The position numbers were made by a program, and so were the translations under genes. This document shows positions 1-64,000 of a stretch of DNA of 64,000 nucleotides, piece after piece. Every line of letters starts with the position of its first letter. The first letter of the stretch is position 1. The notes beneath the pieces were generated by a model. That model was not told the origin of the DNA and made no database searches. It saw nothing but the letters and a program-made list of their open reading frames with translations. Source of the DNA: Candidatus Micrarchaeia archaeon. GTDB taxonomy: Archaea; Micrarchaeota; Micrarchaeia; Anstonellales; J096. The stretch covers positions 26,827 through 90,826 of the forward strand of contig JBGQMY010000001.1 of assembly GCA_041500865.1 (NCBI GenBank), written 5' to 3'.

Positions 1-2
1 AG

Positions 3-650
3 AAGGTCGGCTCCGGGTTCGACATAGCGACAAGCGCATTCGGCAGAAGCATCATATACAATAGGTATGACCCGGCCGAGATTTCGCTTCCTTCTTCGCA
101 GGAGGGAGCGGAAATCGGAAGGGCGATAGCCGCTTCTGTCAACAGGCCATGGGGGTGGGTGAAGGCAATCCCGTTTGCGTTTCCCAATGACTACAAGATT
201 GTGTTCTTCAACATAATAAGGGGCAGCACGTCCACGATAAGCAGCGTCAAGGCTGCCATGGAATGGAAAAAGAGCAATGGCGACGAATACAAAAGGCTGA
301 TTGCGAAGCAAAGGGACGCCGAGGCAAAGGCCATTGAAGCCCTTTCTGCGCATAAGAGCGCCGACGTCAGAAAATACACCCATGTTGCGCGCGAGGCCCA
401 CCAGGAGCTGCAGAAAAGGGTCAAGGGGGCCGTGCCGGATTTTGACCCAATAGAGCCGGAACAGCTGACTGCCATAATACAGGATGCGGAGAAGATGGAC
501 GGAATTGTAGCCGGACGGTGCCCTGGCGCAGGCGGATATGACGGCGTGGCCTTCATAGCCGAAAGCAGATTTAGGGAAACTGGGGAGATAGCCGGGCTTG
601 GGAAAAGGCATGGCCTGAAGCTCGAGCACATACCTTTGAGGGTGCTTTGA
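3..650 (+). CDS. Phosphomevalonate kinase, ERG8-like GHMP kinase (5' end outside window)
   Basis: The frame is open from base 3 and reads KVGSGFDIATSAFG...DPIEPEQ...PGAGGYDG, which are ERG8-type motifs. It abuts the mevalonate kinase gene. Confidence 0.8.
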   Translation, partial: KVGSGFDIATSAFGRSIIYNRYDPAEISLPSSQEGAEIGRAIAASVNRPWGWVKAIPFAFPNDYKIVFFNIIRGSTSTISSVKAAMEWKKSNGDEYKRLIAKQRDAEAKAIEALSAHKSADVRKYTHVAREAHQELQKRVKGAVPDFDPIEPEQLTAIIQDAEKMDGIVAGRCPGAGGYDGVAFIAESRFRETGEIAGLGKRHGLKLEHIPLRVL

Positions 651-1529
651 ATGCCTGGAACAGGATACGGCAAGGTCATTTTGTTTGGAGAGCATTTCGT
701 CGTGCATAACGAGCCTGCCATAGTCGCAGGACTGAAGAACATGAGGACTGTCATGGAGATAGAGGAAGGGCCGTGGAACCCTGAACTGGACGAGCAGTCA
801 AAGGCAGGATATTCGGCTGTTGCAAAGGCCTGTGGCATTGAGGGAAAGACATTCACGCTGAATATCAAGGAGACTGTGCCAATAAAGCAGAACCTTGGAA
901 GTTCGGCTGCATTTTTTGTTGCGTTCGCCAACGCGCTGAACAAAAAATACAGGCGCGGCATGAAAAAGGATGCGATAAACAGGGCGGCATATGAAGGCGA
1001 AAAATCCATCCACGGCAAGCCCAGCGGCATAGACAATTCCGCGTCAACATACTGCAAGCCTTTGGTGTTCAGGAAAAACGCGGACGGCTCGTTCAGCATA
1101 AAGAAGCTTAGGATAGGGGCGCCGCTGCACCTTGTGATATCAAACACGGGGCCGAAAAAGGGGACAGGGGAGCTTGTTGCGCATTTCAGTTCGCTAAAAG
1201 AGAAAAATGCCATTTCAAAGGACATGCTCTCGCTTTACAAAAAGATATTCACAAACGCTAAGACCGCGATAAAGGAAGGCAATGCAGATGGGCTCGGATT
1301 CCTGATGAACGTAAACCACGGGCTGCTTGCATCATTTGGCCTTTCCACACCCAAGATAGAGGAGGCGCGGTTCCTGATGCGGGAAAACGGGGCTTTGGGC
1401 TCAAAGATAACCGGGGCAGGCGGCGGGGGCAACATAATAGGCCTTTTCAGGGGCGAGGAAGAGGCGAACAGGGCGAAGGCAGAAATGGAGAAGGAAGGAT
1501 TCAAGTCCTTTTACGCAAGGATTGAGTGA
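651..1529 (+). CDS. mvk: Mevalonate kinase
   Basis: GHMP motifs GKVILFGEHFVVH, PIKQNLGSSAA, HGKPSGIDN and KITGAGGGG. Confidence 0.92.
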   Translation: MPGTGYGKVILFGEHFVVHNEPAIVAGLKNMRTVMEIEEGPWNPELDEQSKAGYSAVAKACGIEGKTFTLNIKETVPIKQNLGSSAAFFVAFANALNKKYRRGMKKDAINRAAYEGEKSIHGKPSGIDNSASTYCKPLVFRKNADGSFSIKKLRIGAPLHLVISNTGPKKGTGELVAHFSSLKEKNAISKDMLSLYKKIFTNAKTAIKEGNADGLGFLMNVNHGLLASFGLSTPKIEEARFLMRENGALGSKITGAGGGGNIIGLFRGEEEANRAKAEMEKEGFKSFYARIE

Positions 1530-1574
1530 TTCCATTGTTTTGTGCGGCCCAGCCATCGGTTTTGCCTGGGATTG

Positions 1575-2585
1575 TCACTCCGGGCAAAGAAGGGCCATGA
1601 TGGACAGCGATTCCCAATCCTCTTGCGGGGTGTTGGCGCATTGCGTCCAAACCTCTTGGTTTGAAAGCTTAAGGAGCGTATTCAGGGCATGGAAAAAGGC
1701 CTTGCCGTCGCTCTCATGCATGGCATGCAGCAGGTATCTTGAAGTTTCGTCGTTTTTGGCAAGCATGCCAAGAATCACGCGCTTGATGTTAATCAGCACC
1801 CATAGCCCGTCCTGCCTTTTTGCCGAATACAAGAAGGGATAATATGTCTGCAGCTCTTTCATCTTACAGAGCGCGCAATCCAGTATGCATATTGACAGCA
1901 CCGTTGAAAGGGCGTCCAGGGCCGCCTGCCTGTTGGGCGATGCGCAGGATGCGGCATATGCGCGCATCAGCCTGAGCCCATTAACTTCAAAAAGGACCGT
2001 TTTGCCGCCCTCAATATGATAATTAGCCTCAGGATGGCTGATGCCGATTCCGGAAATGTGCATCTTTCGCACAAGCGGGGCCAATGCCGGGTTCAGCTTA
2101 TTTTCAGTTTCATCGCATTGACTGCAAAAGGCCTTGGCATGGCCAAAACTTTCCGAATCAGTTGGAGAATAAAGCATCCTGTAATACTGCTTCATGTTCT
2201 TGGCGCGCCTTGCCACAACGCCAGTCTCATCTGCAACAAAGTCGGAGTATGTCGCTGACATCATATGCCCGAAGCGCGAGAAGAGCCTTATCTCCTTGCA
2301 TTCTGGGAAGTTTTCCGGGAACAGCGCCTTCGCAAGGCGCAGAGAGAAGAATTTCTGGAGGTGGTAGGCCGCGTCTGAAGGCGGCCATACTTTGTCGTAC
2401 CCTTGCCTGATTGATATGGCAAATTCTTGACTCAGGAAAACATCATTGTGAAAGGGCTGGACGCGCTCAACCAGGTCCTTCTTGCCCGGACCCAGGCATA
2501 TTCTCGAAACCCTTGCCTCGTCCCCCTTGCAAAGGGCCGTCCTTTTGCCAAGGCCGCGGACAGGCGGGGCTATCTTGACGCTCAT
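1575..2585 (-). CDS. Hypothetical protein, possibly a degenerate kinase-like fold
   Basis: Long ORF; the ATG at 2585 follows an AT-rich promoter-like region. GLGKRTALCKGDEARV and HPEANYHIEGGKTVLFEV only loosely recall kinase loops. Confidence 0.6.
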   Translation of the reverse strand: MSVKIAPPVRGLGKRTALCKGDEARVSRICLGPGKKDLVERVQPFHNDVFLSQEFAISIRQGYDKVWPPSDAAYHLQKFFSLRLAKALFPENFPECKEIRLFSRFGHMMSATYSDFVADETGVVARRAKNMKQYYRMLYSPTDSESFGHAKAFCSQCDETENKLNPALAPLVRKMHISGIGISHPEANYHIEGGKTVLFEVNGLRLMRAYAASCASPNRQAALDALSTVLSICILDCALCKMKELQTYYPFLYSAKRQDGLWVLINIKRVILGMLAKNDETSRYLLHAMHESDGKAFFHALNTLLKLSNQEVWTQCANTPQEDWESLSIMALLCPE

Positions 2586-2774
2586 GTTATAAATAATGGT
2601 TAATAGTATTTTTAAATGGCATGGGACAGGGTCGTGTGAAGCATTATTACTAAAAAAACGCCTCACACAATGGATATATACCTCTTAATTTCCATAATGC
2701 CCCAGAAAATCCCTTTTTGAGCCGTAATCCGCCGATACAAACATATTTAAACACGTTTATACATAAATATACAC

Positions 2775-4208
2775 ATGCAGAGCAAAGCCCTCATCTCCTT
2801 CGGCGGGCCATTCCCCTATGACAGGTCGTTCCGCGGCCAAGGCATAGTCCAAGGCGACCTAATCAAGGAGGCGGCCAGCCGGGGCATGAAATCCGTCGTA
2901 ATATCCAAGTACCACGGGCACAGGGACCCGCTCCTGGAAAGGGCGGAGTCCATGCAGAACGTCATAGCGGAAAAGGCGTTCTGCAGCGAAATGGCGTTCA
3001 TGTACAAGTCCGATTTCTGCGACGCAAAGAACAGGTGCAAGATGGGCATGCAGACCGGAAAGCCGGGCGCAATAGGGCACTGGGGCAGGTTCTATGGCAT
3101 AAACCAGGTAAGGAGGCTCGCTGAAACGTATGGGCAGGTATATTACTTCATGCATTACTACAACTCCAGGTTCATGGACGCGGAATACTTCTCAAGGCTT
3201 GTCAAGCATGAGAATCTTGGCAGTGCAATAAAGGCATATTACTTCATACATGTCGCCCCGGACCAGCTTGTTGAAAGCGAAAGGGACGGCGGCTGGATGC
3301 TAAAGCAGAACACCGGAGGCGCGGTGGAATCGCTGGTAAAGGCGATTGAGGAGGACTGCTTCAAGGCATTCATAGCAGTAAGCCAGGCTGCAAGGGACAT
3401 GTGGATAGAGCTGATAAAGGCATTTGGATATAGCCATGAAACCGTGTCAGCGGCAGAAAAAAGGATAAGGGCGGTGCCCAACGGCATAGACGCCAACCTC
3501 TACGGCTCGTCGTCCCTATTGGATTCCTCTGCCCTTGAAAAGGAAAGGGCGAAGCTGGGGTTCGACCCTTCAGTAAGGAAAATAGTGCTTGTAATGACCA
3601 GGCCCAGCATATCAAAGGGCATAGACAGGATAGAGGGCATCCTTGAGGAATTCAACGATTCAACAGAGGCGAGGCTGAAAAAGATAGGGTTTCTCGTCAC
3701 AATGCCAGAAACAGAAGGAACGGAACAGTTCCTTGGAAAAATCAGGCACATGTCAAACCTGGTGGACGGCAACAGGCTGAAGGTCACGCTGGACATATCA
3801 AAGATAGTCAGGAACAGGCCCGAGCTTCACGAGGAGCTTGACAACATCCAGACTCTCATGCCGTTAAGCTACCAGGACGACAGGTTCTACATAAAGCCGA
3901 TAGGTTATCCGCTGACGTACGTTTCGGACGTTTTCCTGCACCTGCCGCATGCCGAGGCGTTCGGCCTTGTCGTTGCAGAGGCGCTGATGTCAGGCTGCGC
4001 TGTCGTGACCACAGATGCAGGGGGAATACCAGAGGTGACAAAAAACTCGGAAAACAGCGTGATGTTCGACCACAGAAGGATTGACAGGGGCATTGTGGTT
4101 GAGGCTGTTGCCGACATCGAAAAGCCGGCTGCGCCGAACGGCGCGTTTGTCGAGCAGTTCAGTTTAAAAAGACAATTCGACAAGATAGTGGGTGATGGTA
4201 ATGAATAG
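2775..4208 (+). CDS. Glycosyltransferase family 4 (GT-B fold)
   Basis: Motifs FIAVSQAA, VPNGID, KGID and EAFGLVVAEALMSGCAVVTTDAGGIPEV. Confidence 0.88.
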   Translation: MQSKALISFGGPFPYDRSFRGQGIVQGDLIKEAASRGMKSVVISKYHGHRDPLLERAESMQNVIAEKAFCSEMAFMYKSDFCDAKNRCKMGMQTGKPGAIGHWGRFYGINQVRRLAETYGQVYYFMHYYNSRFMDAEYFSRLVKHENLGSAIKAYYFIHVAPDQLVESERDGGWMLKQNTGGAVESLVKAIEEDCFKAFIAVSQAARDMWIELIKAFGYSHETVSAAEKRIRAVPNGIDANLYGSSSLLDSSALEKERAKLGFDPSVRKIVLVMTRPSISKGIDRIEGILEEFNDSTEARLKKIGFLVTMPETEGTEQFLGKIRHMSNLVDGNRLKVTLDISKIVRNRPELHEELDNIQTLMPLSYQDDRFYIKPIGYPLTYVSDVFLHLPHAEAFGLVVAEALMSGCAVVTTDAGGIPEVTKNSENSVMFDHRRIDRGIVVEAVADIEKPAAPNGAFVEQFSLKRQFDKIVGDGNE

Positions 4209-4782
4209 TGTGAATCCAAGCCTTGTGCATTACGGAATGAACAGGTATGTCTTCAGGCTGGACAGCAGAAGGAGAATAGAAATAAGGAAGATAGGCAACG
4301 ATTCGATCCTGTTCAAGATAATGAGAAAAAACAGGGCAACAGGCGAAGGCAATGCCCAAAGCTACCTGTTCCGCATGAAGGATATGGGTGAGGATGAAGA
4401 AAGCGACCTGAAAAGAATCATGACAAACGTAAACATGCTGGCAGACATGATAAAGCTGAAAACAGACAGGGGCGACCAGGACGAGAAGTGGAAGAAGAAG
4501 CTCAATTTCTACCTGATGATACTCGGCCAGAGCAGCATGGCAGACAAGCACCTCAAGAGGATATACGAAAGGGAAGGCATAGCATACAGGAAAGAGGAGC
4601 TGCCCAGGATAAAGAGGCTTGTCATAAGGCTCTTCACCATACCCGAGCCTGAGCATGTGATTGCAAAGGCCGTTGAGAAAAAGATAAGCCTGAAGCCGGA
4701 CGACGTGCCCAAAATCTGCTGGGGAATACACGCGTTCCAGCACGCGCTGGACGAGATAAGGGAAGGCAAAAGGATTTACTGA
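4201..4782 (+). CDS. Hypothetical protein
   Basis: The ORF overlaps the GT4 stop by 8 nt and has host-like codon style. No motif recognised. Confidence 0.7.
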   Translation: MNSVNPSLVHYGMNRYVFRLDSRRRIEIRKIGNDSILFKIMRKNRATGEGNAQSYLFRMKDMGEDEESDLKRIMTNVNMLADMIKLKTDRGDQDEKWKKKLNFYLMILGQSSMADKHLKRIYEREGIAYRKEELPRIKRLVIRLFTIPEPEHVIAKAVEKKISLKPDDVPKICWGIHAFQHALDEIREGKRIY

Positions 4783-4827
4783 TTGCAAAATCATTAGCTT
4801 TTTAAGGGTTTAACTTCAATTCTGCTT

Positions 4828-4870
4828 ATGGCAAACATTCACGATAACAGGGGATACCGTGGCGGCAGGC
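4828..4870 (+). repeat. 43-bp perfect direct repeat, copy 1 (duplicate of the nop5 5' end)
   Basis: ATGGCAAACATTCACGATAACAGGGGATACCGTGGCGGCAGGC is identical to 8928-8970. Confidence 0.95.
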
Positions 4871-5209
4871 GACAGCGGCAGGATTGCGAGGCTCCTGAGG
4901 CTCGGCGCCGACGTTTGGGCAAGGGACAATCTAGGCTTTACCGCACTCATGTGCGCCTCATTTGATGGGCACATCAGCATCTGCGCGCTGCTGCTTGAAA
5001 GGCTCGCGCAGGCAGGCGGGGACACAAGAAAGTATATCGAGACTGTGATAGAGGAAGGCATCCATAAGGGATGGGCTGCATTCACATATGCCGAATATAA
5101 TCACAGGAAGCCGGCCAAGTTTCTAAAGGCGGCTCCGTTGCTTGCCGAGTCGATGGGAAACGCGGATTTCGCCAAGTTCCTTTCAGGCTTCAGGGAATGC
5201 ATGGGCTGA
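4859..5209 (+). pseudogene. 5'-truncated ankyrin-repeat gene with FxxxFxxC tail
   Basis: Contains LLRLGADVWARDNLGFTALMCA and ends FLSGFRECMG. It begins mid-repeat at a GTG inside the nop5-derived repeat, whose ATG is out of frame. Confidence 0.7.
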
Positions 5210-5307
5210 TAATAGTCACAGAATCAAGATATGTTATAAAAATGTCAAAGAAGACGATATTTCTCAAATTTATATAGGTTACTTTTATAAATTATAATAA
5301 GTATTAA

Positions 5308-5667
5308 ATGGTCGGTGATTACATGGAAGATATAGAAGAAACTCCAGAGTCAATTACAGTTTCAGATTCTTATTCTTTTAAACTTTATCACGGAAGCAAA
5401 AAGAAATATTTACTAAAGGGAACAGGTAATGACAACGTTCAAAAAAGAATTTCAAGGAAACCATATGGTGCGCATGGTGCAATCCACCTAGTTATGGTAA
5501 AAGGAAAGTATGTTCATATCGATTGCAAAAACAAGGGATGCGGTAACAACTGGACAATGGAAAAAAATGGGAAGAATTATACTAACTTTTTTAGTGTGGA
5601 AAAAGAAGCATCTGGTATTGATTTGATTAAGTGCAAGAAATGTGGTGCTGAACACGAAAGTGGTTGA
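5308..5667 (+). CDS. AT-rich hypothetical protein with putative Zn ribbon
   Basis: CKNKGC...CKKC cysteine pairs, in a low-GC segment. Confidence 0.65.
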   Translation: MVGDYMEDIEETPESITVSDSYSFKLYHGSKKKYLLKGTGNDNVQKRISRKPYGAHGAIHLVMVKGKYVHIDCKNKGCGNNWTMEKNGKNYTNFFSVEKEASGIDLIKCKKCGAEHESG

Positions 5668-5701
5668 TCCGAGATAGAGTAATAATGCAGCGACAAAAGA
5701 T

Positions 5702-6145
5702 TCAATCTTTTATTTTATAAACTTCAAAACCTTCTGCCAAAGCAACTTCTTTTAGATACTTATCCGCTGATGCAAATATTAGTTCATTGTGATTTTTCTT
5801 AGCTTCCAAGGCGCAAGCCAATTGCATTGCATCGAAAGATTCTAATTTTGCGTATTTTTCCATAAGCTGAACGCTTTTTTCCAATATTTCCTTAGTTATC
5901 TTTACTGTATTAAAGGATCTATATTCAACTAAAAAAGCATTTATATCGTTATGCTTCTTCGTCAGATTTGTTATTATTTCGTATGGCAAAAGGGATGAAA
6001 TTATTACATTTTTAATGCCGCTGGATGCCTTTCCGTCAGATGATTCATTTAATATGGTCCAATATAAATTATTCATTTCGTTCGTACACTGCTCTTGCCT
6101 GAATATACCAAACAATGCGCTGGTGTCACAGAAATAGTACTTCAT
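5702..6145 (-). CDS. PIN-domain (VapC-like) nuclease
   Basis: Motifs YFCDTSAL, LPYEI, FDAMQLACA and FASADKYL. The start overlaps the RM gene stop (ATGA). Confidence 0.88.
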   Translation of the reverse strand: MKYYFCDTSALFGIFRQEQCTNEMNNLYWTILNESSDGKASSGIKNVIISSLLPYEIITNLTKKHNDINAFLVEYRSFNTVKITKEILEKSVQLMEKYAKLESFDAMQLACALEAKKNHNELIFASADKYLKEVALAEGFEVYKIKD

Positions 6146-8841
6146 TCTAGGCTTTCCTCTATTATTTTCCTTTCTTCATCCGTAATGTCATACAATTTAT
6201 AGACTTCTTCATCAATTTCATTATCTAATTTTTGGATTTCTTTTTCAAGACGAATTTTTTCGTCGGTTTGCTTGTCTGATAATAATACAAATTTTTTTGC
6301 AAGACTAAGTCTATTATCAATTAATTTAATGATAATTTGCCTATTTGAATCAATAACTACGGGTAGTATATCTAGAAATTCGCTCCGATATCTCATATAT
6401 CCTCCGCCCATATGCATTCCACCAAAAAGTACATTATATACAAAAGAAAGTAATTTACTATTTAATATACCCAATATGTATTTCAGTTCAATATCTTTAA
6501 TTAAGGTGGCAAAGTAGACACCTCCTTGAGGAATTCTCTTGTCAAAATCAATAGTTGCACTAATCGTTAAAGCATCTTCCGCAATAATTAATTTATCTTT
6601 AAAAGAATTCAGGAGCCGTTCAGACTTTTCTCCTGCAACAGTCATCAAATGATGTTTGCTAATATATGTGCCCTCCCTGATAGGGCCCCATTTTTCAAAT
6701 TGATACTGTTTAACAATACCAAAATCATTCTTCTGTTTTTCTTCATAATCCACAGGAATTCTGAATCCTTCTGATATCTGTAAAATATCTGACAGTTTCC
6801 CATTTTGACTCTCAAGTTTTAAAACTAAATTTATTGCTTTCTGGTTTGAGTTTATAGGAAATACTTTATAAGGAACAATAGAAAGATCATTGTTCTTTAT
6901 ATTAGATATTTCAAATTTGTTATTCAAAAAATATGCCAAATTTCTGATAAATCCTAACTTTAAATTTTTTAATTTTTCGCCTTTCCGTATGAGTATAATT
7001 ACAGGGTAGTTGCTAGCGTCTTTAAAAATATCCAAATGACTAACACTTAATATTGAACAATCTTCAGAAGAATTCAGTAATAATTCCCGCAATTTTTTTG
7101 CTGAGGCAGCAGCACAAAATTTATTTGGAAGTATAAATCCGAGATACCCTCCTTTCTTTATTAATTTAAGAGATTGCTCAATAAAAAGATAATAAAGGTC
7201 GTATTTTCCTTCGGAAACAATAAACTCATCTTTCCAAAATTCCTTATCTTCTTTATCTAAACTATCAACTCTGACATACGGCGGATTACCAATCACCACG
7301 TCAAACCCATACCCTTCTTTCAGATTGCCGTTTTCGTCGTATTGTATGGTGTCCGGGAACTGCTCGTCCCAATTGAGCGGCTTCTTGTCATCCCACTTTT
7401 CGCCGAAGTATTTCTTCAGCTCCTCTTCCTTCCCGGAAATCAGCGAATTGCCGTTCTTTATGTTCCCGGAAAGCAGGGGGAACATTCCTCTTTTCCGCGA
7501 AGTTTCAACCGCCTTAAGCAACAGGTTAAGCTCGGATATCTCAATGGCCTTTTTGTCAAGGTCTACGCCGTGTATGTTCTTGGTCAGAATCATGTGGGCA
7601 TTGCGCGATATGTCCTCCGTCAGCATCCCGCTGTCCCCGCCGTACGCCTTCCTGTACGCATCCGCGAACATCCCATAGGCGCGTATCAGGAACGAGCCCG
7701 AGCCGCATGCCGGGTCAAGCACCTTTATCTTCTGCAGTTTCTCAGGTGTGTCTGCGCCCTTCAAGACCTCGCCAAGCGTGTTTTTGACAATATAATCGAC
7801 AATGTAACGGGGCGTGTAATAAATGCCCATTTCCTTCCTGTTGGCCTCTTTTGCCACCAAACGGCCGCTTTCACGCAATATCGTGGCAAGGTACTGCTCA
7901 TATATCCCGCCCAGGACATCAACGTCTATGGCTGAAAAATCCCATTTATAAAGGCCGTCCTCTCCGTCTATGAGCTTCTCGACCACGGCATCGTCAATGT
8001 ACATTTCCCCGGCAAAGTGGGGCGAAAACAGGTCACTGTCGTACCATTCTATGAAATCGTCAAAAACCTCCCTTAGGTGGCGCATGAGCTTCTTTTTCCC
8101 GTTTTCCCTCCATATGCGCACGGATTCCCGAAGCCGCTCATTCTCTATCCCAAGGCCCTCGCAGGTCCTTATGAACACGAAGCGGTTAAGCAGCTTCTGG
8201 ACGCCCTCATCCACCTGCTCCTTGGAAAGCTTGTTGAGCCTGCTGTGCTCCATGATGTTGTTGGAAAGCGCCTTCCTCCATGCCATCAGGTCGTTAAGGA
8301 GCGCCTTGCCCACCGGCTCAGGCTTTATCTTCTTTCCCACCTTTTCAGCATAAGTGTCTATCTCATTGGAGGCAAACGCCTCCTTTCCAAGGAGCAGCAG
8401 TTCGCCAAGCCGTGAGACATAGTCATCCAGCGTGAATTTAAGGAACCGGCTGTCCTTGTTGTATTTTGCTTCGGCATTGTAGATAATCAGTTCCCTGAAG
8501 TTTGTCAGGACTGCCCATGGAACTGACTTGTAATAGGCATAATCAACCGACTGCTCCGCTTCCTTTTCCTCAAGCTCGACATTCACTGCCTTCGCCTCAA
8601 GGAAGAACTTAAAGACCCCGGAAACCATGAAGGCATAGTCTGCCCTTGTGCGCAGGACATTGGACTCCATGGAGACTTCCCCAAGATCCTTCATATTCCA
8701 GCCAAGAGCCTCAAGAAGGGGCTCTATAAAAACCCTTTTTGTGTCGGGCTCCCCAAGGCCCTTTAGCATCCCCCTTGCCTCATATCCCTTATATTTTGAG
8801 ACAAGCTCGGATATCTTGGCCTTTGCCGCTTCCGTATCCAT
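6142..8841 (-). CDS. Fused restriction endonuclease / N6-adenine methyltransferase (type IIG-like) with C-terminal specificity domain
   Basis: N-terminal nuclease motifs FIEPLLEALGW...ADY...FLEAK; methyltransferase motifs GIYYTP, LDPACGSG and GNPPY; C-terminal YILGILNSKL. Confidence 0.92.
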   Translation of the reverse strand: MDTEAAKAKISELVSKYKGYEARGMLKGLGEPDTKRVFIEPLLEALGWNMKDLGEVSMESNVLRTRADYAFMVSGVFKFFLEAKAVNVELEEKEAEQSVDYAYYKSVPWAVLTNFRELIIYNAEAKYNKDSRFLKFTLDDYVSRLGELLLLGKEAFASNEIDTYAEKVGKKIKPEPVGKALLNDLMAWRKALSNNIMEHSRLNKLSKEQVDEGVQKLLNRFVFIRTCEGLGIENERLRESVRIWRENGKKKLMRHLREVFDDFIEWYDSDLFSPHFAGEMYIDDAVVEKLIDGEDGLYKWDFSAIDVDVLGGIYEQYLATILRESGRLVAKEANRKEMGIYYTPRYIVDYIVKNTLGEVLKGADTPEKLQKIKVLDPACGSGSFLIRAYGMFADAYRKAYGGDSGMLTEDISRNAHMILTKNIHGVDLDKKAIEISELNLLLKAVETSRKRGMFPLLSGNIKNGNSLISGKEEELKKYFGEKWDDKKPLNWDEQFPDTIQYDENGNLKEGYGFDVVIGNPPYVRVDSLDKEDKEFWKDEFIVSEGKYDLYYLFIEQSLKLIKKGGYLGFILPNKFCAAASAKKLRELLLNSSEDCSILSVSHLDIFKDASNYPVIILIRKGEKLKNLKLGFIRNLAYFLNNKFEISNIKNNDLSIVPYKVFPINSNQKAINLVLKLESQNGKLSDILQISEGFRIPVDYEEKQKNDFGIVKQYQFEKWGPIREGTYISKHHLMTVAGEKSERLLNSFKDKLIIAEDALTISATIDFDKRIPQGGVYFATLIKDIELKYILGILNSKLLSFVYNVLFGGMHMGGGYMRYRSEFLDILPVVIDSNRQIIIKLIDNRLSLAKKFVLLSDKQTDEKIRLEKEIQKLDNEIDEEVYKLYDITDEERKIIEESLE

Positions 8842-8927
8842 AGAACCAGTATATTCTCAAACAATTATAAACCTTGCCAAGAGAACCCATCCCTCAGGTT
8901 TATAAGCATTTAACCTAAACTACGTTC

Positions 8928-8970
8928 ATGGCAAACATTCACGATAACAGGGGATACCGTGGCGGCAGGC
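8928..8970 (+). repeat. 43-bp perfect direct repeat, copy 2
   Basis: Identical to 4828-4870 and exactly 4100 bp downstream. Confidence 0.95.
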
Positions 8971-9821
8971 ATTACGGCGGAAAGCCCAGCGGAGGCTTTG
9001 GAAGGGACGGGGGCCGGTTCGGGGGAGGCCAGGGCGGAGGCAGCAACCTCAGGGAAAAGTTCATGCACAGGGCACGCAAGAAGTTCGAGGAGTTCAGGGC
9101 AAGGGAAGATTTATTCTTAATGGAAGTGGACAGGGCCATTGACGACCTGGACAAGATGATAAACCTCATCGGCGAAAGGCTTGAGGAATGGATGGCATTC
9201 TACATAAGCGGCATAAGGCTGGGCGAAAAGGCCAAGCTGGCAAAGCTGACAATACTCATAGCAGACAAGAAGGACATAACAAAAGAGGATCTCAACGCAT
9301 TCCTCAGCGAGAAGGAGACTGAAGCGGTCTTTGAAAAGCTGGGGCAAAGGACAAAGGAGGTCAAGGAAAAGGACCTCATTTACATGAAGAAATACGCGGA
9401 AATGCTGCTGAAGATGGTTGAGCTTAACGAGTTTTACGCGAACGAGATTGACGCACTGGCGAACAGGATTGCGCCGAACGCGACATACCTCGTGGGCGGA
9501 AAGGTCGTCGCGAAGATGATTACGCTGGCAAAGGGCCTTGACAGGCTGGCAAAGATGCCATCCAGCACCGTCCAGCTGCTTGGCGCCGAGAAGGCGCTGT
9601 TCAATTACCTGAAGATGGGAAAGAAGGGCGACCCGCCAAAGCACGGCGTCATACTTTTCTCGCCCCAGGTTTCCGGCGTAAGGAAGGAATACAGGGGCAG
9701 GATGGCAAGGACGCTTGCTGCTAAGCTTTCAATAGCGTTCAGGGTTGACGACGCAAAAGGCGAGTTCTACGGCAAGCAGCTGAAGGAAGCGATAGACAGG
9801 AGAATGAAGGAACTGATTTAG
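8928..9821 (+). CDS. nop5: C/D box sRNP protein Nop5/Nop56 with Gly/Arg-rich N-terminal extension
   Basis: Nop-domain motifs IAPNATYLVG, LAKMPSSTVQLLGAEKALF, PPKHGVI and RGRMARTLAAKLSIAFRVD. Confidence 0.92.
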   Translation: MANIHDNRGYRGGRHYGGKPSGGFGRDGGRFGGGQGGGSNLREKFMHRARKKFEEFRAREDLFLMEVDRAIDDLDKMINLIGERLEEWMAFYISGIRLGEKAKLAKLTILIADKKDITKEDLNAFLSEKETEAVFEKLGQRTKEVKEKDLIYMKKYAEMLLKMVELNEFYANEIDALANRIAPNATYLVGGKVVAKMITLAKGLDRLAKMPSSTVQLLGAEKALFNYLKMGKKGDPPKHGVILFSPQVSGVRKEYRGRMARTLAAKLSIAFRVDDAKGEFYGKQLKEAIDRRMKELI

Positions 9822-9823
9822 GG

Positions 9824-10420
9824 ATGAGATTACTGTTCGTCTCTGACTTGCACGGAAGCGTTGAAGCGCTCAATGCGATAAAAAGGGCGGATTACGGCGC
9901 GCTGGTCATAGCCGGGGACATCCAGTATGCTGACTGCGCCAGGGAAGTCGCAAAACTAAAAAACGTTTATTTTGTGCCTGGGAATATGGACACAGAACCG
10001 GTCCTTGATGCAATGAAAGGCAAAAATATACACGGCAAAACTGTCAAGATTGGAAAGATAAAGGTTGCTGGCTTTGGCTTTGCCCCTCCTGGGCCGTTCC
10101 ACACGCCAGGCGAGATAAGCGAGGAAAGCATTGCAGAAGGGCTGTCAAGGCTGGAAATTGACGACGATACGGTGCTTGTCACGCATGCCCCGCCTTACGG
10201 GATACTGGACAAATCCGATGGAGGCCGTGCAGGAAGCAAGAGCATAAGAAATTTCGTTCTCGCAAAAAAGCCGTTCATGCATGTTTTCGGCCATATACAC
10301 GAGGCAAGCGGAAGCGTGCGCAAAGGAAACACCAATTTCGTGAAACTCCCTCCCGCATACTCGCTAAAGGGTGCATATCTTGATGATGAAACAAGGCAGT
10401 ACATACTCTCTCTCATTTGA
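9824..10420 (+). CDS. Calcineurin-like metallophosphoesterase
   Basis: Motifs SDLHG, AGD, PGNMD, THAPP and GHIHE. Confidence 0.9.
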   Translation: MRLLFVSDLHGSVEALNAIKRADYGALVIAGDIQYADCAREVAKLKNVYFVPGNMDTEPVLDAMKGKNIHGKTVKIGKIKVAGFGFAPPGPFHTPGEISEESIAEGLSRLEIDDDTVLVTHAPPYGILDKSDGGRAGSKSIRNFVLAKKPFMHVFGHIHEASGSVRKGNTNFVKLPPAYSLKGAYLDDETRQYILSLI

Positions 10421-10796
10421 GAGAGCAGCCTTCACGGAACTCAGGGACATGGTAGAGCGCATCTTCCCGGATTGCCTTGTGACTGCGGAGAAGGGCGACG
10501 CCCTTTTCAGGGCCTATCTCATTTCCGGCACAATGGGGTTTGTCCACATAGGCATGAGGGACGGCGGATGGAGAATCGTTGGCATAGGCGTAAAGGAAGG
10601 CTCCAGGGGCAATGGATATGGAACGCGCATCCTGGATTTTGCGATAGACCTGATTAGGAGGATGGGCGGGCACAGGATAACGGTCTTGGTCGACAGGAAC
10701 AATGCAACAGCCATAAGGATGTACGCCAGGGCCGGCTTCAGGCTTGCCGGAAAGCACAAGAGCAGGCTCAGGATGGCGCTTGTGCTGAACAACTAG
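10371..10796 (+). CDS. GNAT-family acetyltransferase (start uncertain)
   Basis: Motifs IGVKEGSRGNGYG and NATAIRMYARAGF. Confidence 0.85.
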   Translation: MHILMMKQGSTYSLSFERAAFTELRDMVERIFPDCLVTAEKGDALFRAYLISGTMGFVHIGMRDGGWRIVGIGVKEGSRGNGYGTRILDFAIDLIRRMGGHRITVLVDRNNATAIRMYARAGFRLAGKHKSRLRMALVLNN

Positions 10797-11632
10797 CGCG
10801 CCATTTTTTTATATATTTCTTTCATCCTCAGCGAATCCTCTGACGTATACGGCGTCTCCGAGATTATGGCCCCTGAATAGCCGTTCTCAGCGCACAGCTT
10901 CAGCAACGGCCTTATAGGAGGCTCGTTGTTGGAGAACAGCGGCATGTGCGAAAGCTCCCCTGCCTTGCTGTACCTTATTTCCGAGAAATGGGAATGGAAG
11001 CTGCTTACCGCCTTTTTGCCAAGCTCATTTTCCATGGCGTCAAAAATAACGGCGTAATCCTTTTCGCCCTTTATGGCTCCGCCGTGCCTTGCATGGTAGT
11101 GCGCGAAATCAACGACAGGGACTGTGTTCGGTATTTCCTTTGCCAGCCGTATTATTTCGGGAAGGTCGCCGAAGGCGCTCTTCTTGCCGGTAAGCTCAGG
11201 CCCCAGCAGTATGTTGCTTATTTTTTTGCCTTCAAGCCATCCGTTTATGGACTCAAGCTCCTTCTTTACGATTTTGAAAACGTCCTCGCTATTCCGTGAA
11301 AGATAGAAGGCAGGATGGAAGACAACGACGCCCCCGCCTGCAAGGCTTAGCTTGCTTGCAGAATCAGTTATGAACTCAATGCTTCTCAAAACTTTGTGCT
11401 TTTCCTTTGCAGCGAGGTTTATCCAGTACGGGGCGTGGCATGAAAGCGCTATGCCGTTCTCCTTTGCCCTTCTGCCGACCTCTGTTGCCGTCGCGTCCGA
11501 CATGTTGACGCCCCTTACGAACTCCAGCTCCATGCAGTCAAGCCCGATTTGCTTCAGGAACTGGGGCGCCTCCAGGCTGCTTTTGCATCCGATTGGCACT
11601 CCAGCAGGTCCGAATTTCAGCATTTGTCGCAC
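10793..11632 (-). CDS. nfo: Endonuclease IV family AP endonuclease (TIM barrel)
   Basis: Motifs HAPYWINLA, VFHPA, ELTGK, DFAH, HSHFS and IISETP. Confidence 0.85.
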   Translation of the reverse strand: MRQMLKFGPAGVPIGCKSSLEAPQFLKQIGLDCMELEFVRGVNMSDATATEVGRRAKENGIALSCHAPYWINLAAKEKHKVLRSIEFITDSASKLSLAGGGVVVFHPAFYLSRNSEDVFKIVKKELESINGWLEGKKISNILLGPELTGKKSAFGDLPEIIRLAKEIPNTVPVVDFAHYHARHGGAIKGEKDYAVIFDAMENELGKKAVSSFHSHFSEIRYSKAGELSHMPLFSNNEPPIRPLLKLCAENGYSGAIISETPYTSEDSLRMKEIYKKMAR

Positions 11633-12163
11633 TCACCTTGAATACGTCCCTACAAGCGTGGCCTGTGCGAGCACGTGCCCCTTCATGGCTTTCTCCAAAT
11701 CCGCCTTTTCCGAATCCTCCCCGATGTCCAGCATCGTATCCAAAGCGTAAACTTTGAAGAAATACCTGTGGATGGAACCAGGCGGCGGACAGGGGCCATT
11801 GTACTGGTGCATGCCTCCGTCATTGACGCCTTCAACCGAGCCCTGCGGAACCTCCGCCTCGGGAATTGTTGAAATCGGCGTTATGTTCCATGCAATCCAA
11901 TGCACCCAAATCTTCAGCGGCGCATCAGGGTCATCCACTATTATTGCAAGGCTTTTGGCATTGTCCGGAATGCCCTTTATGTCAATGCGCGGGCTGACGT
12001 TCTCGCCTTTGCACGTGTATCTGTCCGGAATCCTTCCCCCATCCGCAAAGGACGGACTTGATATGTTCATTCCCCCCATGTTGACAACCCCCTCCTGCTG
12101 GCTGCAGCCAGCTATAAGCATAAGCGAAACAAGAATTAAAATGCAAGACGTTTGCGCTTGCAT
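11633..12163 (-). CDS. YbhB/YbcL (PEBP) family protein, probable lipoprotein
   Basis: Motifs DDPDAP, WVHW, YNGPCPP and HRYFFKVYALD, with lipobox-like LIAGC. Confidence 0.92.
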   Translation of the reverse strand: MQAQTSCILILVSLMLIAGCSQQEGVVNMGGMNISSPSFADGGRIPDRYTCKGENVSPRIDIKGIPDNAKSLAIIVDDPDAPLKIWVHWIAWNITPISTIPEAEVPQGSVEGVNDGGMHQYNGPCPPPGSIHRYFFKVYALDTMLDIGEDSEKADLEKAMKGHVLAQATLVGTYSR

Positions 12164-12207
12164 GGAAGAGTTTGGGCCAGGCAGTTTAAAAGGCTAAAGG
12201 AAAGGGG

Positions 12208-13362
12208 TTAAAGGCCGGCCTCCTTCCTCAGCAGCTCCGCCTTGTCCGTCTTCTCCCATGTGAAGTCCGGGTCCTCCCTGCCGAAGTGGCCGTAAGACGC
12301 TGTCTTCCTGTATATCGGCCTTTTCAGATTCAGCTGCGCGACTATGTCCGCTGGCTTGACAGGGAAATATTTTTCCGCAAGCGCGGCAATCTTCTCCTCA
12401 GGTATCTTCGCGGTGCCGAATGTCTCCACATATATGGAAACGGGCTTTGCGACCCCGATGGAATACGCAAGCTGGACCTCGCACTTGTCGGCAAGGCCTG
12501 CCGCAACGATGTTCTTTGCGATGTACCGCGCGGCGTATGCTGCGCTCCTGTCCACCTTGGACGGGTCTTTTCCAGAGAAGCATCCGCCCCCGTGCCTCGA
12601 GTATCCTCCATAAGTGTCCACTATGATTTTCCTTCCTGTCACGCCAGTGTCGGCCTCAGGGCCGCCGACCGAGAACACGCCTGTCTCGTTGACGAAGAAC
12701 TTGGTGTCTGCGTCCAGCCACTTGCCGCAGACCGGCTTGATTATCTGCTCTATGACCTGCGACTTTATCTCCTCCCTTTTCATGTCTGGGTGGTGATGGA
12801 CTGCGACAACGACCGCATCCACCCTCTTGGGCATGCCATCAACATATTCAACTGTCACTTGGGACTTGCCGTCCGGCCTGACCCATTTCAGTATTTCCTT
12901 TTTTCTGACCTCTGCGAGCCTCATCGTTATGCCGTGCGCGAGCATTATGGGCAATGGCATCAACTGCGGCGTCTCCTTGCACGCAAAGCCGTACATCATG
13001 CCCTGGTCCCCCGCGCCCTGTTCGTGCGACGCGGACGAATTGACGCCAACGGCGATGTTCTTGCTCTGCTCGTGTATCGAGACAAGCACCCCGCAGTCGG
13101 ACGAATCAAGCCCGAACTCCGGATTCGTGTATCCGATGTCCTTGAGCGTCTTCCTTATGACGCTCGGTATGTCAACGTAGCAGTTGGTCGTTACCTCGCC
13201 CGCGACCATGACAAGGCCTGTCGTGGTCAGGCATTCCACGGCGACCCTGGAATCGGGGTCTCCGGCCAGCATCGCGTCAAGTATCGCGTCTGAAACCTGG
13301 TCGCATATCTTGTCAGGATGCCCCTCAGTAACGGACTCTGATGTCAATTTGAAGCTCTTCAT
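12208..13362 (-). CDS. metK: S-adenosylmethionine synthetase, bacterial/eukaryotic type
   Basis: Motifs [33 protein letters not shown] and [10 protein letters not shown]. Confidence 0.97.
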
Positions 13363-13426
13363 CACATAACACCTTGAAACCATTTTAGGGGATAAATTTT
13401 TAAAGTAATTTTTTCAAGTTGCAGCC

Positions 13427-13750
13427 ATGGCGGAAAAGGCGATAATGGTGGTTTCAACGTTCCCAAGAATGGCGGACGCAAGGAGGATATGCAAGGCGCT
13501 TGTCGTAAAAGGCATGGCCGCATGCGCAAACATAGTGAAAATTGAGAAGTCCATATACAGGTGGAGAGGGAAGGTCTGCGGGGGGCCTGAATGCGCGGCA
13601 TTCATAAAGGCCAGGGAAAGGGACTACTTGAAGATTGAGAAGGCGATTAAATCGATGCATCCTTACGAAGTTCCGGAGATAATATCGTTCCGGATAGAAA
13701 AGGGAAACCCCGGATACATTGCATGGGTTTTGGGCAGGAAAACGCGATAG
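13427..13750 (+). CDS. cutA: Divalent-cation tolerance protein CutA
   Basis: Motifs AACANI, SIYRWRG and HPYEVPEII. Confidence 0.93.
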   Translation: MAEKAIMVVSTFPRMADARRICKALVVKGMAACANIVKIEKSIYRWRGKVCGGPECAAFIKARERDYLKIEKAIKSMHPYEVPEIISFRIEKGNPGYIAWVLGRKTR

Positions 13751-13783
13751 GAACATATTTAAACCCTATTAGACACAGATGAT

Positions 13784-14428
13784 ATGATGAATCCCAACAT
13801 ACAAAATGCGCCAGCAAAAGAAATGCGCCATGGTCCAGCCTGTGGCATACTGACCGGGGACTGCATGCTGGACGAATCGGAGCCTGCCACAAGAACAGAG
13901 ATAGTCGTGAAAATGATGAGGCGGCTGAACAGGCTCCTGGGCCATTACTCAAAGGAGCATGAGGAAAAGCTTGCCATCGACATAATAAACCTCATAGAGA
14001 ACGGCATAAAGAAAGGGCCGCACAACGATTTGATGACAAGGGCTTTCGTGAACAAGCTGGCCAATAACGGAGACTTTCTCAAAGAGGTCTATCTCAGCGC
14101 GAAGAACGTCACCCTTGAGTTCGGGCTGCTTATGAATGAAGGGGTCATTGAAAGCGGCGCCGAAGATGTGCATGACAATGAAAAGGTTGAGGAAGAAAGA
14201 AACAGGGCAAAAAACATAGTCTGGGTATTGAGGATGGCACTAAGGAGACTGGAACGCCTTATTGGGTTGGAGCAATATGACCATCTCATAACAGAGGGCG
14301 TGCAGGAAACCGCTGTGCAGTTCATAAAAGTCATGAGCTCAGACATAGACGAATTCTGCAAGGTGCATGGCATACAAGAGGATCAGTACAGTATAGTAGC
14401 GCCGCCTAATACCGCATCCCCAGAGTAA
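13784..14428 (+). CDS. Hypothetical helical protein
   Basis: The ORF follows a TTTAAA box. No motif recognised. Confidence 0.65.
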   Translation: MMNPNIQNAPAKEMRHGPACGILTGDCMLDESEPATRTEIVVKMMRRLNRLLGHYSKEHEEKLAIDIINLIENGIKKGPHNDLMTRAFVNKLANNGDFLKEVYLSAKNVTLEFGLLMNEGVIESGAEDVHDNEKVEEERNRAKNIVWVLRMALRRLERLIGLEQYDHLITEGVQETAVQFIKVMSSDIDEFCKVHGIQEDQYSIVAPPNTASPE

Positions 14429-15495
14429 AGGGCCGCAACCTGGCCCGGCGCGACCGCCCATACGGGTTTGCCGCGCATCCTGACTTCTGCAAAGCCGTTA
14501 TTCTGGATTATTACGGCATCCTGCGGCTCCATCCTGTTCCTTACGACGACTTGGCAATCCATCTTCTCTCCGGCTTTCAGCGGCCCAACAGAGGACCAGT
14601 TGATGTTTCCGACGCGGAATGAATCCCTGAGCAGCTCATTGAAGCTCCCGACCGTGACATTTCCTGATTTTACGTCTATCGCCTTTACGAAATGCGGCTC
14701 GCTGCCTTCTATCCCAAGGCCCCTTCTCTGGCCTATCGCGAAACAGTGCACGCCCTCATGCCTTGCAAGGGGCTTGCCTGAGGAATCAATGACATTTCCG
14801 CAGAGGCATTTGCCCCCCATCCTTGCCCCGATATAGTCCCTTCTTGCCCCTTTCACAAAGCACAGGTCCTGGCTTTCTGCCTTGCCATCCATATGCAGGC
14901 CAAGCATGGAGGCGATTTCCCTTGTCTTCTTCTTGGCAATGTGGCCAAGCGGAAACAGCGATTTGGACAGCATGCCCTGGGTAAGCATGGAAAGCACGTA
15001 GGTCTGGTCCTTGTTCCTGTCAACAGGCCTCATCAGGACGTGCCTTTTGCCGTTGAAAAACGACCTGGCATAATGCCCTGTTGCGTAAAAGTCGGAAAAT
15101 TTGAGCGCATGCTGCATAAGCGCGCCGAACTTTATGGATTGGTTGCACGGGACGCAGGGGTTTGGGGTAAGCCCATTCATGTAGCTGTCAATAAAATAAT
15201 TAACGACTTTTTCCTTGAAAATGCTCTTGACATCCACTGTTTCAAGCCTGATGCCCAATTTGGATGCGACTGTTTTGGCGTCCTCAACCGCCTTGCCGTT
15301 GAATGCTTCGTCGCCTTCGGGCAACGTCAGCATATGGACGCCTGTCACGTCCGCGCCAGCCAGCTTGAGCAGCGCCGCCGTCGTTGAGCTGTCAACGCCG
15401 CCGCTCATGGCTACTGCCACCTTCTTGCCTTTCACAGACTGGAGAAGGCACAGCATGTCGGCAGGAAGGGCTAGCTCATCTATTGATTCAGCCAT
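14383..15495 (-). CDS. mnmA: tRNA 2-thiouridine(34) synthase MnmA
   Basis: Motifs AMSGGVDSS, TPNPCVPCN, ATGHYAR, KDQTY, ESQDLCF, GQRRGL and APGQ. Confidence 0.95.
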   Translation of the reverse strand: MAESIDELALPADMLCLLQSVKGKKVAVAMSGGVDSSTTAALLKLAGADVTGVHMLTLPEGDEAFNGKAVEDAKTVASKLGIRLETVDVKSIFKEKVVNYFIDSYMNGLTPNPCVPCNQSIKFGALMQHALKFSDFYATGHYARSFFNGKRHVLMRPVDRNKDQTYVLSMLTQGMLSKSLFPLGHIAKKKTREIASMLGLHMDGKAESQDLCFVKGARRDYIGARMGGKCLCGNVIDSSGKPLARHEGVHCFAIGQRRGLGIEGSEPHFVKAIDVKSGNVTVGSFNELLRDSFRVGNINWSSVGPLKAGEKMDCQVVVRNRMEPQDAVIIQNNGFAEVRMRGKPVWAVAPGQVAALYSGDAVLGGATILY

Positions 15496-15549
15496 AATAA
15501 TGCACATTTGCATCAATATGTTTTAATTCCTTGCAGAAGATAGCCAACA

Positions 15550-16203
15550 ATGAAGGCTTTTGCGGCGTTCCTGCTGCTTGCTGTTGCAGCATCCCATGCA
15601 TGGGACTGGGACACGCACCAGTGGTTCGCTGAACAGCTGTGCAACGCATACAACTGCAGCTGCATGGACCAAGTCAAGGAAGGCGCGATAGCCCCTGACC
15701 AGGTCTTCAAGGACACGTTTTATCACCATCTTTATGACCCATTGACCTGCGTACCAAGCCCGTATTACACCTGCCCAACGGAATATGACGGCGCAGCGAT
15801 ACAGAGGATGGATGCCTGGCTGGCAAACGTTTCAACGCCGTGGGACTGCGAAGACTGGTACAGGATAGGCGTTGCATCGCATTATTTCACTGATTCAAAA
15901 TGCATCTGGCACAACGTCAAGAACGAGGATTACGACAAGTGCCATAAGCCGTTCGAGGACAAGGTCGGCGAGTTCTTCAAAAAAGGGCAGACGGATTTCT
16001 CTGTCACGCAGTGCGGGGAGACCGTTTACGGGAGCAACTTCACTGGATGGGGCAACGAGTTCATCAGGATGATTGAGCCTGGCGGAACCGCAAGGTTCAA
16101 TGAAACCAGGCCGCAGGACACAGCTGGCTTGGCGGTCGCGGCGGCAGCGTTCCTGGCGGCAGCCGTCCTAATTGCCGCATTCCGCTTTTGGAGAAAAAGA
16201 TAA
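15550..16203 (+). CDS. Secreted, membrane-anchored zinc-dependent phospholipase C / P1-nuclease superfamily protein
   Basis: Signal peptide followed by mature WDWDTH; motifs APD, HHLY, SHYFTD and HKPFE; C-terminal hydrophobic helix plus RFWRKR. Confidence 0.72.
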   Translation: MKAFAAFLLLAVAASHAWDWDTHQWFAEQLCNAYNCSCMDQVKEGAIAPDQVFKDTFYHHLYDPLTCVPSPYYTCPTEYDGAAIQRMDAWLANVSTPWDCEDWYRIGVASHYFTDSKCIWHNVKNEDYDKCHKPFEDKVGEFFKKGQTDFSVTQCGETVYGSNFTGWGNEFIRMIEPGGTARFNETRPQDTAGLAVAAAAFLAAAVLIAAFRFWRKR

Positions 16204-16268
16204 AGACGCGGATTGATGCACATACACAAATGCGCCAAATTTGGGAAAAGGTTTATATATCCCGGCAA

Positions 16269-16288
16269 TATATCCAAATAAGGATATA
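16269..16288. promoter_or_regulatory. Palindromic operator candidate upstream of the ABC exporter
   Basis: TATATCC-N6-GGATATA lies between the TTTATATA box (about 16252) and the ATG at 16308. Confidence 0.5.
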
Positions 16289-16307
16289 GTGGAAAGAGGT
16301 TTGCGGA

Positions 16308-17288
16308 ATGCAGTCAATACATGTAAAGGACCTGGCAAAAAGCTTCAACGGCTTCAAGGCAGTCGACGGCATATCGTTTGACGTCAATGAAGGCGAGCTG
16401 TTCGGCCTGCTCGGCCCGAACGGCGCGGGAAAAAGCACGACCATATACATGCTTACGACAATCATAGGGCAGAGCTCCGGCTCCGCAACGGTAAACGGCT
16501 TTGACATCCGCACCCAAGCTGACGACGTGCGCAAATCCATAGGCATAGTGTTCCAGGACCCGACCGTCGACACGCGCCTAAGCGCATATGACAACCTAGA
16601 CCTGCACGGCAGGCTTTACGGCATGGACGCGAAAGCCAGGAAGGAAAGGATAAAGGAGGTCCTGGAGCTGGTTGAGCTCACGGAATGGAAGGAGAAGATG
16701 GTGAGGACGTTCTCAGGCGGCATGCGCCGCCGTTTAGAGATTGCGCGCGGCCTGCTTCACACTCCGAAAATACTGTTCCTTGACGAGCCGACGCTTGGGC
16801 TTGACCCGCAGACCCGCAGGCACATCTGGAGCTACATCGAGAAGCTGAAAAAAGAGGGCATAACAATAATATTGACGACGCATTACCTTGAGGAGGCGGA
16901 TTACCTGTGCGACAGGGTCGCGATAATAGACCACGGCAGGATAAAGATCATGGACACCCCAAAGAAGCTCAGGAACTCAATCGGCGGCAGCGTTGTGTCC
17001 ATAGGCTCAAACGATTCAAATAAGCTCTGCCAGATACTCAGGAAAAACGGCCTTTGCGACGGCGCAAAGATAGACGAGGACGAGGTCTCGTTCAGCGTGA
17101 AGGACGGCGCAACGATGGTGCCGAAAATCATGCAGCTTGCGATGGAAGGCGGCATAAGCGTGGAAAGCATAGAGGTCCACCTTCCGAGCCTGGAGGACGT
17201 GTTCCTGCATTACACAGGCTCAAGCATAAGGGAAGAAGCCGGCGGGGAAGGCGAGATGAGAATGAGGATGAGGACGCATGCGCATTGA
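16308..17288 (+). CDS. ABC exporter ATP-binding subunit (DrrA-like)
   Basis: Motifs GPNGAGKST, FSGGMRRRLE, LFLDEPT and TTHY. Confidence 0.95.
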   Translation: MQSIHVKDLAKSFNGFKAVDGISFDVNEGELFGLLGPNGAGKSTTIYMLTTIIGQSSGSATVNGFDIRTQADDVRKSIGIVFQDPTVDTRLSAYDNLDLHGRLYGMDAKARKERIKEVLELVELTEWKEKMVRTFSGGMRRRLEIARGLLHTPKILFLDEPTLGLDPQTRRHIWSYIEKLKKEGITIILTTHYLEEADYLCDRVAIIDHGRIKIMDTPKKLRNSIGGSVVSIGSNDSNKLCQILRKNGLCDGAKIDEDEVSFSVKDGATMVPKIMQLAMEGGISVESIEVHLPSLEDVFLHYTGSSIREEAGGEGEMRMRMRTHAH

Positions 17289-18030
17289 GATTTCAAAGGT
17301 TTATGCGGTATGGCTCCGCGAAGTCAAGAGGTTCACAAACTCCAAGTCAAGGATGGTCGGAAGCCTCGGCCAGCCGCTCCTGTTCCTGGTCGCATTGGGC
17401 GGAGGACTTTCGGCAATGATGCCGGGCTTCAACTACCAGGCCTACATACTTCCGGGGATACTTGCGATGAGCCTGCTTTTCACGTCCATTTTCTCAGGCG
17501 TTTCAATAATCTGGGACCGCGAGTTCGGATTTTTGAAGGAGATGCTGGTCGCTCCTGCAAGCCGCGAAACAATCGTCATAGGCAGGACGCTCGGCGGGGC
17601 AACGGCCGCGATATTGCAGGGAATCGTGATTTTGGCGCTTGGGATATTGATAACCGGTGTGCCAATCCCGTCAATCCTGCATCTTGCAGCCATGTTCGTG
17701 CTGATGGTGGCGTTCTCGTGCTTCCTTGTGGCAGTCGGCATCGCAATAGCATCCCTTGTGCAGGAGGTTGAGACGTTCCAGCTGATAATGAACCTGCTCA
17801 TCATGCCGCTGTTCTTCCTTTCAAACGCGCTTTTCCCGATGAACCAGATGCCAGGCTGGCTTAGCACAATAAGCCAGCTGAACCCGATAAGCTATGCCGT
17901 TGACGGGCTGAGGACCCTGCTGATAGGCCAGGGCAGCTTCCCGCTGATGGTTGACGTGGCTGTTGTCGGCGTTTCGCTTGCGGCATCGCTTGGCGTGGCG
18001 TCATACCTGTTCTCAAAGACGTCGATATGA
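17278..18030 (+). CDS. ABC-2 type permease
   Basis: Multiple TM segments with DREFGFLKEMLVAP and NPISYAVDGLR. Confidence 0.93.
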   Translation: MRIEISKVYAVWLREVKRFTNSKSRMVGSLGQPLLFLVALGGGLSAMMPGFNYQAYILPGILAMSLLFTSIFSGVSIIWDREFGFLKEMLVAPASRETIVIGRTLGGATAAILQGIVILALGILITGVPIPSILHLAAMFVLMVAFSCFLVAVGIAIASLVQEVETFQLIMNLLIMPLFFLSNALFPMNQMPGWLSTISQLNPISYAVDGLRTLLIGQGSFPLMVDVAVVGVSLAASLGVASYLFSKTSI

Positions 18031-18047
18031 GAGGAAACTGGCGAGCG

Positions 18048-20297
18048 TTAGACGCTGGACTCCAGGACTGGTTTGGTGGAGTCGCTTGCAGGCCCTTTCC
18101 TCTTGTAGTACCTCATAAGCAGCGCGTTGGAAACGACTGATATGGAGCTGAATGCCATTGCGGCTGCGCCCATCATCGGGTTAAGCATGAACCCAATGGG
18201 GTAGAGAATGCCTGCGGCAACCGGAATGCCGATGCCGTTGTAAAAGAACGCCCAAAACAGGTTCTGCCTTATCTTGCCCAAGACGTATTTGCTGAGGTCG
18301 AATGCGGCAGCCACGTCCTTTATGCTGTTCCTGACGAGCACGATGTCGCCTGCCTCAAGCGCAACATCCGTGGCAGAGCCCATCGCTATTCCAATGTCTG
18401 CCTTTGCCAATGCAGGGGCGTCATTGACCCCGTCCCCGACCACTGCGACTATGCGGCCATTCTGCTGGAGCTTCGCTATCCTGGCCTCCTTGTCCTGCGG
18501 CATGATGCCGGATATCACGGTGCCTATGCCGAGCTTTGCAGCAACCGCTTTCGCAACCCTTTCATTGTCCCCTGTCATCATGGCGATGTCCTTGCCCATT
18601 GCCTTGAGCTCCGAGACTGCGGCCAGCGCATCGTCCCTTATCTCGTCCGCAACGCCTATGATGCCTGCCATCTTCCTGCCGTAAGCAATGAGTATTACGG
18701 TCTTGCCGTCCTTTTCCAGGGAAAGTATGGTTTTTCCGTTCTCCCCTGTTATATGGATTTTGCGCTCGTTGAGAAGCGCTATGCTGCCTGCCAGTATGTT
18801 CTTCCCCTTGTATGCGGCAACCGCGCCCTTTCCTGTTATTGATTCAAAGGAAGACGGCTTTTCCACCGCTATGCCGCTCATCTCTGCCCTTTCCATTATT
18901 GACCTTGCAAGCGGATGCCCGGATTTGCTTTCGGCGATTGCCGCAAGCTCAAGCAGGTCCTTGCTTGAAAGCTTGGCGTCAAACGGGATTATGTCGGTAA
19001 CCGATATCCTTCCGGTCGTGAGCGTGCCCGTCTTGTCGAAAACGACCGTCGTCGCCTTGTGCGCATTCTCCAGCGCCCTCGCGTTCTTGAACAGGATGCC
19101 GTTGTTGGCGCCTATGCCGCTGCCGACAAGTATCGCCGTCGGCGTGGCAAGCCCGAGCGCGCACGGGCATGCGATTATCAGGACCGCCACAAAAATGCCT
19201 ATTGAGAACGCAAAGCTTTGGCCAAGCATGTAATGCCAAGCTAAAAATGCAGCCAATGCAACCATGATGACGCCTATTGCGAAGTATCCGCTAACCTTGT
19301 CCGCAAGCCTCTGGATTGGCGCCTTGCTGGTCTGCGCATCCTCGACAAGGCGTATGATGTGGCTAAGAACCGTGTCCTTGCCGACCTTCGTGGCCCTGAA
19401 CTCAAGGTACCCTGTCCCGTTGATGGTTCCGCCTATGACTGCGCTTCCCTCAGCCTTCCTTACAGGCATGCTTTCGCCTGTGACCATGGACTCGTCCACA
19501 TGGGAAAGGCCTTCCGTCACCATGCCGTCCACTGCTATCCTCTGCCCCGGCTTTACCACGACTATGTCGCCAACCTTGATTTTTTCAGCCGGAATCTCCT
19601 CGTCCCTGCCGTTCCTTTTTACGATTGCGGTTTTTGGCTGCAGCTGTGCAAGCCTTGTTATCGCCTCTGACGCCTTTCCCTTGGCAACCGCCTCAAGCCA
19701 TTTCCCAAAGAGCACTATCGTTATTATCAACGACGACGTCTCAAAATAGATGTTTCCGGACAGCTCGGTCCCAGGAAGCAGCAGCACAGCGGCGCTGTAG
19801 AAATATGCTGCTGACGTGCCTATTGCAATCAGCGTGTCCATGTTCGCGCTCAGCGACTTCAGCGCATAGAACGTTCCTCTATAGAACGTGAAGCCTGCGA
19901 CGAACTGGACTGGCGTGGCAAGGGCGAAAAGGACGTATGGCGCATAGGGGATGCTTACGCCTATCCATGCCAGCGGCATTGCGATTATGAAAGCCGGCAG
20001 CGAAAAAAGCAATGACAGGAGAAACATGTCCCTTATCTCCCTTACCTCCTTGGCCTTCTGCTCCTTTTCCTTTTCCAGGATTTCCTCTTCAGCTGTGGCC
20101 CAGTAGCCGAGGCCTTCCACCTTCTTCATTATCTCCTCTTCGGTTATCTTTTTTTCGTCGAACTCGACATTGGCCTTCTCCTGCGTGAAATTGACCTTGA
20201 ATGACGTTATGCCTTCTTCCCTTTCAAGCGACGACTCAATGTTGCTCGCGCATGACGCGCAGTGCATCCCGGTTATAAGGAATTTTGCCTTTTTCAT
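18048..20297 (-). CDS. copA: Copper-translocating P1B-type ATPase
   Basis: HMA motif GMHCASC, then TGES, CPC, DKTGTLT, GDGVND, YN and MAFSS. Confidence 0.96.
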   Translation of the reverse strand: MKKAKFLITGMHCASCASNIESSLEREEGITSFKVNFTQEKANVEFDEKKITEEEIMKKVEGLGYWATAEEEILEKEKEQKAKEVREIRDMFLLSLLFSLPAFIIAMPLAWIGVSIPYAPYVLFALATPVQFVAGFTFYRGTFYALKSLSANMDTLIAIGTSAAYFYSAAVLLLPGTELSGNIYFETSSLIITIVLFGKWLEAVAKGKASEAITRLAQLQPKTAIVKRNGRDEEIPAEKIKVGDIVVVKPGQRIAVDGMVTEGLSHVDESMVTGESMPVRKAEGSAVIGGTINGTGYLEFRATKVGKDTVLSHIIRLVEDAQTSKAPIQRLADKVSGYFAIGVIMVALAAFLAWHYMLGQSFAFSIGIFVAVLIIACPCALGLATPTAILVGSGIGANNGILFKNARALENAHKATTVVFDKTGTLTTGRISVTDIIPFDAKLSSKDLLELAAIAESKSGHPLARSIMERAEMSGIAVEKPSSFESITGKGAVAAYKGKNILAGSIALLNERKIHITGENGKTILSLEKDGKTVILIAYGRKMAGIIGVADEIRDDALAAVSELKAMGKDIAMMTGDNERVAKAVAAKLGIGTVISGIMPQDKEARIAKLQQNGRIVAVVGDGVNDAPALAKADIGIAMGSATDVALEAGDIVLVRNSIKDVAAAFDLSKYVLGKIRQNLFWAFFYNGIGIPVAAGILYPIGFMLNPMMGAAAMAFSSISVVSNALLMRYYKRKGPASDSTKPVLESSV

Positions 20298-20682
20298 TGC
20301 TGTCCCCCGATGCCTGTTGCGTGGCAAGCCTTAAATATCCTATCTGGGTTTGCCATCATGCGCCCAGCTCGGATGCCTTGTAGCCGAGGCTTTCGATTAT
20401 CCTGATTATGTCCTTTGCCTGGATTTTCGTTTCGTCGAACTCCGCAACGGCCCTGCCGGTTACGGAATTTACTCCAATCGATACGATGCCCTTCTGCTTC
20501 CCAACGGCATTCTCGATGGCCGTCGCGCATGCCGCGCAGTCCATCCCCGATATCACAAACCTTGCCTTTTTCATTGGTATCCCCCAACGGCTGTTGCGCG
20601 GCAAGCCTTAATTATCCTATCTGGATTTGCCATCAGGCTTCCGCCTCGGATGCCTTGTAGCCGAGGCTTTCGATTATCCTGA
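20285..20682. repeat. Imperfect ~120-bp direct repeat (20285-20405 and 20562-20682) covering an HMA gene 3' end, intergenic promoter and next start codon
   Basis: Includes the identical 38-bp block CTCGGATGCCTTGTAGCCGAGGCTTTCGATTATCCTGA at 20368 and 20645. Confidence 0.9.
20356..20574 (-). CDS. copZ: Heavy-metal-associated (CopZ-like) chaperone
   Basis: Reads MKKARFVISGMDCAACA...IESLGY, 72 aa. Confidence 0.88.
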   Translation of the reverse strand: MKKARFVISGMDCAACATAIENAVGKQKGIVSIGVNSVTGRAVAEFDETKIQAKDIIRIIESLGYKASELGA

Positions 20683-20767
20683 ACAGCCGTTTGGCACTGT
20701 GCATCCTTCTCACATAAGCCATGTAGCATTTGCATGCCCTTGATGCATTTTGCATAGCATTTTTCAT
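20633..20767 (-). pseudogene. Short ORF or remnant sharing the CopZ C-terminus
   Basis: Manual translation gives MKNAMQNASRACKCYMAYVRRMHSAKRLFRIIESLGYKASEAEA. It lacks the GMxCxxC motif. Confidence 0.5.
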
Positions 20768-20771
20768 ATCA

Positions 20772-21476
20772 TCACCCCCCTATTTCCGTTGCCGGATACG
20801 TCTTGAAGATGCCCAAATTGAGTATGCCGTCTTTTGTCGTAACCGTTGAGTCGTATGACACTGCAAACTGGTTTGCTGGCGTGAATTTGACGTTTTTCAC
20901 GCCATTGAGCTTGTAAAGCTCGCTTTCAATGAGCGGCGCATGGCCAGAACACGGAATGTCAACCCTTATTGTAAGCGTGCTCGGGGTTGTTTGAACGGCT
21001 GGCTGAGGCTGGGCCGTTGCCGGGATTTGGCATTCCGATGTCGCATTCAGGGGGCATAGGGACGCTGCAGCCGATACGCTAGCTGATGGCGCCGGTATCG
21101 CATTCGCCAATATCGGGAATATCACGAAGAAGAACAGCAGGTTGACCCCAATCGTGGTTCCGTACAGTACAGACAGGTATCCCTTGGCTCTTGCTATTCC
21201 CTGCGCTGAAAGCAGGCCCCTCTTGTTCAGGTAGATGGTTGCAGAGAGCGTTGCAAATGCAAACGACAGCAATATCAGCCCATAAAAGAGGTTCCTGTTC
21301 ATGAGCAGCGGCTGGAACAGGGCGCTCATTGCCGTTGCGCCCACTATTGCAAATAGCACGAACGCAATGCACCCTGTATGCGGAATCAATCCGTAGATTA
21401 TGCCCTCAAGCAGGCCGTTTGGCTTCCTTTCTTCGCTATCCTTTCCGGTTTCGCAGCACTTGTTTTTTTGTTCCAT
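20772..21476 (-). CDS. Membrane protein with C-terminal HMA-like domain
   Basis: Three TM segments, PHTGC, and C-terminal IPCSGHAPLIESELYKLNGV; located in the copper cluster. Confidence 0.75.
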   Translation of the reverse strand: MEQKNKCCETGKDSEERKPNGLLEGIIYGLIPHTGCIAFVLFAIVGATAMSALFQPLLMNRNLFYGLILLSFAFATLSATIYLNKRGLLSAQGIARAKGYLSVLYGTTIGVNLLFFFVIFPILANAIPAPSASVSAAASLCPLNATSECQIPATAQPQPAVQTTPSTLTIRVDIPCSGHAPLIESELYKLNGVKNVKFTPANQFAVSYDSTVTTKDGILNLGIFKTYPATEIGG

Positions 21477-21514
21477 GCCATTTTCCGCGATGAAACGGGC
21501 TATTAAATATTGTA

Positions 21515-21528
21515 TGAAACTGGTTTCA
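21515..21528. promoter_or_regulatory. Palindromic operator candidate for the copper cluster
   Basis: TGAAAC-TG-GTTTCA lies next to an AT-rich box, with extra GAAAC half-sites near 21491 and 21533. Confidence 0.5.
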
Positions 21529-21567
21529 CAGGCGAAACGGCATATAAGCGTTTGTGCCTAACCGGTT

Positions 21568-22062
21568 TCATGCCTTGTGCTGGGGCGCCTTGAGGATTAC
21601 GACGTTTGTCATGCCCCTCCTCTTGCGCTCTATCAGCCTGAGCCCCTCAAGCCTGTCCAGCAGCCGCGTGACCTTGACCTTCTGCATGCCGGTCTTGTCA
21701 ACCAAATCGGATTGGAACATGGCGCCTTCTGCCTCAATCAGCGTCCCGATTATGGCGTTTTCGTCTGCTGAAAGTATTTTCGTCACGCTTGCAAACTGCT
21801 CCTTTGTGGGCTTCTGCATGGGCTGGCCAGGCATGCCTTCCTTGAAGAAGAAGGCAAGATAGGCTCCGACAAGGAATATGAATGCCGTTATGCCAAGCGC
21901 CACCTTTGTCTGCGCGTCTATTGTTCCCCACATGGGGCAGGTAGACCCGTGAGAGCAAGACTCGTTGACTATGGCTGTTAGCGCGCTGTTGAATATGTAC
22001 GTTATGAACCCTATCAGGACAGCAACCCCTATCATGAGATAGCCGACATGTTTTGTTTCCAT
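21568..22062 (-). CDS. Membrane-anchored winged-helix (MarR-like) regulator
   Basis: Two TM helices flank a CSHGSTCPM loop; the HTH reads QSDLVDKTGMQKVKVTRLLDRLE. Confidence 0.8.
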   Translation of the reverse strand: METKHVGYLMIGVAVLIGFITYIFNSALTAIVNESCSHGSTCPMWGTIDAQTKVALGITAFIFLVGAYLAFFFKEGMPGQPMQKPTKEQFASVTKILSADENAIIGTLIEAEGAMFQSDLVDKTGMQKVKVTRLLDRLEGLRLIERKRRGMTNVVILKAPQHKA

Positions 22063-22107
22063 GCTCTTCTTTGGAATCAGGGATTTAAAAGGATGTTCTT
22101 CTGTAAA

Positions 22108-22980
22108 TCAGGGCGGCAGCCCTGCGCCTTCGCCAAAGCCATACATGATGTTCATGTTCTGCACTGCCTGGCCTGCGGCGCCTTTCATCAGGTTGTCGAG
22201 CACGGAATGGATCAGAACTTCGCTGCCCTGCTGCCACACATGGATTTCGCAATTGTTGGTGCCTATCAGCGGGTGGGTCTCGACTGTGCTTTCCATCTTT
22301 GCCAAGCGAATTACATTGATGAAACGCTCGCGCATGTAGAACATCTCCAACGCGTTTGCGGCGTCAATCTCCTGTTTCAGCTGCGCATAAATTGTTGAGA
22401 TGATGCCGCGGTCTATGTTTTCTATCACTCTCGGGGCAAACAGGATGCCCGTTAACCCAAGCTCCTTTTCCATTTCCGGCACATGGTCGTGCCCCTTTCC
22501 TGTCTTGTATGCCTTGATGTTTCCTATTGGCTTGGGATACTCGCCTGCCCCGGATATGCCAGAATCTGCGACTACAACTGCGCGTTCCACAACGCTTATT
22601 ATTGGCAATAAGCCGGATATCACGCTTGTTGCATAGCAGCCTGGATTGGATACCAGCTTAGCCGTCTTGATTTTTTGCCTGTTCTTCTCAGGGAGGCCAT
22701 ACACGGCGTCCTTGTCAAGGCGGTATGCCCTGCTGAGGTCAATCACTCTTTTTCCTGCCTTGATTAGCTCAGGCGCCTTTTGCAAGGATATCTGTGAAGG
22801 CAGTGCAAGGAACATCAGCTCTGTTTCATATCTGCTTCCTGTGCTTTTCTTGCTGGATTCGGTGTAGGCCAATTCAACAAGCGGATGGCAGGACAGCAAT
22901 TCCTCAAGCACCTGTCCGCTCCTGCCGGTGTTGCCGGTTATGCCTACTTTGGGCTTTTTCCTGACTGTGTTTTGAGCCAT
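22108..22980 (-). CDS. argC: N-acetyl-gamma-glutamyl-phosphate reductase (ArgC/LysY family)
   Basis: Motifs IDLSRAYR, YGLPE, SNPGCYAT, SGISGAG and DNLMKGAAGQAVQNMN. Confidence 0.9.
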   Translation of the reverse strand: MAQNTVRKKPKVGITGNTGRSGQVLEELLSCHPLVELAYTESSKKSTGSRYETELMFLALPSQISLQKAPELIKAGKRVIDLSRAYRLDKDAVYGLPEKNRQKIKTAKLVSNPGCYATSVISGLLPIISVVERAVVVADSGISGAGEYPKPIGNIKAYKTGKGHDHVPEMEKELGLTGILFAPRVIENIDRGIISTIYAQLKQEIDAANALEMFYMRERFINVIRLAKMESTVETHPLIGTNNCEIHVWQQGSEVLIHSVLDNLMKGAAGQAVQNMNIMYGFGEGAGLPP

Positions 22981-23028
22981 GGGTTTTTGTTATAGTTTAA
23001 GTTTAAAAAAGTATTCTTATCTCCAGCA

Positions 23029-23823
23029 TTACCTAAGATATGACCCTATGGGAGACGAGACACAGCCCAGAAACTCTTCAACGAACGGCCTTATTGTGTT
23101 TTTATTGAGAACATTGCGCACCTCCTTTTTTTCAAGGAATGTGTTCAGGAAGTTTATCTTGGCTGAGCTGTATTCCCATCCTTGTTTGTGCGCTCTGCGG
23201 AATGCATCAAAAATAGATGTTCCAAGGCTTTCTTGGGAGCAGTCTGCGCCGTGGGATACGAGCATCGACACCATGGGCATCGACACATCAATTCTGCTGT
23301 TGCTTATTGCCCAAAGCAACGGACGGTCTCCAAGGTTGGGGTTTGCGCCGGCCTCAAGAAGGGCGCTGGCGTTGTCCAGGCAGCCATTTTGTACGGCTAA
23401 TGCAAGGGCCGTTTTTCCGGCACCGCACATTGCGTCCTTGTTTGCGCCGCATCCGATAAGGCACTTGACCACAAGCGTGTTTACTGACATGGAAGCGCTC
23501 ATCAGCGGCGTGATGCCATCTTCGATGCTCATATTTACATCCGCCCCGTGCCTAACCAGGAGCGCACATATGTCAGGAAGCGGCTTTTGAACAGCCCTTG
23601 CAAGCGGCGTTGCCCCATATTCATCCCTTGCGTTGGGGTCTGTGCCAGCCTCAAGGCACGCCCTTGCGCCTTCATAATCGTCATTCTTTATTGTTCTGAA
23701 CAGGCGGCTTGACTGTTCGGTTTTGAGGCTGTCAAGAATAAGCTCCCTTCCCCTGATTATGTCCTTCATTGGAACCGGGAGATTGGGGGTTTGCACTATG
23801 ACCCTAAACGACTTTTCTGCCAT
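23029..23823 (-). CDS. Ankyrin-repeat protein with FxxxFxxC tail
   Basis: GATPL, GITPLM and GKTAL repeats; tail FVEEFLGCVSSPIGSYLR. Start trimmed to MAEKSF. Confidence 0.9.
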   Translation of the reverse strand: MAEKSFRVIVQTPNLPVPMKDIIRGRELILDSLKTEQSSRLFRTIKNDDYEGARACLEAGTDPNARDEYGATPLARAVQKPLPDICALLVRHGADVNMSIEDGITPLMSASMSVNTLVVKCLIGCGANKDAMCGAGKTALALAVQNGCLDNASALLEAGANPNLGDRPLLWAISNSRIDVSMPMVSMLVSHGADCSQESLGTSIFDAFRRAHKQGWEYSSAKINFLNTFLEKKEVRNVLNKNTIRPFVEEFLGCVSSPIGSYLR

Positions 23824-23883
23824 TTTAACCGTTTGTTTTCGTGGTTGAAAGAGTTTATAATACCTTTCATGGAAAACCAATGC

Positions 23884-24819
23884 ATGAAAGAGAGGGAAAA
23901 GCCTGCCAAAATCCAGAAAAAGGTCCGCGGACGGGTAATCCGGCCAATGTACATGCTTGAATCCAAAAGGGGGCGGGAACTGTATATCCGGCTCCATGAC
24001 GCGCTTGTTGGGGTGCCGGGACATCCGGATTGGGAGAAGGCAAGGCAAGCCATCAACGCAGGGGCGGATGTTGAATGCGTCCTGAATGAGCTGTTCAAGA
24101 CTCCGCTTATATGCGCTGCCATTTACGGCAATGCGGAGACATGCGCCCTTTTACTGAACAAAGGGGCAGAGATTGATGCCGTTGACAGTGACGGAAGCAC
24201 TGCATTGACATCGGCTGCCATCATGGGAGGGCTTGAGGTTTGCAGGCTTCTGATAAGGAAGGGCGCGAACGTGAATGCAGAGAACGGACATAGCACTGCC
24301 CCGCTTGCGTATGCGGCATCAGGCGGCTGGACGGAGATTTGCAGATTGCTTGTCTCAAAGGGAGCGGATATCAACAATGCCAATATTCTGGGATATACCG
24401 CACTCATGTCTGCGGCAAAGCAGGGCAAGGCAGAGACGTGCAGGGCTTTGCTGGACATGGGCGCCGACATGGATATGGCAGACAATAGTAACAATACAGC
24501 GCCTGAGCATGCCGCAAGGGAAGGAAACCCGGAAACGTGCAAGGTATTTTTGGAAAGAGGATTAGATATCAATGCAAAACGCTATGAGTCGAGCCTGCTC
24601 ATGTGCGCCGCAGACAGCGGAAACATGAAAACCTGCGTGTTCCTGCTTGAGAACGGCGCAGATGTGTCCTCAACAGATGGTCCTGGCCACACGGCGGCGT
24701 ACATGGCACAGGCCAATAACCACAATGCAGTATCGGGATTCCTCAAGCTTATGGAATCGCTTGGCGATGATTCGATAATGCCGTTCCTTTCGGAGTTCAG
24801 GGCATGCGTAAGCCAGTAA
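23884..24819 (+). CDS. Ankyrin-repeat protein with FxxxFxxC tail
   Basis: About seven ankyrin repeats; ends FLSEFRACVSQ. The start is 23884 or 23869, downstream of TTTATAA. Confidence 0.92.
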   Translation: MKEREKPAKIQKKVRGRVIRPMYMLESKRGRELYIRLHDALVGVPGHPDWEKARQAINAGADVECVLNELFKTPLICAAIYGNAETCALLLNKGAEIDAVDSDGSTALTSAAIMGGLEVCRLLIRKGANVNAENGHSTAPLAYAASGGWTEICRLLVSKGADINNANILGYTALMSAAKQGKAETCRALLDMGADMDMADNSNNTAPEHAAREGNPETCKVFLERGLDINAKRYESSLLMCAADSGNMKTCVFLLENGADVSSTDGPGHTAAYMAQANNHNAVSGFLKLMESLGDDSIMPFLSEFRACVSQ

Positions 24820-24849
24820 TATTTAAACCTTTATCATCAAACCCAAACC

Positions 24850-25443
24850 ATGATTGCGGACAGGCTCAGGGACTGGCTTAATGTGAAGCTGTTTTTTCCC
24901 ATAGGCAAAATGCTTTATTTCCTTGATCCTAATCTTATGACTGCGCTGGCATATCCGCTTTGCGCGATTGCCGGATATTTCGTTTATGCAAAAGACTATC
25001 CGCTTGCGCTTGTTTTTGTCGTCCTTTCGTCCATTGTCGACAACCTTGACGGAGCGATAGCGAAGGCGAACAACAAAAAGACGTCGTTCGGCTCTTATTT
25101 TGACGCGATGACGGACAGGATACAGGAATTCTTCATACTTCTGGGTTTTGCGCTTTCCGGCTATGCGGTTGAGGCGTTCGTTGCGATTGCGGCAAGTTTC
25201 ATGGTGAGCTACGCGAAGGCCCGCGCGGAAATGATTAAGCCGCTCGGCAACATGGACTGGCCGTCAATCGGCGAAAGGGCGGAGAGGCTGATAATAGTGA
25301 TGCTGGCGATGTTGGCCGCGATATTCTACCCGGTCGTTTATGGATACAATACAATAAGCGCAGGGCTGTGGATACTGGCGATTGTCGCGTTCATAGGGAC
25401 GGTGCAGAGGTTCTTCTTCGCGAAGCAACTGCTTTCAAAATGA
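24850..25443 (+). CDS. CDP-alcohol phosphatidyltransferase
   Basis: Signature DNLDGAIAK...FGSYFDAMTDR, plus SYAKARAE and ERAERL. Confidence 0.92.
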   Translation: MIADRLRDWLNVKLFFPIGKMLYFLDPNLMTALAYPLCAIAGYFVYAKDYPLALVFVVLSSIVDNLDGAIAKANNKKTSFGSYFDAMTDRIQEFFILLGFALSGYAVEAFVAIAASFMVSYAKARAEMIKPLGNMDWPSIGERAERLIIVMLAMLAAIFYPVVYGYNTISAGLWILAIVAFIGTVQRFFFAKQLLSK

Positions 25444-26124
25444 GACGCATTCCAGGAAATTCATTCCGAACGCCTTTGCGGCGTATTCTGGGAGTATGTT
25501 GTGCAGCTTAACGAAACGTATCATATAATGTCTTGCGTCCTTTCCGATTGCCAGATCCCACGCGCTATAACTGTCAACATCCCTCTTTATGTTCGGGTCG
25601 GCGCCTGCAGCAAGCAGAACCATTGCCGCGTTAATCATAGTCATGCGATCTAAAGAACTTCCGGCAACGGCTTCGTGGAGCGGGGTGCTGCCGTATCTGT
25701 CAGTCGCATTAACATTTGCTCCTTTGGTTATCAAGATGCTGCATATATCTGCGCATCCAGACCCTGCGGCAAGGTGCAGTGCTGTACTGCCACGGCTAGT
25801 CTTTGCGGTAATGAACCGCTTTACGCCTCCATTTGATTTTGCGCATTGTTCTATAAGCAGTGCGCAGGTTTGGTAATATCTCTTATTTGCAGCAAGATGC
25901 AGGGCAGTCCAGCCTGTATCGTCCTTTGCTGTGATGTTTGCGCCTTTCCTTATGAGCTTCACTATTTCCTCGTTGTTGCCGTTCCACGCGGCGCTGCGAA
26001 GCGCTTTATTGAGCCGCCTCTGCTCTTTTGTGGATAATATGATCATTTCGCTCGGCAGTATGTCCATTGCCAGCCTTGGGCTTGAAGGCAGAATCTGTTT
26101 GATTTGGCTTTTTTCCTGCGCCAT
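25435..26124 (-). CDS. Ankyrin-repeat protein with FxxxFxxC tail
   Basis: GWTALHLAA, GSTALHLAA and GSTPLH repeats; ends FGMNFLECVSF. Confidence 0.92.
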   Translation of the reverse strand: MAQEKSQIKQILPSSPRLAMDILPSEMIILSTKEQRRLNKALRSAAWNGNNEEIVKLIRKGANITAKDDTGWTALHLAANKRYYQTCALLIEQCAKSNGGVKRFITAKTSRGSTALHLAAGSGCADICSILITKGANVNATDRYGSTPLHEAVAGSSLDRMTMINAAMVLLAAGADPNIKRDVDSYSAWDLAIGKDARHYMIRFVKLHNILPEYAAKAFGMNFLECVSF

Positions 26125-26691
26125 CTAGCCACCGCCCGATATGCATCCCTTGAATCCGGAAAGGAATTCCTTGAGGGATTTATTTCCAATCAGTTGCTGC
26201 AAAAACTCCATATTTTCAAGAAATAGGGCTGTGGCGGTGCTTTTCTGCTCTAGGGCAATCATGCGCGCAGTCCTTTTGAGATTGTCCCTTGCGCCGACAT
26301 TTGCGCCTTTTTCAATCAGCAGTTTGCAGATTTTCGTATGGCCCTTGTATGCGGCAACCATGAGCGCGGTCCAGTTGTAGCTGGTCTTTGCCTCGATATC
26401 CGCGCCATTTTCAATCAGGAGGGTGCAGATATCAAACTGCTCCTGTATTGCGGCCTTCATGAGCGCAGTAATCTCCTTAAGCGCATCCCTTGCGTTCGGG
26501 TTTGCGCCTTTGCCCAACAGAATCTTGACATCTTTTATCCGACCATACCTGACTTTCTGGAAAAGATCATCATTCAGCTGCTCTTGCGTCATTTCGCCAA
26601 ACATAATCCCATCTATTGCATACTTATGCTTGACAAGCCTTGGCTTCTCTTGTACGGGCATATCCTTCGGGAGATTCTTTAGCTGCGCCAT
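26125..26691 (-). CDS. Ankyrin-repeat protein with FxxxFxxC tail
   Basis: TALMKAA and TALMVAA repeats; ends FLSGFKGCISGGG. Confidence 0.92.
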   Translation of the reverse strand: MAQLKNLPKDMPVQEKPRLVKHKYAIDGIMFGEMTQEQLNDDLFQKVRYGRIKDVKILLGKGANPNARDALKEITALMKAAIQEQFDICTLLIENGADIEAKTSYNWTALMVAAYKGHTKICKLLIEKGANVGARDNLKRTARMIALEQKSTATALFLENMEFLQQLIGNKSLKEFLSGFKGCISGGG

Positions 26692-27240
26692 TCAGGCACC
26701 GCCCCATATGCAATCCAGGAAGCTCTTTCCGAACGGGATTGTGTTACTGCCAATCAGCTCTTTTGTGTCCTCAAAATGGACGAGCGCAAGCCTCATCTTT
26801 CCCCTTCCGTTGGCAAAGTCCCATGCGTTGTTCGCCTCGCGGCTGCAAGTTTCGTAGATGTCGGGGTCTGCCCCATGGAAAACCAGCAGCAACGAGGCAT
26901 CATAGTGGTTGTTGATTATGGCAGCCATAAGCGCATTGTAGCCATTGCTGTCCTGCTGGTTGGCGTTTGCCCCGTTTTTGAGAAGAATCCTGCATATGTC
27001 CGTACAGCCCTTGGAGGCGGCGATGGAAAGCATTGGCTGACGCTGAAACGGCTTGCCATTGGACTTTGTATTAGGGTTTGCGCCTTCCTTGATGCATCTG
27101 GAGACAAGGGAAACGTCCCCGGTCTTTACGGCATATTCAAGCGAATAATCCGCCAGGTCCTGCTTATCAGAATCAGTTGTTTTGAGCTTGGCAAGGTTTG
27201 GCTTCTTTTGCTGGTCTTTTTCCTGCTTTTGGAGCTGCAT
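26692..27240 (-). CDS. Ankyrin-repeat protein with FxxxFxxC tail
   Basis: GANPN and GYNALMAA repeats; ends FGKSFLDCIWGGA. Confidence 0.9.
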   Translation of the reverse strand: MQLQKQEKDQQKKPNLAKLKTTDSDKQDLADYSLEYAVKTGDVSLVSRCIKEGANPNTKSNGKPFQRQPMLSIAASKGCTDICRILLKNGANANQQDSNGYNALMAAIINNHYDASLLLVFHGADPDIYETCSREANNAWDFANGRGKMRLALVHFEDTKELIGSNTIPFGKSFLDCIWGGA

Positions 27241-27900
27241 TCAGGCACCACCCACGCATTCGCGGAAGGATTTCGTGAATGAAACCATTCCCTCTTGCCC
27301 TAGGGACCTGCGCATGCGGTTAAAGAAAATCAGCAAACCTGCGACTTCGGGATGTTCGGCCCATACTGCCCTGCGCCAAGGCGCCCAGCCTTTTTTGTCC
27401 TTTGCTGTCATGTCGGCGCCGTTTTCAATCAGCAATGCGCATACGTCAATGTGCCCGGCCCAGGCTGCGCAATGGAGCGGCGTGTTGCCATCTTCGTCCT
27501 TTGCATTGACATCCGCTCCTTTGCTTATCAAAATGGCGCAGGCGCGGGCGTTTCCGCCGTTTGCGGCATGGTGCAGGGCCGCACTGCCGTGATTGTCCTT
27601 TAGCTCCATGTCAGCGCCGTTTTCAATAAGCGCTGAACAGGCTTCCGGGGTGCCGTGCTTTATCGCATAATGCAGCGGCGTCTGGCCGTCCTTGTCCGTA
27701 GCATTGACATTTGCTCCGTCATGAATGCTTTGCTGGATTCGTTCAATATCTCCATCAAGTGCGCCATTGAACAGCGCATTGGTCCTAAGAAGCTGGCCGT
27801 AGTCCTGCGGCTTTGGGCTTTTTTCCAGCAATGTTTCATCAGGCAGCCTGGGCTTCTGGGGCTGGGAACCGCTTTTTCCTGCTTTCCGGCTTTCCTGCAT
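27241..27900 (-). CDS. Ankyrin-repeat protein with FxxxFxxC tail
   Basis: GQTPLHYA and GNTPLHCAA repeats; ends FTKSFRECVGGA. Confidence 0.93.
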   Translation of the reverse strand: MQESRKAGKSGSQPQKPRLPDETLLEKSPKPQDYGQLLRTNALFNGALDGDIERIQQSIHDGANVNATDKDGQTPLHYAIKHGTPEACSALIENGADMELKDNHGSAALHHAANGGNARACAILISKGADVNAKDEDGNTPLHCAAWAGHIDVCALLIENGADMTAKDKKGWAPWRRAVWAEHPEVAGLLIFFNRMRRSLGQEGMVSFTKSFRECVGGA

Positions 27901-28001
27901 GCTTCCGCTTATTGCAACAGACCTGTTAAAAACCTATCCGGCACAGCCAAGTCGGCTGTGCAAAAAGCTTAAAAAACCTTACAGATATATAGTAATTTTT
28001 A

Positions 28002-28595
28002 ATGGCCAATGAAACTTTCGCAAGAGGGGCGGAAAGGCCCGGAAACAGAACGCTTTCTTATGGCAAGGAACCTCTTTTTGACAGCCAAACGAAGCGCTGG
28101 CAGGATAGCGCGCTCCTAGTAGCAGTGCGCAACAGGAGCGTGGAAAGCGCGCTAATGGCAATAGACAAAGGCGCAAGCATAGACACAAAGGACATAAGCG
28201 GCAGCACTGCGCTGATGATAGCGGCTGAAAGCGGTGATGCGGCTATGTGCAGGGCTCTTCTGTGCAAAGGGGCCGACATTGAGGCAAGGATGATAAACAC
28301 CGATATCGGGCTCGGGACGTGCGAAACCGCGCTGATAACTTCGGCAAAGCACGGCAAAAAAGACGTTTGCATCCTTTTGCTGGAAAAAGGCGCAGACCCA
28401 AACGCAAAAGACAGGTACAAGACAACTGCGCTCATGTATGCTGCGCAGTTGGGGCATCCGGACGTTTGCACGGCCCTGCTGGAGCATGGGGCGGACCCGC
28501 GCCTAAAGGACGTGAACTTAATGACTGCGCTCCAGCTTTCAAGGAATGGCGCAAGCGAGGCCATACAGGAATACCTTGCCCATTTTAAAGTGTAA
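28002..28595 (+). CDS. Ankyrin-repeat protein without the FxxxFxxC tail
   Basis: GSTALMIAA and TTALMYAA repeats; ends EYLAHFKV. Confidence 0.92.
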   Translation: MANETFARGAERPGNRTLSYGKEPLFDSQTKRWQDSALLVAVRNRSVESALMAIDKGASIDTKDISGSTALMIAAESGDAAMCRALLCKGADIEARMINTDIGLGTCETALITSAKHGKKDVCILLLEKGADPNAKDRYKTTALMYAAQLGHPDVCTALLEHGADPRLKDVNLMTALQLSRNGASEAIQEYLAHFKV

Positions 28596-28637
28596 TCTGT
28601 GTTTAAACGTGTATTTTTAAGTATTTCCTTTGATATT

Positions 28638-30065
28638 ATGGCTGTGCAAACGATAACCAAGGAAAAAAGCGTGCCCGCAAGGAGGATGGACCTTTCCAGA
28701 TTCAAACCAGACACAAAAAGGATAGAAAAGGAATGGGACCACCACGGCAGCTACCAGTGGACATATTTCGTTGAGGAGCAGAAACGACTCATTAATTTTT
28801 TCCTGTCAGAAAGGGCAGGCCCAAGGAACCTGGAAATCGGCGGGGGCTGGTACCAGTCATACCCAGGCTCAACCGCCATAGACGTATCAGCAGTATGCCT
28901 GGAATACAACGAGGCGCGGAAAAAGGTGCAATATGACCTGGATTATGTAGCTGCCGGCTGCACGCTGCCGTTCAAGGACCGTTCGTTTGACTCCGCAACC
29001 ATGATAAGCGTCTGGCAATACCTCCAAGACCCTGTTGCATTGCTGAAGGAGCTGGAAAGGGTGCTTGCGCCGGGCGGCGAGGTCTATGTCATCAACGGCC
29101 AGGGGGGAGGCGTGGAAGGGCTTGTGAAAAGCGCGTCAAGGTCTGAATCGATATTGGAAACGGCAATGCGATGCGGGTACGACGCAATGCTGCAAACCAT
29201 CCCGACAATGGATGGCGAGAGGGACACGTTCAAGTCTGTGTGCATCGCAATGCCGGACAGCACGCTGTTCGGCAAAAAATCGCAGATAATTGACAAAAGC
29301 AAAAGGGCAAGGAGATTGGGCAGCCCAGGGGAATTCCTTGAAAGATACGCGGAATGGGAACTTGAAAAAATCATGGGAAAGCTTTGGCAGCTTAGGACGT
29401 ACCCGGTAACTGAATATTCTCGGCATTACCTTGAAGCGTGCGAGAATGCAAGCCAAGCGTTCAGCAAGAAAGCAGGAAGGTTCCCTGTCCTTTATTCGGA
29501 ATCGCACCAGGTCGAGATTGACATGTACGTCAAAGGCGGGTTCATAATGAGCCACGAGCTGATGATGGATGGTGTTTCCAACAAGGAGCCATTCAATGAT
29601 TTTGCAAAACCGTTTGGGATTGGGTTCAGCGGATACTACGGCAGTTCTGTCAGCGATTACATCAAAAGGCACTTGGAAGGGAAGAACATCCTCCCGGAGA
29701 TTCGCTCTGATTGGGGAAGGACGCGGGAAAGGGACGGCGCAATCTATAGCCTTGCAAGCTTCATCGTGTCAATACCGTTGAACAGCCATACGAAAAGCCT
29801 GCAGCAGTCCTTGCTTGAAAAGCTGGAGAAGGAGGCACCTAATGCAAAGGATGTGGTTGCTAGGGCAACGGCCAGGCGCCTGTATTCGTTATGCTACGAA
29901 TACAAGCAAAGGAGGGGCATTGACAAGCTCATAAAAAGGAAAAGCGAACTAGGGGGAATGGAAGTAATCAAAGAGGCGGCCCTTGACATTGAAAAGGAGT
30001 TTCCCTACTTCAGGAACTTCATTTTGGAGATTCCCATGGCTTGCGACGATTCCGGCATGGATTGA
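28638..30065 (+). CDS. Class I SAM-dependent methyltransferase domain fused to an unknown C-terminal domain
   Basis: Motifs LEIGGG, LPFKDRSFDSA and ELERVLAPGG; about 280 further residues unassigned. Confidence 0.78.
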   Translation: MAVQTITKEKSVPARRMDLSRFKPDTKRIEKEWDHHGSYQWTYFVEEQKRLINFFLSERAGPRNLEIGGGWYQSYPGSTAIDVSAVCLEYNEARKKVQYDLDYVAAGCTLPFKDRSFDSATMISVWQYLQDPVALLKELERVLAPGGEVYVINGQGGGVEGLVKSASRSESILETAMRCGYDAMLQTIPTMDGERDTFKSVCIAMPDSTLFGKKSQIIDKSKRARRLGSPGEFLERYAEWELEKIMGKLWQLRTYPVTEYSRHYLEACENASQAFSKKAGRFPVLYSESHQVEIDMYVKGGFIMSHELMMDGVSNKEPFNDFAKPFGIGFSGYYGSSVSDYIKRHLEGKNILPEIRSDWGRTRERDGAIYSLASFIVSIPLNSHTKSLQQSLLEKLEKEAPNAKDVVARATARRLYSLCYEYKQRRGIDKLIKRKSELGGMEVIKEAALDIEKEFPYFRNFILEIPMACDDSGMD

Positions 30066-30113
30066 AAAAAGGCGATTGGCTTGCTTTTAAAAGCCAATGA
30101 CTAAAATGATTTC

Positions 30114-32906
30114 ATGCCTGGATTCAAGGACTTGGGCAACGCAACCTGGCTCATGGAAAAGGAAGGAATCATGCGGGTTCCTGCAGTCATAATCGGCACA
30201 AAGGCCTTGGTTGACGCCATGAGCAAGGACAGGACAATCGGCCAGCTCAGGAACATGGCATCATTGCCAGGAATAGTCAAGAACGCAGTGCTTATGCCAG
30301 ACGGCCACGAGGGCTACGGCTTCCCGATAGGCGGGGTTGCGGCTTTTGACAGCGAAGAAGGCATCGTTTCACCGGGCGGAATCGGATATGACATAAATTG
30401 TTTGCTTCCAAAAACGAGAATAACGAACGCGTATGGATATTATCGGAATATTGAAAACTATCAGTCTTACTTTTCAAAAAAATATGAAAAGAACGGGGTT
30501 TTATTGTTTGATGGAATGACAAGGATAAGTAGCGGAAGGAAATACGGAAATGCAACACATTACATGCACAAGAGATATTCCGGAAAAATCTATGAGATAA
30601 CTGCCATGGCCGGGAAGATAAAAGCTACGCCAGACCATCCCTTTATCACAAAAAAAGGGAAAATGCTGCCTGGGCATTTGAAAAGGAATGACTTCATACT
30701 ATCCTATCCTTTTGAAGGCATCCGCTATAGAAGATATTGCAAAAATGAGGATGAACTGGCGATTTACGCCAAACTTATAGGATATGCCACTGGAGACGGC
30801 AGCATAACATCAGGTAATGGCAAGAGAAGTGTCCGGTTCTATAGCAAATACAAGAATGACCTTGAAGATATATTAAGAGATATAGAAAAGCTGGGGTATA
30901 ATGGAAGTATATTTGAAAGGACCAGAAAGCATGATATAAATGGAAAAAAATTTACATCAACATCATTTGAGCTTGTGGTATATGCTAAGAAATTTGCCGA
31001 AAAAATGCTGGAATTTGGCTGTATAGAGGGACTCAAAACAGAAAAGGATGTTAGGGTGCCCAAATGGATAATGAAAGCGCCGTTGTGGATAAAACGATTG
31101 TATCTTGCCGCATTTTTTGGCGCGGAGATGTCTTCGCCAAAAACGTCAAGCAAAACCGGATTTTATATGCCGCAGATCAGCCAAAATAAGATAAAGTCCA
31201 AGGAAGGGAGCCTCAGGCAATTTTTTAGCGATATTTCAGAGATGCTGGATGAATTTGGGGTCAAAACAAACAAGGTAAGCTTTGTCGAAAAGATAAAATC
31301 AAAAATCAGATTGAGGATTATTCTTGGCGGAAGCGAAAATGACATAGAAAGACTTTATTCAACCATAGGCTTTGAATATAATGAGGAAAGGATGTTCAAG
31401 GCGCTTGCGGCCATTCTTTATATACGGATGAAAAGGCTGCATCGGCAAAAAAGGGAAGAAACAAGGAAAATGGCGCAAAAATACAGGAAAGCCGGAATTG
31501 GTCTGAAAAATGTCCAGAAAAAACTTGTTTCAAAATGGGCAAATTCCAGATTCATAGAAAGGGCATATTATGAAAACGTTTCTCCAAGAGCGCCATTGGA
31601 TATCCAAAGCTTTAATGAATTTGAAAATCACCAGAAAAAGATATACAAAAAATATGGCGCACTTGAAGATATAGTGTTGGACATCAAAACAAGCGAGTAT
31701 TCTGGAAAAGTATATGACTTCAGTGTTGAGAAGATGCATAAATTTGTAGCTAATGGCATATTGGTATCAAACTGCGGCGTCCGCCTGCTCAAGACCGGGC
31801 TGGAAAAGGGCGAGGTTGAAGAAAAGAGGCGCGACATAATAGAGTCAATATTCCACGAGGTGCCAAGCGGCGTAGGCAGTGAAAGCGACAACAGGATGAC
31901 GGTTGAATCGCTGGACAGCATCGCGGAGCTTGGGATGGACTGGGCAATTGACAACGGCTATGCAGAAAAATCCGAAAAAGGGAGGATAGAGGAATACGGC
32001 AGGATGGAAGGCGCAGAGCCGTCAAAGACGTCTGCGACTGCAAAGGCAAGGGGAAGGCGGCAGGTGGGAACGCTTGGCGCAGGCAACCATTTCCTTGAAA
32101 TCCAATACGTTGAAAAAATCCTGTATCCGGAGATTGCAAAGAAATTCGGGCTTCATGAAAATCAGGTGGTCATGATGATCCACACGGGCTCAAGGGGATA
32201 TGGCCACCAGATAGCGTCAGATTACATAAACGCGATAATGAGGGAAGGCCTGCCAAAAGGCATCCCCGACCCGGAGCTTGCATACGCAAAACTGGGAAGC
32301 AAGGTTGCGGACGATTACCTTTCGGCAATGAAGTGCGCGGTCAATTTCGCGTTCGTGAACAGGCAGATGATAACGCACAACGTGAGGAATGCGTTCAACA
32401 AGGTATTCGGCAACGTTGAGCTGGAGCTGCTTTACGACGTGGCGCACAATATAGGGAAATACGAGAAGCACAGCGTTGACGGGAAAAACAGGGAGCTGTT
32501 CATACACAGGAAAGGCGCTACAAGGGCGTTCCCGGCAGGCAGGGAAGAGCTCCCTTCAATATACAGGGAAACCGGCCAGCCTGTCATAATCCCAGGCTCA
32601 ATGGGCACCGCAAGCTACGTGCTGGTCGGCGAGCAGAAAGGGCTGGACGTAAGCTTTGGCTCAACGTGCCATGGCGCAGGAAGGGCGCTGAGCAGGCATG
32701 CGGCGATACGGGAGTTCAAGAGCGACAATATAATAAAGCAGCTTGCGAAAAACGACATCTATTTCAGGTCGGATTCCAAAACCGCGGCATCGGAGGAGGC
32801 GCCTGGCGCGTACAAGGACATTGACGAGATAGTAAAATCGGTGGAATTGGCAGGCATAAGCAGGATTGTCGCAAGGCTGAGGCCGATTGGCGTTGTGAAA
32901 GGCTAA
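30114..32906 (+). CDS. rtcB: RNA-splicing ligase RtcB, intein-containing
   Basis: Motifs MPDGHEGYGFPIGGV, GYDIN/CGVR, GTLGAGNHFLE, HRKGATRA and HGAGR. Confidence 0.96.
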   Translation: MPGFKDLGNATWLMEKEGIMRVPAVIIGTKALVDAMSKDRTIGQLRNMASLPGIVKNAVLMPDGHEGYGFPIGGVAAFDSEEGIVSPGGIGYDINCLLPKTRITNAYGYYRNIENYQSYFSKKYEKNGVLLFDGMTRISSGRKYGNATHYMHKRYSGKIYEITAMAGKIKATPDHPFITKKGKMLPGHLKRNDFILSYPFEGIRYRRYCKNEDELAIYAKLIGYATGDGSITSGNGKRSVRFYSKYKNDLEDILRDIEKLGYNGSIFERTRKHDINGKKFTSTSFELVVYAKKFAEKMLEFGCIEGLKTEKDVRVPKWIMKAPLWIKRLYLAAFFGAEMSSPKTSSKTGFYMPQISQNKIKSKEGSLRQFFSDISEMLDEFGVKTNKVSFVEKIKSKIRLRIILGGSENDIERLYSTIGFEYNEERMFKALAAILYIRMKRLHRQKREETRKMAQKYRKAGIGLKNVQKKLVSKWANSRFIERAYYENVSPRAPLDIQSFNEFENHQKKIYKKYGALEDIVLDIKTSEYSGKVYDFSVEKMHKFVANGILVSNCGVRLLKTGLEKGEVEEKRRDIIESIFHEVPSGVGSESDNRMTVESLDSIAELGMDWAIDNGYAEKSEKGRIEEYGRMEGAEPSKTSATAKARGRRQVGTLGAGNHFLEIQYVEKILYPEIAKKFGLHENQVVMMIHTGSRGYGHQIASDYINAIMREGLPKGIPDPELAYAKLGSKVADDYLSAMKCAVNFAFVNRQMITHNVRNAFNKVFGNVELELLYDVAHNIGKYEKHSVDGKNRELFIHRKGATRAFPAGREELPSIYRETGQPVIIPGSMGTASYVLVGEQKGLDVSFGSTCHGAGRALSRHAAIREFKSDNIIKQLAKNDIYFRSDSKTAASEEAPGAYKDIDEIVKSVELAGISRIVARLRPIGVVKG
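30399..31772 (+). mobile_element. Intein (458 aa) with LAGLIDADG homing endonuclease
   Basis: Begins CLLPKT, has block B ATPDHPF, endonuclease motifs LIGYATGDGS and YLAAFFGAEMS, and ends FVANGILVSN before Cys. It is more AT-rich than the exteins. Confidence 0.93.
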
Positions 32907-32909
32907 AAA

Positions 32910-35900
32910 TCAAAACGTTAGTTTGAAATACACGCTTACACCCCAGTTGTTGGGATTGAGCCTCTGCCTGGACATGTAGTTCCATGACCAGATGTCAGTA
33001 CTGTAATACGGCAGCGGGCCTGTGCCCCCTGCAACGCCTATGCCCCATTCGTTCGGCAGCCTCGTGTGGGTGTATTCCGCCCCAAGGCCTATATAATCCC
33101 TGGCATCCATGTACCTTCCATAAGTCAGGTGGAACTGGAGCTTGCCTCCGACCTGGTTGACGTCAACCCAGGCGCGGTCCAGCCCGGCCGTCACCGACCA
33201 GTCCTTTTCCGTCTGAAAGGTGTCAGGCGCGATTATCAGCTTATGACGTTTCCTGTCAGCAAACACATACCATGCAGTTGCTGCATGCTCTACAAGCGTG
33301 GGCGCCTCTACAGTCGTCCCGGTTATTATTACTTGCCACTCGTTCAGCTCCGCGTCGTTCATCCTCTTGGTTCCTCCGACTAGCCCCAGTATGATGTCGG
33401 ACTTTGCGGTCCTGCTCTGGTCGTCATTCTGCCTCAGGAATTTCCAAAGCAGCTGCCCGCTGCCGCCCCTTGTCGCAACAGCGGTTCCGGACACGTTCTG
33501 GTCGACCATGAGCGTAGGCCCGCCCAGAACCCTGAACCGGTCCTTCAGGCCGCCGCCCAGGAACAGGTCCGGGTAGAACTCGCCCTGCGTGCCCCTCAGC
33601 GTTGAGGTGATGCCCTCAAGCCAGCCTTTGACATTCTGGTTTGCGTCGCTGAAGAATAAATATCCTCTCATGCTCGCGCTCCTTGCCTCAAGGTCCGTTG
33701 CCCCGACAAGGTAGAACTTGCCGTCAACCCCCATGCCAAGCGCGTAGTTCTGCACATCCTTGGACTTGAGCTGGTCAGCGACTTCCTGGATTGCTGCTTT
33801 GTATATTATCGCAGCTTCTTGGGGATTTAGCGTCGCCTGCTCTTCTGCATTCGTGATGGTCTGGTTTATGCCGTTCATCCATTGCGGCACCTTCTCGCCT
33901 GCGGCGAGCATGTTGAACCTGTGGGCCCAGACAATCAGGGTCGCCATCCCGTATCCCTGCTGCTCAAGGTCGCCCATCTGGTCCCTGACCATTGAATACA
34001 TGTAGGTTCCGGAAACGAACGCCCCTGTGTTTTGCGCGTCGTTCCTCTTCCAGCCATAGACGTTGGTGAGGAAATTGGACATGTTTGACTGCAGCCCAAG
34101 CAGCTGCGTCTCGTCTATTCCGCTGTAAACGAGCGTTCCGCCAAGGCCGCTGAGGCCGGCCATTTTCTCTGTCTTTACCTGCAGGCCGCCCACATTGCTT
34201 CCTCCCAATACCGCTATTACTGCAGCGGACTTTGAGATCTCAGCAGGCACATACCTGTACTTTAGCTCAATGTTGAAGTTGTATTGCTCATTCCCTATGG
34301 AGGTTCTCCTGTACGTGCCGATTACCGCGTCGTCCTTGTTGAACACGTTTGACTTGGACAGGCTTGCCGCCTGCTCGTTGGCCACCGTGCTCAGGCTGTT
34401 CCCGTTCCTAAGGACTATCTGGTTCCATAGGCCTGAGGCTGCGACAGTCCCTGCAGTGAAGCCCACAGCGGCACCGTTGAATGGCGCGTCCTTGTCCGGT
34501 ATGTACGTTTTCAGGCTCGCAAGCACGTTGGTTGCGTTCGCCTCGCCGAACTGGTAGTTCATCAGCTTGTCCCTTGTGTCGGTGCCCATCCTGACCTCGT
34601 AGGCATCGCCGCCCTTTGTGACCCAGTACCAGCCCTCCTTTGTCCTTGAGTCCTTGTCATACGGGGAAAGCCCCCAGTTGCCCGTGAAATACGTAAGCAT
34701 GTCCCCTTTGTCCTTTGCGACAGGGGCGAAAAGCCTGGCTGCCTCGGTTGCCATGTTCCTTTCCTCATAGGTTCCGGCTGCCGTTGCCGTGTTGACGTTG
34801 AAGCCCATGTTGACCTTGCTGGCGTCAATGTCATGTGTCATGATGAAATTGTCGCCGGTCTTGCCGCCAGTCACTTCCGTTGTCACTCCGCCGCCGGCGC
34901 CGGTCTTTGCCACGCCCCTTGCGCCGACCTCGACGTACCTGTTCGCGGCCCCGAACCCGCCCTCCATGGAGCCGCCTATCCAGTCATTGTAATACTGTTC
35001 GTTGCCGTACCTTTTCGCGAATATCTTGTTCAGTTCCGTTATCAACGTATTGACATGCGCCCTCTCTATCCGGGCCATCTGCGGTACAGGCGGCCTGAAG
35101 TTGTTTCCTGGCGGGTTTAGCTCCGCATTGAGCCTGTTGTATATGTCAAAGGCGCCTTGCATCAGCAAAGGCATGGACCAGGAGAAGTAGCCGTTGTGGT
35201 AGTTCGCCTGGTTCGGCATGAGGCTCAGCGTCCTGTACTGCATAGGCACGTTGAGCATCGGGAAATAACTCCCCATCTTCGTCATCTCAGACTGTTTCAC
35301 GTCATAATAATACGGGCTCTCGTACGTCCTTGTCTTGTTCCAGATGTCATAGAAGAGGTCCTTGTGCGTGACGTTCGCCACCGGTATTCTTGGAAGGTCA
35401 GCGGAGATGGCTCTGAACCTCGAAAGCATGTTCTCCCTTTCTGTCATGTTGAAGACATTTTTGCTGAGCCTGGTCTGCAGTTGGGCGCCGAATGTCGCGA
35501 AAAACAGCTGCACGTCGGTGTCTGCATTGGACAGCTGGGCAAACGCCGGAACGACGTAATGCAGGTATCCTGCAATTAGGTACGGGTCCCTGGTTGAAAG
35601 CGTCATTATGTTCTCCATGAGCCCAGCATATGTCTTGGTGTCCGTTAGGCCCTTTGCCTCCAGGGCGTCGAGCGCGCCTCCAAGGAGCTTTACGTCCATG
35701 AGCGTCATTATTGAGAATGCCTTGTCAATCGCCAATGCCTTTGACGAAAGCGAGTCCTCTGTCATGCCGCCTGTGCCCTGGTAGTAATTCATTACCTTGG
35801 ACTTCAGGGCCTGGAACCTGCTCTTGTCGGATGAAAGCGCGTCGTAGTTCTGCGATATCCACTTGCCGAGCTGGACGGGATTAGATATTCCAAGCGCATC

Positions 35901-37067
35901 GCCGAGCGTTTGGAAGTCTATCCACTTTCCCATTGTCCTGTAGCTTCCATTGAAGACTGCATTGTAGTCGTTGAGCGCGTCATTGAACGTGCTCTTTTGC
36001 GCGGTGGACGCGCTGAGCGACATGAGCACCTCGCCCTTCAGTGGGTCTATCTTCCTAAGGGCGTCCACCGCGCCAGCAGATTTTTGGCGGCCGTAGAAGT
36101 CCGGCCTGAACAGGTATTTCCATTCATCGAAAATGCCTGCTTTGTCCAGATAGTATTTTATCATGCCAAGGTACAGCTTGTTTGCATCCGAAGACATCTT
36201 CATGCCCGAATAGATGTTGTAGGACCTGTCGAAGTTTGCCTTGTATTTCTCGTCCGTGGTGGAGACATATAGCGTGAAATTCTTCATCATGTTGGAAATG
36301 TCGTTTATCTTGTCCTGGTTCAGCATCCCTGTGTAAAACGAGACCATGGACGTCTTCGTGTCATTGTAGTTTTTTTCTCCGGATTCGTAGGCCTTTCTCA
36401 TGCCGTCTATCGCCGTTTCGGCGCTGGCCGCATAATTGAATATCATTGCCGATAGGTCCTTGTCGCCCATGGACTCAACTTTCTTGGAGTACGCCTGCAG
36501 GTCGACAAGTATGTCGTGTATCTTTGCCACTGTGTTCTTGACCCTGGTTGTGTCGGCAGGAGTCGTGCCTTCCTTCGGGAAAAGCTTCTGCGCCGCTTTT
36601 TTTGCCACCACCTCGGAGGACATGACGTTCGCGAAATCGGGGCCGTATTTTTCCCTTACGGCGTCTGGATTGGAGACGACGCTGTCCCTTGCATACTGGA
36701 TGGCGTCAAGGAAGTCTGCCCTTGAGAACCTGCCTGCCTTCTTCACGTACGCTTCCCTGAGCTCAGAATAGACATTCGGCTGGGAGGGCTTGGCCAGCTC
36801 CGACGGGCCGTACTTGTCGGCAAAGGACTTTATCGCCTTGTCCGCCTTTGCCTTGTTTTCGGCGCCGCCTTTCATGACGAAAGATTCAAAGGCCTTGAAG
36901 ACTGCTTCCCTGTCCTTCTCAATGCCCTTTTCCACTGCAACAGCGTTCTTGGATGTATCGCCCATGTTTTCACCGGCCGTTTTGAACTTCGCATAGGCCG
37001 GCCCTAATGCCAGCCCTGCAACAATGCTACTGTATATGATAGCTTTTTTAAAGTCAATGTGAGCCAT
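32910..37067 (-). CDS. Large secreted protein: helical N-terminal half and beta-rich C-terminal half (beta-barrel candidate)
   Basis: Sec-type signal ending AYA, alternating Gly/aromatic strands, and C-terminus WGVSVYFKLTF. Confidence 0.75.
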   Translation of the reverse strand: MAHIDFKKAIIYSSIVAGLALGPAYAKFKTAGENMGDTSKNAVAVEKGIEKDREAVFKAFESFVMKGGAENKAKADKAIKSFADKYGPSELAKPSQPNVYSELREAYVKKAGRFSRADFLDAIQYARDSVVSNPDAVREKYGPDFANVMSSEVVAKKAAQKLFPKEGTTPADTTRVKNTVAKIHDILVDLQAYSKKVESMGDKDLSAMIFNYAASAETAIDGMRKAYESGEKNYNDTKTSMVSFYTGMLNQDKINDISNMMKNFTLYVSTTDEKYKANFDRSYNIYSGMKMSSDANKLYLGMIKYYLDKAGIFDEWKYLFRPDFYGRQKSAGAVDALRKIDPLKGEVLMSLSASTAQKSTFNDALNDYNAVFNGSYRTMGKWIDFQTLGDALGISNPVQLGKWISQNYDALSSDKSRFQALKSKVMNYYQGTGGMTEDSLSSKALAIDKAFSIMTLMDVKLLGGALDALEAKGLTDTKTYAGLMENIMTLSTRDPYLIAGYLHYVVPAFAQLSNADTDVQLFFATFGAQLQTRLSKNVFNMTERENMLSRFRAISADLPRIPVANVTHKDLFYDIWNKTRTYESPYYYDVKQSEMTKMGSYFPMLNVPMQYRTLSLMPNQANYHNGYFSWSMPLLMQGAFDIYNRLNAELNPPGNNFRPPVPQMARIERAHVNTLITELNKIFAKRYGNEQYYNDWIGGSMEGGFGAANRYVEVGARGVAKTGAGGGVTTEVTGGKTGDNFIMTHDIDASKVNMGFNVNTATAAGTYEERNMATEAARLFAPVAKDKGDMLTYFTGNWGLSPYDKDSRTKEGWYWVTKGGDAYEVRMGTDTRDKLMNYQFGEANATNVLASLKTYIPDKDAPFNGAAVGFTAGTVAASGLWNQIVLRNGNSLSTVANEQAASLSKSNVFNKDDAVIGTYRRTSIGNEQYNFNIELKYRYVPAEISKSAAVIAVLGGSNVGGLQVKTEKMAGLSGLGGTLVYSGIDETQLLGLQSNMSNFLTNVYGWKRNDAQNTGAFVSGTYMYSMVRDQMGDLEQQGYGMATLIVWAHRFNMLAAGEKVPQWMNGINQTITNAEEQATLNPQEAAIIYKAAIQEVADQLKSKDVQNYALGMGVDGKFYLVGATDLEARSASMRGYLFFSDANQNVKGWLEGITSTLRGTQGEFYPDLFLGGGLKDRFRVLGGPTLMVDQNVSGTAVATRGGSGQLLWKFLRQNDDQSRTAKSDIILGLVGGTKRMNDAELNEWQVIITGTTVEAPTLVEHAATAWYVFADRKRHKLIIAPDTFQTEKDWSVTAGLDRAWVDVNQVGGKLQFHLTYGRYMDARDYIGLGAEYTHTRLPNEWGIGVAGGTGPLPYYSTDIWSWNYMSRQRLNPNNWGVSVYFKLTF

Positions 37068-37189
37068 AAATAATAGAATATAGATATAATAAGGTTTTTA
37101 AATAGTGTCTCAACGTGGATAAATGTATCAAACAGAAACATGAATAGTGGCAACAAAAGTTTAAAATGTTATATGCTGGAATGGTGCTT

Positions 37190-38629
37190 ATGGGCAAATA
37201 CGAGACAATACTCAACTTCTGCTTCAAGAAGGGCTATTTTTACCCGAGCAACGAAATTTACGAGAACATCGCGGGATTCTATGATTACGGCCCGATAGGT
37301 GCGAGAATAAAGCGGAAGATAGTCGACATCTGGAGGAATGTGTTCATAGACAGGCCAGGATTCCATGAGGTCGAGTCCACCATAATAGGCCCCGAAATAA
37401 TGTACAAGGCCTCAGGCCACGTTGACGAGTTCACTGACCCGGCAGCCGAGTGCCTCAACTGCCACTCAATAATAAGGGTGGACAAGCTTATAGAAGAAAA
37501 GCTCGGCATCCCATGGGACGGCAAGATGGAGACGCTGGAAAGCATACACAACCAGCACAAGCTCAAGTGCCCCGTATGCGGCGGAGAGATAGGCAAGTTC
37601 AGGAAAGTCAATTTGATGTTCAGCACGACCATAGGGTATGGCGGAACTGCGGCGTACCTTAGGCCTGAAACCGCGCAGGGCATTTACACCTCTGCAATAA
37701 GGAACGCCAAGACGCTTGGCCTGAAGTTGCCTTTCGGCATAGGGCAGATGGGAAAAGTTTTCAGGAACGAGATAAGCCCGAGGCAGGGCCTTTTGAGGCT
37801 GAGGGAGTTCTCGCAGCTTGAGCTTGAGTATTTCGTTGACCCGAGCAACTTCAGCTGCAGCATTTACGACAGGTACAAGGATATGGCGATTCCGTTCATG
37901 GCTCAGGACGGCAAGACCGTGAAGAATGTGAAGATAGGCAAACTGCTTGACGACAAAAAGATAAACAAGCCTTTCGGCTCTCTGCTCGGCATGGACATGG
38001 AAATGCTCACAAGGGCTGGCGTAGACATGTCAAAGGTCCGGTTCAGGCATTTGAGGGACGATGAGAAGGCGCACTACTCAAAGATAAGCGTTGACGTTGA
38101 GATTGAGACGTCTGCGGGCATCCTTGAGGTCATAAGCAACGCGCACAGGGCTGATTACGACCTCGGAAGGCACCAGCAGTTCTCTGGAAAGAATTTAACG
38201 CTTCAGACGGAAAAGGGAAACATAGTGCCGAACTGCGTTGAATCGTCTATAGGGCTTGACAGGCTGTTCTACTGCATAATAGACCACAGCTACAAGGAGG
38301 CGTCCAAGGAAAGGGAGAATGAGTGGCTCAGCATAAGCAAGGAGATAGCCCCTTACAGCGTTGCCGTGTTCCCGCTTGAAAGGAGGGACGGCCTTGACGC
38401 CAAGGCAAAGGAGGCCATGGACATGCTGACATCCAACGGCCTTTCGGTGTTCTACAGCGAGACAGGGAGCATCGGCAGGAGGTATGCCCGCGCGGATGAG
38501 ATAGGGATTCCGCTTTCCATCACTGTTGACTATGAGATGCTTGATTCCGGAACTATAACGCTCAGGGACAGGGAAACCATGAAGCAGGAAAGGATAAAGG
38601 TTTCGGATGCGCTGAAGAGGATATCATGA
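37190..38629 (+). CDS. glyS: Glycine--tRNA ligase, homodimeric type
   Basis: Motifs GFYDYGPIG, ASGHVDEF, YLRPETAQG, FRNEISPRQGLLRLREF and SIGRRYARADEIG. The start could be up to 24 nt earlier. Confidence 0.95.
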   Translation: MGKYETILNFCFKKGYFYPSNEIYENIAGFYDYGPIGARIKRKIVDIWRNVFIDRPGFHEVESTIIGPEIMYKASGHVDEFTDPAAECLNCHSIIRVDKLIEEKLGIPWDGKMETLESIHNQHKLKCPVCGGEIGKFRKVNLMFSTTIGYGGTAAYLRPETAQGIYTSAIRNAKTLGLKLPFGIGQMGKVFRNEISPRQGLLRLREFSQLELEYFVDPSNFSCSIYDRYKDMAIPFMAQDGKTVKNVKIGKLLDDKKINKPFGSLLGMDMEMLTRAGVDMSKVRFRHLRDDEKAHYSKISVDVEIETSAGILEVISNAHRADYDLGRHQQFSGKNLTLQTEKGNIVPNCVESSIGLDRLFYCIIDHSYKEASKERENEWLSISKEIAPYSVAVFPLERRDGLDAKAKEAMDMLTSNGLSVFYSETGSIGRRYARADEIGIPLSITVDYEMLDSGTITLRDRETMKQERIKVSDALKRIS

Positions 38630-39180
38630 AACTGCTTTTCGCGACGCACAACAAGGGGAAGCTTGCAGAGGCGCGGCAAATCCTTGGCCAGAAGGGGGTT
38701 GAGATAGGGCACCTTGAGGTTGAGTATGGCGAGCCGCGCGGGGAGGACACTTCCGAGATAGCGCGCAAGAGCGCTGAGCAGCTTTATCCGATCGTGAAAA
38801 AGCCGCTTTTCCTTGACGACAGCGGGCTTTTCGTTGATGCGCTGAAGGGATTTCCTGGGCCTTATTCCGCTTTTGTCTATAAAAGAATCGGATATGCCGG
38901 CATACTTAATTTGCTTAGCGGGAATTCCAACAGGAAGGCATATTTCAAGTGCTCAATTGCATATGCTGACGAAGACGGCGTCAAGGTTTTTGACGGGACA
39001 GTAAACGGCGGCATATCAAATGCGCCAAGGGGAGATGACGGATTCGGCTATGACCCTGTTTTCGTGCCTGACGGATTTTCCGAGACGTTTGCTGAGATGG
39101 ATGACAAGGAGAAGAACGCGATTTCGCACAGGGGAAAGGCATTGGCCCTGTTCGCGGAATGGGTGGCAAAGAAGGATTAG
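38626..39180 (+). CDS. rdgB: RdgB/HAM1 non-canonical purine NTP pyrophosphatase
   Basis: Motifs ATHNKGK, DDSGL, GFGYDPVF and SHRGKA. Confidence 0.95.
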   Translation: MKLLFATHNKGKLAEARQILGQKGVEIGHLEVEYGEPRGEDTSEIARKSAEQLYPIVKKPLFLDDSGLFVDALKGFPGPYSAFVYKRIGYAGILNLLSGNSNRKAYFKCSIAYADEDGVKVFDGTVNGGISNAPRGDDGFGYDPVFVPDGFSETFAEMDDKEKNAISHRGKALALFAEWVAKKD

Positions 39181-39950
39181 GCGGCGAGGCAATCGCTGAA
39201 GGATTTCATGAATGGGCTGAATGCTTCATTCCCAACCATTACCTCAAGCAATTTGGACGCAAGGAACTCCATGGGCAAGACATGCCCGCTCAGTATGGCC
39301 ATGCCCAATGGCGTATTGCCTGAATTGCTCCTTATGGCGATATCGGCGCCGTTTTCCATCAGCAGGGCGCAAGTCCTGGTGTCGATGTTGGTTGCGGCAT
39401 AGTGCAGTGGCGTCATTCCGGCATAGTCTTTTGAGTTGATGAGCTCTATTACGTTTCCGCCTGCTTTTGCGTATTCTTCTATCAGCAGTTTGCAGATGTC
39501 GGTATTTCCAGACGCTGCGGCACGGTGAAGGGCTGTCTTGCCGGCATTGTCCTTTGCGTTCACGTCCGCTCCCTTTTCAAGCAGTAAAGCGCAGGTCTCG
39601 GTATGTCCGTTCGCTACGGCATACATGAGCGCAGTTGTACCATAATTGCTCTTTGCGTTCACGTCCGCTCCGTTCTTTATCAGCATGGTGCAGGTGTCGG
39701 TGTGTCCGTTCACTGCGGCAAGCATGAGCGCAGTCCAGCCGTCCTTGTCCTTTGCCTCGATGGTTGCGCCTTTCTTGATGAGCCGCTCTATCTCATTGAT
39801 ATTGCTATTCTTTGCGGCGCTGATGAGTTCATCATTGAGTTTCTTCTGCGCTTCTTCTGGCACTTTTGGCTTCTCGCTTGGCAAAATATCGGCTTTATGG
39901 TTTATTGGTTTCTTTGTTGTACTCTTTAGGCTCCGCTTCCTTTCCTGCAT
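39177..39950 (-). CDS. Ankyrin-repeat protein with FxxxFxxC tail
   Basis: GWTALMLAA, GTTALMYA, GKTALH, GMTPLH and GNTPL repeats; ends FMKSFSDCLAA. Start trimmed to MQERKR. Confidence 0.93.
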   Translation of the reverse strand: MQERKRSLKSTTKKPINHKADILPSEKPKVPEEAQKKLNDELISAAKNSNINEIERLIKKGATIEAKDKDGWTALMLAAVNGHTDTCTMLIKNGADVNAKSNYGTTALMYAVANGHTETCALLLEKGADVNAKDNAGKTALHRAAASGNTDICKLLIEEYAKAGGNVIELINSKDYAGMTPLHYAATNIDTRTCALLMENGADIAIRSNSGNTPLGMAILSGHVLPMEFLASKLLEVMVGNEAFSPFMKSFSDCLAA

Positions 39951-40001
39951 GCATCCATCGTGCGGCAAAGGGATTAAAATGCTATTGGGCAATGAGATTC
40001 C

Positions 40002-40586
40002 ATGGACGAAGTCAAGGTTCTTGTTGAAGGCTATGCCAGGAGGATGAAAAACGGCTGGGCGGCAAGCTCCGCAGCTATATTGGTAAGAAGCAGCGGCAAA
40101 ACGATAATCGTTGACCCTGGCTGCAACAGGCAAAGGCTGATGGGCGCGCTGAAAAGGGAAAGGCTCAGGACCGGCGATATTGATTTTGTTTTTCTCACGC
40201 ACAGCCATTTTGACCATTCCATGCTTGCCGGCATATTTGAGAATGCGAAAGTGATTGACTGCGAGGAGATTTTCGACGGCGACATGCAGGTCTCCCATCA
40301 CGGGGCCATACCTGGAACAGGACTGAAAATAATCCAGACGCCGGGCCACACCGACGACCATTGCTCGCTGCTTGCAAACACGGAAAAAGGCGTGTGCGCG
40401 ATAGCCGGAGACGTCTTCTGGTGGGAAGAAGGCGAGAGGCAGTCAATTGACATAGGCAAGCCTGACGCCGCGCATCCCAGCGACGTGAAAAAACTTGCAA
40501 AAAGCAGGAAAATGCTGCTGGAAAGGGCGGACTGGGTAATACCGGGCCATGGCGGGCCGTTTAACACAAAGGGACGGCCAGATTGA
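40002..40586 (+). CDS. MBL-fold metallo-hydrolase
   Basis: Motifs THSHFDH, TPGHT, AGD and IPGHG. Confidence 0.9.
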   Translation: MDEVKVLVEGYARRMKNGWAASSAAILVRSSGKTIIVDPGCNRQRLMGALKRERLRTGDIDFVFLTHSHFDHSMLAGIFENAKVIDCEEIFDGDMQVSHHGAIPGTGLKIIQTPGHTDDHCSLLANTEKGVCAIAGDVFWWEEGERQSIDIGKPDAAHPSDVKKLAKSRKMLLERADWVIPGHGGPFNTKGRPD

Positions 40587-40651
40587 AGAGGCTCGCCTTC
40601 TTTGACAGCTTCAAGGGGTGCATTTCAGCGAAGGCACATGCCAAACGATAG
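40565..40651 (+). pseudogene. Orphan relic of the ankyrin-family tail
   Basis: The frame reads HKGTARLKRLAFFDSFKGCISAKAHAKR*, with no ankyrin repeats upstream. Confidence 0.55.
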
Positions 40652-40758
40652 TTTCTAAGCAAGGCAGCGCTTGGAGCGCTCCGACGCAGGTATAACCCGC
40701 AAAATAGGGATAAGTTTAAAAATGCTATCCTGCATATAATGTGTCAAGGTGTTGAAAT

Positions 40759-41295
40759 ATGGCAGGACCATGCGAAAAAGCAGCTACTGAGTTGGTTAAT
40801 GCTCTGTTCAAGGAGATGCCCGATGCATCCATAAAATCCTACATGGAAACGAAGCTCAACGAGAAATTCGTTGCGCAGTTCAAGTCCATGAAGGAGGATT
40901 TCCTCATGGAGGTCGTCCCAAAGCTGAACGACGTACAGGAAGACATGAAAGCAATCATAGCCAAGAAGGGCAAGGAGAACGTGAACTACGGCGTCGCAAT
41001 GCTCATGTATTATGCGGCAGCATGCAACGTCGGGAAGGACGAAATAAACAGCTTCCTTGTGTCATACGGCAAGGGCGGAAAGGAGCTGCTTGCGAAGTAT
41101 CTCAGCGCTTCAGGAAATGCCGCTCTTATTGAGAAAAAGACTGTGTCTGCGATGGAAGTCGCGCTCAGCCTTGAGGAAGCAGTGTCTGAAACTACGTTCA
41201 GGGCCTTCAGCACCGAACTCTACAAATTCGCGGAAAAGGGCAAGAAGGGCGCTGAAACTGAAGGAACGGACGTGCTTTACCACAAAGTAGCGTGA
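40759..41295 (+). CDS. Hypothetical helical protein, first gene of the AAA/VWA operon
   Basis: TTTAAA box and AGGTG upstream; 6 nt gap to the next gene. Confidence 0.78.
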   Translation: MAGPCEKAATELVNALFKEMPDASIKSYMETKLNEKFVAQFKSMKEDFLMEVVPKLNDVQEDMKAIIAKKGKENVNYGVAMLMYYAAACNVGKDEINSFLVSYGKGGKELLAKYLSASGNAALIEKKTVSAMEVALSLEEAVSETTFRAFSTELYKFAEKGKKGAETEGTDVLYHKVA

Positions 41296-41301
41296 TAGCC
41301 T

Positions 41302-43932
41302 ATGCCACAGGCGACCGTGCAGAGGTTCCCCTCGCTAGAGGAGGGCAAAAAAACCAAGCTGCACGGCGCACTTTCTTCTAAAACCGGAAAGTACGGGGAA
41401 ATGCTTAGGGTAATCCCACAGATAAGCACTTTTACGGTAAACAACACCATAAAGATGCACCCCGCGTTCACGTGCAACGCGATGTGCATGTTCCTGGACA
41501 TGACCATGGGCGAGAAGCAGCCCTTTGTCCCCTATCTTGTCGGAAACCCCGGGACGGGCAAGACGTTTGCGGCGGAGATGCTGCTTGACGTAGCCCTAAC
41601 TAAGATGAAGGGCGTGTTCTCGTCCCAGGAAGGCACCGAAAAAGGCATCACTGAAACGCTTGCGAAATGCGTGGACAACGGCATGCTGGAGTCCGACTTC
41701 AGGCCCGAAAAATCCAAGGCATTCGTCAAATACTTCGGAAAATCAAACGTGCTTGCTGAAATCGCCTCTGCCATGGCCGACGCGTATGCTGCCTCGCCGC
41801 CTGCAAAGATGGGGCAGATAAAGAGCAGGTTCGAGGAGATGATGATATCGCTCAAGGCGATAGCCAACGCGTCCGGGAAATCAAGGGATGAAATCGCGAA
41901 GGAGCTTGACAAAAGCATAAGCACGGATGTTTACGTTTTGCCTTCGGCGTCCTCCGCAACCGACATAATATCCGAAGAGGCCTATGTCATAAGCTCGTCA
42001 GGCATAGAAAGGGTGGTGAAGCACCCGATAATAAGGATGCTCGCAGAGGCTTACGAGGGAAAGATAAGCACGCTGATAATAGACGAGGCAAGCGAGACGC
42101 TGAAGGAGAAGGCCGCGGCAAGGGTGAAGAACCTCCATCCGCTGATTGACGCGCAGGTCAACGGAAAAACGCTGCTGGTTTCCATAAACCCGGAAAACGT
42201 GGACGAGGAAGGCAGGGACATGCTTGCGCAGCTCGGGTCCGCAGTGGAAAAAAGGATGAAGGAAGGCGGACTATGGGCAGAGGACAACATGGACGACATG
42301 AAGGCGCTGTCAAAGGACATAGGCGCAGCGCTTGAAGGAAAGAGAATCCAGCTGTCCATACCGATGCCCAATACGTCATGCATCATCATGACAGGCAACG
42401 TGAGGCAGGAATACGAGCAGATAGGGCTTACAGGGGCGACTTGGAGAAGGATACAGCCCATAATGTTCTCGTACCTGCCGCCGGAGCACATGGGGAAGTT
42501 CCTCAACGACCTTAAGGACAGGTACAAGCAGGAGCTAAGCGCCGCGATGGGAAGCGACTTCAATTCCATAGAGGCGGACATGGGCCAGAGGAGGGACGAG
42601 TTCGTGAGGAGGCTTGTTGACGTATACAGGAGCATGTACGACAGCTACGTGGCCGAGCCCGCTAAGTTCGCAAACAGGATGCTGCCTTCGCTCAGGAGCA
42701 TGGCATACGCGCTCAGGTCGTTTGAGAGCTACTACGCAATGTCAAGCATAATAAGGGAGTCCGATGACTTTGACAAGGTGGAGTGCGCGGAAATCTCGCT
42801 CAACCTGACTTCGCATGGCGGCCAAAGGTTCGTGGAGATGAAGAAGGACAAAAAAGGCCTGAAGGGGGTTCTGCCGAGCCAGCAGAGGTACGGCGAATTC
42901 CTGCTGGCGTCAATGGAGCTCTCGACATACATACCGGTCGGCAGCTTCACCGAGACCAGCGAGAGCAGGAGCGGCGAAAGCGAGATGACGCTCAGGTCAA
43001 AGGCAAGGGAGATATTCGCGGCAAGGGGCCTCAAGGGAGGCAGCACGCAGGAAAGGATGATATCCATAAGGCTCGGAAAAAAGGAATATGTGTATTCGGA
43101 GCCGAACTACATGTACGTGATGTACGGGCTTGCAAACTCCCTGTCAAGGCAGAGGCTGATGCTGCTTGTCGGGGAAAGCCAGGAGGGAAAGACGACGACT
43201 GTTGATTTCACGCAGGCGTTCCTCAGGGAAAACGGGAAGAGCTTCGGTTTCGACGAAGTGAAATACGTCGGCATAGACGACATAGAGGAGTTCACGCTAA
43301 GGACCCCGAACATAAAAAGGAGGGAACAGGGGACTGAAAGGGCCGTGAAGAAATCCCTGCTCAGGGAAACGGTGGAAGACGCCAACGCAAACCCCGAAAC
43401 GACGTTCATAGTCCGCGTGGACGAAGTAGACAATTTAAGGTTCTCGCAGGAGCTCAATGCGCTGTTCACCAGGGACAGGATAACGATGGGCGGCAAGGCA
43501 TACAACATAGGGAACATCGTAATCATGGGAACGTCCAACATATCCCGGATTATGCTGGACAACTTCGTGAGCAGGGGCGGCATACCCCTTGTCTTCACCG
43601 GGTCAACGTCAAAGGTTGAATATCCCGGCCAGAACTTCGACATAAGGAACATCTACCTCATGCATGCCGCTATGGAAAGGTCTCTCGGCAGCGCCGGAAA
43701 GGCCAATGAGATAATGGGGCACCTGCTGAGCGACGCGAACACGGTTGACCAGATATCAAGGATAGACTTTTATGAGATAGCGAAGACGCAGGGCAAGCTT
43801 GCATCCAAGTACATGGCTGCAGTTGAGAAAGGGATGCCGGCAGAGGACTACGTCGGCGCTGTCTCCGCATACATAAGGTCCATCACCCAAACCGACACTG
43901 AGCGGGAGCAGGTGAAGAGGGGGGCGGTCTGA
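41302..43932 (+). CDS. Tandem double AAA+ ATPase (MoxR/dynein-related type)
   Basis: AAA1 has GNPGTGKT, LIIDE, IMTGN and WRR. AAA2 has GESQEGKT, VRVDE, MGTSN and VSR. Confidence 0.85.
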   Translation: MPQATVQRFPSLEEGKKTKLHGALSSKTGKYGEMLRVIPQISTFTVNNTIKMHPAFTCNAMCMFLDMTMGEKQPFVPYLVGNPGTGKTFAAEMLLDVALTKMKGVFSSQEGTEKGITETLAKCVDNGMLESDFRPEKSKAFVKYFGKSNVLAEIASAMADAYAASPPAKMGQIKSRFEEMMISLKAIANASGKSRDEIAKELDKSISTDVYVLPSASSATDIISEEAYVISSSGIERVVKHPIIRMLAEAYEGKISTLIIDEASETLKEKAAARVKNLHPLIDAQVNGKTLLVSINPENVDEEGRDMLAQLGSAVEKRMKEGGLWAEDNMDDMKALSKDIGAALEGKRIQLSIPMPNTSCIIMTGNVRQEYEQIGLTGATWRRIQPIMFSYLPPEHMGKFLNDLKDRYKQELSAAMGSDFNSIEADMGQRRDEFVRRLVDVYRSMYDSYVAEPAKFANRMLPSLRSMAYALRSFESYYAMSSIIRESDDFDKVECAEISLNLTSHGGQRFVEMKKDKKGLKGVLPSQQRYGEFLLASMELSTYIPVGSFTETSESRSGESEMTLRSKAREIFAARGLKGGSTQERMISIRLGKKEYVYSEPNYMYVMYGLANSLSRQRLMLLVGESQEGKTTTVDFTQAFLRENGKSFGFDEVKYVGIDDIEEFTLRTPNIKRREQGTERAVKKSLLRETVEDANANPETTFIVRVDEVDNLRFSQELNALFTRDRITMGGKAYNIGNIVIMGTSNISRIMLDNFVSRGGIPLVFTGSTSKVEYPGQNFDIRNIYLMHAAMERSLGSAGKANEIMGHLLSDANTVDQISRIDFYEIAKTQGKLASKYMAAVEKGMPAEDYVGAVSAYIRSITQTDTEREQVKRGAV

Positions 43933-44307
43933 ATGGCAAAAATGATTACTGCGGCCGAGGCAAGGCAGGTTATCATGACGCTGGAAGGCGCGGAAAGGTT
44001 CGCGCCGGCCTGGATAGCGTCCGGCTCAAGGAAGAACGTTTCCGGCTTCAGGGACGCATACCAGTTCCTGGCAAAAAGGTTCGCAAAATACCTGGAAGGC
44101 AGGTTCGGCGCGGAAAAGATGGAAAAGGAGGCGTTCTCCCGCCTTTTCACCAAATTCCTCATGCCATTCTGCTCGCCTGAGTTCATGGAAGGGCATGAAA
44201 AAAGCCAGTACAAGGCATGGAAGGCCATTGAAAGGATGCTTGACAGCTGCATGGACGGCATGGACCTGGCCTACGCCATAGGGAACGGCGAGTTCGTGGC
44301 GGCTTAG
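43933..44307 (+). CDS. Hypothetical protein in the AAA/VWA operon
   Basis: Abuts the ATPase stop and is followed by AGGAGG before the next gene. Confidence 0.72.
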   Translation: MAKMITAAEARQVIMTLEGAERFAPAWIASGSRKNVSGFRDAYQFLAKRFAKYLEGRFGAEKMEKEAFSRLFTKFLMPFCSPEFMEGHEKSQYKAWKAIERMLDSCMDGMDLAYAIGNGEFVAA

Positions 44308-44320
44308 GAGGCGGCTGACC

Positions 44321-47300
44321 ATGGCCCAATCCGCTTTTGACGTGATGAAAGAGGAGCCTACGCAGCGGAAGGGCGGCCCTCGCGAAAGAAAAAGGCTAAT
44401 GGAATCCTCAGGCCTTGGCACGGCGGGGATGGAAAAGGGTGTAAGGCTTTTCACCGACTATGGGGCATTCACGGATTTTGCTTCAAGATTCAATGGGGAC
44501 GTGGTGACGGCATACGAGGCCGCGAAGCAGGGCACGGTCGAGGAGGCAGGCAGGATAGCCGAAGACCTGTTTCCGACAAAGGGCAACAGGGCCACGTTCG
44601 GGAAAGCGGTGCGGAAATTCTGCGACGACTCGTTCTCAATGCTGTTCGCGATGGTGCTCATGGAAGGCCAGCTGGACAGGAATTACACGGCCCACGTGGA
44701 ATCCGCGCTTTCCCAAAGGGCGAAGAACCTGATGAGCTTCATAAGGGATTTTGAGGACATGAAGAGCCCGGAAAGGATGAGGGAAAGGGTGATTTCAACT
44801 ATTGGGACATTCAAGGACGAGTTTCCCTTTGCATTGATGCAGCAGCTTGACAAGTTCGAGGCAGGGGTAAGGAAAGGGGCTTATGACGACATGCTTGCGC
44901 AGATATCAAAGGCCTACATGGAGACCAGGATGGGGGAGCAAAAGGGGTTTGAGGCGTACTTTTTCATAAATTACAGGGAAAACGCGTTCTTTGACATCAT
45001 AACGCTTGCGATGGAGAACTCCGCCATGGGCATGATAAAGAAGGACGACATGCTGGCCATGTTCAGGCGCGAAAGCCCTGAGCAGGTATTCCTGTTTCCC
45101 TCGCTTTTCGTCCCCATATACGGGGCGGACGAGTTCATGAGGCTCAGAGCCGGCAAGGTCGTAGCGGACATTCCGATAGACGACGGCCTGAGAGCCGTGC
45201 TCTCGGAGCAGGAGATGTGGAAGGACATCCCGATAAGGCCGGCAGAGCAGGTAATACCGCCGCTGGGCAACGTCGCGCAGCTCATAAGGGATATGCCGTC
45301 CGCTAACGTGGACGCGGTCAGCAGGGCAGAGGCCAACACGCTGCCGCCGCAGGAGATGAAAAGCTTCATATTCAGGAGGATGGCCGAAAGGAAGATATCG
45401 CCAGTGCTTGACGTGGTCCCGTCAGGGTGCTCCATAGGCGAAAGGGACAGGATAAGGGCCAATGCCTCCACGAGGACCGTGCAGTACGGCGTAAACGACA
45501 CCTTCCCGGAAATGGACATGGGAATCGGCATAAGCATCATGTTCCACCACCTTTCCGACAGGATGAAATTCGTAAACAGGATGGAAAACGCCCTTGGCTA
45601 CACTGACGGCGCAGGCATATACCTGTTCCCGTATTACTCAAGGATGCCGACAAGGGACCTCAATGCGTACCTGCTGTTCAACGTGGGCAGGCACGAGTGG
45701 GGCCACATATCCATGGGCTCCTTTGAGTACACTGCCGGAAATGTGCCGAAGATAGACCTTTTCGCTCCGCTTGAAAGGGACGCCTCGTATGCCAAAAGGT
45801 ATGAAGAAAAGGGAAAGGAGAACATAGCGCAGCTGCAGGAATTCATCAATGGGATCATGCGCTCAGTGGACGCTGAGCTCAGCAAAAGGGAGAACGGCAA
45901 GGCAACGCTCAGGGAGATATACAAGACGATAGACGGCACAATCAAGTCGCACTACAAAAAAGAGGAGCACAGCAAAAACCCCTACATCAAGAGGTTCTAC
46001 GAGTATTTCGGGACAGAGCTGTACAGGCACATAGACAACGTGATAGACGACTACAGGATAGACAGGTCGTTCTATGACGGCAAGGGAAGGGACGAGATAC
46101 TGTATGAGATGGGCGTGGCTGAAACGGACAAGCTGAGGAAGATTTACAGGGTTTCAACGTATCTCAGGGCCATGAACAGGGCGGTATCTATGCATGAGCA
46201 GTTCAAGGAGGAGCCAAACAAGTCAAATGCCGTGGACACGCTTTTCCTGAGGACGATACTTGATGAAAAGTCTTTCAGCGAACTGGTTGGCCCAAGCGTG
46301 GACCCGCTGTTCAGGGACATTTGCGAGATAGCGATGTCAGAGGTGTACAAGGGGGCGGATACGCCAAGAAGGGTGAACGAGGTCATGTGCGCGTCAATGG
46401 AATTCATGGCGCTTGCGATGATTTTTGACGACGCCATAAAGCCGCCAAAGGTCGTAAGGCAGAAAAAGAAAGGTGAAGGCGGCGAGAAAGGTGGCGAAAA
46501 GGGGGAGAAGGGCGAGGGAGAACAGCAGGGCGGCACGCCAAAAGAGGACCTTGACAAGGAAAAGGGGGAGAAAGAAAAGGGCGGCAAGGGGGATAAGAAA
46601 GGGGACAAAGGAGATGAAGACGAAGGCCAGGGGGACAGCCTTATTGACAAAGACCAGGACGGAAACGTCAACATCAACAAGGATGACAAGAAGGTAGAAG
46701 GAAGGGAAAAGGAAGTTGAGAATTTAAATGCAGCGGAGAAGCACGGGTACGAGACAATTGAGGTCCGGGCTGAAAAGGTGGAGATGTTCAAGCAGTTCTT
46801 CCGCGACCTGAGGATAGACAGGATGGTCATCATAACGGAACTCGGCAAGAGGGGCGCAAGGGTTGACGTTGACGAGCTTGTGAAATTCATGTACAGGAAA
46901 GGCGCAAGGGAAGCGACGTTTTTGGAAAAGAAGGTCATGGAAACCGACGTCGGAAGCCACCTGGAGGCAAGGCCCATAGACATATACATAGGCGTTGACA
47001 CGAGCGGCAGCATGACCGGCGATTCCGGAAGGATGAAAAACTCCAAGAGGATATCGCTTGAGATGCTTGCAGGCTACAACGAGGTTGCGGCCGAGATGAG
47101 GTCCGCCAACATAAGGCTGCACCTGATATCCGTTGCCACGGAAGGCGACCATATCGCCATAAGGGACTGGGACGCCACAAAGGGCCTGATGGTGGAGAAG
47201 AAAGGCGACTTCTACTCTATTTCATACAAGTTCAGCGAGATAAACGGGGCCACGGACCTGCCGGCCATGATAACCCAGTTCCAGTCGTTCGTTGAGGAAA

Positions 47301-47698
47301 TAAAGAAGAACACGATAGGCGAGATAATCAGGGGCAGGAATGCGCTGAACCCTTCAGTGATGATAATGTACATAACGGATTTCGGGGACAACGCCGGTGA
47401 CCTGGAAGGCGTAGTTTCGGCCACAAGGCAATTCGGGACGTTTGCCAGAAAATACAGGGCAGATTCCAAGACTGTCAATTACATCTCCAACGACGCGGGC
47501 ATAGCCACGCTGTTCGTTGTCCCGGACGAGCACAGCGACAGCGACGACATAATGGGCGCGGTTGAAAGGGCGACAAGCGGGGCCGTTGTCAAGTTCACCG
47601 GCGAGAACGAGAGGGACGTTCTTGACAAGATGAACGCGCTCAGGCCCGTCCTTGAGGGGCTCAGGGCAAGCAACGTGGCTGAGAAGGCTGAAAAGTGA
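44321..47698 (+). CDS. Large protein with HExxH metallopeptidase-like domain, charged linker and C-terminal VWA domain
   Basis: RHEWGH and NVIDDYRID; a K/E/G/D-rich linker at about 46460-46640; MIDAS-like VDTSGSM...GATD...YITD. Confidence 0.82.
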   Translation: MAQSAFDVMKEEPTQRKGGPRERKRLMESSGLGTAGMEKGVRLFTDYGAFTDFASRFNGDVVTAYEAAKQGTVEEAGRIAEDLFPTKGNRATFGKAVRKFCDDSFSMLFAMVLMEGQLDRNYTAHVESALSQRAKNLMSFIRDFEDMKSPERMRERVISTIGTFKDEFPFALMQQLDKFEAGVRKGAYDDMLAQISKAYMETRMGEQKGFEAYFFINYRENAFFDIITLAMENSAMGMIKKDDMLAMFRRESPEQVFLFPSLFVPIYGADEFMRLRAGKVVADIPIDDGLRAVLSEQEMWKDIPIRPAEQVIPPLGNVAQLIRDMPSANVDAVSRAEANTLPPQEMKSFIFRRMAERKISPVLDVVPSGCSIGERDRIRANASTRTVQYGVNDTFPEMDMGIGISIMFHHLSDRMKFVNRMENALGYTDGAGIYLFPYYSRMPTRDLNAYLLFNVGRHEWGHISMGSFEYTAGNVPKIDLFAPLERDASYAKRYEEKGKENIAQLQEFINGIMRSVDAELSKRENGKATLREIYKTIDGTIKSHYKKEEHSKNPYIKRFYEYFGTELYRHIDNVIDDYRIDRSFYDGKGRDEILYEMGVAETDKLRKIYRVSTYLRAMNRAVSMHEQFKEEPNKSNAVDTLFLRTILDEKSFSELVGPSVDPLFRDICEIAMSEVYKGADTPRRVNEVMCASMEFMALAMIFDDAIKPPKVVRQKKKGEGGEKGGEKGEKGEGEQQGGTPKEDLDKEKGEKEKGGKGDKKGDKGDEDEGQGDSLIDKDQDGNVNINKDDKKVEGREKEVENLNAAEKHGYETIEVRAEKVEMFKQFFRDLRIDRMVIITELGKRGARVDVDELVKFMYRKGAREATFLEKKVMETDVGSHLEARPIDIYIGVDTSGSMTGDSGRMKNSKRISLEMLAGYNEVAAEMRSANIRLHLISVATEGDHIAIRDWDATKGLMVEKKGDFYSISYKFSEINGATDLPAMITQFQSFVEEIKKNTIGEIIRGRNALNPSVMIMYITDFGDNAGDLEGVVSATRQFGTFARKYRADSKTVNYISNDAGIATLFVVPDEHSDSDDIMGAVERATSGAVVKFTGENERDVLDKMNALRPVLEGLRASNVAEKAEK

Positions 47699-48291
47699 TG
47701 GCAACCAGGATACGGCAAGCCAACCAAGGGGGCGGCGGGACAGAGACTGTATTAAATCTTGCGAAGCCTGAGCCAGATAAAAATCCAAATGCTTTTGCAT
47801 CCAAGCCGGATACAGACAAAGAGGCGCTTTCGGCAGAGAATATGGATATTCTTACCGACGCGCTTATTTTTGAGATACGGCATGGCGGCATAAAAAACGT
47901 AAATTACAGGCTTAGTGAAGGAGCCGACCCGAACAGGACAGACAAGGAAGGCATCTTGCCGATGGCAGCGGCAGTTTGCGTAAATAAAATCAATGTATGC
48001 AGGCTGTTGCTGAAAAAAGGGGCGGATGTAGATGGCAAGGACAGGCGCGGCTGGACTGCGCTCATGTATGCCGCCTGGGCCAACAACGCGATGATGTGCA
48101 GGTTTTTGCTGGGCCATGGGGCAGACGCCCTGATAATGGACAAAGAGAAAAATTCAACATACGGCCTGCCGAATGAAAAGGAAACGAAGGCACTGTTGAA
48201 GATGTTTGCATGGAAAAGCAAGGCCCTGAAAAGCCTGCTCAGTGGCAGGATTGGGGCGTTCAAGGAGCATTTTGGGCTCTGCGTTTCTTGA
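47695..48291 (+). CDS. Ankyrin-repeat protein with FxxxFxxC tail
   Basis: GADPN and GWTALMYAA repeats; ends FKEHFGLCVS. Overlaps the VWA gene stop. Confidence 0.9.
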   Translation: MMATRIRQANQGGGGTETVLNLAKPEPDKNPNAFASKPDTDKEALSAENMDILTDALIFEIRHGGIKNVNYRLSEGADPNRTDKEGILPMAAAVCVNKINVCRLLLKKGADVDGKDRRGWTALMYAAWANNAMMCRFLLGHGADALIMDKEKNSTYGLPNEKETKALLKMFAWKSKALKSLLSGRIGAFKEHFGLCVS

Positions 48292-48421
48292 TAATCTGTA
48301 TTCTAAGTAAGAAAATCCTTCCGTCTAAGCGGAAACTACAGCAACATTTATAAAACCTATCATGACATCATCATGATTGTATCGTGACTTCGTCAAGGCG
48401 AAATCATGACACGGTGTAAGC

Positions 48422-48874
48422 ATGGAAGAAAGGGAATTTAAAGGTTCGCCCGATTGGGAGAACGACATAGAGAAGGAAGCCAAGAAAACGCTCACAAGGC
48501 TCAGAGAGGACCCAGTGATGCTCGGAGTTCTCATGTCCAAGATTCTGGAGGAACGGGAAAACACCAATAGGCTGCTAAAGAACCTGCTTCAAAGGATAGA
48601 GCAGCTTGAATCCAGGACCGTCAAGAACAGCGAGGTACAAGAGATTCGCGAAGCGATGCTGCCGGAAATCGACGAGCAGATTGTGGGATACATAAGGGAG
48701 AAGGGAAAGGCGAGCGCGGAGGACGTACGGGTTAGATTCAATTATAAAGGCACCAATGCGGCCTCCGCGCGGCTGAACAGGCTTTATAGCATCGGCATAG
48801 TAGACAAGAAACAGGCGGGCAAAAGGGTTTATTTCTTTTTGCCGTCATGGCAAGGCGACCAACCCCCCGGTTAG
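48422..48874 (+). CDS. Coiled-coil plus winged-helix DNA-binding protein
   Basis: Coiled coil LEERENTNRLLKNLLQRIEQLE and wHTH ASARLNRLYSIGIVDKKQAGKRVYF. Confidence 0.75.
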   Translation: MEEREFKGSPDWENDIEKEAKKTLTRLREDPVMLGVLMSKILEERENTNRLLKNLLQRIEQLESRTVKNSEVQEIREAMLPEIDEQIVGYIREKGKASAEDVRVRFNYKGTNAASARLNRLYSIGIVDKKQAGKRVYFFLPSWQGDQPPG

Positions 48875-48912
48875 TCCCCGCACTATACAGGCCATATACA
48901 CCCCAAGAGAAA

Positions 48913-50400
48913 TCAGCCGAACTCGCTTCCCTTTTCCATCCTTTTCATTGAGAAATCGGATTGGCTTGCCTTCCACCAGTTTTTGTCGTACCTGTCAAAC
49001 AGCTGCTCCTCTATCGTCTTTGCGTGGTTTATGGCTTCCAAAACGTGCCTTTTCTCTATCAGGCTGCTTCCTTCTCCTACTGCGCTGTCCCCGGAAAGGC
49101 GCACGATGCCCGAAAGCTTCCTTAGCCTCAGCGTAAGGGACTTGGGCGCATTGTCCACGTTGTCCGCAATCCTCTTGGCCTCCTTGATTATCTCTTCAAC
49201 GGCCTCCCTCGTGGCATGGGGTATCTTCTTGTCCCTTGCCACTTCCTGCGCCACGAACTGCACGAGCTTTGCCCTGCTCTCCGGCGTGTCAGGGACCTTG
49301 ACGTCAAGCAAGACCTCGTAGCCTTCCCCCCTTATCCTGCTCCTGAGCGCGGGGTTTATCTCAGATATGTCGGTAACGTTCATTGCGCCTATGAATATGA
49401 AGTCGCACGGCACGCCGTCCACCCTCACTATGGCACCTGTGCTTGTCGTGTTCCTTCCCAGTATCGGGAAGTTCTTGTCCTGCATCGCGGTAAGTATGCA
49501 CTTCTGCAAAGGATAGTCTATGGACGTCAGCTCGTCAATGAAAAGCACGCCCTCGTGCGCCGAATGCACTGCCCCTGGGACGACCCTCATGAACGGCGGG
49601 ATGCCTATCTCCGGATGCCCCCCGTACGGGTCATGCTGTATGTCGCCAAGAAGCTCGCTTTCGCTTGCTCCCGTCGCCTGCACGAACGTGCTCCTGTTTA
49701 TGGGCACAAGGACCTTCTTTTCGTCCTTTATGCTGCTGGACGCCTTTTTCATCTCATCCTGCGTCAGCACCCTTATCTTTCCCTCGAACTGCTCGTAGAT
49801 GACGATTTCCTTCTTGCCCAGCGGGTCCCTCTTTTCCGCCTTGACGAACTTCTTCCTTGAAGGCACGTCCCTTTGGGGGGCAATGAGGTCGTTGAACGGG
49901 TTTGAGAAGCTGGCATGCTTGGCCGCGCTGCAGTTCGGGCAGATGCCCAATTCGGGGTTGCTCAGCTCCCCGCAGCGCGAGCACCTGAATCCCAGCTCTT
50001 CAGCAACGAAGATGGGCGCGTCCTGCGGCTCTATCAGCTTGCCTATTGAGGGCTGCGACGGCGCCTTTGTTGCCACGTCCTCCCTCCTTTCCAGCTTGAG
50101 TATGGGCCTTTCAGGCTTCCCGGCATTGTGCAGCACCGATATCTGCATCTTCGGCATCGGAAGGATTGTTGCCACGGCCCTTGCTATCATGCTTTTGCCT
50201 GTGCCCGGCGGGCCTACGAGGAGAAGATGCCTTTTCTGCATGGCCGAGACTCGCGCGAACTTCACTGCCCTTTCCTGGCCGATAATGCAGAAGAACGGGT
50301 CGTCCGGAACCGGTATCTCCGATGTGTCGCTGTAAGCCTCAACGGATTTCATGAGCTCCTGCTCGACTTTCTCCTTCAGGTGGCTGACGGCTGAAAACAT
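48913..50400 (-). CDS. LonB-like AAA+ ATPase lacking the protease domain, with Zn-ribbon insert
   Basis: Motifs IIGQERA, GPPGTGKS, LLGDIQHDP, AHEGVLFIDE and ALRSRIRG; CSRC...CPNC insert; the ORF ends after the helical lid. Confidence 0.85.
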   Translation of the reverse strand: MFSAVSHLKEKVEQELMKSVEAYSDTSEIPVPDDPFFCIIGQERAVKFARVSAMQKRHLLLVGPPGTGKSMIARAVATILPMPKMQISVLHNAGKPERPILKLERREDVATKAPSQPSIGKLIEPQDAPIFVAEELGFRCSRCGELSNPELGICPNCSAAKHASFSNPFNDLIAPQRDVPSRKKFVKAEKRDPLGKKEIVIYEQFEGKIRVLTQDEMKKASSSIKDEKKVLVPINRSTFVQATGASESELLGDIQHDPYGGHPEIGIPPFMRVVPGAVHSAHEGVLFIDELTSIDYPLQKCILTAMQDKNFPILGRNTTSTGAIVRVDGVPCDFIFIGAMNVTDISEINPALRSRIRGEGYEVLLDVKVPDTPESRAKLVQFVAQEVARDKKIPHATREAVEEIIKEAKRIADNVDNAPKSLTLRLRKLSGIVRLSGDSAVGEGSSLIEKRHVLEAINHAKTIEEQLFDRYDKNWWKASQSDFSMKRMEKGSEFG

Positions 50401-50526
50401 ATGGTTTAAGGTTGCATATACCTGTTTATAACGCTTTGCGCAGTCGGAAAAAGAAAAGCGTTTTTAACCTATGCCAAGAATATATGGTAAGCCTTTTAGC
50501 AAAAGGCTTAAGCGAAAAACGTATGT

Positions 50527-50600
50527 GGGGCCTTGGGGTAACCTGGTTAGCCTGTTGGCTTCGGGAGCCAGAGATCCGAGTTCAAATCTCGGAGGCCCCA
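50527..50600 (+). tRNA. tRNA-Pro (anticodon CGG), no intron, CCA not encoded
   Basis: Acceptor stem GGGGCCT/AGGCCCC, anticodon arm TTGGC-TTCGGGA-GCCAG, T arm CCGAG-TTCAAAT-CTCGG. Confidence 0.93.
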
Positions 50601-50633
50601 TTCTTTATAAAACGTTTAATGCAAAATAAAGGC

Positions 50634-51194
50634 ATGGCGCAGGAAAGGCATAGGCTTGCTGCTAAGATTACCGAGCAAAAACGGCCCAAACTGGCAGGCA
50701 AGAAGCTGCCGGCAGACAAAGGCATTCAATACGAGAAGAAACAGAAGCGGCTCAACGGACAACTGCTTAAAGTTGCCGGAAAGGGAAATGCTGAAAAGGT
50801 GAAGCGCCTGCTGGAGCTTGGCGCAGACATAAATGCAAAAGACAGCGAGGGCTTTACAGCGCTCATGTTTGCCTTGAACGCGAGACATACCGATATCGCC
50901 ATGTTCCTGATAGGATTAGGGGCGGACGTGCATGGAAAGGAAAGAGGCATGACTCCCCTTATGATTGCCGCATCATACGGCTATATAGGCATTTGCGAGC
51001 TGCTGATTGGAAAAGGCGCGGATATCGGAGCAGAGGATCAGGCACGCCGGACTGCATATGACTGGGCAAAGATAAGGTTTGAGGAAGAAATGGTCGACTT
51101 CCTGATATATGCGAAGCGTTTGGTGAAAGTGACTGGCAAGGACGGCTTCAGGACATTCCTTTCGGATTTCAGGGCTTGCGCCGGAAGCGCCTAG
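50634..51194 (+). CDS. Ankyrin-repeat protein with FxxxFxxC tail
   Basis: GFTALMFA and GMTPLMIAA repeats; ends FLSDFRACAGSA. Start trimmed to MAQERH, downstream of the tRNA. Confidence 0.92.
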   Translation: MAQERHRLAAKITEQKRPKLAGKKLPADKGIQYEKKQKRLNGQLLKVAGKGNAEKVKRLLELGADINAKDSEGFTALMFALNARHTDIAMFLIGLGADVHGKERGMTPLMIAASYGYIGICELLIGKGADIGAEDQARRTAYDWAKIRFEEEMVDFLIYAKRLVKVTGKDGFRTFLSDFRACAGSA

Positions 51195-51233
51195 TTTTAT
51201 AAACTCTTTTCAACATGAATTGAAACGATTGTA

Positions 51234-51995
51234 ATGAAGCTGGCCCGCAGAATAACCAACACTAAAAAGGTCGCTGGCAGCTTAATTTATAGAACAAATG
51301 TCCTTGACCAGGAAGCGTTAAACAAAAAGCTTTTTGAGACAATAGATAACTTTGGCGGAAGGCCTGAAGTCTCATACTGGATAATGCAGGGCGCAAACAT
51401 AGAGGCAAGGAACTCTAAAAAAGAGACACCGCTATTCATGGCAGTGTACCGCGGCGGGCCGGCAATAATAAATCTCCTGCTGGAATGCGGCGCAAATATA
51501 GACGCAAAGGACAAATGGGGCCGGACGCCGCTCATGAATGCAGTAATGCAATCAGACCGCGGCACAGAGGCATGGCTCCTTATAGAAAAGGGGGCGGATG
51601 TGCATGCAAAGGACAAAGGGGGCACGCCCGTCATTTGCTTTGCTGCGCTGTACGGAAGGAACCAAATTGTGTATGACCTCCTCAAAAAAGGCGCTGACAT
51701 AAACGCAACGGACAGGTGGGGCAAGACGCCGCTGATGATTGCAGTAAAGGAAAACAATCTCAAACTTATAGCGATGCTCATAGAGATGGGCGCGGACATA
51801 ACGATAATGGACAATGAAGGAATGACAGTGCTTGACCAAGCCAGAAGGCAGGAAAATGCCGAAAAATTCGGAACACTGCAGATAATATTCCTTGCAGGAT
51901 TCGGAAAAGAGACATTCACGGCATTCAGGAAAAGCTTCAGGGAATGCATCGTCAAGGAAAGGGGATACATTTCCGCATCCAGCTACCTTTTATAA
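51234..51995 (+). CDS. Ankyrin-repeat protein with FxxxFxxC tail
   Basis: ETPLF, GRTPLM and GKTPLM repeats; tail FRKSFRECIVK plus a short extension. Confidence 0.92.
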   Translation: MKLARRITNTKKVAGSLIYRTNVLDQEALNKKLFETIDNFGGRPEVSYWIMQGANIEARNSKKETPLFMAVYRGGPAIINLLLECGANIDAKDKWGRTPLMNAVMQSDRGTEAWLLIEKGADVHAKDKGGTPVICFAALYGRNQIVYDLLKKGADINATDRWGKTPLMIAVKENNLKLIAMLIEMGADITIMDNEGMTVLDQARRQENAEKFGTLQIIFLAGFGKETFTAFRKSFRECIVKERGYISASSYLL

Positions 51996-52021
51996 AGGCT
52001 TTGCACCCAGAGGATTATTGC

Positions 52022-53140
52022 ATGAAGATTGGATTTTTCGTTGACAGGCTTCACCTTACCGACGGCGTAAGCATAGCCCTCGAGCTTCTGAGGAAGGAGC
52101 TGGAAGCAAAGGGCCATGAGGCATACGTGTTCTCGCCTGGGGAAAGGAAAAGGAAGGAGGAAAACAAGGACCCGAAGGTGTTCTTCTTCACCTCGCCCAT
52201 ATTCAAGGACTACCCGGACTTCAACATTGTAACGTTTCCGAACAACTCTGCCTACGAACTGGCAAAGAAGCTTGATTTGGACATAATACACTCGTTCGCG
52301 ATGGGCACGATGGGCGTGGCCGCGTCAAACGTGGCAAGCAAGATGAAAAAGCCTTCCGTTCTAACTGCCTACAGCCTGCCGCACAGGCAGATAGACAGCA
52401 TTTTTGGGGACGGGCTGGGCAGCATAGTGCACAAGCTTTCCACCAAATACATGAGGTGGTACCTCTCAAGCTTCAGGTGCTTCTGCGTGCCGTCTGAATA
52501 CGTGAAGGCCAGCATAGAGAAAGAAATGGGGATAAAGGCCAACGAGGTGCTGTCCCTGGGCATAGACTACGAGGCAGCGAAGGCCGGCCTGAAGTCAAAA
52601 AAGGAACGGGGCAAGTTCGTCTATGCCGGAAAGATAGCGAAGGAGAAGGACCTGGACCTCCTGGTTTCGTCAATGCCGTCAATATCCAACAGGCTCAACG
52701 ACGCGGACATCCTCATATACGGCGAAGGCCCGTACAGGGAGACGCTGATAGAGAAGGCCATATCCACGAAGATAGACGACCACGTTTTCGTGGGCTCTTT
52801 CCTTACCAAGAGGAGGCTCATGGCAGAGCTTTCCAACGCGTCATTGTTCCTTTTCCCTTCGCAGAGCGACACCCAGAGCCTTTCGCTGGTTGAGGCCATG
52901 GCTGAAGGCGTAATCCCGATATGCCCGCAGGACTCCTGCGCATACGAGCTTGTGAAGGGCACCCCGCTTGAGAGGTTCAGCTTCAACAACAAAAAAGATT
53001 TTTCAGAAAAGGTGGTGTCGGCATACAGCGACGTCAACGACAATGACAGGGCGCTTGCGTCCGAAATCGCATCCCGTTATGACATAAGGGAGATAGCGAA
53101 AAGGCACGTGGCGCTTTACGAGTCGCTGTCAAAAAAGTAG
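52022..53140 (+). CDS. Glycosyltransferase family 4
   Basis: Motifs DGVSIA, VPSEYV, YAGKIAKEKD, GEGP and FPSQSDTQSLSLVEAMAEG. Confidence 0.88.
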   Translation: MKIGFFVDRLHLTDGVSIALELLRKELEAKGHEAYVFSPGERKRKEENKDPKVFFFTSPIFKDYPDFNIVTFPNNSAYELAKKLDLDIIHSFAMGTMGVAASNVASKMKKPSVLTAYSLPHRQIDSIFGDGLGSIVHKLSTKYMRWYLSSFRCFCVPSEYVKASIEKEMGIKANEVLSLGIDYEAAKAGLKSKKERGKFVYAGKIAKEKDLDLLVSSMPSISNRLNDADILIYGEGPYRETLIEKAISTKIDDHVFVGSFLTKRRLMAELSNASLFLFPSQSDTQSLSLVEAMAEGVIPICPQDSCAYELVKGTPLERFSFNNKKDFSEKVVSAYSDVNDNDRALASEIASRYDIREIAKRHVALYESLSKK

Positions 53141-53142
53141 AC

Positions 53143-55632
53143 TCAGCCTTTCAGCTGCTTGAGCTTGCTCTCCAGCTCGCTTAGCGTCATCAGCATGACA
53201 TCGCCCGTGTCAATGTAGAACTTGAGCGTTGAGGAAAGCCTGCTGCCATCCGATATGGCATCAAGGAAGTCCCTCTTGGACGCATCGTCCTCGAAAACTA
53301 TGAAGACGAGGCCGTTCTTGACAAGGCCCCTGAAGTTGTCCTTTATGTACTTTATCTCCTTTGGTTCGTAGAAATAGACAAAGAACGAGTTCCACATGAG
53401 CTTGAGCTCCACATGGTATCCCTTGCTCCTGCCTATCTCGCTGAACGGGACGGTGTTCTCTATGCACATGTCCCTCAACGAGCGGAACATGGAAAGCTGC
53501 TTTATCGTGAAGCCGGAGTCCTTTTCCCACGACATAAGGCCATAGAAGTCGTTTTCCTCCTTGACGTCGCCCTCCTTCTTGAGTATGTCCATTATGTATT
53601 CTATGTTGAAGTCGCTCGCGTATATCCTGCTTCCCTTGTAGTATATGCTGGAAAGCTGCCTCTTTATGTCCTGTATTGAAACAGGCGTGTAATTCCACTT
53701 GTAGAACTCGTTTATGTCCTCGAAAAGCTTCAGGAACGTGTTCCTGCTGAGCGGTATCCTTATGGCCTCTATGGACGGGAAGTCCGGAACGTCTATGCCG
53801 AATACCAGCTCTTCCTTCCGTGTCAGGAATACCCCGGCAAAGTAAATCAGCAGCGAGACTATGCCCACGAGTATGTTTGTAGTGTTGAAGACCCTGCCGA
53901 GGCCCGTCGTGTCCGGCCTTGAGACGGTAATCACGGTCTTGAAGCTGCCGGCCTGGACCGTGAAGTTGTATTTTCCGACAGGCACCGCGCCGTTGAAATA
54001 GTCGGACATGGATACCTTGAAGTTGGTCCTCCTTCCGGTGAATGAGTAGGACCTGTTGCCGCATGAGGTGCACGTGACCGTTGCGCTCTCGACCTCCTGC
54101 GGCCTTCCCTGCGAGCTGAAATTGAAGACGAACGCGGCATCATTGAAGTTGGGAATTACCTTTACGTCAAGCCCGCCGAACTGGATGTACGTGCGCGCGT
54201 ACCTTTCGCTTCCGGACACGTCAAAGATGTAGGGCGCCGCGCCGAGTTCGTTCTTGACGTATTGGTAGTAAATTGGCGAGTTCAGGTTTGACTGGTCCAA
54301 ATGGACTTTGTCGTCTTCCGTTCCATTGGCCGCAATCACGGACATGCTCATCGTCGGGTCTGAGTCGGCCCCTACCGTGCCATCCGCTATAAGCTCAAGC
54401 CTGGAGCCCTGGCCCGAGATGGAATAGGCGAGAAGCTTTGGCGCCTCAGTGTCTTGCGCATACAGGCTTCCGGCATAATCCTTCAGCGCGGACCTTATGT
54501 CAAGCGTTGAAAACGAAACGTTTTTCGGGTTGTAGACGTCAAACCTGATAAGCTCGAACACGTGGCTTCCGAGCTTGAACATGTCCGAGCCAAAGTAGTG
54601 GCTTTTGCCAATCGCGGGGTTCGCCATGACTACGGGACCTGGCATGAAAGCCGCCCACTTGTCAAACGAGGACGCAACCTTGAAGGCGTCCATTGCGGCG
54701 CTCTTGCCGTCGTCCCATCCGTTGTCCAGCGAGTTCGGGATGAACACCATGTTCCAATTCGAGTTTTTTGGCGCTATTATGGACACCGCGTCGTAGACCT
54801 TCGTTGCGTCGCTGGCCACGTAGAGGGCATTTCTCATATTGAGCGCCTTTATCTGTATGTCAGTTTGCACCTGGAACGAGATTCCCAGGCTGTTCCAGAA
54901 CGGCATCAGGGGGGCCTGGTTCCCGTCCGGGTTGATTTTGAAATCCGGCATCACGCCGATGTACATGAACGTTATGTATTTCATCCTGTTCTGGCTGAAT
55001 TGCGAAACCAGCTCGTCCTGCGGATAGTCGTACGGCACCATGACCGTGGAGCCGTCAGGCACCCTTGACAGGTCAAGCCCGTTGACCACGACCGGATTGA
55101 GGCCCGAGGCGGTTGCGCTCTTGGAAAACTGGAAAACGAACTCGTCAAGCCTGGATTCGTTGCCGCCTGGCTGGATGCTTCTGGGCAGGACCAGGTAAAC
55201 GTCCTTGGACAGGGGCCTGTCCGTGACATACACGGTCAGCGCGGAGGTGGAATTCTCGGATGCTGAGAGGTTTATTACGTTGACAACGGCATTCTGCTTG
55301 TTTTCGTAGCTGCCATAGTCGGCATACTGGACGCCCTTTATGTCCATTGACCCGTAGGGCGGCACAGGCTGCACGTTCAGCAGCGCGCTTATCTGGGATG
55401 CGAAGGAGGATATGAACAGGATTATCCCAAAAAAGACCAGCAGCCCCACGAGGACTGGCACGTAATTCACGAAATTGATTGGCTTCTTCGGCGCCTCTTC
55501 CTCGCCCTTCCTTGCAACGCGCCTGCCGAATATGGACTCCCTAATTGCCTCAAGCAGGGGCTTTTCGACTCTCTTCAGCCTGTACTTGACCTCAAAGGGC
55601 TTGAGCAGCTGCAGCCTTACCTTGTCCTTCAT
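53143..55632 (-). CDS. Large two-TM membrane protein with beta-rich extracytoplasmic region
   Basis: TM segments near residues 55-80 and 585-605 flank an Asn/Ser/Thr-rich region. Last gene of the VirB4-like operon. Confidence 0.8.
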   Translation of the reverse strand: MKDKVRLQLLKPFEVKYRLKRVEKPLLEAIRESIFGRRVARKGEEEAPKKPINFVNYVPVLVGLLVFFGIILFISSFASQISALLNVQPVPPYGSMDIKGVQYADYGSYENKQNAVVNVINLSASENSTSALTVYVTDRPLSKDVYLVLPRSIQPGGNESRLDEFVFQFSKSATASGLNPVVVNGLDLSRVPDGSTVMVPYDYPQDELVSQFSQNRMKYITFMYIGVMPDFKINPDGNQAPLMPFWNSLGISFQVQTDIQIKALNMRNALYVASDATKVYDAVSIIAPKNSNWNMVFIPNSLDNGWDDGKSAAMDAFKVASSFDKWAAFMPGPVVMANPAIGKSHYFGSDMFKLGSHVFELIRFDVYNPKNVSFSTLDIRSALKDYAGSLYAQDTEAPKLLAYSISGQGSRLELIADGTVGADSDPTMSMSVIAANGTEDDKVHLDQSNLNSPIYYQYVKNELGAAPYIFDVSGSERYARTYIQFGGLDVKVIPNFNDAAFVFNFSSQGRPQEVESATVTCTSCGNRSYSFTGRRTNFKVSMSDYFNGAVPVGKYNFTVQAGSFKTVITVSRPDTTGLGRVFNTTNILVGIVSLLIYFAGVFLTRKEELVFGIDVPDFPSIEAIRIPLSRNTFLKLFEDINEFYKWNYTPVSIQDIKRQLSSIYYKGSRIYASDFNIEYIMDILKKEGDVKEENDFYGLMSWEKDSGFTIKQLSMFRSLRDMCIENTVPFSEIGRSKGYHVELKLMWNSFFVYFYEPKEIKYIKDNFRGLVKNGLVFIVFEDDASKRDFLDAISDGSRLSSTLKFYIDTGDVMLMTLSELESKLKQLKG

Positions 55633-55644
55633 CCGCGTTCATCC

Positions 55645-56343
55645 TCAGATTGGCTTGACGTAGTCATTCGATATCATGTCCTGCACGACGTTCATGACCC
55701 TTTGCTCGGCTATCTCGTAACGCTCCGAAAATGCCCCTATGTCAAGCTCGCCGCCATGGTCCTTGAGCCATTCAGATATCTTGAGCTGCAGCACCTCGTC
55801 GCTGAACTTCATGAACTTCTCCAGCTTCGCCTCGGTCGAGGAAAGCCTGTTGCCGACTGTGTAGAGCTTCTTGGTCATCTCCTCGTTCTCGTGCTTGTAG
55901 TTGTTCAGCAGCGCCGTGGTCTCGTTGAGCTTGCTCTTGAGCTTGTCCCTTTCGATGTAAACGTCCTTGGAGCCTGCCGGTATCATGGATTCCATGTCTT
56001 TCACGAGATTGCCGATAAGCTCCAGCATCACGCCGATGTCCATGTCGTAGTAGGGTATGGCCATGTTCAGCAGCGGGAAGGCCTTGTTGAGGACCTCCCA
56101 TTTCCTGACCGCCTCTATCTTGTCCGACATGGTATAGCCTATGTCGATGCTCTGGTCCCTGAAGTCTATTATGAAGAATTCCTGCGGGGCGCCCCTTATG
56201 TCCTTTGACTCGACGTATGCGAGCGACACCGCATCCTTGGTCTTGACCAGCATGGCCTTCTCGCCGACCGCGGCGAGCGCATCGTAAACGTCCTTTGTCT
56301 TGCCCTTCATGGACGCAGCTATCTTCATGTATCCTGCCCTCAT
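55645..56343 (-). CDS. Hypothetical protein with coiled coil and possible C-terminal wHTH
   Basis: Coiled coil ERDKLKSKLNETTALLNNYKHENEEM; overlaps the upstream stop by 4 nt. Confidence 0.75.
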   Translation of the reverse strand: MRAGYMKIAASMKGKTKDVYDALAAVGEKAMLVKTKDAVSLAYVESKDIRGAPQEFFIIDFRDQSIDIGYTMSDKIEAVRKWEVLNKAFPLLNMAIPYYDMDIGVMLELIGNLVKDMESMIPAGSKDVYIERDKLKSKLNETTALLNNYKHENEEMTKKLYTVGNRLSSTEAKLEKFMKFSDEVLQLKISEWLKDHGGELDIGAFSERYEIAEQRVMNVVQDMISNDYVKPI

Positions 56344-56810
56344 TTTTTACCACCACGCTTTGCCGGCTTTTGCGGGACAGGGTCCGGCGCCGCAGGCTGC
56401 GGCGCAGGCTGCTGCGCACCCAAAGCAGGCTTGTCCTCTATCGCCGGGACGTATATGAAAATCAGGAAAAGCGGGACCAGCAGTATCAAAAGGACGCCCA
56501 ACAGGAGCGACCTGAGGATATCCGCAACGTCCCCGTTCATTAAGTTAACGACGAATATTATGACAAAGAAGACCGCGGCCAGCGCGGCAAGTATGATTAC
56601 GTTGCGCTCGAAGCCCTTCCTCTTCTTCATGTACTCCTCCTTGTGCTTTTCGCACACGAAGAGCCTGTTGTTCTTCAGCCTCATGCCAAGCCGCTTCTTG
56701 GCCGCCTTCATGAGGTTTATGACCCTGTCCTCCTTCACCTTGTAGCCGTCCTGCGCAACCTCGTGGCCGATTATGCATATGTCGGAGTTCTCCGGGACTT
56801 CGTCGGTCAT
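56340..56810 (-). CDS. Small two-TM membrane protein with possible Zn-binding N-terminus
   Basis: CIIGHE...CEKH, two hydrophobic helices and a Pro-rich tail. Confidence 0.75.
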   Translation of the reverse strand: MTDEVPENSDICIIGHEVAQDGYKVKEDRVINLMKAAKKRLGMRLKNNRLFVCEKHKEEYMKKRKGFERNVIILAALAAVFFVIIFVVNLMNGDVADILRSLLLGVLLILLVPLFLIFIYVPAIEDKPALGAQQPAPQPAAPDPVPQKPAKRGGKK

Positions 56811-58390
56811 TTGCCCTCATCCTCCAGAACCACCTGCGAAAGCGACGACGTCGTTTTTCCCTCCTTCCTGAAGTCCGCTTTCGTGAATATGTTGATTATT
56901 ATGGTGTCGTCTATGCCAAGCTCCTTGAGGAACGTGCTCATTATCCTCCTGTTGACGCCCATCCTCTCGAGCGTTATTACGAACGTTATCACGTCCACGT
57001 GCCTGTTGCTCTTCTCAAACAGGTTCACGACGTCGTCAATCTTCTGCTCGTCGACGCCTATGGACCTGAGCTTGCCCCTTATGTCCTCCTTCCGTATTGA
57101 AATCGTATATGCCATTGCACCACCCTTCGCCTTTTTCTCCATTACCTCCCTGAGGTCAATGAAATACTCCTTGAGGGGCTCCTCGCCCGCTATCTTGCCG
57201 ATTATGAACGTCATGGGGAAGCTTTCCGGAGTGTAGAACGCCATGTTCACCGCGGCCTGCCCCACGCCGAATTCCCTTATCCTCGTCCTTATGTAGTTGC
57301 TGAAGTTGAGCGTGCCCTGCAGGTAGTCAAGGTACTTCTCGAACTTCACCTTGAGTATGAACGTGGTTCCGACGTTGCTGAAGATGACCTCGCTGATGTC
57401 CGTCGGGTTTTGGCTCGCTATTATGAGCGCGAAGTTGTACTTACGGCCTTCGCGGACAATCATGACCGCGTCGCTGTTCGGGTCGCTGGATATCTTCCAT
57501 GCCTCGTCGAGGACGGTAATGAGCTTGAGACCCTTGGTCGCGGACCATCCCTCCAGCCTCATCCTTTCCTTGATGAACTGCAAAATCGTCAAACCGCCCA
57601 GCGCCCTCATGGTCTCGTCCGGCAGCCCGCTCAGGTCTATGTCCACAAGGCCTGCCGAAGTCAGGCTTGCAAGGTCAACCGTGCTCTTGTTGGCGAAAAA
57701 ATCCTCGCCGGGCTTTGTGAACCTCTTCAGCCTGTATACGCAGTTGTCAAGTTCCGCGGGGAACTCGTACGTCCCGAGCTGGGACTTCTCCTCAAGTATG
57801 GCGACTACGTCTTTCAGCGTAGGGGCCTCAAGCGGCCTCCCGAGCTCGTCCTTCTGCTCGGTGCTGTCCATCTTGAACTTCGCCTTCATGTAGGCCTGCT
57901 CAATCGCCTCCTCTGTAAGCCTTTTCTGCTCCGGATAATTTTCCATGTCAGTAAGCAGCGCGAGCGTCCTCATGACCTGCTTTATCCTGTCATAGGGCTT
58001 CATGCCGCCCAGGTCCAGAAGGTTGAGGTAGTTGGCCCTCCCAAGCTGGATTATCTTGCCGCCGGTCTGCATGACCCAGTCCTTGTATTCCCCTGCCCAG
58101 TCTATGATGATGGCGTTGGAGTTCCACACGAAGCTGGCCCTGACGAGCAGGGACTTGATGAAGTACGATTTTCCGCTTCCTGAAATCCCGACTATTGCTA
58201 TGTGCGGGTTAGTGATGATGTTATAGTCCCAGAAGAAGGGCACGTTCAGCCCGTCCGTCTTTCCCACGTAAAGGGAATTGAGCGGGTCCCTGAACAGTAT
58301 GTGCATGGGCGGCTCCGGAGCATGCGTAAGGATGTTCCGCCTTGAAAGCTCGGTGTTGTTTATGCGGAACATCGTCAGCTGGGTCGCCAT
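56807..58390 (-). CDS. VirB4/HerA/FtsK-superfamily ATPase
   Basis: Motifs NPHIAIVGISGSGKS, IIIDWAGEY, TVLDEAW and REGRKYNFALIIASQNP. Confidence 0.88.
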   Translation of the reverse strand: MATQLTMFRINNTELSRRNILTHAPEPPMHILFRDPLNSLYVGKTDGLNVPFFWDYNIITNPHIAIVGISGSGKSYFIKSLLVRASFVWNSNAIIIDWAGEYKDWVMQTGGKIIQLGRANYLNLLDLGGMKPYDRIKQVMRTLALLTDMENYPEQKRLTEEAIEQAYMKAKFKMDSTEQKDELGRPLEAPTLKDVVAILEEKSQLGTYEFPAELDNCVYRLKRFTKPGEDFFANKSTVDLASLTSAGLVDIDLSGLPDETMRALGGLTILQFIKERMRLEGWSATKGLKLITVLDEAWKISSDPNSDAVMIVREGRKYNFALIIASQNPTDISEVIFSNVGTTFILKVKFEKYLDYLQGTLNFSNYIRTRIREFGVGQAAVNMAFYTPESFPMTFIIGKIAGEEPLKEYFIDLREVMEKKAKGGAMAYTISIRKEDIRGKLRSIGVDEQKIDDVVNLFEKSNRHVDVITFVITLERMGVNRRIMSTFLKELGIDDTIIINIFTKADFRKEGKTTSSLSQVVLEDEGK

Positions 58391-58399
58391 GGCCGCACC

Positions 58400-59236
58400 T
58401 CACATGTTGCCTGTCTTCTCGGACTCCGTCTGGTCCTCAAGCTCCTCTATCGTCGTAGGCAGGAATTTCTCCCACTCAAACGCCTTGAGCATCTCGTCTC
58501 CGGTAAGGATGTCGGATTCGCAGTTGAACGAATTGGAAAGGAGCGTGCCAAGCTTGTCAGCCGCGTTCTTCACCCTGGCTATGGCCTCGTCCTTGGTTAT
58601 CCCCGTGTCGGTGACCATCGCATAAAGCACGACCTTCATGGGCCTGAGGCCCTTGCTGAGCTGGTTCACCATGCCCTCGAAGTAAGCAATCTGCCTCTCG
58701 AACTGGTTTATCCTAAGCACGTCGGGCTCGCTTTTCTCCCTCTCTTTCTGGAGCTTGAGCTGTGCCTCGGCCTTCTGCGTCTCAAGCTTCTTCCTGTCGT
58801 TGGAGATGTCCACTGCGTGCATCGTGTACGAGATTTTGACGACTTTTTTGAACTGCGTCATGGCCATCTCGAACTGCTTGTTGTACGATATCATTTCGCC
58901 TTCCTCCTTCTCAAGCGCGGACTGGTATATCTTCATGCCGATGAATGCGGAAGCGTAGTAGACGCCGTTCTGCGCCCTCTTTACGATGACGTCTTGGGCC
59001 GGCGGAATCTCATATCCCGTATCCGTAATGACTACCGTCTTTGTCCTTTGGGTTATCATGGGCACCACGAGGTAGCCCATCTTTATGAATATTGCCGCGC
59101 CTATCGCGCCCAGGCCTGCCAGTGCGCCCCCTATGAATGAGAATATGCCGCCCCCGGTCGCTATAGAGGCAAAAAGCCCAACGACGCCGACGCCGATTGA
59201 TGCAAGCGCAAGGTTCTTGTTCGAGACTTCTACCAT
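58400..59236 (-). CDS. Membrane-anchored coiled-coil protein, first gene of the VirB4-like operon
   Basis: Two Gly-rich TM helices followed by an alpha/beta region with a coiled coil; GAGGTG ribosome-binding site before the ATPase. Confidence 0.78.
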   Translation of the reverse strand: MVEVSNKNLALASIGVGVVGLFASIATGGGIFSFIGGALAGLGAIGAAIFIKMGYLVVPMITQRTKTVVITDTGYEIPPAQDVIVKRAQNGVYYASAFIGMKIYQSALEKEEGEMISYNKQFEMAMTQFKKVVKISYTMHAVDISNDRKKLETQKAEAQLKLQKEREKSEPDVLRINQFERQIAYFEGMVNQLSKGLRPMKVVLYAMVTDTGITKDEAIARVKNAADKLGTLLSNSFNCESDILTGDEMLKAFEWEKFLPTTIEELEDQTESEKTGNM

Positions 59237-59264
59237 TGTATCTCCTCTGTTGGATTTTAAATGA

Positions 59265-59280
59265 AGACTTTTAAAAGTCT
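59265..59280. promoter_or_regulatory. Perfect 16-bp palindrome over a TATA-like box upstream of the VirB4-like operon
   Basis: AGACTTTTAAAAGTCT, 29-44 nt upstream of the ATG at 59236. Confidence 0.5.
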
Positions 59281-59423
59281 ATGGTCAAGAAATCCCGAAT
59301 TTTAACCCGGAAATGAATTAATCCACTTCAATTAAGAAAATACAACAAAATATGCTTGTATACCTGGATATGCAAGGGAACCCCACCCCAGTATTAGGAA
59401 ACTTAGGGAAATGGGTGGGGATG

Positions 59424-60758
59424 TTAGTTCGTTCTTTCGGGGCCTTTTGGCTGCTGGGGCTGCCGCGCCTTTGCGCCAACGGCGCCCTTTGCGGCATCCC
59501 TCACTGCCGCCTCCTCCTCTTCCGCTTCCCTGTCCGCGTCAATCTTCCCTTTCAGCAGCATCATGCCGACTGCATTTATCAGTATCGTAATCAGTACGAC
59601 ACCGATTGCCAAATCAGGGAACAGGGAGAACTGGTCAAGCGCAGACGCCATGCTTCCGGAGGGCCCAAGCTTCGTGATGAGGATAAAGGGCAAAAACGAC
59701 ATGACCGCAAAGTCTATCCCCCTGGCCTGCATGACCGTTATCACGGCCGCATGCCTGGAAAGGTCGCTCTTCCATGTCGTAACGTAGGCCGCAACCACCC
59801 TTGCAACGAAAAGCGCCGCTGCGGCAGCTGCCGCAATCATGAGAACCTTCACGCTGGTTATCGTGATGATTGTGCCCATGTATATGAAGAAGAAGGTCGT
59901 GATAAAAAAAGATATCTCTGTCTGGAAGCGCGCAGTGGCTACATCATCCTCTATCTTGCCAAGGCGCAGCATGTCCCCTATGTTTTTCCTGTTGCCTAGC
60001 ATTATGCCATATGCGAGCGCAGAAATCACGCCGCTGCCCCCCAGATAGTCGGAAGCGAGGTATAGCACCAGAAGGATTGCCATTGACAGCATGTAGGGAT
60101 AGTCAAGGCCGTTCTTGGCCTTGGAAAGGAAGATTACGGTCAGTGTGCCAACCAGGACGCCCAGCACTATGCCTATGGAAAACGAGGACATCAGTATCTT
60201 GCCTGCATTCTGCAGGTCAAAGGAATGCGAAAGGAAAGACGTTATCAGGATTATCGCAAGCACTATGCACACGCCGTCATTCGAGGACGATTCAATGACG
60301 AAGAAGTGCCTGAGCCTGCCGCTCAGGTTGAATCCCTTTGCGATTGGCATTACTATCTGCGACGCCGTGTTGGCGGCGATTGCGCCGAAGATCGCGCCGA
60401 CCCAGAGGTCAAAGCCGAACAGGTAGTTCAGGGCGACTGCGCAGGCTGCGGCAGACAGAAGCGCGGACACGAACGACATCAGCAGCGCCCTGCCCGACTT
60501 GTGGATTACCTCGAATATGTCAAGCTCCAATCCCGACTGGAAAAGCACGAAGACGATTGTCAGCGTCCCTAAAAACAGCTTGAGGTCGTCATAATGCGAA
60601 AAATCAACGTATCCGAACGCCGAAGGCCCTATCGCAAACCCTATGGCAAGCAGGATGATGACATGCGGGAGGCCAAGCTTCTTGAATATCATGTCAGCTA
60701 TGAACCCAAGGAATATGATGCCGGACACCGCCAGAAGGAGCGTCGTTGTCAAATCCAT
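59424..60758 (-). CDS. Cation:proton antiporter (CPA1 / NhaP-like)
   Basis: About 12-13 TM segments with LFQSGLELD, IESSSNDG, GGSGVISAL and FFFIYMG. Start trimmed to MDLTTT. Confidence 0.88.
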   Translation of the reverse strand: MDLTTTLLLAVSGIIFLGFIADMIFKKLGLPHVIILLAIGFAIGPSAFGYVDFSHYDDLKLFLGTLTIVFVLFQSGLELDIFEVIHKSGRALLMSFVSALLSAAACAVALNYLFGFDLWVGAIFGAIAANTASQIVMPIAKGFNLSGRLRHFFVIESSSNDGVCIVLAIILITSFLSHSFDLQNAGKILMSSFSIGIVLGVLVGTLTVIFLSKAKNGLDYPYMLSMAILLVLYLASDYLGGSGVISALAYGIMLGNRKNIGDMLRLGKIEDDVATARFQTEISFFITTFFFIYMGTIITITSVKVLMIAAAAAAALFVARVVAAYVTTWKSDLSRHAAVITVMQARGIDFAVMSFLPFILITKLGPSGSMASALDQFSLFPDLAIGVVLITILINAVGMMLLKGKIDADREAEEEEAAVRDAAKGAVGAKARQPQQPKGPERTN

Positions 60759-60807
60759 AGGCAAGGATTGGGATAAAGCGTTTAAAAAAGAATAGCATAA
60801 AACGGAA

Positions 60808-61404
60808 ATGGGTGTCAATATGGCATACGAACAGAAGAATTTTGACGGGCTTTTGGGGATGGATGGGTTCAGCGAAACCCTGCTGAAGAACCACTTCACG
60901 CTTTACGGCGGATACGTTGCCAACGCCAACAAGTCGGCTGATTTGCTTTCCTCCATGATGAAGGAAGGAAAGGCTGCAACGCCGGAATATGCGGAACTGA
61001 AGCGCCGCTTCGGCTGGGAATTCAATGGCATGAGGCTTCACGAGCACTATTTCGGGAACTTGGAAAAAGGAGGAGCTGCTCCATCCGCAGGTTCCGCTCT
61101 CGCTAAAGCCATTGCAGCGGAATTCGGCTCTGTTGAAAACTGGGAGAAGGACTTCAGGGCGACTGGCGCCATGAGGGGCATCGGCTGGGTCGTACTATAT
61201 TATGATATGACCGGCAAAAGGCTGTTCAACTGCTGGATAAACGAGCATGACGTCGGCCATCTGTCCGGGGCTGCGCCAATACTCGTGATGGACGTCTTTG
61301 AGCACGCTTACATGACGGACTACGGGCTGAAAAAGGCGGATTACATTTCTGCTTTCTTCAAGAACATCAATTGGAAGGAAGCTGAATCACGGTTCCAAAA
61401 ATAG
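60808..61404 (+). CDS. Fe/Mn superoxide dismutase family protein
   Basis: Motifs NHFTLYGGYV, NGMRLHEHYF, GIGW and MDVFEHAY. The start may be 60820. Confidence 0.9.
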   Translation: MGVNMAYEQKNFDGLLGMDGFSETLLKNHFTLYGGYVANANKSADLLSSMMKEGKAATPEYAELKRRFGWEFNGMRLHEHYFGNLEKGGAAPSAGSALAKAIAAEFGSVENWEKDFRATGAMRGIGWVVLYYDMTGKRLFNCWINEHDVGHLSGAAPILVMDVFEHAYMTDYGLKKADYISAFFKNINWKEAESRFQK

Positions 61405-61437
61405 GCTCAGGCCCCCTTTGGCCTTGCGTTTGCCTTT

Positions 61438-62565
61438 TCACACCATTCCCAGAAGAGAGGCTATTTCATGGGCTATCCCCAAAAGGAACATTAGGATTAT
61501 CAGGATGCTCAATGGATATATGAAGCCCACGGTGAATTCCGGCTTCCTGTCGCTCTTTTCCCTTGCTTTCCAAAGGATAAGGACAATCAGGATGCCGTCA
61601 ATGCCGCCTGTGAGGCTCCCTGCAATGCTGAGCGGGGCGATAAAGTCGCGGAAACCAAGGGTGAAAATGATTAATGGGACCCCTAGCGCAAGAACAAGGC
61701 TTTTTGCATTGCTGAATTTCAGGTCATAATGGTACATCTCCTTCAGCGCCAGGCCCAGGATGATGAACGACGTTGCCATATTGAAGACTGCGAAAAGGCC
61801 GGTCAGCACGACCATCCCGGGCCCAAGGGCCTTGCCCAAGCCTATGCTTGCCACCTCCGTCGTCCCTGCGCCGCCCACAAGAACCGCGCTCAAGCCAAAC
61901 AGGAGATAAACCGCGATGGGTATCAATGTTCCGAGGATCACTGCCTTTTTCATTTCCTTGTAGTTATAGACAAGCTCCTGCCTCATCTCGGGGATTGCGG
62001 AGGTTCCTATGAACGCGAACAGTATGACGCCGTAAGGCAGGAAAATGTCCCCGTCCCCTATTGAGAAATTGCCAGGGTTGATATTCATGAAATTGACTGC
62101 GATGATGAAAAAGACCAGGACCAGCAGGACTGCCACGGAGATGAGCTCCGTGCCCTTGACAAAATCCAGCCCCCTGAATATTATGAATGACCCCAATGCA
62201 AAAAATAGGATGCCATACCAGAAGATGTCCCCTCCGAAAATGGAGCCCAATGCGCTCCCTCCCCCTATGAGATATGCGAGCAAGGCCCCGTAGACCCCTA
62301 TGACCATTGAGAATGCCATTAATCCCTTGCCGGCATTTCCAAGGTATTTGGCGGCATAGCCGGTAAGCTGGTGGTTCCCCCTTGTCCTCAGGACTATCTC
62401 GGCCAGGAACAGGTTGACAAAAAGCATGAGAAAGCCTATTACCAGGATATGGAGCATTCCGACGACTAATCCTGATTTGGAGATGACATACGGAATCCCC
62501 ATTATGCCGGCCCCAATCGTGATTCCTATGAGGGTGGCTATCGCCTCAAGCACTGGCCTTTTCAT
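61438..62565 (-). CDS. Amino-acid permease (aromatic amino-acid transporter-like)
   Basis: GITIGAGIMGIP and PYGVILFAF, about 11 TM segments. Confidence 0.85.
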   Translation of the reverse strand: MKRPVLEAIATLIGITIGAGIMGIPYVISKSGLVVGMLHILVIGFLMLFVNLFLAEIVLRTRGNHQLTGYAAKYLGNAGKGLMAFSMVIGVYGALLAYLIGGGSALGSIFGGDIFWYGILFFALGSFIIFRGLDFVKGTELISVAVLLVLVFFIIAVNFMNINPGNFSIGDGDIFLPYGVILFAFIGTSAIPEMRQELVYNYKEMKKAVILGTLIPIAVYLLFGLSAVLVGGAGTTEVASIGLGKALGPGMVVLTGLFAVFNMATSFIILGLALKEMYHYDLKFSNAKSLVLALGVPLIIFTLGFRDFIAPLSIAGSLTGGIDGILIVLILWKAREKSDRKPEFTVGFIYPLSILIILMFLLGIAHEIASLLGMV

Positions 62566-62603
62566 GATTGAATCTCCCTTTGAAGCGTACTATTTTTCCT
62601 TTT

Positions 62604-63782
62604 TTAGGCCCTCTTGTATATATGGACCACTGAGGTCGCGCCGCTTCCGCCGACGTTCTGGCTAAGGCCGTATGTTAAGTCTTTTACTTGCCTCTTGCCT
62701 GCGTCTCCTCTCAGCTGCATGCTTATCTCAACAGCCTGCTTTATGCCCGTTGCACCGACAGGATGGCCTGCTGCCTTTAATCCGCCACTGCTGTTTATGA
62801 CCAGGTCTCCGCCGAACGTGGTCTTGCCTGCTGCTGCGGCCTTTGCGCCCTCGCCTGGCTTGAAGAACCCAAGGTCCTCTGTTGCGATGACTTCTGCAAT
62901 CGTGAAGCAGTCGTGGACCTCTGCAAGCTGGATGTCCTTTGGCGAAACGCCTGCCTCCTTGTATGCCAATCTTGAGGCGACTTTCGTCGCGTTTATGCTT
63001 GTCAGCGATTCCCTGTCAGCCAAGCCTATCGTGTCTGATGCCTGTTCCGAGGCGACTATCTCTATCGGCTTCTTTGTGTAGCTTTCGGCCATGTCCAATG
63101 GGCATAAAATGAGGTTTGCGGCCCCGTCCGTTATCGGCGATGCGTCAAAAACCTTTATCGGCGATGCGACGACCTTTGACTTCATGACTGTCTCAATCGT
63201 TATCTCGTTCTGGTACTGGGCGTATGGGTTCATGCTGCCGTGCCTGTGGTTCTTGACCGCGACCGCAGCAAAGTCCTCCTCTTTTGCCCCGTACTCCATC
63301 ATGTATTTCCTCATCATCAGCGCGTACAATGAAGGGAATGTCGCGCCCATGAAAAGCTCCCATTCCTGGTCCCCTGCGCCGCCCAGTATTTCCGTGACGT
63401 CGGCAGTTGAAAGGTCTGTCATCTTTTCAACCCCGCCGACAACGACGATGTCGTGTATGCCTGATGCAACGGATATGAAGCCCTGCCTGAGCGCAAGCCC
63501 GCCGGATGCGCATGCGCCCTCAACCCTTGTGATGGGTATCGGAAGCAGGCCCATATAATCTGCAAGAAGCGCGCCAAGGTGCTCCTGGCCCGCGAAGTTG
63601 CCTCCTGCCATGTTTCCTACATATCCTGCGTCAATCTGCTCGCCGCGGATGCCTGCGTCTGCCACTGCCTTCAGCCCGGCCTCCAGAGCAAGGTCCCTGA
63701 GGCCCTGCTCCCAGTGCTCGCCGAATTTGGTGATGCCGACACCTATGATGGCTACCTTCCTATGGGCTTTCATGATGCACAT
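62604..63782 (-). CDS. Archaeal-type thiolase (acetyl-CoA acetyltransferase)
   Basis: Motifs VEGACASG, VGGVEKM, EVHDCF, SGGLKAAGHPVGATG and NVGGSG. The start is probably 63773. Confidence 0.92.
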   Translation of the reverse strand: MCIMKAHRKVAIIGVGITKFGEHWEQGLRDLALEAGLKAVADAGIRGEQIDAGYVGNMAGGNFAGQEHLGALLADYMGLLPIPITRVEGACASGGLALRQGFISVASGIHDIVVVGGVEKMTDLSTADVTEILGGAGDQEWELFMGATFPSLYALMMRKYMMEYGAKEEDFAAVAVKNHRHGSMNPYAQYQNEITIETVMKSKVVASPIKVFDASPITDGAANLILCPLDMAESYTKKPIEIVASEQASDTIGLADRESLTSINATKVASRLAYKEAGVSPKDIQLAEVHDCFTIAEVIATEDLGFFKPGEGAKAAAAGKTTFGGDLVINSSGGLKAAGHPVGATGIKQAVEISMQLRGDAGKRQVKDLTYGLSQNVGGSGATSVVHIYKRA

Positions 63783-63823
63783 TGTCGGACGTCTTGTTTT
63801 TAAATGTTTTTCAAGCGATTACG

Positions 63824-64000
63824 TCAGGCGGCGATGCAGTCGCTGAAGGTTTTCATGAACCTGTTTCCGGTCATGCCAGCAAGCCATTCCATGGACCTGA
63901 GGAATGCGGCCGTTTTCTTTTTGTTGCCCTTTTCGGCGATTGAGGACGCAGTCATGCCCTTCCAATCCCCTTTTCCAGCCTTCGCGTTTACGTCTGCTCC
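63824..64000 (-). CDS. 3' end of an ankyrin-repeat protein with FxxxFxxC tail (5' end outside window; not in the ORF track)
   Basis: Manual translation gives GADVNAKAGKGDWKGMTASSIAEKGNKKKTAAFLRSMEWLAGMTGNRFMKTFSDCIAA*. Confidence 0.88.
   Translation of the reverse strand, partial: GADVNAKAGKGDWKGMTASSIAEKGNKKKTAAFLRSMEWLAGMTGNRFMKTFSDCIAA

Follow-up and report, generated by a model that had tools for sequence, protein, structure and literature searches.

A cysteine-bearing tail shared by variable ankyrin-repeat proteins of a Micrarchaeia archaeon, and its predicted docking on a protein of an AAA+/vWA/zincin operon

How DPANN archaea with 1-Mb genomes control their hosts or defend themselves against viruses is an open question. 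In the tiny symbiotic archaeon studied here, a Candidatus Micrarchaeia archaeon, about a tenth of the genes encode variable ankyrin-repeat proteins. A 2014 survey of 133 strains gives more than one ankyrin protein for only 4 archaeal species (PMC3932732). The initial annotation of our window (the whole stretch of DNA analysed, 64,000 nucleotides) proposed that its ankyrin genes share an invariant F-x3-F-x2-C tail, serving as a docking, lipidation or export signal for one common machine. On balance we favor the reading in which the tail is an F-box-like plug that loads interchangeable target receptors onto a single AAA+/vWA/peptidase machine. Our search of open-access literature found no paper describing the tail, the expansion or the operon discussed below.

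Each of the twelve tails quoted in the initial annotation closes an ankyrin ORF in frame, and the thirteenth ankyrin gene that it counted is present without one. The positions that it quoted mark the start or end of each gene and not the motif. The genes are given below, with the first Phe at the lower motif coordinate on the + strand and at the higher one on the - strand. Pfam ankyrin models matched nine of the nine window genes that were scanned.

4859..5209, + strand: ankyrin gene with tail, 5'-truncated; motif 5177-5200
23029..23823, - strand: ankyrin gene with tail; motif 23062-23085, with the chain running on for 10 residues past Cys
23884..24819, + strand: ankyrin gene with tail; motif 24784-24807
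25435..26124, - strand: ankyrin gene with tail, last in an abutting four-gene array; motif 25447-25470
26125..26691, - strand: ankyrin gene with tail, folded alone and with P178; motif 26143-26166 (F176, F180, C183)
26692..27240, - strand: ankyrin gene with tail; motif 26710-26733
27241..27900, - strand: ankyrin gene with tail; motif 27256-27279
28002..28595, + strand: ankyrin gene without tail, stopping at an ordinary cap
39177..39950, - strand: ankyrin gene with tail; motif 39189-39212
40598..40621, + strand: orphan tail-like motif (E 0.7); its short frame lies immediately upstream of the operon and is probably what is left of a decayed ankyrin gene
47698..48291, + strand: ankyrin gene with tail, its start overlapping the vWA stop codon; motif 48259-48282
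50634..51194, + strand: ankyrin gene with tail; motif 51156-51179
51234..51995, + strand: ankyrin gene with tail; motif 51924-51947, with the chain running on for 15 residues past Cys
63824..64000, - strand: ankyrin gene with tail, of which the contig end leaves only the 3' part; motif 63836-63859

The tail is real, and the set of genes that carry it is larger than the initial annotation reported. In the 1.04-Mb genome (G000) the motif ends 98 of 123 ankyrin ORFs, and its strict form occurs in the last 30 aa of 92 of the 123 against a shuffle mean of 0.8 (maximum 6; 1000 shuffles), so the tail is not due to chance. This single binder family accounts for 116 of the 1068 called genes. When we built a profile without the Cys column, Cys was still there in 94 of 96 tails; one of the two exceptions is a split pseudogene, and in intact genes Cys was never changed to Ala or Ser. 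The description of both Phe and the Cys as invariant holds in the window and is slightly too strong genome-wide, where the second Phe is present in 93 of 98 tails, and the Gly said to sit often 7 residues before the first Phe is there in about half (50/98). The position 4 before the Cys is mostly small or acidic (S in 45/98). The paralogues are old, with a mean pairwise identity of 33% in the body and 30% in the tail. The tail is as conserved as the repeat core, and the conservation-based objection that the initial annotation had raised against its own proposal does not apply. As to tail swapping, the identities of tail and body show a weak correlation (r 0.31) with a few discordant pairs, and a tree of the ankyrin repeats with tail state was uninformative (75 columns; 17 changes versus 14-19 in shuffles). 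The tail's synonymous codons match genome usage, so the constraint acts on the protein, and we rejected a DNA-level cassette or recombination site because these codons vary as they do across the genome. We also rejected a DGR as the diversifier, as the only repeat pair near a reverse transcriptase sits in a non-ankyrin gene.

Each protein has a basic unstructured leader, an ankyrin stack and the constant tail past the cap, and the positions of the stack's binding face are the most variable. The linker, most often 14 or 18 residues long, varies in whole-turn steps. Tailed genes bring no catalytic domain of their own, since a non-ankyrin stretch of at least 110 aa is absent from 91 of 92 of them; in G001, two fusion proteins that join ankyrin repeats to extra domains are without the tail. 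The same motif ends 2 of 928 non-ankyrin genes (0.08 expected), and one of these two carriers keeps it in 4 of 4 homologues. The non-ankyrin carrier was looked for in G001, G002, G008 and G014 and not found.

Exactly three residues follow the Cys in 59 of the 98 tails, the first of them aliphatic, as might be seen with CaaX-like lipidation by the archaeon's own prenyltransferase or that of a eukaryotic host, which would anchor the ankyrins to membranes. However, the CaaX rule calls for an aliphatic residue at a2, and a2 is A, G or S in 51 of these 59. The length past the Cys is different in the other 39 tails, and it is 10-17 residues in the tails of G008. There is no PF00432 prenyltransferase match in G000 (92% complete), and neither the TLC nucleotide transporter that is typical of intracellular life nor DHHC was found in the genome. 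The lipidation option of the initial annotation is thus weak, and we regard it as very improbable.

The tail is not an ordinary capping helix. Over residues 37-162 the ankyrin protein aligns in structure with whole DARPins (Z 21.8, rmsd 1.2, 128 aligned), so a DARPin-like cap is already complete before helix 170-186, and this helix lies outside the alignment in the 50 rows listed, among them five longer DARPins that have an additional repeat. Tail-less paralogues stop at the cap, whose outer position is K, R or E in 29 of 37 readable cases. In the 26125..26691 protein the tail is a helical hairpin predicted at pLDDT 93-96 without a partner. As the initial annotation had suspected, no described domain accounts for it: the tail has no Pfam or PDB match, only positions 1-13 of its profile align to ankyrins, and F-box, PRANC and SOCS box models were absent among the 62 tails scanned (Pfam, E up to 1). 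No RNA holder was listed.

A candidate for the common machine is encoded in the same window, by an operon at 40759-47698:

40759..41295, + strand: P178, a 178-aa all-helical putative adaptor with N-terminal G-P-C (Cys5); pLDDT 85.9
41302..43932, + strand: tandem AAA+ protein of 876 aa; each of its two modules has the Walker A motif and the Walker B acidic residue
43933..44307, + strand: 124-aa small helical protein with a positional counterpart in every operon copy read
44321..47698, + strand: 1125-aa zincin-vWA protein; HEXXH H458 E459 H462, and N573 D577 D581

GGTG precedes the ATG of the P178 gene. As to a possible place in the MoxR/dynein-midasin clade, marked by a helix-2 insert and an arginine finger, R383 and R758 of the tandem AAA+ protein are invariant; AAA_5 matches the G020 orthologue above cut-off and two others weakly, and against the PDB the profile gave only Walker A-level matches. 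The 1125-aa protein has a charged linker between the zincin-type motif and a C-terminal vWA with an intact MIDAS (D893 S895 S897 T978 D1020). Its zincin and MIDAS residues are invariant in 14 of 14 sequences, and the vWA is terminal in 8 of 8 operon copies read. The Pfam VWA_2 match, in the G008 orthologue, is weak, and the profile of the vWA protein found nothing in the PDB below E 0.25. P178 and the 124-aa protein had no match above cut-off in Pfam, NCBIfam or PADLOC, and no viral match was found for P178. We rejected a fold assignment for P178, as the best hit (Z 7.3, rmsd 3.0, 81 aligned, an ATAD2 AAA lid-like region) is not above background.

P178 is the predicted partner of the tail, which supports the proposal of a shared docking signal and a repertoire served by one machine. 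A complex model of a tailed ankyrin with P178, covering one of the 98 tails (the 26125..26691 protein), scored 0.79, and the best of 3 controls scored 0.01. Of solved pairs, 116 of 157 come up to this mark, against 2 of 215 mismatched ones; with the alignments used here these counts are only roughly valid. At least 94% of contacts are shared between model runs, the partner pLDDT is at least 88, and the modelled interface involves ankyrin residues 156-186 only, together with residues 3-16 and 38-60 of P178. The tail is predicted to dock cysteine against cysteine, with P178 Cys5 and tail Cys183 as the top modelled contact pair. The hairpin could instead be a structural appendage, inherited by duplication, that stabilizes the last repeat and whose link to the operon is accidental; its confident prediction without a partner, its limitation to one genus and the small number of independent contrasts (below) are compatible with this. 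But the cap is complete without the hairpin, the Cys has been kept among old paralogues, the motif also occurs on non-ankyrin proteins, the linker varies by whole turns and the docking model is specific, so we consider an appendage improbable.

The operon was found blind by genome subtraction (G000 and G008 minus G005), and within the order 9 of 176 genomes have it. The F-x3-F-x2-C tail is confined to one genus, g1 (3 of 3 genomes), and all three genera with a Cys-tail family (g1, g7 and g6) have the operon. In g7 the ending L-x3-L-x2-C-[DN]-K occurs in 17 of 31 ankyrin ORFs. In g6, a HEAT-like family ends ...L-C-[LS] in 12 of 12 aligned members, with Cys also terminal in 7 more divergent ones; this family was discovered by inspecting the operon neighborhood and is not an independent test. 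In G016 a HEAT-like array flanks the operon on both sides. We found no homology among the tails of the three genera with hhalign, and the genera are not one clade (p-AU 0.0055). An N-terminal Cys is present on the first operon gene in 7 of 7 family members, although those of G011 and G016 are counterparts by position only; the profile search for P178 missed G011, and G016 is absent among the matches listed. In G020 the first operon gene encodes a 409-aa protein without Cys, and 16 ankyrins of its genus have no shared Cys tail. Such tails end 0 of 37 complete ankyrin ORFs in 5 ankyrin-rich genomes without the operon, and no Cys-tail family was found in operon-less G005. G014 (84% complete) has the operon and the Cys, and none of the three tails was found there. 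The independent contrasts are too few for an operon-tail association (2 the same way, 0 opposite, 2 with no difference; p 0.5). Since 3 of the 9 ankyrin-richest genomes are without the operon, ankyrin expansion does not need it. Weak matches to the G008 tail in G170, G085, G199, G179 and G244 were read and rejected, as they are not repeat families; two bacterial loci gave tail-search matches with E of 8e-5 and 2e-4.

These distributions also bear on whether the tail Cys binds the HEXXH zinc, as a cysteine switch, or marks a cleavage site for the peptidase, with the P178 contact being secondary. The HEXXH is invariant in 14 of 14 sequences, and in some MoxR-vWA systems a zincin releases a conserved C-terminal peptide (PMC7159879). 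However, the peptidase motif is just as intact in G020 and G030, where a Cys tail is not seen on the ankyrins; the Cys of the first operon gene, in contrast, varies with the tails, and we strongly doubt this explanation.

The main rival is that the tail is an export tag, which we think is rather unlikely. P178 would be a secretion chaperone that catches tailed proteins, the AAA+/vWA machine would unfold them, process them or pass them to a translocon, and the ankyrins would act alone as host effectors. The same predicted docking on P178 fits. The basic N-terminal leader, present in 45% of ankyrins versus 12% of conserved genes, fits export at least as well as it fits a receptor library, and the ankyrins have no signal peptides, but tail-less ankyrins of other genomes have basic leaders too. 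A VirB4/CedB-like operon also lies within the window; however, it is found in tail-less G005 as well, and the genome subtraction gave no translocon-like gene set. Ankyrin abundance in bacteria tracks symbiosis (PMC3932732), and comparable capture is described for LvgA with a C-terminal FxxxLxxxK helix (PMC7251119) and for Mia40 with a Cys-ended helix (PMC2806287). Yet the carriers of the tail are binder scaffolds only, and no enzyme has it.

If the tail is instead the plug of a receptor library, each member would join a variable ankyrin stack, as target binder, to the constant tail past the cap. In the model the two Phe of the hairpin sit in a hydrophobic groove of P178 with Cys beside Cys. 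We infer that the pair forms a disulfide or shares a metal, because the tail Cys never gives way to Ala or Ser in intact genes, and across lineages the two partners keep or lose the Cys together. A cytoplasmic disulfide is not the default in a sediment anaerobe. By analogy with MoxR-vWA biochemistry, and otherwise from gene order, P178 would connect the vWA protein with the AAA+ ring; the MIDAS would grip a peptide and ATP hydrolysis would pull, with possible cleavage of the captured target by the zincin. Putative targets are foreign or host proteins, and the machine would act in the symbiont, as defense, or possibly in the host if all parts are exported. With a plug, a named adaptor and a named machine, a direct test needs two small soluble proteins and two cysteines. 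If the reading is true, what the ankyrins bind would give a lead to the host or its viruses, and the plug with its adaptor would offer a ready means of coupling DARPin-like binders to an unfoldase or protease. More tentatively, we suggest that some DPANN may have built a ubiquitin-free, SCF-like targeting system. In it, up to about 100 receptors, reinvented on ankyrin or HEAT-like scaffolds in at least 3 genera, would be Cys-Cys-latched to one adaptor, and the tandem-AAA+/vWA/zincin machine to which this adaptor belongs would remodel or destroy selected viral or host proteins, possibly inside the host cell.

F-box proteins with Skp1 and SOCS-box (BC-box) proteins with Elongin C are Cullin-RING receptor libraries, and these include ASB and poxvirus ANK-PRANC proteins. 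Like them, the family described here has dispersed genes, a variable repeat binder with a short constant terminal helical module, rapid birth and death, and, as the predicted docking partner of the module, a single small helical adaptor. Unlike them, its tail has no sequence match, RING and E2 regular expressions gave 0 matches in the genome, and P178 has no significant fold match, with no Skp1/Elongin C-type fold listed. The predicted contact is Cys-Cys and the output would be AAA+/vWA/zincin, not ubiquitin. If the reading is true, this would be a prokaryotic parallel with unrelated parts and a new latch chemistry.

MoxR-vWA ternary conflict systems include VMAP, iSTAND, FtsH and beta-propeller components (PMC7159879). 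As in the systems described there, an AAA+ gene lies beside a gene for a MIDAS-type vWA protein, with further components and variable repeats, and some are zincin-coupled; the intact MIDAS, charged linker and neighboring AAA+ ATPase gene of a MoxR-vWA pair are all found here. The differences are that two AAA modules are in one chain, the zincin is N-terminal in the vWA protein, no VMAP, iSTAND, FtsH or propeller gene and no effector domain after the vWA are present, the variability lies in about 100 unlinked genes, and the lineage is a reduced symbiont. The Mia40 signal (MISS/ITS) reads X[Ar]XX[Hy][Hy]XXC (PMC2806287). The tail is likewise an amphipathic helix in which an aromatic residue lies 7 and a hydrophobic one 3 positions before the docking Cys, and a hydrophobic cleft is predicted to guide the helix onto an N-terminal P-C cysteine, as in Mia40. 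However, position -4, critical in Tim10 (PMC2806287), departs from the consensus in g1, where it is mostly small or acidic. P178 has a single N-terminal Cys (G-P-C), not CPC, and no fold match, and the tailed ankyrins are without twin-Cys motifs. In the LvgA system a C-terminal F-x3-hydrophobic helix is also read by a small ATPase-tied adaptor, but there is no Cys, the carriers are diverse enzymes and the ATPase is a type IV coupling protein (PMC7251119).

The zincin region has weak profile matches in 8 more genomes of the order. Ankyrin-rich G143 has such a match and no Cys tail, and in G164, the one of the 8 that was read, an AAA_5 gene adjoins an HEXXH-vWA gene. Pairs of a single-AAA MoxR and a zincin-vWA protein, which we take to be CobS/CobT-like or NorQ/NorD-like, differ from the g1 operon in having no tandem AAA, and no P178 was found with them in the sample searched; the single-AAA and HEXXH-vWA pair is likely the ancestral type.

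A six-frame scan of the window found all 12 of the ankyrin ORFs that the initial annotation had quoted as ending in F-x3-F-x2-C, and also a tail remnant at position 40598. The 13th ankyrin gene has no tail, as the annotation had it (12 of 13 tailed). The source genome, G000, is 1,043,478 bases and 92% complete, and its ankyrin family makes up 116 of 1068 called genes and 6.4% of the bases, in 75 clusters of 1–8 genes each. We gathered 123 ankyrin ORFs or fragments by ankyrin similarity, four among them via a tail profile. A hydrophobic-x3-hydrophobic-x2-C motif lies near the end of 98 of these, and 92 have the strict two-Phe form, against 0.8 expected by chance in shuffles. Beyond the Cys there are 2 residues in 21 tails, 3 in 59, 4–5 in 15 and more in 3. 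About half of the 25 ORFs with no tail stop at an ordinary cap, three leave the contig end, and several have a tail in the next frame. Two ankyrin genes of G000 are cut down to barely over one repeat.

The ankyrin paralogues of G000 are old, and share 33% mean identity. Both Phe residues and the Cys had been called invariant, which is nearly right: among genes selected by the motif, the frequencies are 0.99 for the first Phe and 1.0 for the Cys, but the second Phe falls short at 0.95. When tails were not selected on Cys, it was kept in 94 of 96. Compared with the repeat core, as the annotation had proposed, the two Phe and the Cys are on par with the best positions. Because of codon use, we conclude that the constraint on the tail acts at the protein level. 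The most variable repeat columns are 3, 5, 10, 13 and 14 (3.5–4.0 bits), the positions that are randomised in DARPins.

Of 176 genomes in the order, 3 match the tail profile strongly, all from one genus; outside it there are four weak matches, each single. Two congeners carry the tail on 39 of 57 complete ankyrin ORFs at loci picked by ankyrin or tail hits. Among 1.84 billion representatives the profile found 127 proteins. All but two, which are generic ankyrin hits, end in the motif with the Cys followed by 2–5 residues, and these 125 are all ankyrins or short family fragments. Close tails lie at 11 loci, nine of them in records titled Candidatus Micrarchaeia or Micrarchaeota. Pfam and PDB gave the tail no match, in line with the annotation, which did not recognise it as a described domain. 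The strict motif ends 2 of 928 non-ankyrin genes of G000 (0.08 expected). The non-ankyrin proteins with the strict tail, on contig C13 of G000, are:

C13:5155-5736, helical protein with strict tail
C13:15918-16817 (L347), helical protein with strict tail

Phmmer found no link between these two, and by eye both have short I-A-x-x-T-x-S repeats. One non-ankyrin carrier is a 330-aa protein with no Pfam match, whose tail is kept by 4 of 4 homologues. At L082:631-900 in the congener G002, the ankyrin repeats are all deleted and only leader and tail remain. The congener G001 has large tail-less ankyrin fusions (L071:383-3034 and L073:217-2493), one with a methyltransferase domain.

An AlphaFold2 model of a tailed ankyrin (pLDDT 89.6) places the ankyrin stack first; the last helix is extended (152-168), and a Gly turn leads on to the tail helix (170-186). 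Complete DARPins superpose on residues 37-162 and leave the tail uncovered in the 50 matches listed. An ordinary capping helix, which the annotation had named as a possibility, is not what this model shows; it points to an appendage rather than a cap. The net charge of the tail is about 0, in contrast to membrane-targeting helices of the basic kind.

A blind subtraction compared the 928 non-ankyrin genes of G000 with G008, from another genus (31 ankyrin ORFs), and G005 (1 ankyrin ORF). It listed 42 genes as common to G000 and G008 yet missing or far weaker in G005, including window genes for an 876-aa tandem AAA+ ATPase and an 1125-aa zincin-vWA protein. Both belong to a four-gene operon whose final stop overlaps a tailed ankyrin gene. 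An ankyrin gene adjoins the vWA gene in G000, G001 (convergent), G020 and G030, but not in G002. Of the order's 176 genomes, 9 encode the vWA protein and 8 the ATPase. A profile gave 8 additional weak partial matches, and the one inspected is a simple pair of a single AAA and a HEXXH-vWA protein. HEXXH and MIDAS residues are invariant across 14 sequences. Besides the possible source, two runs contain more than half of the words of the operon, and both are sediment metagenomes.

The first operon gene encodes P178, a 178-aa protein. We modelled P178 (1-168) with the ankyrin of 26125-26691 (70-188), both entered as alignments, and obtained a complex score of 0.79, against 0.01 for the best of 3 controls. 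Of 157 solved complexes, 116 pass the score mark, as do 2 of 215 mismatched pairs; these figures apply only approximately to the present case. Runs share no fewer than 94% of contacts, and partner pLDDT is at least 88. The modelled interface is confined to the ankyrin hairpin 156-186 and leaves the ankyrin binding face free. F180 contacts A8, F41, F48 and L49 of P178, F176 contacts A8, E11 and L12, and the most certain contact pair is Cys5-Cys183. The model supports P178-tail binding as a prediction; no similar complex was found among solved structures. P178, encoded at window 40759-41295, has a disordered C-terminus with a conserved V-[LF]-Y, Y174 being invariant in 9 of 9, and through this segment it may dock to the ATPase or MIDAS.

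According to PMC7159879, in known MoxR-vWA pairs the MIDAS captures a peptide and ATP hydrolysis remodels it. Since 91 of 92 tailed proteins have no catalytic domain, we read them as receptors that would borrow the machine's activity through P178, a reading we favour by a little. An export tag would use the same docking step, and we consider it rather improbable. Docking of the tail to P178, whether for reception or export, is probable. Comparative genomics, together with a single controlled structure prediction, supports and sharpens the earlier proposal of a shared docking signal with a repertoire served by one machine. As receptors, the tailed ankyrins would work like F-box and SOCS-box libraries, yet appear not to belong to them. 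The latch is similar to Mia40 capture (PMC2806287) and LvgA recognition (PMC7251119), but appears to belong to neither, and the system also falls outside MoxR-vWA ternary systems. The paper listings searched gave no description of the tail, ankyrin expansion or operon; supplements may still name these proteins.

Other genera have other tails. G008 has 17 of 31 ankyrin ORFs with a different one, L-x3-L-x2-C-[DN]-K and then an extra helix. A comparison by eye only, of window 40759, L126:13580-14125 and the G008 tails, suggests that C-E-K-A-A-x-x-L-V at the N-terminus of P178 is similar to the post-Cys half of that tail, C-[DN]-K-x-A-x-x-L-V. The operon neighbours in G011 and G016 are paralogous HEAT-like proteins instead of ankyrins (25 and 22 matches; Pfam HEAT_2 detected in one). 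Their C-termini carry a third type of tail, L-x-N-P-F...L-C-[LS], limited to these two genomes bar two matches at E about 1e-3. In G000, G001, G002, G008, G014, G011 and G016, one of the first ten residues encoded by the first operon gene is a Cys; the genes of the last two are counterparts by position only. The G020 counterpart encodes a 409-aa protein entirely without Cys, and the 16 ankyrins of G020 and G030 have no common Cys tail (near-end Cys in 3, with no shared pattern).

The operon is missing from three of the nine ankyrin-richest genomes, and the helix-Cys tail is in none of 37 complete ankyrin ORFs at the 30 best loci of five operon-less ankyrin-rich genomes. G014 has the operon and no tail family was found in it; in its sister G007 neither was found. 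An RpoB tree of 24 genomes rejected a single clade of the three tailed genera (p-AU 0.0055), and on it the tails need 3 changes and the operon 5. Independent pairs for tail against operon were 2 for, 0 against and 2 silent, which is not significant.

Ankyrin expansions recur in the order, with at least 30 first-look Ank_2 candidates in 9 of 176 genomes from five genera. In the operon-less G143 (L288, L293, L298, L316), 5 of 6 ankyrins inspected share a basic, Cys-free post-cap extension of ~100 aa, which appears to be another lineage-specific tail. Within a 124-aa helical ORF that adjoins release factor eRF1 in G085 (L043:1342-1713), one stretch resembles the G008 tail (E 4.8e-5), probably by chance. 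Seven tandem paralogous ~525-aa proteins, and two more, lie at C11:21395-32391 and on C35 of G000. Most of them finish with a conserved motif whose Cys is three residues from the C-terminus, and they form a second Cys-ended family with no sequence relation to the first.

An exact 43-bp direct repeat (window 4828-4870 and 8928-8970) is the first 43 bases of a Nop5-family gene, copied ahead of a truncated ankyrin gene. The intervening 4 kb contains:

the 3' part of an ankyrin gene
a 119-aa ORF
a 147-aa gene
an 899-aa gene

It looks like an island inserted into the 5' end of the Nop5-family gene. At 53143-59236 the window has a five-gene operon including a VirB4/CedB-like ATPase, conserved equally in G005 and G008.

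Follow-up and report, generated by a model that had tools for sequence, protein, structure and literature searches.

Transmembrane beta-barrels are regarded as characteristic of diderm bacteria and of their organelles, where Omp85 proteins insert them. The window analysed here, a 64,000-nucleotide stretch of DNA from a Micrarchaeota archaeon, raises the question of what a secreted protein with the hallmarks of such a barrel, as a preliminary description put it, could be doing in an archaeon, and in which membrane, if any, it would reside. The locus of this protein (P0001) is organized as follows, in positions of the window:

30114..32906, plus strand: rtcB with a LAGLIDADG intein, a flanking gene outside the system
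32910..37067, minus strand: whole gene P0001 (1385 aa), intact and identical in public contigs
37095..37102, minus strand: TATA-like box, 28-35 bases upstream of the P0001 start codon, read from the intergenic sequence
37166..38629, plus strand: glycyl-tRNA synthetase, a flanking gene outside the system, named glyS in the preliminary description; Pfam gives a class II synthetase core and an anticodon domain

The P0001 gene is real and native. The previously described open reading frame was confirmed and assigned to the minus strand, the plus frame being full of stops, and all eight peptides quoted from it are present (residues 7, 929, 1015, 1290, 1309, 1325, 1341 and 1375). It converges on rtcB, with a 3-bp gap, and diverges from glyS; the TATA-like box suggests that it has a promoter of its own, and no RNA holder is listed for it. 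The same glyS-X-rtcB gene order is found in three genomes including this one (the others are G002 and L085). In agreement with the host-like composition noted earlier, GC content is 54.3% (52.6% for coding sequence), and codon usage is the fourth closest to the genome mean among 73 genes of at least 600 aa. The chimerism check excluded mis-assembly: a contig of run X1, which may be the source, covers positions 29500-39680 with 0 differences, and a contig of run X2, from another study, bridges the start of P0001 and glyS, also with 0 differences.

The P0001 family is represented in 61 of the 176 genomes of the order Anstonellales (Micrarchaeota), with a patchy distribution: 58 of the 99 genomes of family f9 and both genomes of the own genus, and 0 of the 16 other genomes of the own family. 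In f13, there is a weak match (G104, E 5.4e-4). Two subfamilies are recognized, types I and II, with about 15% identity and the same series of strands (15 of these, by reading, after a conserved helical hairpin), and a type II gene occupies the slot of P0001 in G002. HHalign aligns the two types at 100% over 811 columns, the two alignments sharing rows; alignments A7 and A8, with truncated type II rows, were left out as misaligned, and in A6 and A9 the placement of the last ten type II strands against type I is ambiguous. All named homologues are archaeal and labelled Micrarchaeota or DPANN, and the 25 matches among 1.84 billion proteins all belong to this family; a metagenome scan yielded one locus from 595 pattern matches. 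Pfam, NCBIfam and the PDB sequences gave nothing over cut-off for P0001, and a literature search, mostly outside subscription papers, found no description of the family.

Within the protein, the following parts can be distinguished:

36990..37067, minus strand: signal peptide of Sec type (residues 1-26) carrying an A-x-A site
35373..36989, minus strand: N-terminal region (residues 27-565) of apparently helical nature, without matches in Pfam, NCBIfam, PDB or Atlas
34983..35372, minus strand: Pro-rich short-helix segment, residues 566-695, predicted plug; pLDDT mostly 72-92, conserved in both subfamilies
32913..34982, minus strand: residues 696-1385, predicted to form a beta-barrel; DSSP assigns 37 strands with a mean length of 11.6
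33768..33881, minus strand: helical hairpin (residues 1063-1100) inserted after strand 22 and before strand 23, conserved in both subfamilies
32913..32945, minus strand: last strand, Phe-ended

The signal peptide had been called cleavable-looking; it has an A-x-A site, and 33 of 57 long homologues contain a motif resembling a cleavage site. Together with the next ~90 residues, it forms a genus-specific module common to a second giant protein of the genome (G000:C3:42676-48126, 1816 aa; E 2.3e-10), which has only this module in common with P0001, no barrel homology being detected (hmmsearch E 33; HHalign 0.1%). The reported absence of a C-terminal transmembrane helix holds for the entire mature protein as judged by hydropathy: the top 19-residue Kyte-Doolittle mean (1.31) is that of the signal peptide. 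In the N-terminal region, the lag-2 hydrophobicity correlation is strongly negative (z -3.9), only residues ~390-560 are common to distant homologues (phmmer), where the region reaches up to ~1600 aa, and an Atlas search with residues 27-690 gave no usable match. The Lys/Ala richness ascribed to this half is mild (K 8.7% and A 9.8% in residues 27-690).

For residues 566-1385, AlphaFold2 with 77 homologue rows predicts a plug and 37 strands with pLDDT 76.0 and pTM 0.74 (pLDDT 70.5-76.0 over five models), up from 62.7 and 0.56 with 48 rows. The strands form a meander of 9-14 residues each with short turns, and coevolution between adjacent strands is mostly above background. All 50 best-listed matches among 48,161 PDB representatives are, by title, outer-membrane or mitochondrial barrels, the top one with Z 14.0 and rmsd 9.4 A over 264 aligned residues. 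In 39 of 50 listed alignments, model strand 1 is matched by the first strand of the porin and residue 820 by the last residue of the porin, which brings the two ends of the strand series together in the way a closed barrel would; this evidence of closure is indirect, as is the pTM. The rmsd of the listed matches is about 7-14 A and never below 6.8 A, and thus P0001 is not two ordinary barrels fused. The top Foldseek matches are TonB-dependent transporters, LptD and the PapC usher (E 1.7e-6 to 1e-4, probability 0.95-1.0), with low TM-scores of 0.15-0.21 and 6-10% identity. The propeller, solenoid and S-layer folds that the preliminary description raised as alternatives are not among the best structural matches. 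Language-model neighbours (Tsx, Porin_O_P and Phage_OMP, at 0.87-0.89) are a lead only, and five BFVD matches at E <=0.001 (TM 0.09-0.20) are uninformative. The barrel reading is backed by two AlphaFold2 models and by structure searches topped by transmembrane barrels; membrane insertion itself is a prediction.

Residues 566-695 align with the plugs of TonB-dependent barrels and with N-terminal segments of porins and VDAC, and we infer that they form a plug in the model. The DSSP count of 37 strands is odd, and its parity could be altered by the helix that separates strands 5 and 6 or by a single strand outside the wall; the wall probably consists of 36 or 37 strands. A 36-strand ring computes to a width of 6.7-7.0 nm. 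In the available text of a recent preprint, odd counts in barrels are usually miscounts (bioRxiv 2026.03.07.710327), and SprA, with 36 strands, represents the largest known size class of single-chain barrels (bioRxiv 10.64898/2026.03.07.710327), which the predicted P0001 barrel, at about 36 strands, would match.

The likeness to SprA/Sov, the translocon of the Bacteroidota T9SS, lies in this predicted single-chain barrel of about 36 strands; there is, however, no sequence or profile match (Pfam, NCBIfam, PDB), and P0001 is archaeal, with 690 barrel residues, short loops and a covalent plug. Among the matches listed for the better model is chain F of the SprA PDB entry (Z 9.3), which is not SprA itself; the SprA and SlpA chains are not listed there, an absence that is not exclusion. 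The TonB-dependent transporters, LptD and PapC, with 22, 26 and 24 strands, respectively, share with P0001 an N-terminal plug-like segment before the barrel and a terminal aromatic residue, whereas P0001 has many more strands (37 predicted rather than the 22 of a TonB-dependent transporter, and no Pfam plug or barrel match), a long helical arm and no Omp85 in the genome. Deinococcus SlpA (30 strands; E 4e-5 to 4e-4 with the first model) and OmpM (OmpM1, Z 11.7 with the better model) likewise combine a signal peptide, a long helical N-terminal part and a large C-terminal barrel, but P0001 lacks an SLH domain in the Pfam scan, and its family is fast-changing and far from universal. The 16-18-strand porins (Occ/OprD, LamB, OmpF) and Tom40/VDAC reach the highest Z (12-14.5), with first and last strands mapping on those of the model, but cover no more than about 240-280 residues, with an rmsd of 9-10 A, and the ring predicted for P0001 has about twice as many strands.

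The strand amphipathicity of the preliminary description is weak: it exceeds chance in the family profile (reached by 45 of 2000 shuffles, p about 0.02), whereas in P0001 by itself it does not (reached by 1555 of 2000 shuffles and, by another test, by 73 of 500). The family belts have a mean of 4.0 lipophilic positions that presumably face outward, many of them with aromatic ends, and Gly-rich inner faces. With a z of 0.3, the barrel region shows less dyad periodicity than any of the six E. coli barrel controls (z 1.0-3.3), in a test of low power in which nine soluble controls (z -1.4 to 3.1) overlap the barrel controls. An in-house score for amphipathic windows placed helical membrane proteins at the top, did not single out P0001 and was rejected. 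Coevolution over 99 rows does not show the pair of strands 1 and 37 (1.0 and 2.35 against a background 95th percentile of 3.1-3.2); the signal between strands 2 and 37 appears in one of two alphabets only, and the strongest signal of the last strand is with strand 36.

Such weak amphipathicity, together with the hydrophobicity of strands 6, 7, 20, 21, 30 and 32 on both faces, the high rmsd of all matches and the lack of a detected insertase, would suit a large beta-sheet or barrel of a kind that spans no membrane, namely, a soluble cavity carrying lipids or macromolecules, or a surface scaffold, in which case the porin-like matches would reflect the antiparallel meander only. We consider this unlikely given that the first model matches lipid-carrying sheets poorly (probability 0.10 for lipovitellin and 0.16 for ApoB, versus 0.96-1.00 for LptD), that the barrel region contains 12% Gly and short aromatic-capped belts, and that a terminal W, F or Y is kept in 34 of 38 full-length type I proteins. 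N-glycosylation sequons are not enriched in the family (529 seen versus 563 expected in 58 proteins), unlike in many surface proteins of the genome, although these counts say little because even the S-layer protein shows no enrichment (6 versus 6.9).

The Phe-ended last strand had been taken as a signature of diderm bacterial barrels. Such an alternating end is indeed a rarity, found in 2 of the 847 genes of at least 150 aa in the genome, but it is not universal in the family: all 17 type II proteins examined extend past the last strand, and the terminal Phe/Trp is missing in that subfamily. The canonical beta-signal consensus combines the terminal aromatic residue with Gly at -6, which is present in at most one of 38 type I proteins; given also the type II tails, the Phe at the C-terminus does not qualify as a canonical BAM signal. 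Omp85 (PF01103) was found in none of the 176 order genomes, incomplete ones among them (7 of 14 controls scored over cut-off), and POTRA (PF07244) was over cut-off in none of five genomes. The host has archaeal lipid synthesis, and an S-layer gene (S_layer_C) is present in all five carriers tested. The lack of Omp85 and the presence of the S-layer gene argue against a bacterial-type outer membrane, and the archaeal outer membrane suggested previously is weakened by these findings and by the patchy, fast-changing family.

We tentatively propose, with the balance close to even, that P0001 could be a self-inserting, plug-gated conduit at a cell-contact membrane. The protein would be exported by Sec and lose its signal peptide, and the C-terminal 690 residues would form one ~36-strand transmembrane barrel, 7 nm wide, closed by the N-terminal plug, on whose side a variable helical arm would lie. 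Insertion would occur without a BAM machine, at the cell-contact site; some barrels insert themselves into liposomes, according to the accessible portion of one report (PMC13018214). The result would be a gated conduit for large molecules, with the arm choosing or spacing the partner. Beyond the gene, its family, the conserved signal and the predicted fold, which the analysis documents, we infer barrel closure, the outward hydrophobic belt, plug gating and BAM independence, whereas the target membrane and the cargo are speculative: the membrane of a partner cell is a doubtful candidate, and the own cytoplasmic membrane under the S-layer a slightly less likely one. No anchor of P0001 to the producing cell is evident, and the sizeable biosynthetic capacity of Anstonellales, as described in the part of a study open to us (PMC12892359), counts against the proposal.

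More generally, it is possible, with the balance somewhat on the negative side, that some Micrarchaeota make a native, BAM-independent, plug-gated barrel of ~36 strands, planted in a partner membrane (possibly that of a bacterium) or in an unseen second archaeal membrane, as a feeding or delivery port in symbiosis. If true, the barrel would equal or surpass in size the largest single-chain barrel known, and archaea would have their first characterised family of transmembrane beta-barrels. Native archaeal barrels of record size with no detectable insertase would bear on the questions of a second membrane in Micrarchaeota, of the connection between DPANN archaea and their partners, and of the unaided folding of very large barrels. 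With its 820 residues, the domain of plug and barrel is of a size that allows expression, refolding and measurement, which opens the claim to direct testing; a monomeric pore of 7 nm would, in addition, be technically useful.

Alternatively, Anstonellales might possess a second membrane of their own, with P0001 as the main porin and a tether like OmpM/SlpA, its arm spanning the gap to the inner membrane, inserted by itself or by an unrecognised insertase. The arm-plus-barrel architecture and the usual presence of one gene per genome (two in some) are consistent with this; no imaged cell of the order was found in our literature search, and the consulted sections of the literature contain both a postulate of inner and outer membranes for Micrarchaeota and Altiarchaeota (10.1101/2021.04.28.441871) and a possible distant PopA relative in Altiarchaeales (PMC12228718). 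We nevertheless find a second membrane unlikely because, apart from the Omp85 and S-layer results, the family was not found in 115 of the 176 order genomes, including 41 of 63 near-complete ones, rapid allele exchange poorly suits a structural essential, and two cultivated Micrarchaeota have S-layers, as stated in the sections consulted (10.1101/2021.04.28.441871; PMC11329633).

By analogy with SprA, whose size (36 strands in the available preprint text; bioRxiv 2026.03.07.710327) the predicted barrel shares, P0001 might instead be a one-step export pore in the archaeon's own membrane, passing signal-less proteins such as ankyrin proteins and SGNH hydrolases to the partner. The 118 ankyrin-like ORFs of G000, 60 of which share a C-terminal motif, and signal-less neighbours at other loci would fit this scheme, which is nonetheless quite improbable: ankyrin expansions occur in the barrel-less genomes G008, G050, G020 and G431, G048 and G263 are examples of barrel carriers with a single ankyrin match, a link between the barrel and ankyrin expansion was looked for and not seen, and no motor or chaperone gene is linked. 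Bacterial contamination, mis-assembly or recent import of an outer-membrane gene, which the diderm-type fold might bring to mind, is refuted for the P0001 locus by the contiguous, uniform contig and its independent bridging counterpart, the synteny, the host-like codons and the exclusively Micrarchaeota or DPANN homologues, and is hardly credible, whereas an ancient transfer may apply.

The patchy distribution of the family and the type II gene in the slot of P0001 in G002 speak for the preferred reading, a gated conduit at cell contacts, as do genes next to the homologues at other loci, which encode PG_binding_1 (G254) or SGNH hydrolase domains (three loci). Against it, none of the partner genes of other loci was found in G000 save a small one, encoding a 135-aa protein; it adjoins many f9 homologues, whereas the G000 copy lies on another contig. 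The 135-aa protein matched no family and might, at a guess, be SecB-like.

The gene discussed here is a single open reading frame:

32910-37067, minus strand: barrel gene, ORF of 1385 residues

Its translation contains all eight peptides quoted in the preliminary description, and by hydropathy the signal peptide is its sole noteworthy hydrophobic stretch. Sequence searches of the protein against Pfam, NCBIfam and PDB gave no match above the cut-off. Residues 566–1385 were modeled with AlphaFold2 from two alignments: the first (48 rows) gave a pLDDT of 62.7 and a pTM of 0.56, with the last 350 residues alone confident, and the second (77 rows drawn from both subfamilies described below) gave a pLDDT of 76.0 and a pTM of 0.74, with 579 of the 820 residues scoring at least 70. 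The second model consists of the following elements:

residues 566-695: helical, Pro-rich plug-like segment
after residue 695: 37 strands, mean length 11.6
residues 767-787: helix interrupting the strand series
residues 1063-1100: helical hairpin interrupting the strand series

The proposal of an outer-membrane beta-barrel is upheld to the extent that a long strand series is predicted and its best structural matches are transmembrane barrels. The top Foldseek matches are TonB-dependent receptors, LptD and PapC (best E 1.7e-6, with TM-scores of just 0.15–0.21), and all 50 matches listed for the second model against 48,161 representatives are, judged by their titles, outer-membrane or mitochondrial barrels (best Z 14.0, rmsd 9.4, 264 residues aligned). 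The first and last strands of a porin are neighbours; because 39 of the 50 alignments listed run from model residues 126–132 to 820 and cover the porin from its first strand through the end, we infer that the modeled barrel is closed, with strand 1 beside the last strand. None of the matches listed has a low rmsd, which argues for a single wide ring in the model rather than two ordinary barrels joined. A 36-strand ring computes to 6.7–7.0 nm. A preprint (bioRxiv 10.64898/2026.03.07.710327) names the 36-strand SprA as the largest barrel known and describes odd strand counts in predicted bacterial barrels as mostly miscounts, so we give the strand number as about 36, not 37.

A search with residues 690–1385 against 1.84 billion cluster representatives returned 25 matches, and additional searches returned 3, 29 and 17. 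Most matches are nameless; those bearing organism names are Micrarchaeota, including Candidatus Bilamarchaeum, plus one "Candidatus ainarchaeum sp." Bilamarchaeum belongs to Anstonellales, the order of the window's genome, and its homologue is encoded in genome G390. In profile searches, the family was found in 34 of 401 Micrarchaeota genomes, in 61 of 176 genomes of the order (58/99 in family f9, 2/2 in the own genus and 0/16 in the remainder of the own family) and in 43 of the 311 genomes that are at least 85% complete. The latter include 0/57 in family f14, 1/4 in f18 and, in f13, one weak match in 72; this match (G104:C1:59220-59420, E 5.4e-4) lies in an 823-aa frame outside the order. No account of the family turned up in the published work searched, and the main text of a recent Micrarchaeota survey (PMC12892359) mentions neither barrel nor porin nor outer membrane; another paper (PMC12228718) points to a protein in Altiarchaeales that may be distantly related to PopA.

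Complete family members are about 1300 to 3100 aa long, and the N-terminal arm (residues 27–565 here) varies in length. The tree (91 of 99 rows, midpoint root) splits into two subfamilies, type I, which includes the window's gene and in which the protein ends at the last strand, and type II, with a Pro-rich tail beyond it. The two are homologous over the whole domain, with about 15% identity between them; G390 carries both side by side, and the same slot holds type I in the window's genome (G000) and type II in genome G002. In type I giants (e.g., loci L051, L052, L053), strand 27 is followed by a helical insert of ~300 residues that is homologous to repeats of their own N-terminal arm, which suggests that insert and arm share one side of the barrel.

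Several observations weigh against a membrane barrel. Of the amphipathic strands in the preliminary description, there remains a modest hydrophobic alternation in the family profile (60 type I rows of 99; reached by 45 of 2000 shuffles), and the barrel protein alone has none (1555 of 2000). Periodicity has little power, because the z values of six E. coli barrels (1.0–3.3) and nine soluble domains (−1.4 to 3.1) overlap; in this low-power test the barrel region, at 0.3 (1.2 for the last 281 residues), puts the family at the low end. Most pairs of adjacent strands are supported by coevolution, the strand 1–37 seam is not. The bacterial-type terminal Phe is matched by a terminal aromatic in 34 of the 38 full-length type I proteins (three partial ones excluded). 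Gly at −6, part of the bacterial beta-signal consensus, is seen in at most one of the 38, and 17/17 type II proteins extend past the last strand. We consider a non-membrane sheet or cavity unlikely and a true transmembrane barrel probable. According to the model, this is a known fold class, here in Archaea, where it is not established.

The protein is predicted to work like plugged large outer-membrane barrels. It falls outside the BAM-dependent proteins (no Omp85, no canonical beta-signal), SprA (no sequence match), OmpM/SlpA (no SLH) and, by strand count, the TonB-dependent transporters. The suggested search for BamA/Omp85 homologues came back empty: Omp85 was found neither in this genome (92% complete) nor in the 176 genomes of the order at a cut-off exceeded by 7 of 14 controls, and POTRA stayed below the cut-off in 5/5 carrier genomes. 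All 5 of 5 carriers tested have an S_layer_C protein, and 5/5 genomes tested have a gene of the PcrB/GGGP synthase family; S_layer_N was not found in G000. Ca. Micrarchaeum harzensis and Microcaldus ARM-1 have S-layers, although two membranes were formerly postulated for Micrarchaeota (10.1101/2021.04.28.441871; PMC11329633). In ARM-1, 6.7-nm nanotubes of the host dock onto a barrel-shaped platform of 21 nm.

That the protein is a porin and tether of the archaeon's own second membrane has a minor probability, similar to that of the non-membrane sheet: if it were a structural component of an outer membrane, the whole lineage should have it, whereas the family is patchy, ~15% identical and arm-variable, which fits a partner-facing factor. 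Elsewhere, the gene lies downstream of a peptidoglycan-binding domain gene (G254) or an SGNH hydrolase domain gene (3 loci), which hints at bacterial partners; in Nanoarchaeota, peptidoglycan hydrolases are reported to be prominent (PMC12352652). Self-insertion into liposomes is described for BamA and SonA (PMC13018214), so BAM-free insertion would be possible in principle.

An export signal motif occurs in 33 of 57 long homologues, and many of the remaining gene calls begin at the predicted cleavage site; the plug-like segment is conserved, and a strand meander is predicted. The signal peptide would direct export, the barrel would close with its hydrophobic belt outward, the plug would gate the conduit, with the arm on the same side, and the protein would self-insert at the contact membrane, the partner's or the producing cell's own. 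We judge such a self-inserting gated conduit the most likely reading, at slightly less than an even chance, and propose, a little more tentatively, a native, BAM-independent, plug-gated barrel of about 36 strands that would be a port in a partner-cell membrane or an unseen archaeal second membrane. A protein-export translocon appears less likely than either the porin or the non-membrane sheet.

A bacterial artefact is hardly credible given the genome-like GC and codon usage (codon usage rank 4/73), which bear out the host-like composition reported earlier, the matching public contigs and the recurring glyS-X-rtcB order, also found in G002 and in the relative L085. As described, the gene lies between rtcB (convergent, intein-bearing) and the glycyl-tRNA synthetase gene (divergent), and it stands alone, downstream of a TATA-like box. 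One public contig (run X1, possibly the same source as the window) has 0 differences along the whole region, and a second, from a separate study, connects the start of the gene with glyS; the gene is native and not mis-assembled. It is real and uncharacterised, and the present analysis adds the joining of two subfamilies, an improved model of about 36 strands with a plug, order-wide counts and calibrated negatives.

The low-GC LAGLIDADG intein in rtcB (window 30114–32906) is present in G000 and G002, and L085 rtcB has none. At window 40759–47698, four co-oriented genes encode a 178-aa orphan, an 876-aa double P-loop (AAA-like) protein, a 124-aa orphan and a 1125-aa protein that matches nothing in Pfam and in which a vWA-like motif can be made out by eye; the set is reminiscent of a MoxR/vWA chaperone pair.

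The barrel protein shares its first ~130 residues (signal peptide and helical module) with an otherwise unrelated 1816-aa giant (G000:C3:42676-48126, E 2.3e-10) and with a small ORF, apparently a frameshifted remnant, beside a tRNA-like sequence (G000:C3:59562-60044, L099). The module, repeated in some cases, occurs in 3/176 genomes, all of the own genus, and may be a common sorting or anchoring domain. At 11 loci (L039-L042, L048, L049, L051-L054, L006), the barrel gene has beside it or close by the gene for a ~135-aa protein without Pfam, NCBIfam or PDB matches, often accompanied by a gene that we take to be Trm56; the G000 copy is at G000:C25:8066-8470. Near giant type I genes there is a signal-less conserved protein (L006:15704-18382, L053:15209-17578, L054:1419-3884, L051:15990-17552), into which an SGNH/GDSL hydrolase domain is optionally inserted (3/4 loci). 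In several f9 genomes, the barrel gene is preceded by an orphan of 700–880 aa that has a hydrophobic helix in its middle and is a candidate membrane anchor; no homologue of these orphans was found in G000:

L007:3811-5904: orphan upstream of barrel gene
L039:3437-5995: orphan upstream of barrel gene
L047:2729-5272: orphan upstream of barrel gene
L042:7303-9945: orphan upstream of barrel gene

The 1.04-Mb G000 genome also contains 118 ankyrin-like ORFs, with these examples in the window:

23791-28595: ankyrin-like ORF
39177-40361: ankyrin-like ORF
47695-48291: ankyrin-like ORF

They have basic N-terminal extensions, mostly lack signal peptides, judged by their N-termini, and in 60/118 cases share an amphipathic motif at the C-terminus that closes with F-x-[ED]-C; by these sequence features, they look like a family whose members share a signal for export or binding. 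Comparable ankyrin expansions are present in two congeners and in genomes G008, G050, G431, G313 and G020.
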